Assembly: GCA_036785375.1 (NCBI GenBank)
Contig: JAWMAR010000148.1
Span: 248,001-312,000 of the forward strand
DNA from: Leucoraja ocellata
Taxonomy: Eukaryota
Length of the DNA stretch: 64,000 nucleotides
Direction of reading: 5' to 3'
The notes under the pieces were generated by a model that made no database searches, was not told where the DNA came from, and saw only the letters and a list, made by a program, of their open reading frames with translations. Shown in pieces: positions 1 through 64,000 of this stretch. Within the stretch, counting starts at the first letter, position 1, and the number at the start of each line of letters is the position of its first letter. Both the position numbers and the translations under genes were made by a program.

Positions 1-793
1 CAGTCAAGTTGGTCAGGCTGAGTCCTCCCACAACAAAACCATGTTGATTGTTAATAATCCTTGCATTTTGAAGTCGAGATTAATCTTGTCCCACAGAATT
101 TTTCCCAATAACAATCTTGACATTGGACACTCAGTCCTATAAATATATGGTTTATCACTGCTACCCATCTTGAATAAAGCTACCATGTTTGCTGTCATCC
201 AGTGCTTCCCCTTTGTTCAGCAAAGATTTAACAATCTTTGTCATCCCCTGCAATCTCCTCCCTTGCCTTCCATAACAGCCTTGAATACTTCTTATGAACC
301 CCTGAGGATTTATACCATCTCAACACCTCGTATCTGTTAATGTTAACATGTTCTAGAATTTCACTCAGCCCTTCTCTCCCTGGGCTCACCAACCAGATAA
401 GATGCAGCTAGAATACAAATCAACATCCTGAATTTGAATTATTATTATGTCTATTTGTAATAAGCATACATATGGCAACACTGGTTGGAATTGCGATGTT
501 CAGGTAATTCTGAATTAGCCAAGGCTTTACTGCTGTAAATGACTGAATAATTTAAAACACCAAATTTGTTTTGTAATTATCCCCTGCTCATTAAATTTTA
601 AAGCATTAATAATTCTATCTGAGCTCTGCTATAATTTGTGTTACATCTTATGTTTGCAGTACATGTCAATAATATTGAACGAACAGTATCTGTACCGCCT
701 CCAAGTCGCTATCTGGGTCTGGTGTCAATACTGAAACGTCATGGTAAGGTGAGTCCCATATTCCCCCCAAAAAAACTTGTTATCTGTTTTATT

Positions 794-799
794 TGTGTG

Positions 800-855
<56 letters not shown>
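794..855. repeat. (TG)n followed by (GTCT)n microsatellite
   Basis: Direct inspection. Confidence 0.95.
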
Positions 856-1439
856 CCCGGCCTGTATACCAGCAGGTCATATTGTCATACATTACAACTC
901 AAACGTTGATAAAATACTTTGTTTTCTACTTGGAATTATAATTGTTTCAAATAATGAACGCAATTGCCAGAAAGGCATTGAACCTTGACCAAATGATCAA
1001 TCACGTGGTGGCAGGTATCTCAAATACCTCAAGAAAAACTGTCAACTCAAAATAAATGGTGAAAGGTATTTGACCTGAAACATTAACTGTTACTCTTTCC
1101 ACAGGTACAGTTCGACCTCTGTTGAGTGTTTCAGCCTTCTCTGTTTCGATTTCGGACTTACAGCAGCTGCAGTTTTGTATTAATTTCCAACTAATTCACT
1201 TACTAGAAAATGGTTACACTTTTTAATGTTTTTTTTTAAAACAGTGATTTGTTTAGCAATAATGTCCTTTAATACGATTTTACTATAGTGATTGAGCCAA
1301 CCTCTTTCTCGATATTATTGATTTTGTTTATAATCCGGTGACTACAAATATCCGAACTGTAATTCCTGGGTCTTTGTCCCTCGGTACAGGATTTTACCGA
1401 CATTAGAGGTTTACACTCGATGCAATGAGCTGAGCCAAA

Positions 1440-1790
1440 GGCAAGGCTGTGGAAACGAGGCTGCGCATCGCAGCCTGAACTACTGGGAGCCGGCGCCTGC
1501 AGCTCGGCTCCCTGCACACATCGACCCCGAGTTACCAGCTCGGCTTTGGAGGCGGGTACTCTGCATGTGGTCCTGCTTATTTCTCGCTTCAGGTTGGGGA
1601 TGCGCTTGAGATCCCAGTGCTTGGCTCGCTGTCCCGAACGTTTCGCTGCCAGGTGATGTCACATGCCACGTGGATTTTGTTTTGGCTCCAGCTGCAATCA
1701 ACGACAACAAAAGCGGAGGAAAGAAAGGTATCAGTTTGACCGGGCGAGAAGCCGAGATTGGTACTAGGGACCATGTCGCGGTAAAATACA
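1440..1790. promoter_or_regulatory. Small GC/CpG-rich regulatory island
   Basis: CpG enrichment; TGATGTCA, CACATG and CCACGTGG clustered at about 1653-1673; ATTGG (reverse CCAAT) near 1757. Confidence 0.45.
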
Positions 1791-2329
1791 AATATTTCAC
1801 CTACTATTTCTGAGCATCAATTCCAAAGTTTCACATTGTGTGTGTGTTTCCCCCATACATTGAAAACCAAAATCATTTTAAATGGAAAGGAACACTGGAT
1901 TGACGATAATCTAACTTTAAATATATTTGCTTAGAGAAAAAAAATGAATGAAATAATCAACTTTTAACCTTGCTTTTATTTCCATGTATTTAAATAATGT
2001 GATTAGAACTGCGCGTTGTTCCATTACTTAAACGATGAGAAATCCTTCCAACTTTAGTTGAAGTGACCTTTTTCTGCCGTCCTCTCACTTCTGTTGACTG
2101 ACAGTCCAACAACTCCCACCCTCGATCGGCAGTCTCCAGTACTGTGCAACATTACTGGAAACAGTAGAATTCTGCCAGGAAGGTCCTAGTGCGTAGTGAT
2201 TTACACAAATAATAAATAGACGTGTGTTTCTATTGAAGAGTAAACGTAATGTCAATGATGTTTCTCTGGCCCTAATTTGAAAAGTTCAGACACGGCTAGC
2301 CAGCTTGAAGTTCGCTGCTTGGCATGTTA

Positions 2330-2463
2330 TAAAATTACTTTAACGGAGTATTTGGCAGGAGAATGAGAAGACGACTGAGAGAATAGTTTATCTTCAGTTT
2401 TTGGATGAAAAACACAAACCATACCATTAAGAGTAACTGCCGTAGGGAATTTATTGGACCAAG
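2330..2463 (+). other. Putative 5'UTR exon of the upstream transcript (start uncertain)
   Basis: Consensus donor AAG|gtaagt at 2463/2464, upstream of the 4214 acceptor; TATA-like tataaa near 2328. Confidence 0.35.
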
Positions 2464-2881
2464 GTAAGTGATATTTGTAGGTGTTGGAAATTGGCGGGTT
2501 GACATCTGATAATTAACTATGTACAGTGCGGTGGAAAAAAAAACGAATGTGGTACTTTTGAAGAGCAGAGAGCTTTTCAGATGTAAATCATATTTTGTAA
2601 CTGTGAAATCTGGAGTTATAATCAGATATTAAAAATATCTATTCATTTTTAACCAAAAGCGGGATTGGCTCAATTAGTGAGGTTTGGAAAGAGATTCAAA
2701 GATTCAATTTTAAATGAATTACTGTTTGAAAGGAATTATTTTTTGTGCTGTTAAGTTGTTTCATTTCACTAATTGTGGCTTTTATTCCCTGGAATATTGC
2801 GAATATTCAGATATTCAGATGCACATATTTAGATCTTTGATTTAAGAAAATCAGCTGACCTTAATTAAAAAGAGCAGCCTC

Positions 2882-3270
2882 CATAGAGGCATAGAGTAAT
2901 AGTGTGGAAACAGGTCCTTCGGCCCAACTTGCCCACACCAGCCAACAATGTCCCAGCTACCCTAATCCCACTAGCCTGCGCTTGATCCATACCGCTCCAA
3001 ACCTGTCCTATCCATGTACCCTGTCCAACTGTTTTTTAAACGATGGGATAGTCCCAGCCTCAACTACCTCCTCTGGCAGCTTGTTCCATACACCCACCAC
3101 CCTCTGTGTGAAAAGGTTACCCCTCGGTTCCTATTAAATCTTTTCCCCTTGACCTTGAACTTATGTTCTCTGGTCCTCGATTCCCCTACACTGGGTAAAA
3201 GACTCTGTGCATATACGCAATCTATTCCTCTTGTGATTTTGTATACCTCTATAAGATCTCCCCTCATCCT
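2882..3270 (-). mobile_element. CR1-clade LINE 3' fragment
   Basis: Minus ORF MRGDLIEVYKI...ESRTREHKFKVKGKRF plus CR1-type 3'UTR. Confidence 0.88.
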
Positions 3271-3514
3271 CGACCAACAGCGAATGGAGTTCCAGAGGTC
3301 AGAAATACATATATTTATTCAGGAAGTAATTTGGAAGAAAACATACAAATCTTTCAAGCTAGCCCTTTTTCTTGCTTCCCACTTCTAATTTGATAGTTAC
3401 TCACAATTTCTATGGATGGTAGGTTAAATGTAAATGTTTATCTAATGACTGGGTTATGCAGCAATTCGGGTGGTATCTGTGGAGACAGAAATTTCAGGCC
3501 AAAGGACAAGAACA

Positions 3515-3790
3515 ATGGTGCAGCTGCAAGCGCTGCTGCCTTGCATCACCAGGGACCCGGGTTCAATCCTGACCTTGGGTACTGTCTGTGTGGAGTTTGC
3601 ATGTTCTCCCTGTGACTGTTTCCTCCAGGAGCTCCCATTTCATCCTGCATCCCAAAGGCGTGTGGGTATGTAGGTTAATTGGCCTCTGTAATTTCCCCTG
3701 GTGTGCAGAGTGGATGGGAAAGTTGGATAACATAGAACTAGTGTGAACGAGTAATCAATGGTCGGCATGCTATAACTCTAAACTAAATAA
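3515..3790 (+). mobile_element. tRNA-derived V-SINE (HE1-like)
   Basis: A box TGGTGCAGC, B box GGTTCAATCC, V-domain tgtctgtgtggagtttgcatgttctccctgtg. Confidence 0.85.
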
Positions 3791-4213
3791 TGAACACAAC
3801 CAACTTCAATTTTAAGCAAATACAAGACTTGCAGAAAATGAACAGGAAGAGTGATGAATGGGATGGTAATTTAAGAAGACGTACGTAAACAAAAGGTTTA
3901 GATTCGAGAAATTAAAATAATCTGGTGTCAAGGAAGAGGCTTATGAAGCTTTAAATGTGATAGGCTGATATATTCCATGTATAGATGTTATCCAAAGGCA
4001 GTAATTACTTCTTCCATGTCCTTTCATCCGCCAATACCATCTCCACACCCAGTGGCTCTCCCGCAATCATCCTTAAGACAAGGTTACAGGGTTACAGTGA
4101 TCAAGGACACAAGGAACTACAGATGTTGGTTTACAATGATAATTTGATGATTACTAATTGATTTCACTGTGGTGGGTTACATGTTAATTTTGACTTTTTA
4201 TTGTCATTTTCAG

Positions 4214-4566
4214 ATTCAAAATGCAAACAGATGAAACCCCCAAGTTCCAATCTTCCCTCAAAGACAATTGCGACAACTGCACAGCTAAGAGGTTTTCGCA
4301 AAGTACAATACCTCAGTCCCTTCATTTATGCCCTCATCAAAAGCAGTTGCTGTTTCAAAATGTCTCGCCTGCATTGGAAGCTGCTCCCAGGCTTCTCATG
4401 CCTGAGGATCATACACTAAAGAAAAGGAGGAGAGTGTTTTCTAGCCCAGAGGTAGCAAGAGAATTTGCACTTCCCCTGCTGTATTTTGCCATTTTTGCTG
4501 TAGCTGTACTGGGTTTACTTCACTGGCATGGCATGATACAGCTATTCCAAGGAAAAAGTTGCAAAG
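4214..4566 (+). CDS. Putative first coding exon: cytoplasmic tail plus type II transmembrane anchor (ATG 4221)
   Basis: Acceptor ttttcag|4214; ORF MQTDETPKF...KKRRRVF...LPLLYFAIFAVAVLGLLHW...KSCK; donor AAG|gtaagc in phase 1, matching the phase-1 acceptor of the G8 exon (G|TG GAT TGC = V-D-C). Same layout as the ATG+TM exon of TMEM2. Confidence 0.7.
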
Positions 4567-7500
4567 GTAAGCTAGACAACATTAAAACTACTAAAATAGA
4601 AGGGAATATAGATACGGTATGGAAAGATGGTGAACATAAGTAGTGAGAGGTGCCATGAAACCAAAAGGAAAGAATAAAAGTAAATAGTACACTAGACTCA
4701 GATCTGTGAGAAATTTCAAACTTGACAAAAGATAAAAAGGGTAACAGGTTCATTACACACAGATGGATGGGAAATTACAAATAAAATAGAGCAGCGGCAG
4801 AACATGACAGTAGAAAATTAGAGTACATTTGGCATCCCAGGAAACTAATAAAACAAAATCAAAGACTGGAATCAACTACGTTCAAGTGAGATAGAAGATG
4901 GTACAGGAAAAATAATGGCACGTAATGACTTACAAATCCCCAGTTCTTGAAGAAAAAAAGCTGTAGTATTCCATATTGTCTTGGTTCAGGAATTAGCCCT
5001 TAATAATAATAATAATAATATCTTTTATTGTCATTGCACATCAGTGCAACGAGATTTAGTATGCAGCTTCCAACCAATGTCAAAAAAATTAAATAATGTG
5101 CGACGTGACCATCTGAGGGAGACAGTCCAGGGGGGACGGGGGGCACTCAGCAGGGCCAGATCAGAGCCGCTATAGCTCTGGGAATAAAGCTGTTTCTGAG
5201 TCTGGAGGTTCGGGCGTAGAAGGCCTTGTAACGTCTGCCGGAGGGAAGTAGTTCGAACAGTCCGTTACAAGGGTGTGCTCTTTTGATTGGAAAACAACAA
5301 ACATTTACTTAAAGAAAAATCTGATTTTTTTTAACATAATAGGTTGTGCAGGATGTGTTAAAATATGTAATAATGCATAATAGCTGAAGGGTAAGATGAT
5401 TAGAGGGATCTAGTTCAGGGTAAGTCCAGCTGGACTGATTGGATTTTCTTTTGGGAAGGGGGGATTTAACGTAGAAGATCGTATTGTTTATGGAAACAAT
5501 TTATACACTTGAAGGCTTTCAACAAGGTTCAATATAATAAACTTTGGAATAATAAAAATCCACAGACTGAAGTGAAGCTATTGACCTAGGTGGAAATTTA
5601 GTTAGAAAGTAAAAGGCAGAAATTATCAATAATTGATATGTACACGTATTTTGAAAAATAACCTTTGGTGTCCCTTAAGTATCTGTGCTGGTGTAATAAA
5701 TGTATATCAATGAATTAGATTATGCAATAGAGACCATGTAGGGACAATCTTTTGTATTTCTGCACAATGTTTAATGATGTTCCTTTGAACAATTTGAAAT
5801 GTTTGGATGCATTACGATATAATACAAATGCAAGTTGCTGCTGTTATGAATATTTCTTGTAAATCTGTCCTGCACAATTTCCCAGGATATTGCCACTGCT
5901 CCAAGTTATAATGTCAAATTATATAAACTAGCCTTGTATTTCCTGTACAGTCAAAGATTAATGGGTGATTTGAACCAGATTTGAAGGATTTGGAAAGGAA
6001 TTGTTAAGGGGGACAAAGCAAATCCTTTTCTGCTAGTCGGGAGTTCAAGGATGAAGGAATATTAGTTTTAACTAGAAGGCAGGCCGCTTGGAAAGTAGTT
6101 CTTATTATTGCAAGTAATAGAAGTGTGGAGTATTTGCCCACGAAACATTATCTCTATTAATAATTTTAAATCTGAGGTTTCTAATTCCAGCTCAGGATAT
6201 TGACTGATATAAAATCAAGACAAGTAGATGGAGTTAGGGCACCAAACATACATAATCTTATAAAATGTTGCAGAATGTCTTATCCCATTTAAAAAAAAAA
6301 AAAAAAAAAGTATTTTCCACGTTTTTAGGACGAAATTCCATCTCAGTGGGCTCCAGAAAAAAACATGCATTATCCATCTATAAGATTAAATTGTTTTCTT
6401 CCTGCTATTATATGCAAGACTGCACTATTGATTTAATTTCCATCTACTACAGGTGACAACCTGGCACCAGTTGTCTTAACCTGAAGAGACCTCTAAACTG
6501 GAAAATCACTGACCTCCAGAAAGCCAGAAGCACCTGAATGCCTTCAAGCTGTGGGAATTATTAGGTGCTCTTATTGTGTCTTCCAAATGTTGATAGAGAC
6601 ATGCAAACCCAACTTGTAAAAGCAGTTTGTTTTGTTGCTTTGTATTGGGCACAGGCCAAAGGGCGTACTACAACAGCTGGGAGCACATTATGTGCTCATT
6701 GTAATGTTTTAGTCGCTGTCTCTGTCGGAGAGTTACCCACCCTAATTAATAACAACACATGAAAAGGCAATATTTCAGCAAATAAACGGTTGCATCATTA
6801 TTTATCTTCAAGCTATTTGCACGGGGTTGGTTAGTATATTGATTAGCAGGCTGCTTATGCAGCTGCCTATATGCAAAACTGCTGAAAACTGATGCTAATA
6901 TTCCAAATGCAATAACACAAAACGCTTGATTATAACGCAGAGTACACCAACTTCCTGTTGCCTCTTCAACATGATTTCAAATTCCAGTGGAAACAAAAAC
7001 AGGAATGAATATTAGTAGCAACATGAAATCGGACTACGTTGTACAAAGCAAGAGAGGTGCTTTTTAATTGAGGCAGGTGGTAGATATGTAGGAAGTGAAT
7101 TTGAGCTAAGAACATTGAAGAATTATTTAACATGGCAGGGTATTGCATGGATGTTCCACTGGAGATCTTGACAGAAGAGATGGAACGTAGACATGCCATT
7201 ATATCCTCAAGAGAATTAAGGAGGTCCATGCTTGAAGTTCGTGTGCTCAAGAGTTTGTGTGTGGTGTTGGAAGAAGCTCCTTGTTTTCACGCCCTGTAAG
7301 TGCTCCTGCAGGTCCATTTTCTTACCACGAGCACCATCTGCCTCAGATGCCACAGTGCATACGTCTGATCACTCAGCTCCTAACAATCTGTATTAATCAG
7401 GACTTGAATGTTGGATTTCATCTTCATGCTTAGAGGATAGCAGAAAAATAAAAATGACATACGATGGCACATTAAGCAACCATCGCTTAAGTCGGGCCAA

Positions 7501-10500
7501 GAGGAAAGAGAAAAACTTAAGAGGGAGAGGTTCAACACCGTTCTGTTGCAAAGAGCAACAGGTTCTGTTGGAAAGAGCTCACCTGAAGCAATCTAAGGAA
7601 GATGCACAATGAATGCATAGTAGCAAGCATGCTCGAGATCTCCAAAATGGAGTATGCAACTAGCTATACTGCAGAGTCTAATCTCTGTTGATTTAGACTT
7701 CATTGCAACACAGATAGCAGCCATAAAGGAATAAAGAATAGCAGCAATAGGAATAACAAAGTCATACAAAAGGGAGGCCGTATAGTTCCTCCAAGCCTGT
7801 CCAGCATTCACTTAGATCAAATATTAGTTGCACAAACCAAATTTTGCCACCTCAGCCTTTAGGCCCTCATATCTTAAAATATAGGCCTGTGCATTCTAAT
7901 TCTAAAACTGTAAAGACAAACCCACTACAGGTGCACAACCTTTTATCCGACAGCCTTGGGACCAGACACTTTTCGTAATTTGGAATTTGTCGGTCTTCGG
8001 AATGGAAATTTTTTAGCGTAGATTTTAATGGCTGGCTCGGTGGTAGAGTGCCCGGCTCATATCCGCAAGGTAGCGAGTTTGCGCCTTGATCCCGGCAGTT
8101 CCTCGGTCGCGAGTTTCAGTCTTCAATGGAGTTTTTTCTTGCAGAATAAATGTCTGTATGAAATGCAGTGTGTTGAATGAATTCCTGAATTTGTAAATGT
8201 GACCGCAGCATTGAATCACCTCCCGCACTCATGTCACCCTAGCGGGGCTACATGCCCTAAGGCGGCTTAAGGCGACATTTTCACACTCTTATATCCGTGT
8301 GCAGCAGAGGCGCCAAAAATGTCTGGTTTCTTCCAGGTAGGCGATATACCCTCCCGGGCAATATACCCTCCACTTCTCTTTTATGAAGGTGAATTAGTTC
8401 CCCTTTCTTCCAGGACCGACCCGAGGTTCCGCTGTCACCTCTGCGGGCCACCATCGGTGAACGCTCACTCAACTTTGTCTTGGGATTCCTACTCTCCCGC
8501 GCAATGTACCCTCACCTCTTTTATGAATGGGGATTTAGTTCCCCTTTCGTCGAGGACCGACCGGAGGTTCCGCTGTCACCTCTGCGGGCCGCCCTCGGTG
8601 AACGTCCTGTCTCCCTGTCCCTGGGATTATAGGGGGCGATCAAACAGCACAATACCCCCCTCCCCCCCACCCCCAACTCCAGAGGAATCCGCTCCCCGAT
8701 GGGCCGCTACGGCGACAAGTGGCAGTTCGCCCACAGCCCGAGAACAAGACGCACCTTGCACACCAACAGCAGCTGCCCCTCTGGAGTTGGAGTGGGGCTG
8801 GGCTGGAGTTGCTGATCTGGGATCTCCGTGCTTGCAGTGGGCCTGGGGGTCGGTGTCCCGATGAGAGGGCGCAGCTCGGGCTGTGGGCGAACTGCCACTT
8901 GTCGCCGTAGCGGCCCATCGGGGAGCGGCTTCTGGTGGTCCCGATGTCTCCTGCTAGTTTGCAGTTTTCCTCTGGAGTTGGAACGGGGCTGGGCTGCTGC
9001 TGGCTGTGGGTCTCTGGGTTCTCCGTGCTTGCAGTGGGCCTGGGGGTCGGTGTCCCGTTGGTCCTGAAGTCTCCGGTGACTGGCATTGCCGACGTGAAGA
9101 CAGTGCAAAGCCCCCACGCCGGTGCAATGAGCGGGGAGCTGGAGAGGGGAGGGAAGGGGGTCACACACATGGCCGGGAAGCAGAGGGGTGTAGGTGGGGT
9201 GAAACTGAAGGGAGCGACAATCTGCTGCTGCCTACCCGCTGAGTTAAAAAATTCCCACGCAAGACTCACGATACACTGTGTTTCGTGTCTACCGTTGGAA
9301 CTTTTAAACTCAGCGGGCAGACAGCAGCATATTGTCAATTATTAACCCTCCCGCGCAATATACCCTCACCTTCTCTTTTATGAATGGGGATTTAGTTCCC
9401 CTTTCTTCGAGGACCGACCGGAGGTTCCGCTGTCACCTCTGCGGGCCGCCCTCGGTGAACGTTTTCAAGGACCTTTTTTCAAGGACTGAAAAAATGTCGC
9501 TATTCGGAGGTTTTCGTTATTTGGATCTTCGGATAAAAGGTTGTGCACCTGTATTTGATATTTCTTTCCTGTCCATGTTATTTTTATGATCTTATAAAAT
9601 GAGATCACTATAGTTCTCATAGTTCTTTCACCATAGTTCTTTGGATATGTAAGACGCCTCTAGAACGCTTTCCTCCTGAGGATAGTGGATTGGCCCTTAT
9701 CATATTTGTGTTCTTGATACTTACTAACTTTTCACCATTTTTGAGGTACTCTATTCTACTATTTTAGGTACAAAAACATGTGCCTTGTCAAGATTGCAAT
9801 CCATTTGTTGCCATTTTTCTCGTTTCCTTAATCTATTAATACCAATTAATTGCTTCTACCTAAACCGCCCTTAATGGCGTGTATTGTGGTGGCGTAGGTA
9901 TTTTCCGATGCAACATACCTTTTGTGACATCTGAAAATTTGGAGATGTGGCTTTCCACTCCTTCATCCATGTATCAACAAATTTTGGGAGTAGTTGTGGT
10001 TCCAACGTAGATCCCTGTTGGATCTACTTACATTCTGCCATTTGGACCCCATGTCCTGATGACAGTATGCCATCCTCGTTGTAATACATGTTGATGTAAA
10101 ATATTCATGATTTTTTTTTTTTTAATATGTTTTCAAGGAATCCTGCTTTGCTTCTGACTTTTCCTAATGTTATAAAAAATATTGTTGCTCGTGTTTTTTC
10201 AAGCTTTTACTGTTCTGTGGCCATTTATTGTTCTTGCAATCTATCCTAGTTGACAGGTTCTGGGTGTTGGTTCTTGTATTGAAAGATGCATTTTCTTTTA
10301 ATTTCATGTTAAGCTCTTAGTCATAGACTACAAATTAGTTGCCAACTGAAACGCTTTCCTCCTGAGGAAACTACACTGGCACTTATCCCATTAAATTCCT
10401 TTATGAATACTTCATACTGGTCTTTGTCTTTTTCCCCCCATTACAACTTATTGCAAACCGTCAATGTGTCAGTATTGAAGTGGGCTTGTCTAAGTCTAGA

Positions 10501-13500
10501 ATACTTCATGGCTGTTTTTTTCTATTTTTATTTTAATTACTATATTGATCTTGAATATACAACTACTTTTAAATAAATATCCATGCACTTTCAGGCTGTT
10601 AATGAAATCTGATACATAGCTCATTACTAATATATCCAGCTATGTTGTCAGCTGTATGAATGTTTTTGTTGCTGACCACTATCATGATAATCCTTGAGAA
10701 ATTTACTTCCTTCCTGATAGGGTTTAACTGCATCTGTATGGAAGTTGAAATCTTACTGCTAATGAATTACTCCACCCTTGTTACACATTTATCTAATCTT
10801 AGAATTTGAGTTTTACATCTTCAAATGCTACCAAAACAATAAACAGTTCCCATCAGCATTTAAAATGATTTTCTATTTCATAATTCTACTTGTAAGGCTT
10901 CCAGTGCCAACTTACCACGGTAACTAGCTTTCCAATGAATTAGTAATTTTAGCATTGACCTCACAATCTCCTCCTCTGGGAATTAGATTTTATTTTGTGC
11001 GTCCACCTCTCAAAATCCTGCACCATTTTTCTTTCAGGCTTTCTAAAAAGGAAACCTGCAAATACTTGCATGTTCTCAATGTCTCAACTCACACTGAACT
11101 GCATGTAGGACTCCGTCATTGACAAATGAGTCAAAATGAGCCTCATCTCCATTGACAAGCATGCATGTATAATTGTCGGCACATTTTTGTGTAATGCTCA
11201 GAAAACACTAATTCAAGGCCAATTGAAGTTCTTGTATTCAAATCTCATTTCAATATATGTTTATAAATAATTTATGTTTAATGGTTATTAATTTTCACTT
11301 CACAGTTGCTGCCTCACAGTCGATTTCTCAAATCTTTACCCTTGCTCCAAATCATAGACTGTATATTGACAAGTACACTTTGTGAAACATTTTCTCAATG
11401 CACTGACCTGCCTCTCTCTCTCTCCAAGTCTACCACCATCAACATCCTAGGGGGTCACCATTGATTAGAAAATCTGCTGGGCCAGACACCCAAGTACTGT
11501 GGCTGCAAGAAAAGGCCAAATGCTGGGTTGATCTTGGCACCCTAATGCTTTCCACCATCTTATTCTTTCCACCATAAACAAAGCGCGTCTGAAGCAGAAT
11601 AAAAAGCTCTCCAATTGCCCGGATGAGTGAAATTCTAGCGATACTTGAGATGCTGTCCAGGACAAAGCAGGCCACTTGACTGGTGCTTATCAACCAACCT
11701 AACTATTTATTCTCTCCACCACTTCCAAACATTTGTGTAGTGTTGTGGCCCTCGAATGCATTGCAGGTGCGTGCCTGGATTACCTCAACAGAGCCTTCCA
11801 AACCTATGAACTCTACCATCAAGAAGGACAAAGCCAATAGCCACGTCACACACAATCCACTCAGTATTACTCTTTCCTGCCTCGTACTACTTCAAGAATG
11901 AAAAGTAGTGCAGCTTCAAATTTCTACAAATGCGTTGTAAGATTGTCTACCTAAGATAATCCTAACAATTAAGATACATTCTGGGGCGACTGCCTCTTGG
12001 TGTTTAAACACAAACTACATCTTAACTTGTTCCTGTATCCTCAATGTAATTTTTTTTTAATTCTGATTTTGGGGACTGGGCACCTGTTGGCAAAGCCATC
12101 ATTTATTGTCCTTCCTTGATTGCTCATTGAGGTGGTGATGAACCACCATCAACTTAGTGGTTTGCTGGGCTGTTTCAAGTGGCATTTAAGAGTCAACCAC
12201 AAGCAGTGATTGAAGTCATATATTGCCCAGATCAGCTAATCCTGGCACATTTCATCTCCTGAAGGACGTTTATGAAACTATGTGTTGTTATGACGTCAAT
12301 AATTCTTATCAATCATGAGGTGAAGGGGGGGGAGGGGGTTTGGACGGGATTTGGAGAGACAGGATCTATCTGCATTTGGAACAGCAAGGACTAATTAGGG
12401 ATAGTCAACATGGCTTTACGCATCGGAACTTGCGTTTCATGAATTTGATTGAGGGAGGTTAGTAAGAACATTGACAAGGGTGGAGTTGTAGATGTTGACT
12501 ACATGGACATTAGCTGTTTTTTTACAATGCCCTGTATGGTAGGCCAGACTGGAAGGTGAGAACACATGGGATCCAGGAATGAGTCGGTGTATTGCATACA
12601 AAATTAGCTTGGTGGAAGGAGTCAGATGGTGACAGTGGTGGATTGTTTTTCAGATTGGAAAGGCTTGTGACCAATGGTGTGCCACAGGATCTACAGTAAT
12701 GTAATGTACTAAGATTATAACGGATCTAGATCAACTGGGAAAGTGTGTAAAGGAATGGCAGATGGAAATTAACTCAAATGAGTGTGAATTAATGCTTTTT
12801 GGTAAGTTAAAGCAAAACAGGAGTATAAAACAGGGCCTTGGGGAGAGTCGTAAAACAGAGAGACCTGGATGCACGGATACATAGTTGCCTGAAAGTGAGA
12901 ACAAGATAGATAAGGTGGTGAAAAGGGCAATAATGCCTTTAAATCTGTTTAATGGTTTACAAAGAAGCAAAATTCTGCTGTGTGATCTACCAACACATTA
13001 ATTCTTAAATTCTCATATTGCTTTGTTACAAAAAAGGGGGAAATGTGATTCAAAAGTGAGACAAAAGGCTTCTATTTTTATAACATCTTCACCACCTGGG
13101 ATGTCCTAAATGACTTGTATCTAACAAGATACTTTTTGAAGGTCTGTTATAATTTTGATGAAGGAACGCAATGGCCCCTGTAACTCTACACCGGCACGAT
13201 GGACACCTGATCTCCTTAAGGCAACCAAGGATGGTCAAATATATTATCTTGTCAAAAATGTAAAATGCTAATAACAAATTAAGTTATCTTGTCTGAACAC
13301 TTCATAATGGGCAAAAGCAGTGGTGAGGGTGGGAGTACCCAATCTCACACCCCTTCTGGGACTGGCCTGTGGTGGAGAAAAAATCTTCCTTAAATCTCTC
13401 TAAAGTTCCCAACATTTACTTCAGGTAATGTATAAGTCTGCCAAGGGTAAACGTTTCTTACTAATCTAATCTATGCTCCTCAGCTTTGTTTCTCAATCAG

Positions 13501-16500
13501 ATCTCTTCCCAGTCTTCTTCATATTGAGGCAAACATTCCCAGCCTTTCCAGGCTCTCCTGTTAGCTGAAACACTCCACCTCAGCCACATACTGGTTAAAA
13601 ATCGTTTTTCCCCCTCGCTAGTGTAATCGCAACCTTTCCATAGTTGTGCCAGCCAAAACTGCATAAAGTATTCCAGCTGGGGTCCAACTAATGTACTGTC
13701 AATCTGATAAAATTATTAATCCAGGACCCCAACTACTTCCTCGAGTGAACATGAGATCTTCTATAGTATCATTTTGAAGGTGAAATAAAAAATTTGCTCA
13801 GTCCCCATGTCAATATTCATGCTTCGGTAAATTCGTAAATCAGATTATGTGCATATTATGGTGGTGCTTATATACATCAAAACAAAATACTGAGCTGTGA
13901 CTTTGTGTTTTTGGACATCTTGATACTGACAAAGATGTGATCATAAATTCAGTCTGTCTTCATTGCATTTTAAAATATATAATAATAATAATAATAATAA
14001 TAAACAGACAAGTATAAGTATTCATTAAGAGTTACAACCCATGTAATTTATTTTTTTAATCTGAATATTTAATTTCTGTTCTTTAGATGGTGATCAACAA
14101 ATTCAAAGCACTCATTGGAAGTTGTCATACTTCACAACCAACTCATCTGACATATACCCACTGCACAAACGATTTGTACGGAGCACAATATCAAGGAAAG
14201 ACAAACAGGAGAAAAGTTTGCTGACCATCTACCAGAGAATGACAGAAGTAAAAGAAATACTACTGCAATGTGAATCTCTTGTAAAAGTGACCAATTATGT
14301 TCTGAGAGATGCTTTGGGGAAAACTTTGGAGTTCCACCCACTTCCAACCTGTGATCAGAGGCTGAATAATCAGATTACCAAAGTTGATCCACTCATTCTT
14401 GTTAGGGTTAAGATAAAACCACAGTTACTTTACCAAGTCTTACACTTCCTGAAAGAGCTAGACTTGCTGGTGGATGCTCATCTAGCAAAAGCGTTCTACA
14501 TTGTGAAAAAGCTAATGGTTATTAAGCAAGAAATGATATTGGGAAAGACAAGTAAAACCAATAATGAACATGGTATGTATTTGTTTATATTTTCTCCTTC
14601 CATGTAGATTTGTTGAGATTCTAAATTTAAAAAACATATGTTGAATTTTTTGATAAATGCGAATCCAAGGAAACACATTACATATTTATTGTGTGGAGAA
14701 TTTCCGATATGTAGGAAGCCACCTGTCAATGATGGTGGACCCTAATTATGAAATTCACCATTGCCATCACCACACACGTACACGGTTATCTGAGGAAAAG
14801 GATGTTTGAAGATCAGACCCTTTTACAAAACTCATAGCTTCCCAGGCAGCATTAATCCTGCTCTTCTTTATGTTTCTGAGTCTTTGATTACCTGCAACAG
14901 TCACATCAAAACACTAAAAGGACACCATCAACACTGTCTCTGCAAACTCCTCCAGATTCACCAGAAAGGTAAGTGAGTCAATGTTAGCACCCTCTCCCAT
15001 GTCAACATTCCCAGTGTTGATGCCCTAGTTACTCAGTTTGCTCCAGTTGAGCAGATCCTGTCATTTGCACGCCCAGCATCAGCCTCTTGCAACGGACACC
15101 CTTTTCCGAGTACTGTCACAGAGAGAGATTACCATCTTGATTGGGGAGAAAGATTCCACGGTGTTCTCAAAACCTGGAAAAGATAAAATTATCACATTGA
15201 CTTCAGGGAATCACTGGCCCATGCTCTTCTCCAAGTAGAGTAAATGCTTTGATTTGGAACTGAGAACCCAGAGTTAATTGTTCAGAACCACATCGAGCCC
15301 AATGTCAAAACCTGAAGAAATACATTACTTCAGAAATTCTCCTCCTGCTCAATACAAAGGCACCATATCTGTTTGAGTCTATAAGTTTCATACCGGCCTC
15401 AGCAATTTGGCCTTCGGAACCTGCAGAATTGGAGTAGCAGCAAGTCATCCTTGCCCTGAGAGATAAAGGATATATCATTATAAGGCTGAAAAACAAATAT
15501 GAAGCAAAATAGTATAATGACAGCTACACAATGTAATTCGATAAATTAATCCTTTAGAAAGCAGAAATATAATGAACTATCCTCTCTAGCTTTGCGGACA
15601 CTTAACCACCTGTAGATTGTGTAGGAAAGAATTGCAGATGCTGGTTTAAATCGAAGGTAGACACGGAATGCTGGAGTAACTCAGCGGGTCAAGCAGCATC
15701 TCTGGAGAGATGGAATGGGTGATGTTTCAGGTCGAGACCCTTCTTCAGACTGATGTCAGGTGAGTGGGCGGGACAGATAGAATATAGTCGGAGACAGTAG
15801 GACTGGTGGGAGAACTGGGAAGGGGGAGGGGATGGAGACAGAGAACGCAGGGGCTATTTGAAGAGTGCCCCTTGTCCTCTCCTTTCACCCCATCAGCCGT
15901 CGCATACAGCATATAATCCTCCAACACTTTCGCCACCTCCAACGGGATCCCACTATTGGCCACATCTTCGCACCTTCATTGTCAGAGGTCCAGCGCAAAT
16001 TGAAGGAACAGCAACTCGTATTTCGCTTGGGTCGCTTACACCCCAGCAGTATGAACATTGACCTCTAACTTGCTTTCCCTCTCTCTCCATCCTCTCCCCA
16101 TCCCATTTCTCCCACCAGTCTTACTGTCTCCGACTACATTCTATCCCTGTCCCGCCCACTGACCCGCTGAGTTACTCCAGCATTTTGTGTCTACCACCTG
16201 TAGATTGTCAAGTTTGTGGGGATAGTTCATTACATTTCCGCGTTCTAAAGGATTAATTTATCAAATTACATTGCATTTATGGTTTGTACAAAAACTGAAG
16301 TCTTAGACATACTGACAGATATTTGCTGACATTTTATTCACTTGTCTAATGGATAATGGATACTTCAGTGTGAAGATGTCACTATTCACAAGCATTTCAA
16401 TTCAGGAATATGCCTTAACAGCCTGTCTCAGAATGGACTGGCATGAAAACTTTCTCCATTTATTTCAATGCAGTGGATCTGCTCCAAAATGTCACAGTAA

Positions 16501-19500
16501 CTCTTAAGTTACTGTATAATTCTTTTGAATTCTTTGAATATATTTATAACTTTGAATTTATTTACTTTTTAAGTAAAATATTTGTTTTATTTTTTAAACA
16601 TACACAGCTGGGGATGGATAGCTTACCCAAAGGACATGTTTTTCCAGCAGTATGTAGCTGGGACCTATTTTGGCCCCACCACATAACAAGATATATATTG
16701 AAGAATTCCCGTGTAGCAGAAGGCCTCATCCATTACTTGAAAGATTTTGTGCCACAATTCCTACTTTTGTAAACCATGCAAAGATGATGTGGTTTGCTGC
16801 AGATGACAAATGTGTTGCTTTTGAGTACTTTTAATTATGAAATAGGAATATGATGCCAGAGGTGGCTTTTCCAATTATGCAATACTTTGAATTCCGCTGA
16901 GGATTGAGAATGACTGCTTCCACTCTTCTGTGTGTTCTGAGATAATGATGAGACTAATGATGGGAATCACAGACTCCAATACAGGATGACAGTGGTGCTT
17001 GATGCGAATGCAAGTAGTTTGGGATGTGGTTCACTGCTTATGCCATTTACACTGGGCTTCTGTGCATTTCCAAAGGAACATGAATATCTCTAGGCCTCCC
17101 TGATTCCCAGGAGCCAGTGGTGATATTACAGATTTTCAAAGAGGCTTTGAGAACTCCCTAATGTTTTCCTCTGTCCACCTGATTATATTTTGCTGTGACA
17201 ATACTCAGAATAGACAGTCAGGCATGTGAGAGACGTGCTCATTGGAGCCAACCTAGTGCAATTAGAAATAAATACAAGATGTTGAAGATGCTCAGCGGGC
17301 CCGGCAGCATATGTGGAGAGAAGAAGAGTTAATGTTTCAGGTGAATCACTTTTCTTCAAACTGGAATATGTGTTTTAAATTGCAGAAAAGAGGAGGGGCA
17401 GAGAGAATAAAAGGAATGTTTGTGAACGACTGGAGACCAAGGTTGACCAACATCTGCAACATCTATAAGAGGATAGTACAGGCTTACAAATCATAGCTAA
17501 TCTTTCTGTAAGAGGTATAAGTGGAAATAATAAATGGGGACAGAGAAGAGAGAGACAAAACAATGCTGAAATGTAGAACCTATCAGTTGCTGCAAAATCT
17601 TAAATAATAGAAATTCATGATACTCAGAAGATCACTTACCAACTACGGAGAGAAGAAAACAAACTTAATGTTAAAGCTTCAGGCTTTTCTATCAGAACTG
17701 GCAGTTCTAACACATAGAAAAGTGGCTGGTTACATTAAGTTGCATTCGATAGTGGGTCGCAATGTTTGAAACATGTTAGATGAAAGGTGAGGTGCTATTC
17801 CTCAAGCTTGTAATGTGCTTTGTTGGAACAAAATAGGGAGGCAAAAACACATGGGTCAAAATGGAAGAGGGATGAAAAATTAATGTTACAGCAACTGGAA
17901 GCACTCAACAATCATGTTGACGGAACAGAGGTGCTCTCATATCTGTATTTAGTTTCTCCGCATCATGAGGACAGGACTCAGTACACCAAATTGGCAGGAG
18001 AACAAATAATACTTTACCTGGAAAGGGTACCAGGATGATGGAATGGGAGGTGATGTAAGGAAAGGTGTTGTATCTGTTATTGTCGCGTGGAAATGGTTGG
18101 TTACAATAGAATCACCACACCACAGTGGTTGGCACTGTTGCCTCACAGTTTGATCCTGAGTTCAGGTGATGTCTGTAGAGTTTTCACTTTCTTCCCATGA
18201 TCATGCGATTTTATGCCAGGTTGTTGGGTGTTCCCCTACATCCCAAAAACATGCTGGTTGGTAAGCTGGAGATTTGTCTGTGGAGTTTGCACATTCTCCC
18301 TGGGACCACGTGTGTACCCACCAGGTGCTTCGGTTTCCATCCACATCACAAAGGTAGATTAATTGGCCACTGTAAATTTTGCTTAACGTGTCAGTGAATC
18401 TTAGAATCTGGAGGGGAGTTAATGTGAATATGAGGGAAATAAAGTGGGTGCTTGATGGTCAGTAAGGTCTCAATAGGCTGAACAACCCATTTCCATGCTT
18501 TATATGTCCTACTCATTACAATGTTCTGCACTCACAGCCCCAGTATTGTTTCTTTCTTTTTCTCTTTGTCTTCATTTATCGCCATCTATCTGTTGTGGAC
18601 CTTTATTGTAGGATGCAGCTTGATCGAGGAGCTTTGTTCTAAATATGTTTGGTGTTAGATCTATTCTCTCATAGGTTTCAGTGAATAGATCATCAACAAC
18701 TTGGAGCTTGTCCTCAGAACATGCGCATACACTAGTGCTGACTGCGCACAACAGCTCAACAGCTCAAATAAATTCAAGGAAAACAAGTCAAGTTTGCACA
18801 GCCAGTTTTCAATGCTGGTATCATTTTAGTGAATCTTCACTGTAAACTCTGCAACCCCAATATATCTCACTAGCCAAGATCAAGTACAGTATTCTTCGAT
18901 CAAAATTCTTAAGTTTTGTCACATTGTACCATTGTCTCGTTGTCCCAGTCAAGTAAAGGTGAATCCATCAAGGCAGTTCTACTGAGGCAATGTGTAATTC
19001 ATGTATATCAGGAATCACATCGGTATTGGGTCAGTCAAACACACAGAAAATGCCTCAGAGTAATTTAGTAGAAAATAGTTGGAAAAATCTTTTTGACCTC
19101 CGAAGGTAGTTTAATAAAACTCCATGAGGCATATGTGTTGAATTTCAACATCGACAAATCCACATACCTCTCAAACTGGAAAGTCCTTGATTCTTATGGG
19201 TTCACCTTTAAATAGCTAAAGTGTCTGACATCTTAAGTGAAGGGCTTAACTTAAGATCAGAGGAAAGGTCCAGAACTGAAAAGTCATCTATCTATTCCTA
19301 CACATGCTACCTAACCCGCTGAGTCCTCTAGCATTTATTTTTGGCTTAAGTGAATCTTGCATTCAAAGGACCAATTTTAAAATGTAAATAAATCTTAACC
19401 TTTTTATTTCAATGTTATTTCCTTACAATTAATACCAAATGATCTTTCAGTCAGAAAAAAAATCGATGCTCTTTATCATTTAAAAAATATCAAGTGGAAC

Positions 19501-22500
19501 TCCTCATTCTACCCTTTTCCGTTGAAAAAAATGATTTCCAGAGTCTGATAGCTTAAAACTTTGATCATTTCTTGACCTTCTCCAAGGCCTCAATTTCTGT
19601 CATGTCCATCAAAGTGAGTAAAATTGAGATACATTTCTAACGTCTGCTGTGAGGGTCTGAACAGCAAACTTCTACTGTCTTCATGGTTTATTCCTCATAT
19701 CATGGCTTATACACAGCGACATTCATTGCATGGTCATAGCACCTTCTGGTTTCATCATTGGCTAATCATACTGTCTGATAGAATGTCATAGCATCCCATT
19801 CACTAAATCCATTTGTGTATGTTATTTTTCTAGATGATTTGTCAGAATGTCCCATGCTTTTCCATGTTATGTCTATCCATTTGCTTTGTTTTTACAGTCT
19901 TAAAATGGCTGAAAAGGAACAGGACCCACAGAAAGTCCTTTAAAGGTAGAGTTCGGCCAAGACCCTTACTTGGTCCAGACTGTGTTATATGTTGTTAGTG
20001 CATGGCAACTCCAGTGTATAACGATCATTTCACTTGCTCAAACATCTTGGGTACAATCCAATTCTTCCCATTTGTTTCATGCTCCATTCTGTTGCACCGA
20101 CAGGACTTGGCACTGAGTAGGTCAATGAGTTTCGTGATACTATTTATCCCGAATAAATAGATTTTGTTGGACAAATCCGGAATAAATTATATACTAATCT
20201 CAAAGTATTACCATCCTTGACAGACAAATTGTTTTGAGTTGTGTTGGACATGATGTTTGATATATAGATAGGACACGAGATGAGACACATCATTAAATTC
20301 ATTCAGACTGCCACCAAGCCATAGCTTCCTTTTTTAATGAGAAAAAAGAGGACTTTTTTAAAAATACTAAAGTCATCAAAAGCACAATCAAGAAATTATA
20401 TTTAGTAGGTGTCCATTCATAGAGAATGACACACATAAATTTACTTTAAAAAGAGGAAATTCCACCCTATCATGAGATAAGCTTGGGTGTACTGATGATG
20501 TTTAAAAAGTGATCGAAAGTTAGTAACATAAAATCAATTGAGGTAGAAATACCTGTCATTTTAATGTGTGTTACATGTGCTGTTAAAAAAAAGATGTCAT
20601 GTGGAATCATTCTGTTAAAATCAAAAGAAAGATAGCCAACTGATTATTTAGTTTATGCAAAACACAAGGTGCTCGAGGAACTGAGTAGGCGAGGCAGCAT
20701 CTGAGGAGGGAATGGATTGGTGGTGTTTTAGATCAAGACCCTTCAGCCAAGACCTGAAACATCACGTCTATTCCTTCCCCAGATGCTGCCTGACCCTCAG
20801 AGTTCCTCCAGCATTTTGTGTTTAGCTCAAGATTCCATTAAGTAAGTAAGTAAGTAAGTCGACATTATCGACAGTTTCCTCAGTCTCCTAGTTATCCAAT
20901 CTATTATTTATTTATTTCAATTAATTATATATATTGCCCCAGCAGGAGAGATGAATCATATATTACTGTAATTTTAAACACACCCACTGATGGTGTGCTT
21001 TCAGCAACTTTCTCTCTACAGTGCTGCTGGTGCTGCCACCTAATGAACAGTCAGAGTACCTTTTCTGAAATAAATGACATCTGGTAGCTTGGCCGTTGAG
21101 ATTATATTTTGCTCCACTTTCAGCAGGCTTACATAAAAGCTGCCCTGAGCAAAACTGTTTCTCACTTAGTATTTACTTTATCCTCCTTGGTAAATAGATA
21201 ATTTGAAGTTTTAGAAACATAAAACGCGTATAAGACCATAAGAGGAATAGATAGGGTAAATGACAGCGTCTTTTCCCAGGGTGGGAGAATCAAGACCAGA
21301 GGACATAGGTTTAAAGTGAGGGGGAAAAGATTTAAAAGGAACTTAAAGGGCAACTTTTTTACACAAAAGGCAGTGGATATATGGAACGAGCTTCCAAAGG
21401 AGGTAGTTGAGGCAGGTGCTTTCATAACGCTTAGAAGATATTTGGACAGGTATATCGATAGGATAGGTATAGAAGGATATGGGTCAAATGCAGGCAGGTG
21501 GGACTACCATAGATGGGGCATCTTAGTTGGCATGGGCAAGATAGACTAAAGGGCCTGTTTCTGTGCTCCATTACTTAGACTGTGCATTCATGTCTTACTT
21601 TAAACATTTCAATATATAATTTAAACCGTTAATAAATTGGCAATATTAGCAATACCAGCCATACTGCTAAGAAATTTAAGTTATTTTAAACTCTGCCCTC
21701 GACATGTCCAATTCAGTGTTGGTCAGCATGGAGAAGTTGGGTTGAAGGACTTGTTTCCATGCCGTATGACTCCATGACTCTATGACTTGATTTAAAAAAA
21801 TAGAAATCATTTGTCCTCTATGTTTTCAAAATAAAAAATATTTGTCATGTTTCATGAGGTCATTATACCTGCTAAAATAAGTATAGTTATTGAAAGCCAG
21901 TGGATATATCAATGTGTAAACCCCACTGTTTGCAACAAAGCTGTAAAGGCTGACTGCTATTTCCAGCCCAATGGAACCCGAGTTAGATGGCAATTGGGAT
22001 TCCACTTATTAAGTGAAAATTGTATGTGCTCGTAATTTATGAATCCATTAATAGCCACTTTTAACTTCTTAATGTTTTCGATGATGATGAATGAATAGTT
22101 CTTTGTTTTGGTAGTGTCTTCAAACTATATTCAAAATAGATAGTTAGCCATTGCGTTATAAAAGATAATCAGTTCCAATTGAAAGGAGATTCCCTCGCCA
22201 GAACAAAACATAACTATGTAGTGATAAACTTATTTTGCATGTGACTTACTGTAAACATATCAATTTCACTGGAAAGTCTATTGATTTAGTGATGAATTAC
22301 CTGTGGCATCTACTTGTTTTTGCTCAGTCAGAATGTTGAATTCATGTCTCACTCCTGAGACCTGAGCAAATGATTAAGAGTGATGCTTCTACACATGACT
22401 AAGAAAGTACTACACAGCCGAAGATGCCACTTTTAAATAAGATATTTAACTGGGGCTCTATCTGTATATCCATTGACACCAAACTGTGTCATTCCATTTC

Positions 22501-25500
22501 TGTGAATTCTTCTTGTACATTGTTTAATTTTACTTCAAAACCAACATCACTCAAATTTCTTGTTTGACTGTTTGTGCAAGGTTGTTGCATGCAGATCAAC
22601 ATAAAACGGCTGTGAAGCTATTGGGCATTCTGAATGGATGAAAGCCACATATTAAATGCAAATTTGTTTTTGCTATTGTTTATGTGAGGAGTTTGAATTA
22701 ATCTCTGAGAGCAGTTTTAATTAGTCTGAATTTTTAACCTTTTACACTTTTTAAGTATTTACTAATCAATATTGATTAAAGTAATAATGAAAAATAGTAT
22801 CTAAAATGGGACATACAAGCTGATTGAAAATCATACTAAGTTTTAATTTGTAAACATTTCCCATAACATCACATTGCTTTCTGGGAATATGTTGTGCTCA
22901 AAATATTTTCTGCATATTCAAAAATAGAGGATTGTGCCCCCTGGTTTCCAGTTACTAGTTTGTTGTCATGGACAAGATGGTATCTATTTAAAGTTACTAG
23001 CAATCTCATACACAAAAGTAAAACATGCTGTAAATCTATACATTTCAAATTTAGCCAAAGAGATTAAACAATGTTCTTCACAATCAGTTTAAACCTTTAC
23101 TTCTGTCTAATATTCCCACAGCTAGTGTTTCTATTTAATATTTATTACCTCCTGTGGAGGGGCATATTTATTATCTACTACTTTAATTTCAGTGAAAACA
23201 AGAACAAGAAATAATGCTGTTGTTTTCAATTTCTGTTCTTTTTCCCCTAGCATTTGCATTTTTTTAATTTTCTACCAATATCAGGTGGTTTAAGACACAT
23301 TGAAGAATTTTTGTATACACGCTAAGGATATCTGTGAAGGCATAATGTTCAGTAATTACTGCTCAGCCTGCCTCACGGTGCCAGGATTGTGAGGAATAGC
23401 TGTCAGATTTAAAGTGTTCCTGGCAAACCACAAACTTGCTCAAAATGACTACCAAGCAGGCAAAAGGCAGCTTGCAGTTAGAAATGAGGATACTACTCTG
23501 GAAGAGTAATAGAATGAAAGAACAAACTTGCATTTATAAAGCACCTTTCCCATCAGTGCTAATTAAAACACTGCATAGCTAATAAAGTGTACAAGTGCCC
23601 CTCGGTAGTTTAGTGGTGTAATGGTTACGTTACTGGACTAATCTATTTAAGCAATTTGAAAATGCTGTATGGAATTTGGTACTAAAAAGCTGGTTTTCTG
23701 CGAAAGTGACCACAAAACCACTGTCATAAAATCATAACTGGCTTACTAATGACTTAACCTGGTATATGATGCAGCCCTAACTAATGCAAGCCACTTGAGT
23801 TGGATCAATAATGATGAACTAAAAATGTTGGCATATTCTGAAAATGAATTAAAAAAAATACAGGTAAGAACTAATTTATACTCAAAATGATCAATAATTC
23901 ACCTTTATTCATAAAGCTAATGTTTTTAGTGAATATAATAGAATATGTGGGCACATTTGTTATCTGGTTCTATAATTAGTGAAATTAAGATCACAGAGTA
24001 ATCACTGGGGGAAAGAATGGCTGTTGGTTTGATTGAGAATCACAATGTGACATTAATACAACAGTGACAACTGGAAAATCTTCATTTATAGCAACATTTC
24101 ATCATGTTAAATGTAATAAATGTAGAAAATGATTAAACATTTTTATCCACATCATATAATATTTATAGGGCTGTTTGTGAGCCGTGTTAAAGCCATCCGG
24201 TTTTCCCTGATAGAAATTCTCCACACTTCTTCCCAACTCGTTTACATTCTAGCAGATGCGTGCATTCATTCACTGGGTATGGGTATTGCGGCTGAGACAA
24301 ATGTTTATGGCCAGTTGGCAGGAAATCAGGGGACCTCCTCTTGCACCTTCTCTCAGGTCGAGCTGTAACAACTGTTTGTAGATCCCTTGACGAGGTAAGA
24401 AAGTGGATGTGGTGCCTGCCCCACTTCCTTGGTCTACTGGTATGTTTCAACCTTCTGTAACTTTGATGAATTGGTATGTGTTTAGGTTGGAGCACAATGC
24501 TGAGATATTAGTTTGACTGGAATATCCATTGATTGAAACATGATGGCAGTAGAGTGAAATAGAAGGAAATGCAACTGCCCTCACAGTTACCGCAACCTGG
24601 GATTGACCCTGACCTCTGCTGCTGTCTGCGTGGAATTTACATATACTTCTGCTGTTTCTAGTTTCTCCCACATCCCAGAAACTTGCTGGTTTGTAGGTTA
24701 ATTGCTCCTGGAGTAGGTTTCTGGGAAGATATTTAGGTGATGACTCAATGAACATATGGAAAGATTGCAGTGAAATAAATAGGGTCTTTGGGTTCTTGGT
24801 TCTTGGGTCCTCTAAAATATTCCAACTGGAATTTAAACTGGAGGTGGCAAAGCCAGGAAGGGTATAAAGAACACACACTATAGAATTTAACATAAAACAT
24901 CCCCACACAGCAGAATCAAAGTTTCCCACTGTGTGGGAAGGCACCAAAGTCTTCTATTTTGTAACATGGCATAGACTTGATAGATGAATGTCCTCCTGTG
25001 TCATAAAGAGGATTAGTGTATTTCTTTTTAGTGGTGATTTGAAATGAGTATGGATTGTGTTGATTTTCTTTTTGCTGGTCTGGGGCAACACAGAAGCATC
25101 GTTTCAGACCTGCATGAGTGCCAATGTATAGTGCTTCTTCATCATGGCTGTTCCATTTTTCAAATAGCCCTGGCATCTCTTCCCTATCACTAGAGACCTT
25201 CTGGGATAACTTCACCTTTCCTCTCCATCTCCTACTATGCCATCGTTCACCATTTGGAATCTGAATTTTTACTAGTCTTGTAAAGTTCCCTGAAATGTTT
25301 TTTTTCTTCTAATTTAAGTATTTTTTAGAATGTTATTGGAAAATAGGTGTCCGTTAATTGGAGAGTATTTAGATTTTAGTTTTGACTTTCAATTGGTTAA
25401 TATAGATTTTGTGTGAATCGGAATGTTGTCTACAAATTCACATGCCTGTATGGATCACAATAATTCATATTGATGATATAATGCATTAGCTCTGCAATTG

Positions 25501-28500
25501 AGAATTAGTTAAGGATAATAAAAGGTATATGAAAACAATTGGAGATGTTCAAGTAGCTGCAAGTAGAAGAAACAGCAATGAAACTTGTGATTGCTAACAT
25601 TCTGTTAGAGATTTAGGAACATTGGTATAATGTGTGTTGAGTTACAGATTTATTCATTGCCAAATTAAAACACGTCCTTAGTTCCAATATAAACTCTCAT
25701 CAGAAGTAGACTACAATGAAGGGAAATGTGTTGTGTTAGAAACCACCCAATCTATGATGTTTATTCTTTGTAACCCTTGTACTCCCTGGTGAGATTTGTA
25801 AATTATTTCTTGTTTCCTTTAAAATGCTCAAGGAATAAAATGTAATCCACAATGTGTAAAGGGACCATAAATGGAATAATGAAACAATCTAGGGCTATAG
25901 GTCAACATTCCTTCACTGAACAGTGGGTGAAACAGCAGCTGATGTGCACCATGTGCCCAGAGGTGAAATCTGTTCGGGGGGGTGAGTTAAGTTGAAAGTT
26001 AAATTTCATGTCAATGCATTGAGTGCCAATGATATTCTCTGAGAGTGAAGAAGAGACAAAAGAAAAGGGAGGGACAAGAAAAATAAAGTGAGTTGAGGAA
26101 GGTTTAGGAGGTGACGAAAGAAAGGGATGGGAAGCAGAGAGAGGGCAAGGCAGGGTGAGGTGAGATTGAGGGATGTAGAAATGAAAGGGAAAAGTGAAAC
26201 CAGTGGGATGTGACCACTGAAGAGAAAGGAAGAAGGGGAATGAGGAAGTGATGTGGGCTGAATAGCAAAGGGGGGGAGGAAAGGTAGCTAATTGGACAGA
26301 GAGTTTGATGGAGGGGTGTGGAGGACTGAGTAGGTAAGAAAGGGTGTGGAGGGCAGGAAGAATTAGGATAAGAAAAGGACAAAGAGATTGAAAGAAAGCA
26401 ATGGAAAGAGTGGGAGTGAAGTATGGAGGGAAGAAAGGAGAGCTGCAAGTAAGGAGGAGTGAAGGATAGAGAATGCTCAGATTATAGGAAGAGGAGGAAG
26501 GGAGAGAAGTGAGAATAGTTGAGAAAATAATGGAGGGAGGGAGGGTGAGGGCAAAGCATGAACACAGGTAGATCATTCATCTTGGTGTTATAGAGTCATA
26601 CAGTGTGGAAACAGACCTTTCAGCCGAACTTGCCCATGGCGTCCAACAAACCCCATTTAAACTAGCCCCACCTGCCTGCTTTTGGCCCTATCCCTCTAAA
26701 CCCATCTGCTCGAACCTGCTTTCATTCAATAAGATCTTGGCTGAACTTTTACTTCAGCACCACTTTTAGAATATAAAACAGTACAGCACAAGAACAGGCC
26801 CTTAGGCGCTCAATGTCTGTGCTGAACATGATGCCAAGACCAACTCTTAGCAGCCTGCACGTAATCCATCCATTATCCCTCCATTACCTGCATATCCATG
26901 TGCCTATCCAAAAGTCTCTTAAATGCCCTATCGTATCTGCCTCAACCACCACTCCAGAAATTCACCACCCTCTTTGTAAAAAGACTTGCCCCATACATCT
27001 TCTTTAAACTTTGCCCCTCTCATCTTAAAGCTATGCCCACTAGTATTTGATTTTTCCATCCTGGGAAAAATATTCTTATTATCCATCCTATCTGTGCCTC
27101 TCGTATGTCCCCATGCAACCTCTGGCATTATCCCCTAATCCCAGGCATCATCTTGGTAAACCGCCTCTCAAGAGTCGAGTCAAGAGAGTTTTATTGTCAT
27201 GTGTCCCAGATAGGACAATTAAATTCTTGCTTGCTGCAGCACAACGGAATATGTAAACATAACACAGAACAGGAGGTAAAAGTTCAGTGTGTCTATATAC
27301 AATAGATCATATATATATATAAAACAGATAAAGTGCAATAGTAATAATAGACTAATTGTTCAGAGCTTGTTTGATGTTGTGTTTAATAGCCTGATGGCTG
27401 TGGGGAAGTAGCTGTTCCTGAACCTGAATGTTCCAGATGTTCACTCTTTCCAAAGTCTCCACATCCTTCCTGACCAGAACTGGGTGCAATACTCCAAATG
27501 CAGCCAAATCAACGTCCTATAAAGCTGTATTATGCCTTCCTGGCTCTTGTACTCAATGCCCTGAGCTATGAAAACAAGCATACCATATGCCTGCTTCAAC
27601 ACTCTATCTACTTGTGTTGCCACTTGTAGGGAGTTGTTGACTTGGACCACAATATCCCTCTGTACTTCAGTGCCATTAATTGTATATTTCCACACATCAC
27701 ATTTACTCCGATTGAATTCCATCCACCACAATCCTCTGTCTTCCATCAGTAAGCAATTTCTGAATCCATATGAACAAGTCATTGTTAATCACATCCACTT
27801 TATTCTTTTAGGTCAGCCTAGCATGGGGGACTTTATTCATATGCCGTACTAACCCATACCCCTTGACTCCCTCGTCCAAATTTGCACAGATTAGGTGGGT
27901 CAAAGGACATTTTTCCGTTCTTTCTGACTCCAAGAATTCAAGCCTCCACACACCTGGGCCCCAGCACCAACCCCTGTGGCACTCCATTAGGTTCAGTCTC
28001 CAAACCTAGCCTAATAACTAATCTCCAGTCAGCAGTATATTGCCATAGTATCACATTCTCCAATGAAACCTTATGAAAATGTGAATACTGCACAACCACG
28101 GGTTTATACTTATGCAATTTTGTTAACTACAATCTCAAATCTGATCTCCCTTTCATAAATCTAAGTTGACTGCTGAATCTGATTATTACTTTCAATGTGC
28201 CCTTCTATCACTTCCATAATAATAGATTCCTACATTTGCTCTGCAACCAATGTCAGGCCAGCTGGTCTTAAACTGGAAGTTGACAATCAATACATCCAAT
28301 ATCTCCACTGCCAGGTTTTACCAAACCTTGAAATGTAAGTCGTGAGTCCCAGGATTTATCGACTTTAGGTTCCATTAATACTTCCATACATTTTTAGTAT
28401 TTTACTGCCTTAAATGGAAATGTATTTGGTGTAATCTATGTATTCATTCTCTAAATATCATATTGGTTGTCTACTGTCAGGCATTTTTAAAGTAGATTTT

Positions 28501-31500
28501 CAACCTATCAGAACCACAGGTGCCTCATGCATTCATATTTGGTTTTGTTTAGTTTTAAGATCTGGGTTGCAATAGAACTAATTCACTTGCAAACTTTTTT
28601 AGATAATATAATCATTCTTCTTTTTACCCACGTTATTAGTTAGTCCTTTCTCATTGCATATTGAATTTAAAATAGCCTGTTTTCTAATTGGTTCCACAAC
28701 ATAGAACTCTAAATTATCCCATCTTATATGGATACTGTGAATACATCCTCCACCCTACTGCTGCTAATTTAATTTGCATGGTATATGCGTAGGTTGAAGT
28801 CCACCATGGTCATTGCATTACAATTGCAATATGGAGTGTGGATGAGGGAGACAGTGACAGTGTGACATTGAATATGAAGATTGTGGAGGGAAAAGGATCA
28901 ATGATCTGAGGTTAATGAGAGGCAACAAAAGGGTTAACTGGAATTGAATGGTGAGAGGTTGTGGTAAGAATGAATGAGGTAGAATGAGATGGAACAGCAT
29001 TTGGCACAACATTTCATGCTGGTGCCTCAATGCTGCAGGGACTTGGGATATATGCTGACCTCGGGTGCTTTCTACAGGAAGTTTGCACATTCTCCCTGTG
29101 ACCACAAGTTTCAGACCAGTGTGTGCTGAAAGGTTAATTGTCTTTTGTATTTTTTTCCTATTGGAGGCAAGTAGCGAGGGGAGAGATAACGAGAAGGAGA
29201 TGGGGTGAGGAGGGAAGGGCTAAAGAGGAGTGTAGGTGTGGTGCAGGTGAGGAGAAGAGAGAGGGGGCATGAGGCGAGTGTGTAATGGTGATGAAAAGGA
29301 GATGGGAGAGGTGCGATAAGGATGTGGAGGGGATGGGTGTGAGCTGCTGGGGGGGGGGGTAAAGTGACGAGGAGGGGTTTGGGATGGTGAGGGGTGTGGG
29401 GGAGGTGAGGGGTGTGCAGGATGTGAGAAGTGTGCGGGAGGGGAGTGGGGGAGGTGAGGGCTGTGATGGAGATGAGGGGTGTGAGGAGGAGGTGCAGGGG
29501 TGAGGGGTGTGGATGGGGAGATGAGTGTGAGGTGAGGGGTGTGGAGAGGGAGTCAGGGGTATGGAGAGGGGTGTGGATGGGGAGATGAGGAGGATGTGTG
29601 ATGGATGTGAGGGGTGTGGAGATGAGGCGAGGTGCAGGGGTGTGGATGGGGAGATGAGTGTGTAGGATGGGTGAGGGGGTGTGGAGAGGAGGTGAGGTGC
29701 AGGGGTGAGGGGTGTGGATGTGGATGGGGAGGATGTGTGAGGGGTGTGAGGGGTGTGGGGAGGAGGTGAGGTGCAGGGGTGAAGGGTGTGGATGGGGAGA
29801 TGAGGAGGATGTGTGAGGGTTGTGATGGATGTGAGGGGGTGTGGAGAGGGAGTCAGGGGTATGGAGAGGGGCGTGAAGGATGTGGTGGTGTCGAGGCGGT
29901 GTTGAGCTGGGATGGGGCGGCCGGTTTGGGTTCCCCCGAGGGCCGGAGTCTCCCCCTCGGCAGGCGGGCGGCAGGCGCTCGCTGTCACAGAGGGCGGACC
30001 GAGCCAATGAGCACCGGGAGGCGGGGCGGCGGTGCGGTGTCGCCGGGCGAGGTGAGCGGCCAGTGAGCTGGGTATAAATAGAGCTGTGACTGCCGGCTGC
30101 GGGCAGTCGGCGGCGAGCGGCGGCGGCGCTGGGACAGACTGACAAGACTGACTGACACTCACCAGCAGACAGCGATCACAGCTTCGCAATCCGCGGCGGA
30201 CAGACGGACATCAGCGGCCGGAGCCTGGGAAACGCTGCTCCCAACTTGCTACAGGTGCGCACTACCCGGGTGGGTGTTGTGGTGAGCGGGTGGTCGGGAC
30301 CAGGTTGGCAGGGGGTGTTCTGCGTGGCGGTAGTGTGTGGGGCAGTACTGGTACAGGTAGTTGTGCTGGCTGTAGTACGTGCCAAACAGTTTCTGATTTC
30401 TAGGCTTCTAGTTTGTATTTTGTGCTGCCTTCTCCATTGTGATTCTCCATCAACCACCCGCCTGGTCCCTCTACCAAAATAAGTATGGATTATCTATCAA
30501 TAATCCATGGCAAACCTACCCCTCTTCCGAGGGACGTTGACAGCCTGAAACTAGGATTAAACTCAAAGCATCAGCGGCAGGATGAGCCGGAGCCCATTTG
30601 TGCACCGCACACTGGTTTATACAACAGGTGTGTAACTTTCTTGTTATCAACATTTGAACACTATATATTAAGAAATTGCAACCACATGTGATAGTGAATG
30701 AGAATTCTCTTTTAGTGGATTGCCCAGATAAGGCCCCATATTTATTACACTGGAACCCTGGACACCATGAAAATAAGAAGGTTAAGATTGGACGGGGAAT
30801 GTTCCTAAAACTGGAGTCTTCTGCCTCGCTACATTCCATTGTTATAGAGAACGGGGGTAAGTTTAATTTGATAAATGTCTTTCATACTTGTAAACAATTC
30901 CCAAATGAAACTATTTTTCTTCTTCGGGGCTCTGTTTTATGCGTAGTGGGGAAGGTGAGGGCTGTCACCTTCCTGACAGAATAGATGCTGCCTTTATTTA
31001 CAGTTGGAAAGTGCGGGTGATGCTAAATGCATCTGAGTTTGGGATTAGTTTTGTGATGGGATTTCTGTTCAAGGTGGTAAAATCGCCCCTGGTGACCATC
31101 GGTGACCTTACTATGGACATTATTTTGCAGGTAAACTCGTGTTTAACGATGCGCCGAAATCCCCTATCACTCTGAAAGCTCGCTATATTCTGATCAGGAG
31201 CGGGGGCGAGCTGCACATCGGAGCGGAAAAATGCCCCTATATTTCCAGCGCCACTATTACCCTCTACGGAAAGTCGACAGATGCATTAAACGTGGAGCAT
31301 TTTGGTCAGAAGTTCATTGGAGTGGACAAAGGTGGTGTTTTGGAATTGCACGGAAGGAAAACCTTGTCTTGGACATTTTTAGCCCGAACTCTCTACCCGG
31401 GTGGCTTGCAGTCTGGGGCTTACCGCTTTGACAGGTACTGGGGCAGCAGGGGTATCAACATCAGGGTGATAGATCCCGGCACGGCCAAGGTGCTCGCAGC

Positions 31501-34500
31501 CCACCGTTTCGACACTCACCTCTGGGCGGATGAGAGCAGGCGGCTGCAGGATTTTTTACGCCGCCAAGCCAGAGGGCGAATAGTGGCCATCGCTGTCGGA
31601 GACTCGGCCGCCAGGAGACTGACGCGGTCTGCCAGGAATGACCTGAGCGAACTGCTGGGGAGCAAAGAGGCGATGTATCTGGGCTACAGGTGAGCCAGCT
31701 CGGGTCGTGCACGGTTTGATTGTTGTGCGTGGCCACACCGCCGCGCTCCCACTGCGTGTTGAGGAATGTATTTACATTTTAAATCCAGTTTACTTTCAAC
31801 AGACAGTAAGACGCGTCCCTGTCGTTTGCTGCTTCAATTCAAGCCGCGTGCTAGATTAAATCTAATCCGGTAAACGAGGCTTTCCGTTTGCTCATTTGGA
31901 GCGGCAATTTTTACCCTCTTATCAATGTTTGCCTGCGTTTATAATTGTGTGTCAACAAGATGGAGGAAACCACATCCCTATTCCCCACATGCAGTCGGAA
32001 ACGTTGCTTGACGTGGAAGGTATCGATTATCTTGTCAACTGGGGTGAGATTTTCAACTCGCAGGTCCTTCATCAGATTTGGATCAGAGCCAAGGGTATAC
32101 ATTCGCTGAAGTATATTTTAATGATTGCAATTTGAGCCACCATGGACAGCTCCCGGGTCTTTTCTCGGGCGACTGGTCAGAATGGTTGCAAAGTGACAGT
32201 AAAAGGCAAAGTGCTGGAGCTACTCAGCGGGTTAGATAACATCTGTGGAGGGAATGGACAGGAGATGTTTCCTATGGGGACCCTTCCTCGGTTCCCTCCT
32301 CCCTCCACCAGCACAATAAGTTTTGCTCAAGATTCCAGCACCTGCAGTTACCTGTGTCTCTAAAAAAAAAAGACCATATTTGAAACCCATAATGTGTATG
32401 TTTATATAGTTCAAATTAAGTATTCATTTGTTTCATACCAGCATATTTTCCATTGTAAATCAATCACGGTGGCAGACAATTTCATCTTTGCCGATCTCGA
32501 CTTACTTTAGGCAACCATGGGCTGCGATTGGAGTTCTTGGTGAATTATTTGCTATGGAAGACAAGCAACTGTATCAGCCTGATGGGTCAACCGGTATGGC
32601 TATAGTAAGAAGAGACTTTCAGACATATGATGGGATTCATTTCACAGTCACTGCTTTCAGTGAGTGGGTGAGAGGTAAGTCTCATCAGCAGTTTTGTGTT
32701 TTTTGAGGTTTACATTGGGTCTTTTTTAGGGTCACTACTACAGTCTGCTAAGAACCATAGATGCGTGTAAGCGGAAGGCCATACGATTATAAGACATGGA
32801 AGCAGAATTAGGCCATTTGCCCTGTCGAGTTTGCTGAGCCATTCGATCATAACTGATCTATGTTTCCCTCTCAACCCACATCTCCTGCCTTCTCCCCATC
32901 ACCGTTGACACCCTTACCAATCGAGAATCTATCAATTTCCACTTTAAAAAATACCTATTGTACAGGTATACCTGATTCTCAATTCTGCCTTTTCTTCCTT
33001 CACTGATTAAGTAAAAACATATTTTATTTGTAGAAGAACACAAGCATTTATGTAAACAATTGAGAAACGTAATTGTAGATATTCGAAGCCAGATGTCCTG
33101 CAAATGATTTGGAATTTAAAAAGACAACAAAGGTTGACAAAAATATCATAAAGGGGTCTGTTGTGTGGGCTGATGGCATTATGCTGTATTTCTTTGATTA
33201 TAACTATAAGAGTAGAGAGGTTAAAGTTTGGCTACGTAGAGTATTGGTGAGACTACGTCTGGGTTTCTGTGTCCCATATATGTCTCACTTATTTAAGGAA
33301 GGATCTATGTTGGAAGCAATTCCAAGAAGGTTTACTTGAAGGATTCCCAGCATGGGTGGGTTGTGAGTATAGTTGGACAAACTAGGCTTGAATCTGCTGG
33401 AGAGTAGAAGACTGAGAGTTGACACCACTGGTGCATAAGATGACAGAGCGAATATGGTGAAGATGTTTCCGCAGTTGTTATCACTGGGATATTTGCAATG
33501 TCCTCCATCGTGCGGGGGGAAAAATGGTTTGCTGTATCTGTCTTTTTTTCTGACATTAATTTCCCAGCCACATTCTCCAAACGTACTGTGATGACCTTAT
33601 CCACATCTTTTATAAATATAATCTCCATAGAAAATTAGCTTTAAGATTGTGCGTTTCCTAATAACTCATTTTTGTTCCCTATCGTATGAGAACCTTCACC
33701 ACTGATTACTGAAAAATTCCAAGTGTAAGAATAGATTGAAAACCAGTTGTTGCACAGAAAACAGATGTAATAAATTATACTTTTTTTTCCTGGTTGAATG
33801 GATACAACTTTTCAACTATCCCAGGGATATGCTCTTGGTCCTAAGTTAGTCACTATTTATGTTAATGACCTAGAGGCGGGGGTCAGATTTAAGGTATCAA
33901 AGTTTGCCATTTAGACAAAAATAGATCGAAGGACATCTTGTGATTTGCCTACCTTGGAATTTAGAAGAATGTGGACTGAAGATAAGATTCGAAGGAGGCG
34001 TGACATAGAAACACAGAAAATAGGTGCAGGAGTAAGCTCTTCAGCCCTTCGAACCAGCACCGCCATTCAAATTGATCATGGCTGATCATCCAAAAGCAGT
34101 ACTCTGTTCCTGCTTTTTCCCCCATATCCCTTAATTCCTTTAGCATTAAGATCCAAATCAAACTCTCTCTTGAAAACATCCAATGAATTGGTCTCCACTG
34201 CCTTCTGTGACAGGGTAGATGTCAGTGTGATCACTTGTTGGAGAATAGCTTCAAAATAAAGAGTGAGTCATTTAGAACCGATTTGCATTTAAATGTATTC
34301 TCTGTGAGAGTGATAAATCGCTGAGATTCACTGACCCTGAGAGTTTTAGCAGCTAGCTCATGACAAGTATTTCACTTGAAGAGGTAAAGTTTTGGAGAAT
34401 TTGAGGGCTCTGGCTATCTGGCACAGAGGAGTTGAGATTTGGTTTTTGCATCGAACATTCTGCATGACATTTCTGAAGCAGTTGTCTACAACTCAATTGT

Positions 34501-37500
34501 TTTTTTTTTCTATTATAAACTTAAAAAGTCAACACTGAACAGCACACACATGGTTATAGTGAAATATATCATATGCGGGCTGCTATTGATAACTGGGCTT
34601 AAATGCAAACACGTCCTTTGACAGTCTTATTGAACTAGATAAGCTTGGGGCAGATAAGAATGAGAACTGACTTGTCACATAAGTGAATCAGACAGTTATA
34701 TAGTGCTGGAAAGGAAGGGAAACAAACAAATATCATTGTCTAGGGTGGCACAGTGGTTACAGCACCATGGACCCAGGTTTAATCTTGACTATGGGTTGCT
34801 GTCTGTACAGATATTGTACATTCTTTCTATGACCGTGTGTGTTTTCTCCAGGTGCCTCCCATACTCTAAAGACGTTCAGGTTTGTAGGTTAACTAGCTTC
34901 TGGAAATTGTCCTTGGTGTGTAGAGTGATCGTTGGTAGGCGTAGACTCGATGGGCTGAAGGGCCTGACTCAACGCTGTATCTCTAAAGTCTAAAGCAAAG
35001 TTTAGGGTCTAATCATATTGCTGTACCATTCTCCGTCTTTAAAGGAAAGCAATGTTTTTTTTTCTTTCTAATATTTATTTTCTTAATGTATGTCTTTTGT
35101 GCTTTTATAACATTGTGTTATTTATTCCACAGGTGTCCCTCACTGTGGCTTTCGTGTGGATGTGTCAAATGGTGTTATTCTTAATTTAATGGATGATGCC
35201 TCAAGCTGGTTGCCTGGTGATCAAATAGTTATTGCAAGCACTGATTATTCTATGCATCAGGCCGAAGAATTTGATCTCCTTCCCTGTCCTGGGTGTAATA
35301 TTTATCAGATTAAAATTGGTAAGAACTGCGAATCTACAATAATTTTGGGTTTATCTCTTTTTAAAAACTTTATCTCAAAGATTCTATGGATCAACACTTC
35401 GGATTTATTTTACTCTGTGGATTTAAATTGTGCAATGCTATTCAAGGTTTATCTGGGGACAGTTCTGATATGCAATCTGTTTCCTGTCTTTTCTACTGTA
35501 ACAAGAAATGTAGACTATGTTCTGAATTTAAAGTGTAGAAAGCAATACTTTATTGATGTTCAATTTTGCTCAACCAATTTGAATTCCGAACACTGGGCGT
35601 TTACACACAAAATGCTGAAGTAACACAGCAGGTCGGGCAGCATCTCTGGAGAAAATGAATAGGTAACGTTTTGGGTCGGAACCTTTCATCGGACCCGAAA
35701 TGTTTGCTATTATTTTTCTCCAGAGGAGCAGCTTGACCCATAGAATTACTCCAGCATTTTGTGTCTATCTGCGGTATAAACCGGTATCTGCAGTTCCTTC
35801 CTACACATTCTGAGTGATTAAATATCCTTTCATTTTGCTTCCATGCTGAGCCTTTACCTGATTAGAGATTAGAGTTGGTGATCTCAACAAACAGGAACAT
35901 TTGAATTGCCTGCACAGATTAACACACAAAAATATATTTTTCCATTGGTAATGAATATATGAACACTGAACAAGAGAAGAGTGTTCTCTGATAAACCTGG
36001 CATGTTACACAACTTATAGTTTATTGTTTAAGAAGGAACTGCAGATGCTGGAAAATCGAAGTTAGACAAAAATGCTGGAGAAACTCAGCGGGTGAGGCAG
36101 CATCTATGGAGCGAAGGAAATGGGCAACGTTTCGGGCCGAACCCCTTCTTCAGACTGATTATAGTTTCTTGTGATAGTTATCATATGATCAGTTTCCTGT
36201 AGTAGGTGGATAAATCATCCCTGAGCTTTCTTACTAATTAGATTGGCTCCAATGTGTTACCTGGTGCACAAGGTTGCAGAGAGGTTTACCTTGTCAGAAG
36301 TGTTTGTATCCTTTCCATGTCCACTCTATCTAAGCCTTTCAATATTCAGAAGGTTTCAACGTGATTTCCCCCCTCCCCCATCCTTCTAAACTCTAGCAAA
36401 TCCAGTGCCTTCAAATGCTCCTCATACATTAATCCAATCATCCCCGGGATCATTCTTGGAAACCTCCTCTGGAACCTCTCCAATGCAAACACATCCTTCC
36501 TCAGATGTGGGGCCAAACAGCTCACAATATTCCAAATGTGACCACACCACCTTATAAAGCCTCAGCAATACACCCTTGCTTTTATATTATGATCCGCTCA
36601 AAATGAATGCATTGCATTAGCTTTCTTTACCGCTGACTCAACCTGCAAGTTCCTCAGAGTCTCAGAATAAGGAGATGCATTAAAACAGAGGCGAGTCTCT
36701 TGTCACAGAGAATTGAGAGCAGAGTCCTTCGGGTGTATTTACTGTAATGTTAGATTTAGTTGATGAGGAGAAGGCAGCATAGATTTAGGAAATCTTGGAT
36801 CAGTCATGAACCTTTTTAATGACAAAGCGGACTCTGGAGGGAGGGGAAGGCAGAGGGGGGAGCTGAATAGTCTACTACTATAGTTGCTGATGGCCAAGCA
36901 TGAAAGTTAAAATACCAACCCTCCTCCCCCTCAAATAAAAAACATCCTGTATTTCCTAAATGCTTGTTAAATATCTGCATGTTATTTCTACCATTTCCCA
37001 GCTGCCGCCTGGGACCTCGGACTTTCCCTCTGGAGTCTTAAATCTGTCTACGCTTATTAACTCTAGCTATGAAGTCACCACCTACTGATTGCTACTTGTT
37101 ACAGCCTCTTGCATTTACTTCACTTCATTCCTTGATCACCAAGATTATATTCCTACCTGCTATTTTTCCTTTGCTTCTGTGGATCACGCACTTTTAGTTC
37201 CTGGTCTCATTCTTGCAAATTTGTCTCCATAATGATTATCATTTGACCTCCAATTTTAATTGTCAGCCAGCAATTTGTTAATTTCATCCACTTTGCTTCT
37301 TATTCTATGCTTTTTTTAAATAATGCTTATTTAGATTGCACACTTTTCAGTGTTTTATCATTAAATTTTCTCATTCTTAGTTTACTTTCTAGTCTATGTT
37401 TATTTTTAACCTACTGTGCCTAGAAGCACCATCTCTAATTCTCAGCTAACTTCCCTGAGGATTTGGATCAATTTTTATTACTAACACTACATGGGTCATT

Positions 37501-40500
37501 AAAATGTCATGAGTATGTGCAAAAGATCAATAACAATTTATACATTCTAGTTGATATTTAACTCGAGGGAACTGCAGCACAAGGCGAAGGAAGTTGTGCT
37601 GCAGTTTCCCAAAGCCTTGATTTGATTGCAGCCGACTACCCTCTCCTGGAAAAAACAAAGTGCAGTTTAAATTTGCATGATGTATTAAATATAGAAAAAT
37701 GTTTTCTCAGACTTGGATTGCATTCCCTGAAACTGAAGGATAAGGAGTGATTAAATTAAAATATTAAGATGTTGGGCACCAAGGATGGATAGAGGAGATA
37801 TGAGGATTTGAGTATAGGAGCAGGGAGGTTCTACTGCAGTTGTACAGGGTCTTGGTGAGACCACACCTGGAGTATTGCGTGCAGTTTTGGTCTCCAAATC
37901 TGAGGAAGGACATTATTGCCATAGAGGGAGTGCAGAGAAGGTTCACCAGACTGATTCCTGGGATGTCGGGACTGTCTTATGAAGAAAGACTGGATAGACT
38001 TGGTTTATACTCTCTAGAATTTAGGAGATTGAGAGGGGATCTTATAGAAACTTACAAAATTCTTAAGGGGTTGGACAGGCTAGATGCAGGAAGATTGTTC
38101 CCGATGTTGGGGAAGTCCAGGACAAGGGGTCACAGCTTAAGGATAAGGAGGAAATCCTTTAAAACCGAGATGAGGAGAACTTTTTTCACACAGAGAGTGG
38201 TGAATCACTGGAACTCTCTGCCACAGAGGGTAGTTGAGGCCAGTTCATTGGCTATATTTAAGAGGGAGTTAGATGTGGCCCTTGTGGCCAAGGGGATCAG
38301 AGGGTATGGAGAGAAGGCAGGTACGGGATACTGAGTTGGATGATCAGCCATGATCATATTGTATGGCGGTGCAGGCTCGAAGGGCCGAATGGCCTACTCC
38401 TGCACCAAATTTCTATGTTTCTATGATATCTGTGATGATTGGGAAATCCAGGTTCGATACATATATAATCTAACAATTAGACCCAAGCATTTCAGATTTG
38501 ACCACTTTTGCATTTAAATTATAGTAGAAATATTTAACCTTTATCCATGAGCATTGTTGCTTGATCAGTTGTTAAATTAAAATCTGAAATGGATAGATTT
38601 TTGTTACTAAAAGTAATGGAGAGAAAATAGACTGAATAACTTGAACTTTTTCCAATATTCCTAAAGTTATTGACTGTAGTAAAGATGATTGGCATCAAAT
38701 CAACACTTCTAGAGTTGTTCTCTGTACTCATTACAATCTGCTGTAATCATTGGGGCTTGTCGAATAAATGTCTTCACCTGCTGGTGATATGCCATTTCAA
38801 TGAGTGGTAGTTTTGAAAAATAATCTTTTATCATAGGCAAGCCACGTTATCTCCATATGGGCGAAATTGTAGATGGAATAGACATGAGGGCTGAAGTTGG
38901 ACTTTTAAGTAGAAACATCCTCATAAAAGGAGAAATGGAGGACTCCTGTTACGGACAAAACTTCTGCCACTTCTTTAGCTACGATACATTTGGTGGACAG
39001 ATAAAGGTAAGCAGTGTTATTGAAGGTCCTTCAACGTTGTTTAGATAATATTAATTAGAGGTAAAGCAAATCCTGTATATTTGGTCCTGGCCAAAGTACA
39101 CGCTGTTTGTTGTGCCTTGTGGAGGTTTCAAAATTGATTTAGGGTGAGAGGGAGGAAATTTCAGTAGGATGAAAAAGTTTTTTTTTCACAGAGGGATCGA
39201 ATGAGCTGCCAAAAGTGGTAGAGACTGAAACAAAATCACAATGTTTAAAGAAGTCTTTGGGCGGGCACTTGAATAGAAGGAGTAGAGCCCAATGCAGGCA
39301 AATGGGATTAGTATAGATTGTGTCACAGTTGGTATGGATGAGTTGGGTTGAAGTTTCTGTGTTGTACTGTTCTATGACACTAAATGGCAGGAAAATGGTG
39401 CAGTGAACTTTCTGCTTTTCCTGGATTGGCAATGGCTTCCCAACCCATGCCCTGACCCCCCCCCCCCCCCTTCAAAGCCATACAGAGTGGTTCAAAGCTC
39501 TGTCTTCTATTCTACTGCTATCTAGGGTATTCTGTCATGCCAGAATATTTTAACATTTGTAGACTGTATTTTTCTTGAAAAAACACTTGAATCATGGACA
39601 GATTGGTATTTTCAAAGATTTGGTTCTCAAATCTATCTCAAGTTCATAGGGAAGAACTAATTTCATTACCTTGGCTTGGCAGATCCTAAGAAACTTTGCC
39701 TCGGTTCACTTGTCTGGCGTAGAGTTGACTAACATGGGCCAGCAGATACTTGGGAGTTACCCAGTACACTTACACCTGGCTGGAGATGTGGATCGGAAAG
39801 GCGGCTACAATCCGCCAACTTATGTGGACAACCTATCCATACATCACTGTTTCTCTCGATGTGTGGCTATACATGGAACAAATGGTTTGCTGGTACGTGT
39901 ATCATTCCACCCGACTCTCTAATTTTAACCAAACTAATTAATCGGCACATTCTACATGTTTTCTCATATGGGTAACCAGCAAATGCTAATGACAGATTTG
40001 GTGAGTATGACATGCACAGTTACTCCTTCAGACCCTATTTGGTGCGTTGTGATATATGAAAGCAAATTTTTCTACTCTTTTTTTGTTAAAACGTGCCCTC
40101 CATCCACCACCATCCCAAAACATTGTGAACATTGCACTAGTTTCCACAGTTTATTTAAATAGGGAATATTCTTATATTTCCAATTCCAACCAATCAAAAC
40201 TGAATTTTGGGGCTAATTTTTCTGAATTATCCTGTAGCAGATGTGTTAACAACAATTTGAGGAAGGACATTCTTGCTGTTGAGGGAGTGCAGCGTAGGTC
40301 ATGAGGTTAATTCCCGGGATGGTGGGACTGTCATCTGATGAAAGAATGGAGCGACTGGGCTTGTATTCACAGGAATTTAGAAGGATGAGAGGGTATCTTA
40401 TAGAAACATATAACATTATTAAGGGATTGGACACGCTAGGTACAGGAAATATGTTCCCGATGTTGGGGGAATTCGGAACCAGGGGCCACAGTTTAAGAAT

Positions 40501-43500
40501 AAGAGGTAGGCTATTTAGAACTGAGATGAGGAAAAACTTTTTCACCCAGAGAATTGTGAATCTGTGGAATTCTCTGCCTCAGAAGGCAGTGGAGGCTAAT
40601 TCACTGGGTGCATTCAAAGAAAGTTAGATAGAGCTCTTAGGGCTAGTGGAATCAAGGGTTATGGGGAGAAGGCAGGAACAGGGTACTGATTGTAGCCGAT
40701 CAGCTATGATCACATTGAATGGCGGTGCTGGCTTGAAGGACCGAATGGCCAACTCCTGCACCTATTGTCTATATATCTAAACAACAAGACTGATCTCATC
40801 TAATTAGATATTCTATTCATTCCTCCCTCCCTCCAGCTTCTTAATTTAAAATGAACCATTTTAACTCTTTCCCAGTTCTGAACAAGGATCTCTGACCTAA
40901 AATATTTACCCTTTATGCAGATTCTGAGAATGCTATTGTTTATTTATTTATTTTTTATTTATAGTTTTTAACAGTAGACGGAGTAAATCAGAATTTCAAC
41001 TATTCTGTTAATTTCAGTGGTGAAGATAATTTGGGTTTACATTTGTAATCACTGTATTTGTGCTGCAGATTAAATCAAAATGTATACCTCCATATGCGCT
41101 CATACTGCTGAGCTTGAAGCCATACTGTACCTCGGTACTGGTGACAATAAACTAAACTAAATACAGGGAGTGCATCCAGAGCTCTGGATAAATGATCATT
41201 TGAGGCTTGTTACATCTTGCGCAAATTGCCTTGTTAAGCTTGAATGGGTTACAGAGGGCGTTTTCCTAAAAATGCAGAGAATTACATGTTGACAAGAAGA
41301 CTGATCATTTGAGAACTATGTTGATTTACATTCAATCCTCCATTCTAAATCCAAGGCCCAATACGCCTTGGCTTACACTGCTATCAAATGTACATACAAA
41401 TTGGAAGAAGTAAGCTATTTGGCTCCCCTCAGCTTGCTGTGCCATTCAATACAAATGTAGCTAATGCATCCTTAATTATATTTATTTTATGTTTATTTCC
41501 CTAATTCAATCTAATCTTTTAATTCTATAGGTCAAAGATACAATAGGGTATGACACGCTTGGACATTGTTTCTTCCTGGAGGATGGTGTGGAGCAGAGAA
41601 ACATACTGTATCACAACCTGGGTCTCCTTACCAAGCCAGGCACCATCCTCCCTTCTGACCGCAATGAAATTATGTGCATTTCAATCCGTAATCAAGTTTG
41701 TGGAAATTATATTCCCATACCAAGTAATGACTGCATGTAAGTTAAACCTGGAATTTCTCCCATTGTTTGAGTCACTATATTGCCACATCATCCCTCTCTA
41801 AAACATCTTTGCCCTGGAATGTTAAGCTGCCACTCCAGCTCTTCTTTCAACCAAGTTTCTGTAATGGCTGCAAAATTGTATTTCTAGCTCGAAGCACATC
41901 TGCCTTGCCCATTATGAACGATCTTGACCTGAAACACTGACTATCCATTTCCTTCCATAGTTACTACCTGAGCCATTGAGTTCCTCCACCTGCTCTCCAT
42001 TTTCTTATTTACCTAATAACTTCCCGCATTAAGACAAAGGTACTTCATACCATATCTCCTATCATGTTCATGATCTTGGACCTACCTGTTTTTCCTGTCA
42101 GATTTGCTTGACTTAATCTCCACCCTTTCCTCAATGATTCCACCTGATGATCTACTGCTCAGAGCCCAGTTTAAACCCCACTCCCCACCAAGCAGCACTA
42201 GCAACCCTCCCTGAAAACATTGATTTTAATAGTTGTGCTTCTGGTGGGAACTTAGTAATGTGGAATTCTGGATTTTTGTTAATTCAGTCGATCTTTCTGA
42301 GAATTTCTCATAAAGTATCTAATTGGCCTATTCCATTTATATTTTAAAATGCTTTAAAGTATTTTTCAATTAAGCTTTTTACAATATGTTTTGAACCTGT
42401 TTGAGATTTCTGGCTAAGTCTTATGTTCCACTGAATGCATCTTGAAAAGCTGAAGGCCCCTTTTGAAGTGTAGGGGCTCATCACCAAGAATATTTCCAGT
42501 AGTATTTACGGGTTCCCATTGAGGATTTACTGAGTTTAAAATATTTACTTGGGTTGAAAGCAAGTTGACAGCTCCAGCTGCTGACTACAAAATGTGTCCC
42601 ATTGTAGCTAGACATTTATAAATGAAGATGCTGTTTAGTTTTTAATGATGACATGCATCTTCCTACAATGTGTAAGGAACTGATTGTAATTTGAAAAAAA
42701 AAAAACTTTGGGTAAATGTAATTGCCTGATGAGGTCTAATTCTTCTCTTTCCTAGGATGGTGTGAGTTTCATGAGCAGAGATAATTATAATGTTTTGCAT
42801 AACCTATGCACCCTAAATTGAGAAACATGAGATACTGGAAATCTGAAAGAGAAATGCTGAAAATACCCAGCAGATCAGGCAGTATCTATGGAGAGAGGAA
42901 AATATGTTTCAGAGCAAATCATTCCCGTAAGCTAAAATCCAACAAGCTTTGTCTACACAAGGAACATTAACCTGTGTAGGTTGATCAAACATCAAGCATA
43001 AACTTTGTTTTTCTCTCTCCATAGATGCTTTCTTACCATTTGAATATTTCTAATATTTTTTTGTTGCTTGGCCAATTGCATCTCATGTAATTTTTGCAAT
43101 TTGAATCGGTTGCTCAATTTTCTGGGTATGAGAATAGAAAGAATTTCAGACCTATGATCTTTCTGGGATCCCCGATTAAATGTATTTATACAGGAAATAT
43201 GGTTGCTATATTTATGGAAAGGCTTATTTGTGATGTGGCACGGCGGTAGAGTTGCTACCTTACAGCGCCAGAAACCCAGGTTTGATCCTGACTACAGGTG
43301 TTGTCTGTACAGAGTACATACATTCTCCCTGTGACAACGTGGGTCTCCTCCCATATTGCAAAGACGTCCAGGTGACAACCACTAGTTTGTCATTAAAAAA
43401 ATATACAAAGATCTATTTTATTCATCATTGTTATATTCACGGTGGATGTCATTCTTCCATGCCTGGTCAGGTCGACTGTGACTCTAGAATCAAGCAATCT

Positions 43501-46500
43501 GATGATCATTTGAAATGGCCCCGCAAAGATCATGGTCATATCAAGGGTGCAGAAAGAATATCGGGGAAGTGGGTGGATATCTAGAATCAGTGCATTAGTG
43601 TGTGTGTGCAGAGAGTGGGATAGAATAATAAGGTTGCAATCGGTTTGGAAGATTAAGGTTGAATTGTTATGATGTGAGGGGGATGTTGGTGCCATCGATA
43701 TTGCAGGGTTTGGCGATAGGGGGATCTGAAGGACACCTGGAACAAGGGTTAAGTTTCTAACACGGGGAATCTACCTGCAGCTGGTTTTCAGCACCGGATT
43801 CTTTGGGCTAAATCTTTTAAGTATTATTGAAGCAGGTCTTGTATTGTTCTGCTTTTGCATGAGTGGTTTTTACTGTCTGCAGGCTACACAGTGCAAATTA
43901 ATTGCTTGAGTTGGGGTGCAGATCTAGTTTGGAAATTTCATGTGCTCAGACACACAGAAGAGTCTGAAGCCAAAGTTATTTTGAAATGAATGTAAGAAGC
44001 TGTTGCTTTTCCAGTTCAGAATTCTATTTGGTATTCCACATACATTGTGTTGCACAGTAGAATTGTTGGATGTCATATTTTAATTTATTCTTCCAAAGTC
44101 TCCAAGACTACATATAACAAGACTAATTCTGTAGACTTTGCAATGCGTTGAGGGGAAATCCAGAATGAGTTCCAACAGCCCAGTTTTGGCCACATGTTTC
44201 ACTTGCAAGTGTTGTGTGGAGTTACCATGGATCATACTAAATGGAACAAGATAAAGAGCAGTTGTCTGTCCATCCGTTCAGTAATGTAGATTATAAATAT
44301 TACGATTAGCTGCAATTATTAATCATATTTCCACACTAATTTTCCCTGTCACCCACGTCCCCATCAAATGCTCCTTCTTCCCATCACATCTCCCCATCTA
44401 TCACCCCCTCCCCACCTCCATCACCCCGCCCAACATGCTTGGGCTACTAAAAAGGACACAAAGTACTGGTGTATCTGAGCAGGTCAGGCAGCATCTCAGG
44501 AGGACATGGAGTACTTACATTTTGGGTTGGGACCCTTCTTCAGACTTATCCATGTCAGCGAGAGATGCTGCCTGACCCACTGAGTTACTCTAGCATTTGT
44601 TTTTTTATTGTAAGCCACCATCTATTGTTCCTTGTGTTCCCAGACTTGGTATACTAGCCGTACTGTGGGTTGGAAAGGAAATGACATTCATTTAAACACA
44701 TTGTCAACTTTCTGAGATATTTAAAGTGCTTCAGAAACATGTCGAACAAACTGACTAATCTAATTAACCATTGGACTGTTGAGAATTTGGATCTCGCTCA
44801 AACCTGAGTAGCATATGCTTGAGTTCCAAGTATAAAATTCCGTTAATAATTTTACTGTTGTCACTCGTTTTAAGAGGGAATTTGGCTTTATTGGATGCCG
44901 TGTTATCACTAAAGTGGAATGTTAATTTGCAGGGCTGTCACAACATTTTGGATATCCAATCCTAACAACCACCTCATCAACAATGCAGCAGCTGGTGCCC
45001 AGGTAAGGCAATACTTGGTTGACTTGGAAAACCAGTTTATACAGACAGCAGCCTGGGATTTCAATTTCCCTCCTGGATAAATATAAAGTCCTATCGTATC
45101 GTAGATGTTCTTTTTCAGAGTAATTCTTGTAACATCTCCCCACCACCCCTACCAGCAACATGTCCCTAACATTACTGATACTATTTAGTCAGGAAATCAT
45201 GACCTGGGAATCATGTTTTTTTAATCTGACAGGCTGCTGTCTCTATATATTTGTTTTGTAAATCTGCCCAGTTGTTATACAGGCTCCATTTATACATGAA
45301 GTGAATTAGATTTGTTGTCCTTTATTTTGGCTTGATATTTTAGTTAAAGTCGTGGAGTAAACAGGATCACAGAGAGTGGCCTATTCACATGAACATCGTA
45401 ATGTTCATATGATCATAATGTTCTCAACATGGGCATGGACACTTGTTAAAGCACCAGAATAGTAATCCAGAGACTAGTGATATCTATCAGAAGGGAAAAC
45501 CCACCAGTAAGAATATTAAAATTTCTTAATAAATTTGAATCTGAAAAAAGAAACAGCAACTATTCTTCATATTGATGTTCTTGAAAAGTACTGGATTGTT
45601 ATAAAAAAACCCCCATCTGGTTCACCAATGTCCTTGAGGGGAAAGCTATCATTCAGATGTGATTTGCAGGTGACTCCAGGCACACCCCATATGGTTAACT
45701 CTTAATTGCCAATGAAGTGGCCGAGTAAATCACTTGGTTCCATTACAGTCAAACTTTAAATTTATGTTCTTATACACATAATGATACAGAAGGAGAACCG
45801 TCGCTTCCTTGCCAAGCCCCCGGGAGCAATTAGTTCCTTTCTTCCCTCTCATTTCACAGTAGTCCTTCAAATTATTCTCTCTCAAACATTCTTATCAACC
45901 TTTCCGTCGCTTCTAATTGCCAGTAAGTTACAGTAGCTAATTAACCTTCCAGCATTTCATTAAACCTGGGAGGAAACTGGGTCAGTCAGTTGAAACTGGT
46001 GGTCATGGGGAGAGTGTGCAATCTCCACGCAAACAGCATCCGAGGCCAGAATGGAACCAAGGTTCCCAAAGCTGTGAGATAACAGCACTGACTGCTGTGA
46101 AATAGTGTCTCTGGCAGAAAATTGGATGAGACAGCCTGGCATTGACTTGAGTGTCGCAATGTTTAAGAAACATGCAGACAGGTTCATGGATAAGACAGGT
46201 GGGCCAATTGCAGGCAGGTGGGACTACTGTAGATGGGAAATGTTGGCAGGTGTGGGTAAGTTGGGCAAAAGGGCCTGTCTCCATGCTGTAAGACACTATG
46301 ACTCTATTAAATCTGGATACAGCAAATGGCTCCCAAAAACATCAGACAAAGACCTCCTCACAAAGATTTGCAGAGTGCTATGCCACTGACCATTCATTCA
46401 AAAGCCCCACATAATCATACTTGCAGATTCATTCCTGACAATGTACTAGATCTCCAACACAATCCATGAGTAGAACAGGCTCACCAAAGACAAGACTTGA

Positions 46501-49500
46501 TGCCACACCTCATAAATACACATGGCATCAGGACAGCCATGGACAAGGAAACCTCTTCCTGATTAGAACTTAGTGGTTAGTTTTGGTGTGAAGACAGGGC
46601 TTTGCACAATGATTGTGCGTTAATCATTTCTACTAATAGTAGCATTGGCAGATCCATCTACTGCTGGTAAATGGTGAGGCGTGGTCCAGGACGTATACGC
46701 AGTTATTTCAGTTTTGCCCTTCAGAACATGGCCTGGTCATTATAGTGATGCTACCTAATCACTTGGCTATGGATAATGAAATCCGTGCACCCCAGAATAC
46801 ATTTGGTGCTCTTGCTATTTTCAACGTTTCTCCCACCTCCGTCTAGCACACTTATAACACCAGCGTCTACCCAATAATATGAAAACTGCCTTGCTGTGCT
46901 CTGTTTACAAAATGTAGGACAATCCCAACTGGCCAATCTATCTGTTCTCAATCTGCAAAGTGATGGGAGCTGTCATGGACAATAGTATTATGCAACACTT
47001 AATTGCTGATGCCAAGTTTGGATCTTGCCAAGGCAGCTTGACTTCAGGCCTAACCAAATATTGACCATCTATATTTGATCTTTTAGCCAAGCAAAACATA
47101 ATCTCGTCATCCAGCCAGTTGAGCCCTGTTAGACACTTGCCTGCTTCATGGGACTTATTCTTCCAAACTTGAGTCCATCCAATCCCTTCTAATTTAACAG
47201 CTCAGTTTGGTGAACCTTTGTGTTATTTTTTTTCTATGTCAAGTATACATTTTCCTGGGTAAGGTGACCAAATGTGTACTGCTCCAAACATGGTGTTTTT
47301 ATTTAATTGATTGCAAAATACAGCATGGAAACACGCCCTTTGGTCTACTGAGTCCACTCTGACCATCAATCACCCGTTCACCCTGATCTCAGCAAGAATC
47401 CGTATTCATGCCGTTTTTATGAATTTTGGATGAGGTTGTCCAGTTGAGAGCTCTTCTATTCTTCAAATTCATCAACGTGGTTACATGGTAGGGCTTCCAT
47501 TTAATGCCTTGCCCAAAAGGCAGCTTCCCCTCATTTCTGTAATTCGGTATCAACCTGAAATGTTGCTGCTCAAAACACTCAGTCTTTGTTTCCAAGATGC
47601 AAGAACTTTATCGCTGAGCTATGACTGATTTATAATGGGGATTAACTTATCCCAAACAATCGTTTTGTCACTGGCTTACCAATTTGTGAAAATTTCCAGT
47701 CACTTCATTCTTACCATGTAAATAGTGTGTTGATGTCAAATACCACCATCACCAGGAGTGAATTAATGATATAGTTATCACAGATCTAACTGGTCTGAAA
47801 CCTGCAAAATATAACAGTACCCAAAAAGATTCCAAGCAGTAGTTTACAAACTTTAACACATTAATTATTTTATTCAACTTGGGGTCATGAAACAGGGCAA
47901 GTTTTGATATGGGATTTGTAGTCTCAGTCTGAAGAAGTGATCGACCCAAAAGGTCGCACATTCCTTCTCTCCAGAGATGCTGCCTGTCCCGCTGAGTTAC
48001 TCCAGCTTTTTGTGTCTATCTTCGGTTTAAACCAGCATCTGCAGTTCCTTTCTACACAAATGTATAGGTGTTGTTCTGCTGGGCCTTTTGAATACATCTA
48101 CACAAGTGTAACTTGTTGGAGATGAAACTTTGATCTCAAATGGTCATTTTTACCTCTCCATAGATACTGCCTGACTTGCTGAGCATATCTGGTATTTTTT
48201 TTAAATGTAAGAATTACAATGGTTTAGCTCACCACAACATTCTCAAGAGAAATTATGGAACAGCAATAAATGGAATTGCAAATAATACCTTGATTCCATA
48301 GAAATACATTTTTATGAATGTTTCTATTCAGTGTGTGGCAAGTAGGCAGCTCCTTTGTATGAAAGATTACTGCTGCAAAATACTTTGCATGTGGCCGGGA
48401 ACAGTCCTTGCATGTTTAATAGATGCAAGGGCATTTTATTCTGCATCTATTTCAGATGCTCAGCATTTGCTGATTTTTCCATTTTAATTTCTGCATACAT
48501 TTGGTCCAACCTACAAAAAGCAATAATTAACCTCAAAACCTATTTTAAGCTGGTTCTCCTCTGGGATGTGTGAATTAATTTAAATGTATAGGTTACACAA
48601 AAATGCTGGAGAAACTCAGCGGGTGCAGTAGCATCTATGGAGTGAAGGAAATAGGCAATGTTTCTGCCCAAAACGTTGCCTATTACCTTGGCTCCATAGA
48701 TGCTGCTGCACCTGCTGAGTTTCTCCAACATTTTTGTGTACCTTCGATTTTCCAGCATCTGCAGTTCCTTCTTAAATAAATGTATAGGTTAGTTTAGTAT
48801 TTGAATATTTCTACTGAAGCACAATTATGCTTAGAGAGAGTGTTTTGTTTAAAAATATATATGTTGTTTTTCCTGGTTTTAACGTTCCTTGTTTATTCTC
48901 TTCCTTTCCAGGATGTGGGGATATGGTATATTTTCCACCGTAACCCTACCGGAGAATCTGTGGGTCAATTTCCAGATGGCCAGTCAGAGTTTACCCCTTT
49001 GGGAATATTTTACAACAACAGGGTACATTCTAACTTCAAGGTGTGTATACTCTGCTGCAAAAAGAGCATGTAACAATGATTTATTTTGCATGTATTTTTT
49101 GTTTCAAAATAAGATTTCCAATTTATTGTTGTGAACTATTTAAAATATAGCCTGTAGGCACACTTGTGTATTCTACGCCTAGGTTTAGATTTCAACCCAA
49201 ATTTTTTAGATTAGTTTGGAGATACAACATGGAAACAGGCCCTTCAGTCCACCGAGTACACTCCAGCTATCGATCACCTGTACACTACGTCATTCCACGT
49301 TTGCATCTTACACACTAGGGGGAATTTACAGAAGCCAATCAACCTACAAACCTGCATGCCTTTGGAAAGTGGGAGGAAATCAGAGCACCTGGAGAAACCC
49401 CATGCAATCACCGGGAAAACATACTAACTGGATATCTTGCTGAGAGATGAGTCAAGAACATTAATGTCAAGGGTAATGTCAGATCTCAAAAGTTCCGTGC

Positions 49501-52500
49501 AGTGGACGCTCCCTACATTATTGTCCATGATGTGTTGCCTCCATTCCTCATTTACAGTGGGTATACTCTTGGGTGAAGAAGAGTCTCGACCTGAAACCTG
49601 AAACGTCACCCATTCCTTCTCTCCAGAGATGGTGCCTGTCCTGCTGAGTTACTCCAGCATTTTATGTCTACCTTCGATTAAACCAGTATCTGTAGTTCTT
49701 TCCTACTCTTGGGTGTTTAGACCATTGATTGTCTTATTAACAGTGTGTGTTATCAGTGTTGGATAGCCTATGCTCTTCCTCCTGTTTTTTGGGTCAAGTG
49801 TTTTGTGTTCTGAGCCGCCTTATATTTAAAGAGCTGCTTTTTTTAATCACAGTGGTGTTTCTAATCCCAAAACACCATACAGTGAAGGTTGGTTAAGTCT
49901 TTCAATAGGTGCTAATTGAAGCTCATGTTGTTTGTAGGGTCATCCGATTGTATGTAAGGTGCTGTCTGAATAGAGTCATCTTTTGTGCGGTACTTGGAAA
50001 CTCCAAAGTCATTTGTTTCTTGTGGTTTTATTGCTTTGTGCCTGGTGGTTTTAGGTAATGCTCAGTCCAACTGACATCGCCTTTGTGGTTTCCAGTTTGA
50101 AGAGTGCTGTAGTCAAACTGCTGCCTATGACAAGATCAAGCGCATTGTTTTAAAGCCTTGTGATTGTCTCTGACAAAATAGGTTGTTGATTTTGACAAGT
50201 CTGCGCTTCAAGCAATTTGTCAGGAGGATTCTGTTGGATTGATCTTTCCCTACTCCCTCCTTGTAAATTCTGTCTTGCTACCAGATTGTCTCTCCAGCAC
50301 TGAGGTTATCCAGGAAGATTGCTTTGTCTCGTATTGTCTCACAGCCAGGGCGTTTTCAAGATTTCTTGAGCAGAAGTCCTCTTTGGGTTTGCCCGTAGTT
50401 CCCAGTGTGGGGGGACATCCGTGCTGATGACCCTAGAGTATTAGATCCATGATTGAGCTAGTGGGAGAGGCACATGGTATTCACATACTCTACAGGGAGA
50501 ATCTTTGAGATACCTATCTGACTCATTTTCCACTAGCATTGATAGCATTCCATTAGCTTCCCTAATTACTTGCTTTCTAGCCCATTGAGAATCATGCATA
50601 AACACGCGCTCTCGGCATTTCAGAACTCAACTGTCTCTCACTATTCAGATAAAATTCTCCTCCTTTATTTTTCTTGCCCAAATGGTCAGTTTCCCATTTT
50701 CCCACATAATCCACTTGGCAGAACACCAAATCCATCTCTAACCTTTCTATGCCTGCTTCACCACATCTCTGTGCCATCATCAAATTGAGCTGTTTTAGCT
50801 TTTGGTATCTTGATCCAAGTCATTTACTGTGAATGCATAGTAAGCACGAATTATGGCACTAACACCAATTGCGTTGGCACCTTGCTCATTGCATCTTGCC
50901 AATCAGAAAGAGCCTAGTGTGCCTAGTGCTTTCTGCTAGACAGTCAACTCACTTTTGCTGTACATTATCATTTTGAAATGCCCAATCCTCCAGAAAAGAG
51001 TGAGTTTCTGTAGTTGCTAATTCTACTCAGTGTTACAAATGTGTGTTTTATTATAGTGCCAGGCTGGAATGTTGGGATTATTATCTCCAGTGATTTATTG
51101 ATTTCTGGCATCCTTTCCCCTAGGCTGGACTTTTCATTGACAGTGGAGTGAAGACAACCAAATGCAATGACAATGATCCCAGGGAAATCCTTGCACTGGA
51201 CTTTGCAAGGTATAGCAGAATTAAATATTTCAGATTGATTTACTTCTGTGTAAAGGTCTTTACATATTTTTACATGTTTCTCTATTTAGGATTGTCTTTG
51301 TGTGCAGTTTCGGTGAAATTATCTTTGCTGGTTCAATTTATGCTCTTATTCAAACTATTTATTTTTATTAGAAGGTTTTGTTAGATCATATTTTCTTAAG
51401 GCATGGAAGTATGCCATTCGGTCTATCCCAGCTCTCAGAGAAATCCCTTAAATACTATAGTCCACTTAGTTGCCTGTTAACCGTTCTCCCTCACATGACA
51501 ATTAACACTCCACAGGCTCTACTTTTGGCCAAGAGTAAAGGTGTGCTCTATGACATAATTGGCTTCATGACGAATGATGGACAAATGTTGGTTGTCTGTT
51601 CAATAATGCACAGAAACGCTGGGGCTAGTTTAGTGAACTAGTAATGCTTGCTAGCATGATATCACCCTGGGAAATTTGATATAAACTCTATGCAAATTAG
51701 CCCAACTTATAAGCATTAATTTTTCCAATGCTTGAAGCATTTTTAAATTGAACGAAGATTCCATGTAAGCATTATTTAGGGAGAAATTATGCAAGTTGTG
51801 CTCACTGGTGAGTTTTGATGCTTATTTGTGGCCTCTTCCTTGTGGGAACTAAATAGCTGATTACTTCCCCTGCAAGATTTGGCTATTTGTTAGGAAATGA
51901 TTTCATTCAGCCAATATTTTTTTGTGCTTGTTTTGATAACATACAGCTTCCTTACTCTATCCAAGCATGGTCAAATGCTGGAGATTGGTGTTTGTTTTTG
52001 GCATTGGGTATTATTGTTTGATACCACCAGTTACTAGTAAGAGGGAGGTGAGAGTGTGGAATTAAGGGAGGAGGTCAGCGTTGGGGATCTCTCAGTGGGC
52101 TGATGCCTAAAAAAGTAGGAAGGGGAAAGGAGAACTTAATAGCTGGGACGTTGTCAACTGGGAGTCAGTAATGAAGATTGGACCAAGAGGCCATTAGTCT
52201 GAAGAAGGGTTTCGGCCCGAAACGTAGCCTATTTCCTTCGCTCCTAGATGCTGCTGCACCCGCTGAGTTTCTCCAGCATTGTTGTGTACCCAGGCCATTG
52301 GATATATTGAGATGCATGGGGCAGAATTAACTGTTGGGTATTTTGAAGATTGGGATTGGAAAGAGTGTAGAGACAGAGTGATATAGAGTTGTTTCTCACC
52401 ACTGGCATTGACAACATAGTAATCAAGCTGGGTTAGGTCAGTTGTCAAGGGAATGAGTCAAGCGAGGTTCTTGACTGATGACCCAATAGAGAGCTTGATA

Positions 52501-55500
52501 ACATTATCACTTTGTGTCATGGAGACTTGCAGCACAAAAACAGGCCCATCGACCTAACTCGTTCTTGCCAATCAGGATGCCCCATCTAAGCAAGTCCAAT
52601 TTGGTTTATAGCCCTCTAAATCCTTCCTATCCATGTACCTATCCAAATGTCTTTTAAATGTTGTTATTGTACCTAGCTCAAGTACTTTCTCTGGTAGCTT
52701 GTTCCATGTACTTGCCACCCTGTTTGAAAAGGTCAGTCCTCGGGGCTGAAACCAAGTAAACAAAAATTATTCTGCTTTAAAATTCTCTGTTACTTCAGAA
52801 TATCTTGCAACAATACAAGTAAAACTGCATTGTTCTAGCGATAAGTGCCAACATACAGATAGATATATCTTCTGCTGTGAAGCTTAAATAATAAATAATC
52901 AATATTGTGGGTTCACATGTAATCAATAATATGTATAAAATATAGGATAATTCTCTTACAATTCTGGCATATTTTGCCAGCAACAGCCATTGGATCTTCT
53001 AATAACATGCTCCATGTGCAGCAAGAAGAGTCTTCTTTACCATTCAACTTGTTTTTATTATTTATAATCGCCAATTTTCTTGATGTTTACACTTTGCTGC
53101 AAGCATATTTGGCATAATATGCAATGATTGCTTAATTTTTTTTTTGGCTGAAATCATGTAACAAGAAAAGATTTGTCCTTTAATGATTTATTTATATGGC
53201 TCTAAATATCTTATGCTCAACTGATAATGAAGGATTAATAATTCATTAGTGTTTAAAACTGTTGTATTTAGCCTTCTGTTCCCGCTGAATCTTGGTTTCT
53301 AATGTCTATTAATTCCTTGGGCCTGAGTGTCTGCCTTCTGTTTTCAATGCTTTATTTCTCAAGAACCGTGACAGATCTGTAACTCCTGCTCTGTATCTTT
53401 GACATAGGTTTCGCCCTCATCAAAATGCTGACCCCAGGCAGCCACGTGTTCCTGCTGTTATTGATGGTCTTATAGCTTTTAAAAACAATGAGCAAGGAGC
53501 TTGGGCTAGAGGGGGAGACATTATATTCCGCAACTCCGGGTAAGTTCTGTTATATGCTGGAACATGTCTTTGCAACAGAAAATATCTTTGATTATACATA
53601 GAATCATTGAATGAATTACTAGAGATGGTCTATCTCAGTCACTGAGCTAGAGGTTCCACTGCTTGCATGGTACTGAAGATATAATGCAGAGGTAGTTACT
53701 ACGGCTATACAAAACAATTCGCTGATCACATATGTTTCACAAAGGAGTTGATATTATGTTGCTTGTTGTATAATGTAAGATGCATGAAATTCTGGAATGT
53801 GACCCCATTCTCTTTGCTTCTGCAGGTTCTCTGATAATGGGATAGGTCTGACTCTAGCAAGGTAACTTTGATTTTCTAATTATTCGGTGACGAGCTTACC
53901 CAATCAAATCATTTTGAGTTAAAAACCAATATGTGCAGGAACAATGCTTATCAATTTCCAATCCCAACAGATTCAAAAATCATGCTACTGATAAAAGTCA
54001 TAGAGCTGGAATGTTAATGTTTCTGTTGCCACACATGTTGCCCAGCATTTCCAGTATTTTCAAGTTTCAGGTAGTCTTTGTTTGCAGTTGGTTTAGTGAC
54101 AAGATTCCCGAGGATAGTTCAATCCATTATAAATTCTTTCCTGCATATTTTTTCATCCCTTTTTAAAATGAAAAATTCTCGCAAGTATATGGCCTTGTTC
54201 AGGATGATACAAAGTGTTATAGTTATTCCGATGAAAAAGTTATTCTAAATGTGATTAATAATTTCCAATACAATGTTGACAAGTGTACAGTGTAAGATGT
54301 TTAATATTCTAAATGAATTCTGTTTTATACAATTGTAAAACTGTATGCAAATCTGGCAAGAATTTTTTTTTTTTTTTTTTTTTACATTTGTTGTAAAGGA
54401 AAATTAGGTAGAAAAATAATTATCCTAATTCCAACAATGTTTAAGAAGGAATTGCAGATGCTGGAAAACTGATGGTAGACAAAAATGCTGGAGAAACTCA
54501 GTGGGTGAGGCAGCATCTATGGAGCGAAGGAATTAGGCGACATTTTGGGTCGAGACCCTTCTTCAGACTGATCAGTCTGAAGAAGGGCCTCGACCCGAAA
54601 TGTCGCCTATTTCCTTCGCTCCACAGATGTTGCCTCACCTGCTTTCTCCAGCATTTTTGTCTACCTAATCCCAACAATAATCAGTTATGCCATGAAGTGC
54701 AATAAAATATAGAACAATTGAAAACATAACTAAATCTCTCAACGTGTAACTGGGTTTGACTTTGTCAATTTGGTTTAGCCTGCTTATTGGCCAAGGTCAA
54801 CACCATATACGTTCCCATAATGTTGTTGCCACCGCTCAGATCCTGCAATTGCTCTGCTTTTGTGCTCTGGTAGTTCCTCCAATTGCTTTTCTGCAACACA
54901 TGTAACCTTCAAAGCATCCCTTGCTTAGAGAGACACAGTATCTATAAGTATAAACAAATAACTCATGAGAGAATGTATTTAAGTGTGTTAGGAGAGTATA
55001 GTTGACCAAAACGCTGGGACAATTTACATGGTGACATCCAACTCTGCTTTAGTCTCATCTAATACATCATTGACAGTGCAGCAACCTCAACCTTGTGATG
55101 TTCATGGAATCAGAGTGGGCTGTTTATGTCCTCATGTTAAACCTATCAATTCACATGTTTATCCTTGATTTTCTACCTCTGTGTTGCTATTCTGCGCTAG
55201 CCCCACATCCCATGGTTTATTTTAATATCTAAAGAGCTATTGATCTCTTCCTTGAACATACTTAGTGACTGGGAGACACAAGTTTGGAAGTTTGAGTTTA
55301 AAAAAAACAGTGCTGGATGAACTCAATGGGTCAGGCAGCATTGGAGGGAAGTGGACAGATAACATTTCAGGTAGGGACCATTCATGATGGAATGGGGGAG
55401 AAAATGGCATTGAAGAGGGTGTGATGGAGTGTAGTAAGAGACAGAAACATGTTTGCTTTTGATTTGCTTTTTGTACGCATTAAATTAAATGTGGCTTGCA

Positions 55501-58500
55501 ATTTGGTCTTCAGAAATTTGCAATGGTTGCAATTTTCAGTATTTTATAGAAACATAGAAACATAGAAATTAGGTGCAGGAGTAGGCCATTCGGCCCTTCG
55601 AGCCTGCACCGCCATTTAATATGATCATGGCTGATCATCCAACTCAGTATCCCGTACCTGCCTTTTCTCCATACCCTCTGATCTCCTTGGCCACAAGGGC
55701 CACATCTAACTCCCTCTTAAATATAGACAATGAACTGGCCTCAACTACCCTCTGTGGCAGAGAGTTCCAGAGATTCACCACTCTCTGTGTGAAAAAAGTT
55801 CTCATCTCGGTTTTAAAGGATTTCCCCCTTATCCTTAAGCTGTGACCCCTTGTCCTGGACTTCCCCAACATCGGAAACAATCTTCCTGCATCTAGCCTGT
55901 CCAACCCCTTAAGAATTTTGTAAGTTTCTATAAGATCCCCTCTCAATCTCCTAAACTCTAGAGAGTATAAACCAAGTCTATCCAGTCTTTCTTCATAAGA
56001 CAGTCCTGACATCCCAGGAATCAGTCTGGTGAACCTTCTCTGCACTCCCTCTATGGCAATAATGTCCTTCCTCAGATTTGGAGACCAAAACTGCACGCAA
56101 TACTCCAGGTGTGGTCTCACCAAGACCCTATACAACTGCAGTAACTAGTTTTAATTTACAGTATTAAATTTATGTGGAGATGCAGTTCCAGTTACTCTTG
56201 ACTACTTCAAAAAATAAATTATCTTCTAAGACAACGTGCAATTTAGTTCTTTCTTCAGATATACAAAGAATAATCTTCAAAGAATTGTGTACAAAGGATA
56301 ACTATCTATCTCTACTTGATATCACTTTTTTGCTGAAAATTCACAATAGGAAGGATTCTCAACGACTCTTGTGGTTCTGTTTCCATAGTGATGGAACATT
56401 CCCAACTGATGAAGGCTCGAGCATGGAAGTGACAAGATCAGTTTTTGTTGGTGAAAGCATTAACGTGGGCTACAATGGCGGACAGAACAGATACTGGGGC
56501 AAGGGTGCATATGGAGAGTACAGAACATTGCCAAGAAACAGGTAGCACATATAAAGCAACATTATAAAGTGTATTGCATCAAATTGTTGCAGGAAGCTAC
56601 AGGGCGAGCTAAATTTACGGGTTTTCTTGCTTTCCAGAACATTTCCCATCCGCGGATTCCAGATCTATGATGGTCCAGTCAGGTTGACACAGTGCACATT
56701 TAAGAAATACTTACCTAACCATGAAAGGTACAGTAGTGCACTTGGATTCTTTATGAGGAATCCCTGGCAAATCAGCCCCCAAAATAATATATCTCAAATC
56801 AAGTTGGAGACTAGTGTAAGTTATGATAATTTTACTGTATACTTTACTATATTTTCTCAAACATCAGAAGAAATCATTCCTTGGTAGTGGAGTAAAAATA
56901 GTGACATTTTAGATTGAAAAATAATGTTATTGTGAAAATATTTGGGTACAAGAGTAAAGATTGTTACAATTATGTTGAATTTAGTGAGACCAGGTCTGGA
57001 GTATTTAGTACAATTTGAGCTCCTTACTTGGTAATGGGTTGCTGTAGATAAAGTCCAGCGCATTTCACTCAACTAGTTCCTTGGATGGCAGTTTAGTTTA
57101 TTTAGAGATACTGTGTGGAAACGGGCCTTTCCACTCACTGAGTCCACACAAGACAGCTCTCTCCCCGTTCACTAACACCATCCTATGCACCCAGGAACAA
57201 TTTACAATTCTTATTTGAAGCCAATTAACCTACAAACCTAGTGTCTTTGGGTCTGCCATTTGGGGAGAGATCGAGTAGGTTGGGTCTTGGGGCAAGAGAC
57301 CTGTTTCCCATTGCTCTGAGAATTATATATTTATATATTGGCCTAGAATCATTATTACATATTTTCTTTACTCCACTAATATTTGCATGGAAATAGGCTG
57401 TTTGGGCCAATAAATCTACATTAATTCACCATTAAACCTTCAACTTAATGCTATCATAATGTTCCATTTTTCCCCACATGGAATCTATCTAGTTTTTATT
57501 CAATGCATTTCACCCCTCACCTCGGCATTCATAGCATGGTGAGCAGATACATTTCTTCTGAACTCAATAGTCCTTATTGGACTAATTGGTAATTTACATC
57601 ATGTTTGTACTCTCTCGTTTTGGTATCCAATAAATTGAAACAAAAGGCCAGAAATTCTACTGCTTAGTGCAATGTTTTTACCACTAATCATATTGCTGTG
57701 GTGATAATTATAGTGAAAATACACTTATGAAATGACATGAGCCTTGAACGCTGGAGCAGATTTTTTGCACATTTACAGGAAAGGTCCAGACTGCATCCAC
57801 AACTCCATCACCCCTTGTCCCTCCATCCCATAGCCACATTCAAAGTTTCCAACATTCAATGACATTATTTGGTCGAGAGGTGTCAAGGTTGTACATAATT
57901 GTACTTTGTCCAAGGAACTGATGCATTACAATGCTGAGAACTATGTTCTGCACTCTGTATCTTCCCCATTGCTCTATCTATTGTCCTCAAATTTAAGCTT
58001 ACTTAATCTATGTGTGGTATATCTGATCTGTTTGGATAGTATGCATAATGAAGCATTTCACTGTACCTCAGTACATGTGACAATGATAAACCTAAACCTA
58101 AATTTAGTTTTTCAAGGTGCTTGAGGTTGAGGGAGTCTGCATTTGCAGCTGGTCTTTGGTGGCACAATTGTCAAGGGCTCCTCATATCAGCCCCTTTTGC
58201 TCATCCGTCACTTGAGCATAAATTTATTCTTACTACTAGATTAGTCTTACTGCTAGAAATCCCCAAGCTATGTCAGGAGAATGTGGTTGAAAATTCAAGC
58301 TGCTAGCTGGTCACTGGCAATACAGTACAAAGTTTGTGCAGAAGAGTATATTCTCAGTTTTATTGTGTAAAGGTATTGCATGCGTGTGTGAGGACATTGG
58401 TTCTCCACTGCATTGAATGAAACCAGCAGACATTCACTGCAACCATTGTTTCAATGCGTGTTCCATGTACAGAATGATTTATTAGTTCCTCTGTGAATTT

Positions 58501-61500
58501 TGACCTCCAGAATGGCTTTTCTGTGTGGGGGGAATGACCGAGGACAAGTTTCCTTTTATGTATCTCTCCTAATTTATTTCCTTGCATTTTCCCCATCAGG
58601 CTAATCTTGAGGTATTTTTTGGCACGCCAGGGCAGTGGTTTGGCACCAACAGCCTTGATGGTGACCAGACTTCTATCTTCCATGATTTGGATGGTTCAGT
58701 GACTGGATTTCCTGATACATTTGTGGTCAGGGCTGATAACTACTTGGTCCGTCATCCAGGCTGCCTGAGTGTGCCAAGGTGGAATGGTGTAATCTGCACT
58801 GGCAAGTATGCACAGGTGAATTTTAGTTCCGCTAATAAAATAACTCGCAATTGTAGAATTTAACATATTTTGCCATTCAGAAGTTTTGTTTTACAGCCGG
58901 AATCCGTAATGAATATTCTCCTTTCTTTTCCACAGCTCTATGTTCAAGCATGGCATCCAGAGAACCCATCTCTCCTGATTGCAAAGGATATGTACCCAAA
59001 CCACCCACTGAAGCTGCAGGGTGTAAATCGTAGGGCACCCTATCAGCAGTACCAGCCTGTGGTCATGCTGGAACAAGCCTACACATTATCATGGAATGGC
59101 AGTACGCCTGAGCAGATTGTCCTCTACCCGATCAATTTTAACAGGTAATGTAAAACCATAGTGCTGGGAATGCTCAGCAGGTCAGGCAGTATCTGGAGAG
59201 AGAAATTTAATTAACTATTCAGGTTGAGTCCTATGCTGCTTTTCTTCTTTGTGTTCTGTTCACCCTGTGCTCAACACTCTATAATTTGGTTATGATTTAT
59301 TCACAAACCAAATAAAAAATGCTTTCTGGGCTCTTTGTGGAAAATTGAAACTTGCTCTAATAAAGAAACCATTGGACATGTATAGTGAGTCTCTGCCCTC
59401 TCACCCGTCTTCATCAATCCTGTGGTTGTCGCTGACTGGACCTCCCTCCCTTACGGAATCAAGGGATGTGGGGGGAAAAAGCAGGAACAGGGTACTGATT
59501 CTCGATGATGAGCCATGATCATATTGAATGGCAGTGCTGGCTCGAAGGGCCGTATGGCCTACTCTTGCTCCTATTTTCCATGTTTCTAAACAAGTTGTTT
59601 ATTCTAATAACGTAAAAGAAAATCCTTAGAATTCTCCTCGGGAGTAATTTGATCGACAAAATGTACTAGCATCAGTGTTTTTCCATTGTGGTTTTCAAAT
59701 TTCCAGCTATTGAAGCTTTTTTTTCATGGAATCACAATATTTACAAGAAGGGGAACATTCAACTGTTGAGTCATCGCTGGCTGTGTAAGAATAATCCAGC
59801 TAATCCCATCCCACTGCCCGCTTTCTAATCCTTTCCTTTCAGATACTTATCCAGCTCTCTTTGGCACACCACAATTGAATCTGCTGTCACCAATACCACA
59901 TTGGTGTTTTGCAAACCCTAATTATTTAGTAGTTTGGAAAAGAAAAATAAATTTCCTGGTGTCACTTTTATCTATTTTTTGTCAATTCCTTCATTTTATG
60001 TTCCCGAGTGCTTAACCACTCACCCATTGAGGGAGGTTCACACCAATGATAGACTGTCTGTCCCACTGAGTTACTCCAGCATTTTTTGACTTTCTTCAGT
60101 TTGTACCAGCATCTGCAGTTCCTTCTTTCACAGGTTCACACCAACCTCCATTGAAAGATCAGCTTCTCCAGACTATTCACGTAAACATAAAAACATAGAA
60201 AATAAGGGGGTGTATTGAGAAAATGACCTTCAAAATAGAGTCAGAGAGCAAGGAAGACAAGATGAACCTTTTACAAACAAAATTGTCACAGCCTCTTATA
60301 TTCCATAGCCTTCAAATTATCAAGCCTACTTTGTGGCACTTTAACTTGGCAATTTGGATTTCTGGCTTATGAGAGAGAAGAATTTTTGGAGGGAAAACGA
60401 CAAATGAGGGCTTGTGTTGCCTTAGTAAAGGAACATCATAAGTCTGGAGAAGTTGTATATTGTACTATCGCTATCCAATGAGGTGTCGTTACTGCTTGTT
60501 ATTAGGAAGAAAAAACGCAATTGTTTAACTTGCTCTTGAAACAAATTCAGAGGCACTCTTAGTTTTTTGACAAGTTGCAATACATCCATTTTACTTAACT
60601 AATTCCTTGTTCTTGTCGATATGCACATCAAATGTTAGCCTCCCCCTCGACTCCGTTCAAGGACCCAAGCAGTCGTTCCAGGTGCGACAGAGGTTTACCT
60701 GCATCTCTTCCAACCTCATCTATTGCGTCCGCTGCTCTAGATGCCAGCAGATCTATATCGGTGAGACCAAGCGGAGGTTGGGCGATCGTTTCGCCGAACA
60801 CCTCCGCTCGGTCCGCAATAACCAAGCTGACCTCCCGGTGGCTCAGCACTTCAACTCCCCCTCCCACTCTGCCTCCGACCTCTCTGTCCTGGGTCTCCTC
60901 CATGGCCACAGCGAGCAGCACCGGAAATTGGAGGAACAGCACCTCATATTCCGTTTGGGGACTCTACACCCCCGGGGCATGAACATCGAATTCTCCCAAT
61001 TCTGTTAGTCCTTGCTGTCTCCTCCCCTTCCTCAGCTCCCCTGCTGTCTCCTCCCACCCTCCAGACTTCTGGCTACTCCTCCTTTTCCCTTTCTTGTCCC
61101 CACCCACCCCCACCCCCGATCAGTCTGAAGAAGGGTTTCGGCCCGAAACGTTGCCTATTTCCTTCGCTCCATAGATGCTGCTGCACCCGCTGAGTTTCTC
61201 CAGCTTTTCTGTGTAACCTTCGATTCTCCAGCATCTGCAGTTCCCTCTTAAACACAAATGTTAGGCTCAGTTGGGTTCAAGATCGGGTGCTGCACGATGA
61301 TGCTGTATGCCATCTACAAGTCATAGCTTTCACCTCGAAATCAGAATGCTGTGAATGTTAATCTGGCTGAAGAGATTTTGTTGAATGTCATTAGTTTAGT
61401 TCAGGGATACAGCGTGGAAACAGGCCCTTCGGCCCACTGGGTCTGCGCTGACTAAAGATCGCCTGTGTACTAGTTCTATCCTATACATTAGGGACAATTT

Positions 61501-63601
61501 ACAGAAGCCAATTAACCTCCAAACCTACATATCTTTGTAATATGGGAGAAAACCGGAGCACCCATAGAAAACCCATGCAGTCACGTGCAATCTCTGTACA
61601 AACAGAACCTGTAGTCAGGATTGAACCCGGGCCTCTGGTGCTGTTAGGCAGCAACTCTACCGCTGCGTCACTCTGTCACCCCGATCCTTCAATGACAGTG
61701 CACAATGGAAAGGATGCTGCTTTGTTAGAGATGCTGCAATTCAAAACCAATTGGAAAAACTAAGCCCCTGGTTGAATAATAAAGATCTTGGAGGAGGCTT
61801 GGCAGGCCTGTAAATCTGTCCATTTCATCCATTTTGGGTGGGATTGCAGGGGTGGGTAGTGAGGAATGGTGGTCTGGCTGTCCCCTTGCAAGCCACCCTC
61901 ACCCCTACCCCACCCCTAGCGGCCACTGGGTGCAGATGTTGGTTGGCGTTGAGAGACCGTGACAAAATAGCTGTCAGGAAATTAGAGGTAGCACAGTAAT
62001 CATGGAAGTCTTTAGCCTACGGGTATACTGGACAAATTATACTTACTGTAATATAGCAGAAGATACATTTATGGAATGTATATGGGATGCTCTTCTAAAT
62101 CAATATGTTGAGGAACCAGCAGGGTATGGGCTATTTTGAATCTTGTTTTGTGAAATTAGAGAAGGTTTATTGATCCATTTGTCAAGAGAACATTAGAGAG
62201 AAGGGACCATAATATGAAGGCATTTGAGATTGAACTGTATCACTTTAAACCCAAAGTGAAGTTGATTTCTTAATTTTAAGTAATGAAGGTATAATTGGTG
62301 ATTTGGCTGTGGTTGATTGGAAGAACACGTCACAAACTACGGTCAGAAGAAAATGTTTAAAGAAAAAAATACAGAAGCTGCTGAAACAAATTTCTTAAGT
62401 CATAAAAACCAAGAAGGAAATGTGATTCATCTATGGCAGGCAAGATAAATTAAAGATGGTATTAAGTTCATGTCATAGTAGCAGAATTAGGTCATTCGGC
62501 CCATTGCATCTATTTCACTATTCAATCATAGCTGATCTATCTTTCCCTCTCAACCCCATTCTTTTGCCTTCTCCCCATAACCCTTGATACCCTCACTAAT
62601 CAAGAATCTGTTAATCTCCGCCTTAGAAATACCCAGTAGGTTTGGATTTCTACATTATGGGAGAAAACATTTTGGAGGGAAAATGACACATGAGGGGTTG
62701 TTAATTGGAATGGTGTATAAACAAACCCATAGAATTCTCCTCACGAGTAATTTAACAAACAAAATGTACTATCGTCAGTGTTTTTCCAGTGCGGTTATCA
62801 GATTTCCGGCTCTTGAAGGTTTTTTCATGGAATCACAATGATTACAGAAGGAGAACGTTCATCTGTTGAGTCATTGCTGGCTCAATGCCAGAATAATCCA
62901 CCATTTGTGGAAAGAGAAACAGATTTAACGTTTCAGGTCATGCACCCTTCAGCAGAACTGGGTATAAGAAGCACAATGAGTAATTTTAAGTATCAGAGAA
63001 GTGACAGGTGGAAGGGAGAGAGCAAAAGAGAATATCAATGAAACCAGGTCAAATGGGGCAGATATAGGGTAAATATGCTTAACTGCTAATGTTATTTGTT
63101 ATTTATAGTAGAGTCATAAAGCTGTGATGAACAATATAACTATCTTTGATGTTGGAGTCAACAGCAAACTATGTGCAGTCTCATTATCAGCCCACACGTC
63201 AATGCTTCCTGCGTTTCTAAGTTTGTCCCACTTGCTATTATGATATGTGGTCGATTCCTTTATTATTTAATCCACATTTGGTGCTCAGTATCCACAATAA
63301 TTGTTCTTGAGATATTAATTTTCTTGAGATATTAACATGAGCAACATAAACAGTCCAAGGACTTTGTTAACCCAACACCACCAAAGTCCCAATTATGCTG
63401 GACTATCAAAGTTTCACTGCAGATTGGTTTGCCCGAATATAAATTCATAAGTCATAGGAGCATAATTAGGCCATTCAGCCCATCGAGTCTACTCCGTCAT
63501 TCAATCATGGCCTTCTCCCCATGACATGATAACTGTGCATTAGGAATGGATGACACTGCATTGCTCAACTGGGATTGTTCCCATCTTTACTCTCCACTCC
63601 C

Positions 63602-63657
<56 letters not shown>

Positions 63658-64000
63658 GGGGGTTAATTAATTTACCATCAAAAGCTCTCCTTATAGCATA
63701 GATCAATGAAATGAGTCCTACCCTGAGTGATGGAAATCATGGATAAAGCAGAGAGTAGCAACAATTTATCAGAAAATATATCTGTTTTAAATGTTAACGA
63801 GGACAATAATTAATGTGGACAATGATTAATAATTGTAATGTGGAGGTGCTAACTTCAATGTGTTATATTACATTATAGAGGAGACTGGATCCAAGTCGGC
63901 CTTTGTTATCCCAGAGGAACAGTTTTTAAAGTCATGTCCGATATAAACCAACGAACAAGTGGAAGAGTGCACAGTGTGAAACAGTACAAAGCAGCATCGT
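4221..64000 (+). CDS. CEMIP2: CEMIP2/TMEM2-like cell-surface hyaluronidase family gene (multi-exon, 3' end beyond window; may be a paralog rather than the strict ortholog)
   Basis: Joined exons 4221-4566, 30716-30856, 31131-31689, 32511-32674, 35133-35318, 38837-39006, 39683-39892, 41531-41736, 44933-45002, 48912-49040, 51124-51209, 53408-53539, 53826-53861, 56389-56541, 56638-56815, 58600-58815, 58936-59144, 63879->64000 keep one open frame with GT-AG sites. Motifs HIGAEKC, GRIVAIAVGDSAA, TFPIRGFQIYDGP, YQPVVMLE match TMEM2. Confidence 0.9.
5001..5277 (-). mobile_element. Rex1/Babar-like LINE 3' end with (TTA)n tail
   Basis: Minus strand encodes GLFELLPSGRRYKA...RLRNSFIPRAI; (TAA)n tail on + at 5001-5020. 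Confidence 0.8.
7928..9551. mobile_element. Non-autonomous Tc1/mariner-superfamily DNA transposon, 1624 bp
   Basis: Perfect 23-bp TIRs CAGGTGCACAACCTTTTATCCGA (7928-7950 and 9529-9551), TA on both flanks, no transposase ORF. Confidence 0.9.
12350..12930 (+). mobile_element. Degraded CR1 LINE RT fragment
   Basis: LIRDSQHGF and VDVDYMD-like motifs; W..EWQMEIN..ECE segment; frameshifted. Confidence 0.75.
14087..14572 (+). CDS. Symmetric phase-1/1 exon, 486 nt (162 aa), putative juxtamembrane stalk
   Basis: Acceptor tttctgttctttag|14087, donor CATG|gtatgt; open frame DGDQQIQSTHWKLSYF...KTNNEH, in phase with both 4566 and 30716; not repeat-like. Confidence 0.6.
14846..14968 (+). CDS. Candidate symmetric phase-1/1 exon, 123 nt
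   Basis: Acceptor cttcccag|14846, strong donor AAAG|gtaagt; open frame GSINPALLYVSESLITCNSHIKTLKGHHQHCLCKLLQIHQK. Confidence 0.4.
15621..16192. mobile_element. Penelope-like element fragment with inverted terminal segments and 16-bp TSD
   Basis: RKLKEQQLVFRLGRLHPSSMNIDL (PLE C-terminus); accacctgtagattgt repeated at 15605-15620 and 16193-16208. Confidence 0.8.
18120..18500 (+). mobile_element. Degenerate V-SINE with duplicated V-domain
   Basis: gtggagtttgcacattctccc and gttaattggccactgtaaat-like motifs. Confidence 0.65.
21225..21570 (+). mobile_element. CR1 LINE 3' fragment
   Basis: RGKRFKRNLKGNFFTQKAVDIWNELPKEVVEAG. Confidence 0.85.
22330..22645 (+). mobile_element. Old Deu-domain SINE remnant (SacSINE1/AmnSINE1-like)
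   Basis: cactcctgagacctgagca...ccgaagatgccactttt...gatatttaactggggc and tail gtgaagctattgggcattctga...aaatgcaa resemble the recalled Deu-SINE consensus. Confidence 0.5.
26040..26555. repeat. Polypurine (GA-rich) low-complexity tract
   Basis: About 500 bp of mostly G/A on the + strand. Confidence 0.85.
26590..27730 (-). mobile_element. Cluster of CR1 fragments with a nested Rex1-like 3' end (about 27170-27440)
   Basis: CR1 motifs QLYRTLIWLHLEYCTQFWS and SNTSGHSFKMRGAKF; nested RFRNSYFPTAIRLL. Confidence 0.75.
29165..29900. repeat. G-rich degenerate minisatellite/low-complexity tract
   Basis: Repeated ggggtgtggatggggagatgag and gaggtgcaggggtg units, very few C on + strand. Confidence 0.9.
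29990..30110 (+). promoter_or_regulatory. Pol II core promoter in a CpG island (internal to the gene model)
   Basis: GGGCGG 29992-29997, CCAAT 30004-30008, GGGGCGG 30023-30029, TATAAATA 30073-30080, Inr-like CAGT near 30104; CpG-rich about 29900-30350. Confidence 0.75.
30105..30254 (+). other. Putative non-coding first exon from the internal promoter
   Basis: GC-rich, no ATG, starts about 30 nt after the TATA box, ends at donor ACAG|gtgcgc. Confidence 0.5.
30404..30627 (+). other. Candidate alternative exon with in-frame ATG at 30582 (MSRSPFVHRTLVYTT)
   Basis: Acceptor tttctag|30404, donor ACAG|gtgtgt; ATG 30582 has A at -3 and ends in phase 1, in frame with the G8 exon across an 88-nt intron. 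Confidence 0.35.
30716..30856 (+). CDS. CEMIP2: CEMIP2-like exon, start of G8 domain
   Basis: VDCPDKAPYLLHWNPGH...SLHSIVIENG; tttag| and G|gtaagt; 141 nt. Confidence 0.93.
31131..31689 (+). CDS. CEMIP2: CEMIP2-like exon, G8 and first GG domain
   Basis: GKLVFND...HIGAEKCPY...RVIDPGTAKV...RFDTH...GRIVAIAVGDSAA...LGYR; ttgcag| and AG|gtgagc. Confidence 0.96.
32511..32674 (+). CDS. CEMIP2: CEMIP2-like exon
   Basis: RQPWAAIGVLG...FTVTAFSEWVR; tttag| and G|gtaagt. Confidence 0.93.
33820..34440. mobile_element. Old CR1 (+) interrupted by younger CR1 3' end (-, about 34005-34212)
   Basis: PQG..LGP and SKFA motifs; catagaaac tail on the nested copy. Confidence 0.65.
34742..34995 (+). mobile_element. 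V-SINE (HE1-like)
   Basis: gtggcacagtgg A box, V-domain, (ctaaagt) tail. Confidence 0.75.
35133..35318 (+). CDS. CEMIP2: CEMIP2-like exon
   Basis: GVPHCGFRVDV...SWLPGDQIVIASTDYSMHQAEEF...QIKI; cacag| and G|gtaaga. Confidence 0.94.
35600..35806. mobile_element. Palindromic Penelope-UTR-derived short element
   Basis: caaaatgctg...tctctggagaaaa and ttttctccaga...ccagcattttg inverted arms; ends ctgcagttccttcctacac. Confidence 0.7.
36023..36158 (-). mobile_element. Short Penelope-UTR-derived insertion with hammerhead core; TSD ttatagttt
   Basis: Homologous to 61120-61254; 9-bp TSD at 36014-36022 and 36159-36167. Confidence 0.8.
36300..36650 (-). mobile_element. CR1 LINE fragment
   Basis: Reverse complement of the LEYC..LRKDV.ALERFQR segment of CR1 ORF2. 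Confidence 0.7.
37800..38425 (+). mobile_element. Young CR1 LINE 3' fragment
   Basis: Intact 164-aa ORF2 C-terminus YRVLVRPHLEYCVQFWSP...; (TTTCTATG)n tail. Confidence 0.93.
38837..39006 (+). CDS. CEMIP2: CEMIP2-like exon
   Basis: GKPRYLHMGEIVDGIDMRAEVGLLSRNI...YDTFGGQIK; catag| and AAG|gtaagc. Confidence 0.95.
39683..39892 (+). CDS. CEMIP2: CEMIP2-like exon (PbH1 region)
   Basis: ILRNFASVHLSGVELTNMGQQILGSYPVHLH...IHGTNGLL; ggcag| and |gtacgt. Confidence 0.95.
40255..40715 (+). mobile_element. CR1 LINE 3' fragment
   Basis: LRKDILAVEGVQRR...GTRGHSLRIRG...FFTQRIVNLWNSLP. Confidence 0.9.
41531..41736 (+). CDS. CEMIP2: CEMIP2-like exon
   Basis: VKDTIGYDTLGHCFFLEDGVEQRNILYHNLGLLTKPG...NDCM; tatag| and AT|gtaagt. 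Confidence 0.95.
43235..43370 (+). mobile_element. Truncated V-SINE
   Basis: gtggcacggcggtagag...ggtttgatcctgac...cattctccctgtgac. Confidence 0.7.
44455..44640. mobile_element. Penelope-UTR-derived palindromic short element
   Basis: gtcaggcagcatctc and gagatgctgcctgac arms; acccttcttcagac. Confidence 0.7.
44933..45002 (+). CDS. CEMIP2: CEMIP2-like exon
   Basis: AVTTFWISNPNNHLINNAAAGAQ; ttgcag| and CAG|gtaagg. Confidence 0.94.
45930..46305. mobile_element. V-SINE (-) followed by CR1 3' end (+)
   Basis: gggagagtgtgcaatctccac (reverse V-domain); MFKKHADRFMD and aaagggcctgt...atgactcta tail. Confidence 0.65.
47925..48058 (+). mobile_element. Penelope-UTR-derived short element
   Basis: cagtctgaagaag...gatgctgcctgtcccgctgagttactccagc...ctgcagttcc. 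Confidence 0.75.
48596..48776. mobile_element. Palindromic Penelope-UTR-derived insertion, 15-bp TSD
   Basis: taaatgtataggtta at 48581-48595 and 48777-48791; inverted arms inside. Confidence 0.82.
48912..49040 (+). CDS. CEMIP2: CEMIP2-like exon
   Basis: DVGIWYIFHRNPTGES...TPLGIFYNNRVHSNFK; tccag| and AAG|gtgtgt. Confidence 0.95.
49205..49425 (-). mobile_element. V-SINE (HE1-like)
   Basis: ggaaacaggcccttc...gccaatcaacctacaaacc...ggagaaaccccatgc (reverse of SINE). Confidence 0.75.
49576..49703 (+). mobile_element. Penelope-UTR-derived insertion, 12-bp TSD
   Basis: tactcttgggtg at 49564-49575 and 49704-49715. Confidence 0.8.
51124..51209 (+). CDS. CEMIP2: CEMIP2-like exon
   Basis: AGLFIDSGVKTTKCNDNDPREILALDFAR; cctag| and AG|gtatag. 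Confidence 0.92.
52196..52291 (+). mobile_element. Penelope-UTR-derived insertion with hammerhead core, 8-bp TSD
   Basis: aggccatt at 52188-52195 and 52292-52299; CTGAAGA-agggtttcggccc-GAAAC-GTA. Confidence 0.8.
52520..52740 (-). mobile_element. CR1 LINE 3' fragment
   Basis: RVASTWNKLPEKVLELGTITTFKRHLDRYMD. Confidence 0.82.
53408..53539 (+). CDS. CEMIP2: CEMIP2-like exon
   Basis: FRPHQNADPRQPRVPAVIDGLIAFKNNEQGAWARGGDIIFRNSG; catag| and GG|gtaagt. Confidence 0.94.
53826..53861 (+). CDS. CEMIP2: CEMIP2-like 36-nt exon
   Basis: FSDNGIGLTLAS; tgcag| and AG|gtaact. Confidence 0.92.
54439..54663. mobile_element. Palindromic Penelope-UTR-derived insertion, about 15-bp TSD
   Basis: Hairpin centred on cttcagactgatcagtctgaag; cctaat(t/c)ccaacaat at 54424-54438 and 54664-54678. 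Confidence 0.85.
55546..56143 (-). mobile_element. Young CR1 LINE 3' fragment
   Basis: 163-aa ORF nearly identical to that at 37840-38334; (CATAGAAA)n tail on +. Confidence 0.93.
56389..56541 (+). CDS. CEMIP2: CEMIP2-like exon
   Basis: DGTFPTDEGSSMEV...RTLPRNR; catag| and AG|gtagca. Confidence 0.94.
56638..56815 (+). CDS. CEMIP2: CEMIP2-like exon
   Basis: TFPIRGFQIYDGPVRL...NNISQIKLETS; tccag| and |gtaagt. Confidence 0.95.
57095..57250 (-). mobile_element. V-SINE 3' part
   Basis: ttagagatactgtgtggaaacgggcc...gccaattaacctacaaacc. Confidence 0.7.
57925..58085 (+). mobile_element. LINE 3'UTR fragment (Rex1/L2-like)
   Basis: ttctgcactctgtatcttcccc...ttcactgtacctcagtacatgtgacaa..aaacctaaacct tail. 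Confidence 0.55.
58600..58815 (+). CDS. CEMIP2: CEMIP2-like exon
   Basis: ANLEVFFGTPGQWF...SIFHDLDGSVTG...CTGKYAQ; atcag| and CAG|gtgaat. Confidence 0.95.
58936..59144 (+). CDS. CEMIP2: CEMIP2-like exon
   Basis: LYVQAWH...YQPVVMLEQAYTLSWNG...INFNR; cacag| and AG|gtaatg. Confidence 0.95.
59452..59587 (+). mobile_element. CR1 3' terminus
   Basis: ggaatcaagggat...gccatgatcatattgaatggc...tcgaagggccg...tgtttcta. Confidence 0.8.
60639..61254 (+). mobile_element. Penelope-like element 3' fragment (GIY-YIG endonuclease plus 3'UTR/pLTR), 10-bp TSD
   Basis: NLIYCVRCSRCQQIYIGETKRRLGDRFAEH...RKLEEQHLIFRLGTLHPRGMN; caaatgttag at 60629-60638 and 61255-61264. Confidence 0.92.
61121..61156 (+). ncRNA. Minimal type I hammerhead ribozyme-like motif
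   Basis: CUGAAGA (61125-61131), stem II GGG-UUUCGG-CCC, GAAA (61145-61148), palindromic ACGU, NUH = GUU; located in the PLE 3'UTR. Confidence 0.6.
61395..61680 (-). mobile_element. Near full-length V-SINE (HE1-like)
   Basis: Reverse B box ggattgaacccggg, reverse A box ctaccgctgcgtcac, CR1-derived tail. Confidence 0.85.
62470..62630 (-). mobile_element. CR1 3' terminus
   Basis: gcagaattaggtcattcggccc...tgccttctccccataacccttgat. Confidence 0.75.
63604..63662. repeat. (TG)n microsatellite plus poly-G run
   Basis: Direct inspection. Confidence 0.95.
63879..64000 (+). CDS. CEMIP2: CEMIP2-like exon (truncated by window end)
   Basis: tatag|A GGA GAC TGG = GDWIQVGLCYPRGTVFKV..., matching TMEM2 DWIRVGLCYP; phase 2 fits the previous exon. 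Confidence 0.92.

Follow-up and report, generated by a model that had tools for sequence, protein, structure and literature searches.

Genes of the locus

The window (the whole 64,000-nt stretch of Leucoraja ocellata DNA that was analysed) holds CEMIP2-like, a third G8 hyaluronidase paralogue, in the gene order ABHD17C, CEMIP2-like, CEMIP. The start of ABHD17C lies 14 kb upstream of the window; a partial ABHD17C exon was named by homologue search and was missed by Pfam and PDB. The true CEMIP gene lies downstream of CEMIP2-like, in tandem and on the same strand, and matches CEMIP at 54-92% per exon. Adjacency of ABHD17C and CEMIP also appears in a chicken gene list and in cattle SNP positions (PMC11188527, PMC10035218). 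The genome assembly contains near-identical duplicates of this region. The features of the locus are listed in Table 1.

Among the matches listed by homologue search, the closest relative of the G8 exon is an Amblyraja protein named 'cell surface hyaluronidase-like' (97%). The proteins of relatives map onto the exons at 2405, 4214, 14087, 19898 and 30716, then through the end of the window to about 74230 (window-equivalent). The upstream exons are thus part of the same gene as the G8 exon. That they could be a separate gene, an outcome considered by an earlier sequence-only reading of this DNA, is ruled out, since these proteins are continuous through the 4214 and 14087 exons. The splice ends, phases and frames of the sequence-only reading were confirmed. 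The exon at 4214-4566 is internal, being preceded by either of two alternative first coding exons, and would join in frame both to 14087 and, as that reading had it, to the G8 exon at 30716. The 48-nt cassette exon at 19898-19945 had been overlooked. A donor proposed at 14968 was rejected: it has no protein support, and extending the 14087 exon to it runs into stops.

Table 1. Features of the CEMIP2-like/CEMIP locus (positions are those of the window unless indicated)
Feature	Position	Strand	Characteristics
Alternative first coding exon A (ATG to donor)	1663..1727	+	Matches the N-termini of P0121/P0130; in frame with 4214
Alternative first coding exon B	2405..2463	+	100% match to residues 1-20 of P0001/P0134; in frame
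Exon encoding a polar N-region and the hydrophobic segment (nt 4464-4520)	4214..4566	+	AG/GT ends, phase 1
Stem exon: furin-like K-R-x-x-R motif (14167-14181), ~100-aa helical domain (predicted), invariant Cys at 14269 and 14350	14087..14572	+	
In-frame cassette exon of 48 nt	19898..19945	+	In P0130, absent from P0128
CpG-island promoter (very probably that of CEMIP), in the CEMIP2-like intron before G8	29880..30104	+	GC boxes, CCAAT 30004, TATA 30073
CEMIP noncoding exon 1, no ATG	30105..30254	+	5' end predicted from TATA; contigs reach ~30133; donor 30254
Exon 1 prolonged by read-through up to its second donor (30627), then G8 exon	30255..30627	+	X9 contig, P0124
First G8 exon; acceptor common to long and short forms	30716..30856	+	
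Remainder of CEMIP2-like, with G8, ILEI, beta-helix and domain X	31131..64000	+	Stop at window-equivalent 74230, beyond the window
CEMIP exon 2, ATG and signal peptide	G000:C148:327050-327214 (window-equivalent 79050-79214)		Beyond the window

The Pfam domains found in P0130 (near-identical to the window gene) and in the window exon are G8, two ILEI (GG), the CEMIP beta-helix and domain X, which places the gene in the CEMIP/TMEM2 family. No Pfam match to the WxxW domain was found in P0130; this domain is present in shark CEMIP. A tree of 29 proteins (quick method, midpoint root, no outgroup, no shark TMEM2) gave three clades, each with an SH-aLRT of 100: CEMIP (n=5), TMEM2 (n=4) and CEMIP2-like (n=20, from chimaera to birds). 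By branch length, the CEMIP2-like clade is nearer to TMEM2 than CEMIP is. A closer TMEM2 gene was found on other contigs of the same genome (63-66% identity to TMEM2 versus 52-54% to CEMIP2-like). Its own clade and the better TMEM2 match elsewhere in the genome suggest that the window gene is not a TMEM2/CEMIP2 orthologue. It also appears not to be a CEMIP orthologue, having no match to the WxxW domain and falling outside the CEMIP clade, while the downstream gene is the one that matches CEMIP.

Long and short models named 'CEMIP2-like' are already present in the automated RefSeq annotation of sharks, rays, chimaera, gar, sturgeon, lungfish, amphibians, reptiles and birds. No mammalian CEMIP2-like was found among the matches listed (best 120 of 158, and a further list of 24), which is weak evidence of absence. 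A review counts two G8 hyaluronidases in humans (PMC11275217). In the literature listings searched, no account was found of a third G8 hyaluronidase paralogue or of the nested layout described below. A 'transmembrane protein 2-like' is given in a Xenopus table among presumptive Six1/Eya1 targets and may or may not be CEMIP2-like (PMC5035141).

The promoter at 30.1 kb and the first exon of CEMIP

The CCAAT/GC/TATA promoter that had been proposed before the G8 exon was confirmed with all its elements: a CCAAT box, four GGGCGG boxes (29915-30024) and a TATAAA, the TATA motif being found in 0 of 2000 dinucleotide shuffles. These elements lie in an island of 66% GC (CpG o/e 0.88), 610-640 nt upstream of the G8 exon. 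No exact AP-1 consensus was found in 29880-30110. Between 31900 and CEMIP, no CpG island was found except that at 60601-61100, over a retroelement-like ORF; upstream of CEMIP exon 2, there is neither a CpG island nor a GC box (GC box scan of 74229-79150). No copy of the promoter was found nearer CEMIP, the sole other copy found being in the second assembled copy of the locus. CEMIP thus appears to have no other evident promoter.

The transcript evidence consists of contig sets of related skates (X1, X2, X5 and X9 on 29890-33000), taken by guess as RNA; the GT..AG joints found in all four runs over the CEMIP2-like body argue for this origin. Such contigs show no transcription start, strand or expression level. 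The runs compared with the signal-peptide exon of CEMIP were X2, X5, X9 and X8, all four of which continue to CEMIP exon 3.

In three of the four runs, from three studies, the donor at 30254 was found joined to CEMIP exon 2 (30254 to 79050; intron of 48,795 nt, GT..AG). A contig of X2 (814 nt, depth 7.84) covers 30176-30254, then leaves the stretch for 735 nt; the same contig was found on CEMIP exon 2, where its loose end is window 30222-30251. The contigs of X5 (119 nt loose) and X9 (27 nt loose) end in the same exon-1 motif, which is unique in 234 kb, at 30240. The two other runs are uninformative here, the X8 contig beginning within CEMIP exon 2 and X1 having no cover of 30105-30627. A junction 30254-30404 that had been predicted was not seen, the contigs going from 30254 either to CEMIP exon 2 or, unspliced, to 30627.

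Because 30254 joins CEMIP exon 2, CEMIP intron 1 spans CEMIP2-like from G8 to stop: this body lies wholly within the intron (30255 to window-equivalent 79049). In the RefSeq annotation of Carcharodon, CEMIP is isoform X1 and the short CEMIP2-like is isoform X2, with consecutive accessions; this numbering suggests that the same exon is shared in a shark.

The short CEMIP2-like form

A 435-nt contig of X9 runs unspliced over 30234-30627, then covers 30716-30744. The predicted junction 30627-30716 is thereby supported in one of the four runs; it rests on the record coordinates and on bin depths matching to two decimals (4.75 and 2.4 observed, 4.75 and 2.39 computed), and is absent from the joint rows listed. 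With this joint, one 5' exon is found spliced into two different coding genes, its joint to G8 being deduced from coordinates and depth. An unspliced piece was also found in X5 (30497-30682, depth 2.3). In X9, the read-through and CEMIP contigs start at the same place (~30225), with depths of 10.8 and 39.7, respectively, the contig of the G8 exon having a depth of 45.9. The ratio of 39.7:10.8 in this one run hints that the read-through is the minor branch, contig depth being a poor measure.

In X1, X2 and X5 (three of the four runs), 856-1039 nt of other sequence precede the G8 exon, a length that would suit the long form, in which a first exon adds to 839-887 nt. The aligned start of the G8 exon (30715 in X1, 30714 in X2 and X5) would be compatible with the donors 14572 and 19945.

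The splice 30627|30716 leaves the ATG at 30582 in frame. This ATG, with a purine at -3, is also present in Amblyraja, whose RefSeq isoform X6 (P0124) begins at the peptide predicted from it (start MSRSPF). As had been predicted, the first residues of P0124 carry no secretion signal (maximal KD12 0.54). In skates, this start leaves a complete G8 domain. The short form has 26 Cys and 5 sequons; in the TMEM2 ectodomain, 20 of 24 Cys are engaged in 10 disulfides (PMC10206443). Two ATGs precede 30582: that at 30485 is strong, out of frame and overlaps it, and that at 30507 opens a 13-codon uORF. The frame starting at 30485 (MDYLSII) was rejected as a TMEM2-like N-terminus, being out of frame and 52 aa long.

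Short chondrichthyan NCBI models that begin at G8 or within it number at least 10 and come from 8 species (54 cluster members listed; 15 of 24 for the skate cluster). The MSRSPF start is found in only one of ten short models among the members listed, so the start at ATG 30582 appears unconserved; the nine others start within G8, and most short models of relatives start at an in-frame ATG inside the G8 exon (30799). The short models of gar, frog and turtle have unrelated, non-hydrophobic starts.

The long CEMIP2-like protein

The exon 4214-4566 encodes the sole strongly hydrophobic segment (KD19 2.53; the best downstream value in P0130 is 1.59), as claimed by the sequence-only reading. This segment is preceded by a basic cluster, as in type II anchors, and lies about 200 aa away from G8. 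Its uncharged run is of 18-33 aa in chondrichthyans and of 12-17 aa, followed by small residues, in five of six bird and turtle sequences, where the aligned segment looks like a cleavable signal. The hydrophobic segment may therefore be either a signal anchor or a cleavable signal.

An R-x-x-R motif was found at one aligned position after the hydrophobic segment in all 16 chondrichthyan sequences, which are related and not independent (4.2 would be expected to have it anywhere in shuffled stems). It is aligned in 8 of 9 frog sequences and is present somewhere in 11 of 19 bony vertebrates; in this comparison of stems, it is absent from 5 birds, 1 turtle, gar and Xenopus. Furin cleaves R-x-x-R; the motif found here is this minimal one, and mostly not the optimal R-x-K/R-R. 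As a conserved furin-like motif and the predicted helical domain follow the hydrophobic segment, the long form is probably not simply anchored and may be shed.

The domain of about 100 aa encoded by exon 14087, with its two invariant Cys, has matches only in CEMIP2-like proteins. It is predicted to be helical (model pLDDT 81). No Pfam match above cut-off, no Foldseek match with E<=0.001 and no atlas match were found. Its best structural match (VIA; Z 6.8, rmsd 2.3, 63 aligned residues) is at the level of a helix hairpin and is not convincing. A phmmer match (P0175) was dropped, being a repetitive unrelated protein.

The residues needed for the reported activity of TMEM2 are R265, D273 and D286, and hyaluronan-degrading activity is disputed even for this protein (PMC10206443). 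Their equivalents are kept in P0130 (R471, D479 and D492). The positions of His248 and Ala303, linked to the activity of mouse TMEM2 (PMC10276149), are Tyr and Arg in CEMIP2-like and match neither mouse nor human TMEM2. CEMIP2-like is a putative hyaluronidase.

A promoter within one gene that probably serves the next

The explanation that we hold with good confidence is that CEMIP has its promoter at about 30100, is spliced over CEMIP2-like, and leaks into G8 as a by-product. The full CEMIP2-like would be expressed from a first promoter, with 5' exons at 1.6-2.5 kb; the protein would enter the secretory pathway and would likely be cut at R-x-x-R, releasing the helical domain and the ectodomain. 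The second promoter, at 30.1 kb, would give CEMIP, its noncoding exon 1 being spliced 48.8 kb over the G8-to-stop body of the paralogue; we infer that CEMIP is its main product. With about 20 paralogue exons and the CEMIP2-like poly(A) site to be skipped in this splicing, the nearest acceptor can be expected to capture a transcript now and then: read-through would carry some transcripts to 30627 and from there into the G8 exon, giving a truncated CEMIP2-like RNA. The captured mRNA would be poorly translated owing to its two upstream ATGs, and its product could not enter the ER and would thus stay away from hyaluronan. Because it has no signal and an unconserved start, the short form is likely a signal-less by-product of splicing across the paralogue and not a switched soluble enzyme. 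Since short models are found repeatedly, in gar, frogs and turtles as well as in 8 chondrichthyan species, they could be due to selection and not to leak.

The sequence-only reading had this promoter as a second one of the hyaluronidase gene itself, which would choose between an anchored and a soluble enzyme. The promoter does lie just before G8, and both a short transcript and the predicted ATG exist. Its transcripts do skip the anchor; in the contigs they mostly skip the whole CEMIP2-like body with it: exon 1 goes to CEMIP in three of the four runs and enters G8 in one only. Moreover, CEMIP has no other evident promoter, human CEMIP has the same promoter architecture, secretion is not expected of a form that lacks a signal, and the long form could be a shed protein in its own right. 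We consider this choice highly unlikely for one gene. What stands is that surface-type and secreted-type proteins would be made from two promoters, but by two different genes, the promoter at 30.1 kb being very probably CEMIP's own and mainly serving it. Even less credible is that the joint of exon 1 to CEMIP is a chimera or an artefact of duplicated assembly: contigs were used rather than reads, and the region has near-identical copies, but the same joint, at exact GT..AG ends, was found in contigs of three organisms, one per study, which all have substitutions of their own, and it agrees with the plan of the human gene.

Less improbable, though still unlikely, is that the promoter has two functional outputs, the choice of donor (30254 or 30627) being a regulated switch between secreted CEMIP and intracellular CEMIP2-like, or a means of tuning CEMIP dosage through a regulatory RNA sink. 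Both joints were found in one run (X9), short models recur from chimaera to turtles, the in-frame ATG of skates keeps G8 complete, and the sharing of a promoter by different genes is documented (PMC2568002). Against this, the start and N-terminus are unconserved, the ATG at 30485 is strong and out of frame, the short form combines a disulfide-rich fold with no signal, and the title of one paper states that an N-terminal signal is needed for CEMIP trafficking and HA depolymerisation.

Comparison with known systems

In human CEMIP (KIAA1199/HYBID), exon 1 is noncoding, the promoter has a TATA at -31 and a GC box in a CpG island, and an intron of 94 kb separates exon 1 from the exon with the AUG (PMC3435267). 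Skate CEMIP is similar in its noncoding exon 1, its TATA and GC box in a CpG island, its very long intron 1 and its ABHD17C neighbour. It differs in that its intron 1 (48.8 kb) holds the body of an intact expressed paralogue, a gene that does not figure in the human account (PMC3435267, as far as that account goes), and in that the human promoter is AP-1 driven.

As in TMEM2/CEMIP2, the CEMIP2-like protein has G8, two ILEI, beta-helix and X domains, one N-terminal hydrophobic segment and the equivalents of R265/D273/D286 (PMC10206443), but it forms its own clade, has about 200 extra residues from the hydrophobic segment to G8 (furin-like motif and predicted helical domain), and has Tyr/Arg at His248/Ala303. 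In the pair CPNE1/RBM12 too, splice choice leads from a single promoter and 5' exon to two coding sequences (PMC2568002); in the skate, the two genes are tandem paralogues, the shared promoter lies inside an upstream gene whose complete protein has separate 5' exons, and what is truncated is the second product. The RefSeq CEMIP2-like models are of the same gene, with long and short forms, but their names omit the nesting, the origin of the short form, the furin-like motif and the helical domain. Shared promoters were already known, and the gene and its short models were already annotated.

The 94-kb first intron of human CEMIP would be a remnant of the same layout after loss of CEMIP2-like. 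A broader scenario is put forward tentatively: jawed vertebrates would ancestrally have had the interleaved pair, of which the 94-kb human intron would be the scar; the lost gene would have encoded a furin-shed hyaluronidase with a helical pro- or adaptor domain; and the choice between donors 30254 and 30627, together with transcriptional interference, would couple the outputs of the two genes.

Significance

The promoter is reassigned, and the layout that emerges is a rare one, in which the first intron of a gene encloses the catalytic body of a tandem paralogue on the same strand. This layout poses a question of splicing and polyadenylation, as about 20 exons and a poly(A) site are skipped, and could explain how human CEMIP, a gene linked to cancer and hearing, came by its 94-kb first intron. 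The third G8 hyaluronidase, annotated in many non-mammalian vertebrates, combines a putative site of shedding with a domain that matches no known family; it could help to clarify if TMEM2-type proteins cut hyaluronan, and by what means. In fish, frog and chick, measurements of expression and knock-outs aimed at either CEMIP or CEMIP2-like can be confounded.

Duplicate copies of the locus

The positions of the features are listed in the table. An inverted second copy of the locus lies elsewhere on the contig. Its identity to the window is 99.4-100% at exons 4214 and 14087 and at the promoter in the sequence comparison, and its exon-to-exon spacing is shorter than that of the window locus. It is probably an unpurged haplotype. 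The CEMIP copy is broken off past a 200-N gap, beyond which about 23 kb, comprising CEMIP2-like 3' exons and CEMIP 5' exons, is repeated at 97-98% identity. This repeat is likely a mis-joined haplotype. Both assembled locus copies have a proline in the hydrophobic segment of CEMIP2-like, at a position occupied by histidine in the nearest annotated skate proteins.

Features of the locus and its copies (window coordinates; G000:C148, coordinates on the full contig)
Feature	Position	Remarks
Inverted locus copy	G000:C148:~1,348,000-1,373,000	minus strand; L027-L029
CEMIP copy and ~23-kb repeat	G000:C148 ~377,700-402,000	L021-L023
Hydrophobic segment	4464-4520	
CpG-rich patch	8200-9600	direct and inverted repeats; intron 3' of exon 4214
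G-rich imperfect tandem repeat	29381-29884	~500 nt; GC skew 0.70; immediately 5' of CEMIP promoter
1-nt insertion	30545	two related organisms (X5, X9)
Intronic ORF fragment	21223-21546	presumably retroelement-like
Intronic ORF fragment	37804-38331	presumably retroelement-like
Intronic ORF fragment	55647-56144	presumably retroelement-like
Intronic ORF fragment	60571-61005	presumably retroelement-like

Promoter and leader

The G-rich tandem repeat could be a G-quadruplex or a pause element. The insertion in the read-through leader of X5 and X9, contig sets from related skates, shifts the uORF frames; by arithmetic, neither upstream ATG (30485, 30507) is in frame with ATG 30582 in these two sets.

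Short and apparently fused database models

Proteins of 231-284 aa (P0238, P0240, P0241, P0171), including turtle ones, group with CEMIP2-like. They apparently comprise the signal and helical domain only, as judged from the sequence of a single one, P0171, and represent either models that have been split or a genuine stand-alone product. P0026 (Bufo) and P0151 (Scyliorhinus) are apparent CEMIP2-like/CEMIP fusion models and show tandem gene order and annotation confusion in the toad and the catshark.

Follow-up and report, generated by a model that had tools for sequence, protein, structure and literature searches.

Penelope-derived loci in the window

Sixteen loci derived from Penelope-like elements (PLEs) were found in the window, the whole 64-kb stretch of skate DNA analysed here. 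The copy at 60643-61254 served as the reference for positions (position 0 is C3 of CUGAAGA, at 61125), and it runs through the end of a GIY-YIG ORF (stop at about 61008), a pyrimidine-rich 3' UTR, a pseudo-LTR (pLTR) containing a hammerhead and a tail, in that order. The loci and the parts of the reference copy are listed below with their target-site duplications (TSDs).

60643-61254, + strand: 5'-truncated PLE, putatively Neptune-type, subfamily A; TSD 60629-60642/61255-61268
61118-61124, + strand: hot spot of 5' ends, -7 to -2, in window copies and public contigs
61125-61152, + strand: minimal type I hammerhead core; predicted cut after 61152
61216-61254, + strand: optional 3' tail of ~37 nt, +91 to +129, separating two 3'-end classes
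15621-16192, no strand assigned: rearranged subfamily-B PLE; TSD 15605-15620/16193-16208
36023-36158, - strand: solo pLTR with tail, -5 to +129, intact core; TSD 36014-36022/36159-36167
48596-48776, no strand assigned: inverted pLTR, head-to-head, one arm tailed; TSD 48581-48595/48777-48791
49576-49703, + strand: solo pLTR with tail, subfamily B, from about +3; TSD 49564-49575/49704-49715
52196-52291, + strand: tail-less solo pLTR, -3 to +93, intact core; 8-bp TSD 52188-52195/52292-52299
54439-54663, no strand assigned: inverted pLTR, head-to-head, one arm tailed; TSD 54424-54438/54664-54678
60047-60131, + strand: short pLTR piece from about +46, tailed, without hammerhead; TSD 60034-60046/60132-60144
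47925-48058, + strand: solo pLTR, subfamily B-like, -5 to +130; TSD searched, none found
35601-35811, no strand assigned: older inverted pLTR, head-to-head, one arm tailed; TSD searched, none found
20657-20827, no strand assigned: older head-to-head inverted pLTR, tail not recognised; TSD searched, none found
44455-44607, no strand assigned: older inversion, asymmetric, one arm starting at -7 and the other at about +44; TSD searched, none found
17268-17363, - strand: old pLTR remnant with pyrimidine tract upstream
32207-32289, - strand: old pLTR remnant
42850-42904, - strand: old pLTR remnant, alignment from +31 to +33; boundary without TSD anchor
55299-55383, - strand: old pLTR remnant

The Pfam GIY-YIG match of the reference copy (E 0.00065) lies under the curated cut-off. 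Homologs made up 26 of 161 candidates, several with RT/PF26215, and the best was a skate protein at 74% identity. Four of the five homologs examined (P0003, P0005, P0014 and P0023) have a CX2-5CxxC linker between RT and EN, which reads CX4CX2C in the close shark relatives P0003 and P0005. The linker is truncated off the window copy, and a K-C-x-x-C was seen by eye in the consensus directly upstream of the truncation. Judged from this linker and not from an RT tree, the element is probably an EN+ PLE of Neptune type, with the proviso that Nematis shares the linker. Homolog P0004 is a chimera that lacks the linker part. A PDB sequence search with a shark PLE protein gave no hits, and no full-length element was seen.

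Seven inserts named in a preliminary description (those starting at 15621, 36023, 48596, 49576, 52196, 54439 and 60047) were correctly placed and are each bounded by direct repeats in the window, and their Penelope origin holds; the 3' repeat seen in the PLE copy at 60643-61254 recurs in all seven. Their TSDs measure 16, 9 (exact; 14 with one mismatch), 15, 12, 8, 15 (one mismatch) and 13 bp, respectively. When 300 random position pairs were put through the same search, one scored at least 12 and 17 scored at least 8, so that six of the seven TSDs are beyond chance, while the 8-bp TSD at 52188-52195 taken alone is not. The coding copy at 60643-61254 was absent from the description and has its own 14-bp TSD; TSDs are thus present at 8 of the 16 loci, and seven of these eight outscore all but one of the random pairs. 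Another 8-9 older copies of at least 40 bp, equally absent from the description, show no recognisable TSDs. Fragments of 23-31 bp at 4111, 48154 and 59173 were left out of the locus count, and a 6-bp candidate TSD at 35602 was rejected as internal to the inversion. TSD composition is 63% AT compared with 60% for the window, and no microsatellite targeting by the inserts was seen. Empty sites had been proposed as a check, and the 60.6-kb copy does have one, bearing its TSD once, in the contigs of run X3 and, by depth arithmetic, in run X1.

The inserts had also been described as a non-coding family; one insert is not non-coding, and that they form a family is doubtful. Some short copies lie nearer to long copy A (at 85-94% against 76-83%), others to long copy B (at 88% against 78%, for example), and they are thereby split between two different long copies by subfamily, although the subfamily tree, with 18 short rows, has no strongly supported fork and an ultrafast bootstrap of 85 at best (group A). 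ORF sequence occurs at 2 of the 16 loci, and the insert at 15621-16192 has two PLE ORF fragments that are 59% and 50% identical to a shark PLE protein. Here an inverted arm of pLTR and UTR (- strand, tailed) is joined to + strand ORF fragments at 15862-16068, followed by 3' UTR and then a piece of pLTR that lacks a tail and has lost its hammerhead by deletion. The insert at 36023-36158 is 93% identical to the 61-kb copy, and that at 49576-49703 is 88% identical to the 15.6-kb arm.

The hammerhead core

The core is made up of CUGAAGA, an extra A, a 4-bp stem II and GAAACGUH, fitting the pattern CUGANGA-N-stem II-GAAA-palindrome-UH. Exact matches were found at 52199-52226 (+), 36126-36153 (-) and 61125-61152 (+), and none in 100 shuffles. 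The first two had been located correctly, as had a mutated core at 54577-54604; describing the seven inserts as hammerhead-bearing is right for four (with the core intact in two) and wrong for 48596, 49576 and 60047, which lack CUGANGA. Stem I has two contiguous pairs in all three intact copies, short of the 4-5 bp set for helix I; the D. virilis hammerhead has a 2-bp helix I too, and the 5' end of this helix falls at an intron end (Cervera and de la Pena 2014, PMC4209133). Other minimal PLE hammerheads in that paper share the extra base between A9 and G10.1, the palindromic 15.2-16.2 and opposite-strand pairs 100-700 bp apart, and the skate core differs in its 4-bp helix II; the thousands of single motifs per genome reported there were ascribed to truncated PLEs.

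Self-cleavage at +27/+28 is predicted from the core sequence. An Rfam search (E<=5) returned no hammerhead family among six hits; all six scored below gathering, belonged to hairpin-type families and lay on the fold-back at 48.6 kb. Motif scans of metagenome, viral and prokaryote genome contigs gave 0 matches. Folding z-scores for seven core or pLTR stretches were unremarkable in six and -2.15 in one.

The inserts had been called retrozyme-like, a reading in which hammerhead self-cleavage would free monomers that become circles and are reverse transcribed as non-LTR retrozymes. The type I core is present, a preprint derives animal retrozymes from pLTRs, some of them in one cartilaginous fish (Li et al. 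2026, 10.64898/2026.07.22.740005), and head-to-tail joints of the 136-nt unit were found in 6 contigs of run X1 and 9 of run X3. However, the joint depths total 164 and 182, or ~27 and ~20 per contig, which is single-copy, and a tandem unit is absent from the window, where 0 of 35 TRF rows involve it. The insert ends lie neither at the cut site nor in circular permutation, and the monomer is predicted to fold at -10.6 kcal/mol with G8-A9 sequestered, against -4.5 kcal/mol when the hammerhead stems form. The joint occurred in 0 of 20,520 and 0 of 35,751 placed RNA reads, which is weak evidence in poly-A libraries, and no pile of molecule ends was present in two poly-A/single-cell runs from a related species, which would lose circles. 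Metazoan retrozymes (Cervera and de la Pena 2020, PMC7229834; Li et al. 2026) share with the skate copies a type I hammerhead, a relation to pLTRs and TSDs longer than 4 bp, but they are 150-450 bp tandem repeats with canonical hammerheads and circular RNAs, whereas the skate copies are solo or inverted, shorter, and have minimal cores. With no tandem array in the window, a minimal PLE-type hammerhead and joints confined to so few contigs, the label was dropped, and a retrozyme origin is extremely unlikely.

The 5' boundary and its possible cause

The preliminary description had endpoints clustering at the ribozyme motif. The 5' ends do cluster, and the insert ends are non-random near the hammerhead, but the cluster lies at -7 to -2, upstream of the core and 30 nt from the predicted cut. 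None of the 16 window copies starts at +28 +/-2, and the remnant at 42850-42904 is the only one that starts near the cut site. Among the best loose ends listed from public contigs, the top ones fall at 61120-61123 with a flank agreement of 0.33-0.35 (343 contigs in X1; 274 and 361 in X3), compared with 0.66-0.86 at 60642, where longer copies run on; +28 is absent among the best 24 listed (2662 further). All four runs show a step-like rise in depth at bin 61113. Within the window alone the clustering is weak, with P 0.01-0.2 for TSD-bounded copies (3/8) and P 0.0003-0.04 for the larger set (5/15), from which 17268-17363 was left out because its pyrimidine tract extends upstream and it may be a longer copy. 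Some of the loose ends at 61119-61120 in run X21 belong to long copies whose pyrimidine tract has diverged. Ribozyme processing as the step that defines the mobile unit is not supported by the position of the 5' ends; the hammerhead is probably just carried along, and the ends are not set by its cleavage.

Several motifs of putative function overlap the hot spot at 61118-61124: a GATC palindrome, the Inr-like sequence TCAGTCT, an acceptor-like site of pyrimidine tract and CAG, and helix I with its 5' strand. An RNA 5' end or start site has about an even chance of being the cause of the boundary; a strong stop of reverse transcription, or processing at the pyrimidine-tract/CAG junction, is a serious candidate of rather less than even probability, and the chance of some other cause is slim. 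The start site of Penelope in D. virilis precedes helix I by ~120 nt and is followed by an intron, which favours a splice-site reading over a start-site reading. A fully spliced template as the usual source was rejected, since the copies at 36158, 47925 and 54571 retain positions -5 to -7, and these would belong to the intron if the site were an acceptor.

3' ends, inversions and the origin of the short inserts

The 3' ends of window copies are bimodal, at +87 to +94 and +124 to +134, ~37 nt apart. RNA depth halves across 61212. Six of the 16 loci are head-to-head inverted with palindromic junctions, and the tail is found on exactly one arm in four of them, on neither in two and on both in none. 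The arms of 48596-48776 meet at about +17, within the palindromic stem II region, while both arms of 54439-54663 extend to -7 around a central GATC at 54571/54572. In the three inverted inserts with TSDs, the tail-less arm joins the TSD through 3-5 nt that match the element's own continuation. Template switching, proposed earlier alongside RNA processing, is a fair reading of such fold-backs at palindromes. 3' ends, tail and fold-backs of this kind are published PLE features (PMC8557442, PMC3846280).

If a full-length element lost its body after insertion because its two direct pLTRs recombined, as for solo LTRs, TSD-flanked units with a fixed 5' end would result, a route suggested for some rotifer solo pLTRs (PMC3846280). 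It leaves the inverted copies, the starts at +3, +17 and +46 and the tailed and tail-less classes with their microhomology unexplained, and it needs full-length copies with an upstream pLTR starting between -7 and -2, of which none was seen, making it very unlikely.

The short inserts are probably solo pLTRs of Neptune-type PLEs, by-products of target-primed reverse transcription by autonomous elements and mostly dead on arrival; their insertion by the PLE RT/GIY-YIG protein, as the preliminary description had it, is supported by the TSDs. By analogy with the anole PLE, GIY-YIG would nick both strands 8-16 nt apart, and reverse transcription would start internally at +91 or +129, the sites bounding the tail. 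If it started in the upstream pLTR of the transcript, 95-135 nt would be copied before the template ends or stops at -7 to -2, leaving a solo unit. Extension of both strands, or a fold-back of the cDNA at the GATC or stem II palindrome, would give a head-to-head copy with one tail.

The anole Poseidon element PAc shows in vitro two RT starts bounding a tail ~110-120 nt past stem II, extension of both strands and an absence of RNA termini where the hammerhead would cleave (Frangieh et al. 2024, PMC11167929). Its hammerhead mutants had no effect on insertion, and its RNA needs ~55 nt past the RT start sites. It belongs to a different clade, and the main text describes no fixed 5' boundary or excess of solo pLTRs. 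The two 3'-end classes of the skate copies match its two start sites, a comparison with in vitro data from a Poseidon element.

Alternatively, solo pLTRs could form a SINE-like non-autonomous family, with the 96/136-nt unit as a separate lineage. Their own transcripts, beginning at about -3, would then be taken up by the Neptune protein acting in trans and inserted anew. The 5' boundary is sharp, an Inr-like motif lies at it, and the pLTR exceeds the body roughly 6-fold in public contigs at an 80% cut-off, a figure inflated by long copies with a divergent tract and by the under-counting of divergent bodies at that cut-off. In the rotifer, pLTRs in cis are enough for trans-mobilisation (PMC3846280), and Chlamydomonas has non-autonomous PLE derivatives (PMC8557442). 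Against this, the short copies follow two long subfamilies and are structurally mixed (solo, tail-less, inverted, ORF-bearing), 93% of placed X23 reads continue into unlike sequence as expected of read-through, and the solo unit lacks the ~55 nt beyond the start sites that the anole element requires. A separate lineage is accordingly unlikely. The same doubt attaches to a bolder version, in which the unit from the hammerhead foot would be a self-propagating Neptune parasite of at least tens of thousands of copies with its own start site, the rare head-to-tail dimers would be nascent retrozymes, and the head-to-head form would reflect priming on both strands in vivo by a PLE enzyme working as a dimer.

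Taken as by-products, the very abundant TSD-anchored short copies, sharply bounded on the 5' side and ending 3' at either of two fixed points, would be a genomic read-out of PLE reverse transcription. The boundary bears on the end of the PLE cDNA (start site, splice junction or strong stop), the head-to-head copies bear on two primed strands versus fold-back, and for the skate element the pattern argues against hammerhead cleavage defining what gets inserted. Most of this is ordinary, as tailed and inverted PLE stubs and isolated hammerheads have been described before; no paper on skate solo pLTRs was found in a literature search that covered mainly open-access journals. Neptune EN+ PLEs (Craig et al. 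2021, PMC8557442) share the C-terminal GIY-YIG, the linker, the hammerhead in the pLTR, heavy 5' truncation, an inverted 5' copy and a 30-40 bp tail at one end, and differ from the skate inserts in their microsatellite targeting. Penelope of Adineta vaga (Arkhipova et al. 2013, PMC3846280) shares 8-10 bp TSDs, solo pLTRs, an optional 31-bp tail on one inverted pLTR and palindromic head-to-head junctions. Its solo pLTRs are few and often without TSDs, whereas in the skate they are the dominant TSD-flanked form, with 16 loci in 64 kb.

Solo and inverted copies of a probable Neptune-type element

All seven short inserts of the preliminary description are present in the window and bounded by target-site duplications (TSDs), and the coding copy of a Penelope-like element (PLE) at 60643-61254 (+), the 61-kb copy, brings the number of TSD-bounded inserts to eight (its TSD has 14 bp and one mismatch). 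TSD scores were 12-16 for six inserts, a level found in 1 of 300 random position pairs; an 8-bp TSD was equalled by 17 of 300. BLAST with three local references gave 16 loci of at least 40 bp in the window, 8 of them without a recognisable TSD. Together with the PLE 3' repeat, the TSDs bear out PLE-derived, PLE-mobilised insertion. The inserts are solo and inverted pseudo-LTRs (pLTRs) of a probably Neptune-type element, a kind already known: a 2014 study reported single motifs from truncated PLEs as well as opposite-strand pairs (PMC4209133). Identity to the 61-kb copy is 85-94% for five arms of the seven inserts and for 36023; 49576 and 47925 share 88% and 85% with the arm at 15.6 kb. The short arms are thus divided between two long copies, the tree is concordant and holds no strongly supported fork, and a SINE-like lineage of solo pLTRs is unlikely. 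Calling the family non-coding proved wrong for the 572-bp insert, in which 15862-16065 aligns with a whale-shark PLE protein at two distinct segments (E 1e-14 and 3e-9).

The ORF of the coding copy ends in a GIY-YIG domain, and the top relatives of the PLE peptide come from Leucoraja erinacea and Rhinoraja longicauda, followed by sharks and rays, which makes a skate the probable host. Close relatives of the protein carry a CX4CX2C linker, which the excerpted text of PMC8557442 gives as a mark of Neptune and Nematis that is missing in Penelope/Poseidon; in the literature covered, the vertebrate PLE clades on record are Neptune and Poseidon. The element is probably of Neptune type, a clade assigned by the linker of relatives. 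A zebra-shark read-through protein has a C-terminal peptide resembling the one translated from the window's hammerhead region, which places the hammerhead motif in the pLTR of the autonomous element.

Since retrozymes are tandem units, as defined in the part of PMC7229834 cited here, and the 64-kb window contains none, the retrozyme-like label was rejected: copies are solo or inverted, and dimer joints are rare and of single-copy depth. The head-to-tail joint of a 136-nt unit (61254 to 61119) occurred in 6 and 9 contigs of two public contig runs (X1 and X3), each at roughly single-copy depth, and in 0 of the aligned RNA reads from a related species (runs X23 and X21).

5' ends and the hammerhead

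Three intact hammerhead cores, in two of the seven inserts and the coding copy, compare with 0 in 100 shuffles. Counting from C3 of the core CUGAAGA at 61125, 5' starts or folds were scored at 15 loci, leaving out 17268-17363, whose pyrimidine tract continues upstream: five lie at -7..-3, six at -2..+17, one near +31 and one near +46, and two are long copies. The window copies alone give weak to moderate clustering, which becomes firm with the public data (at least 125,790 contigs in X1 and 112,486 in X3, aligned to 60420-61380, and the RNA reads), so that the proposed non-random endpoints near the hammerhead stood. Among the loose ends listed, the top ones lie at 61120-61123 with heterogeneous A-rich flanks (flank agreement 0.33-0.35 in contigs), in contrast to 0.66-0.86 at 60642, where longer copies run on. 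All four runs show an upward step in depth at bin 61113. The X23 values are ~10,000 for the pLTR, 4,600 for the tail bin, 1,600 for GIY-YIG and 60 for the pyrimidine tract, although at the 80% cut-off alignment is poor both for this tract and for divergent bodies, and contig depth does not equal copy number. X21 loose ends at 61119-61120 have a pyrimidine consensus and therefore represent long copies. The X21 single-cell reads show a heavy minus-strand bias across body and pLTR (60651-61244), with about 8,000-9,000 minus against 1,100-2,000 plus reads over the core, figures that do not separate sense from antisense.

Ribozyme cleavage does not determine the ends, contrary to the suggestion that RNA processing at its motif defines the mobile unit. 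The predicted cut falls after +27; none of the copies in the window begins within +28 ± 2, +28 is absent from the 24 loose ends listed for the public runs (2662 more exist, and X1 and X3 counts are lower bounds), and the 5' boundary lies ~30 nt upstream of the cut, at the foot of helix I. For an anole PLE, PMC11167929 describes normal insertion by hammerhead mutants, an absence of RNA-seq reads terminating at the cut, and a ribozyme that required protein. The predicted best fold of the monomer buries G8-A9, and the predicted ribozyme has only two contiguous pairs in helix I. Within the hammerhead region, at 61131-61165, several contigs of X1 and X3 have joints stepping back about 32-34 nt; either short duplications of the kind in 49576 or wrongly read inversions of a quasi-palindrome may explain them.

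3' ends, inversions and a possible mechanism

Arm 3' ends fall into two classes, +87..94 or +124..134, the gap between them being the optional PLE tail, 30-40 bp long, described in excerpts of PMC8557442 and PMC3846280; in the anole PLE the tail is bounded by two internal RT start sites (PMC11167929). Six loci are head-to-head inversions, with the tail on one arm in four, on neither in two and on both in none. Their junctions coincide with palindromes (GATC at -7..-4, 54571/54572; the stem II region near +17, 48667), and in the three TSD-bearing inverted inserts the tail-less arm joins the TSD via 3-5 nt identical to the element's next bases.

Reverse transcription would start internally at +91 or +129; if the competent start site were that of the transcript's upstream pLTR, the cDNA would be just 95-135 nt and end at -7..-2. 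The inverted form would come from two primed strands or from fold-back at a palindrome. Rare head-to-tail joints are compatible with template jumping from the template end. An Inr-like motif and a pyrimidine tract with a terminal CAG both lie at the -7..-2 boundary. The boundary has an even chance of being a start site; a stop or processing at the pyrimidine-tract/CAG junction is a credible though somewhat doubtful reading. In D. virilis, the 5' end of helix I coincides with the intron end, and the start site is some 120 nt farther upstream (PMC4209133). Extension by the anole protein takes place on both strands and depends on RNA reaching about 55 nt beyond the start sites (PMC11167929), so solo units, having no such RNA, should be dead ends.

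An empty site and the surrounding sequence

Contig 9 of X3 joins 60628 directly to 61255 (record positions 523/524), and by skipping 60629-61254 it presents a single TSD at an empty site. Contig 1 of X1 ends at 60628 with 51 letters remaining, and depth adds up to 61305 (45.5 = 25.1 + 20.4), suggesting that it too skips the insert. This evidence concerns the 61-kb copy alone, not the seven short inserts. Since both of the closest DNA runs aligned lack this insertion (X3 demonstrably, X1 probably), it is either young, polymorphic or species-specific, and it can serve as a marker. Three target sites (48057-48072, 48777-48791 and 61255-61268) open with a similar AAATGT...AGG stretch, a possible target preference. 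The inverted pLTR at 48624-48710 forms a long hairpin that matches miRNA models far under gathering score (best E 3e-6); such copies could give rise to small RNAs.

The window is vertebrate DNA (40% GC) and carries exons of a CEMIP/TMEM2-type gene (TMEM2 ectodomain E 7e-59):

31106-31690 and 35111-35300, + strand, CEMIP/TMEM2-type hyaluronidase gene exons with G8 and ILEI domains

The PLE copies at 32-36 kb fall between the exons or close to them. Two LINE 3' ends, presumably CR1/L2-like (37832-38425 and 55553-56143), are 97.5% identical with open frames of 166-176 aa, and more copies lie at 34003, 40254 and 59455. A degenerate G-rich tandem array at 29332-29902 adjoins GC-rich 29100-29350, where the promoter region of the host gene may lie, and a GC-rich block at 8347-9567 contains a 118-bp unit in three direct or inverted copies with nested inversions.
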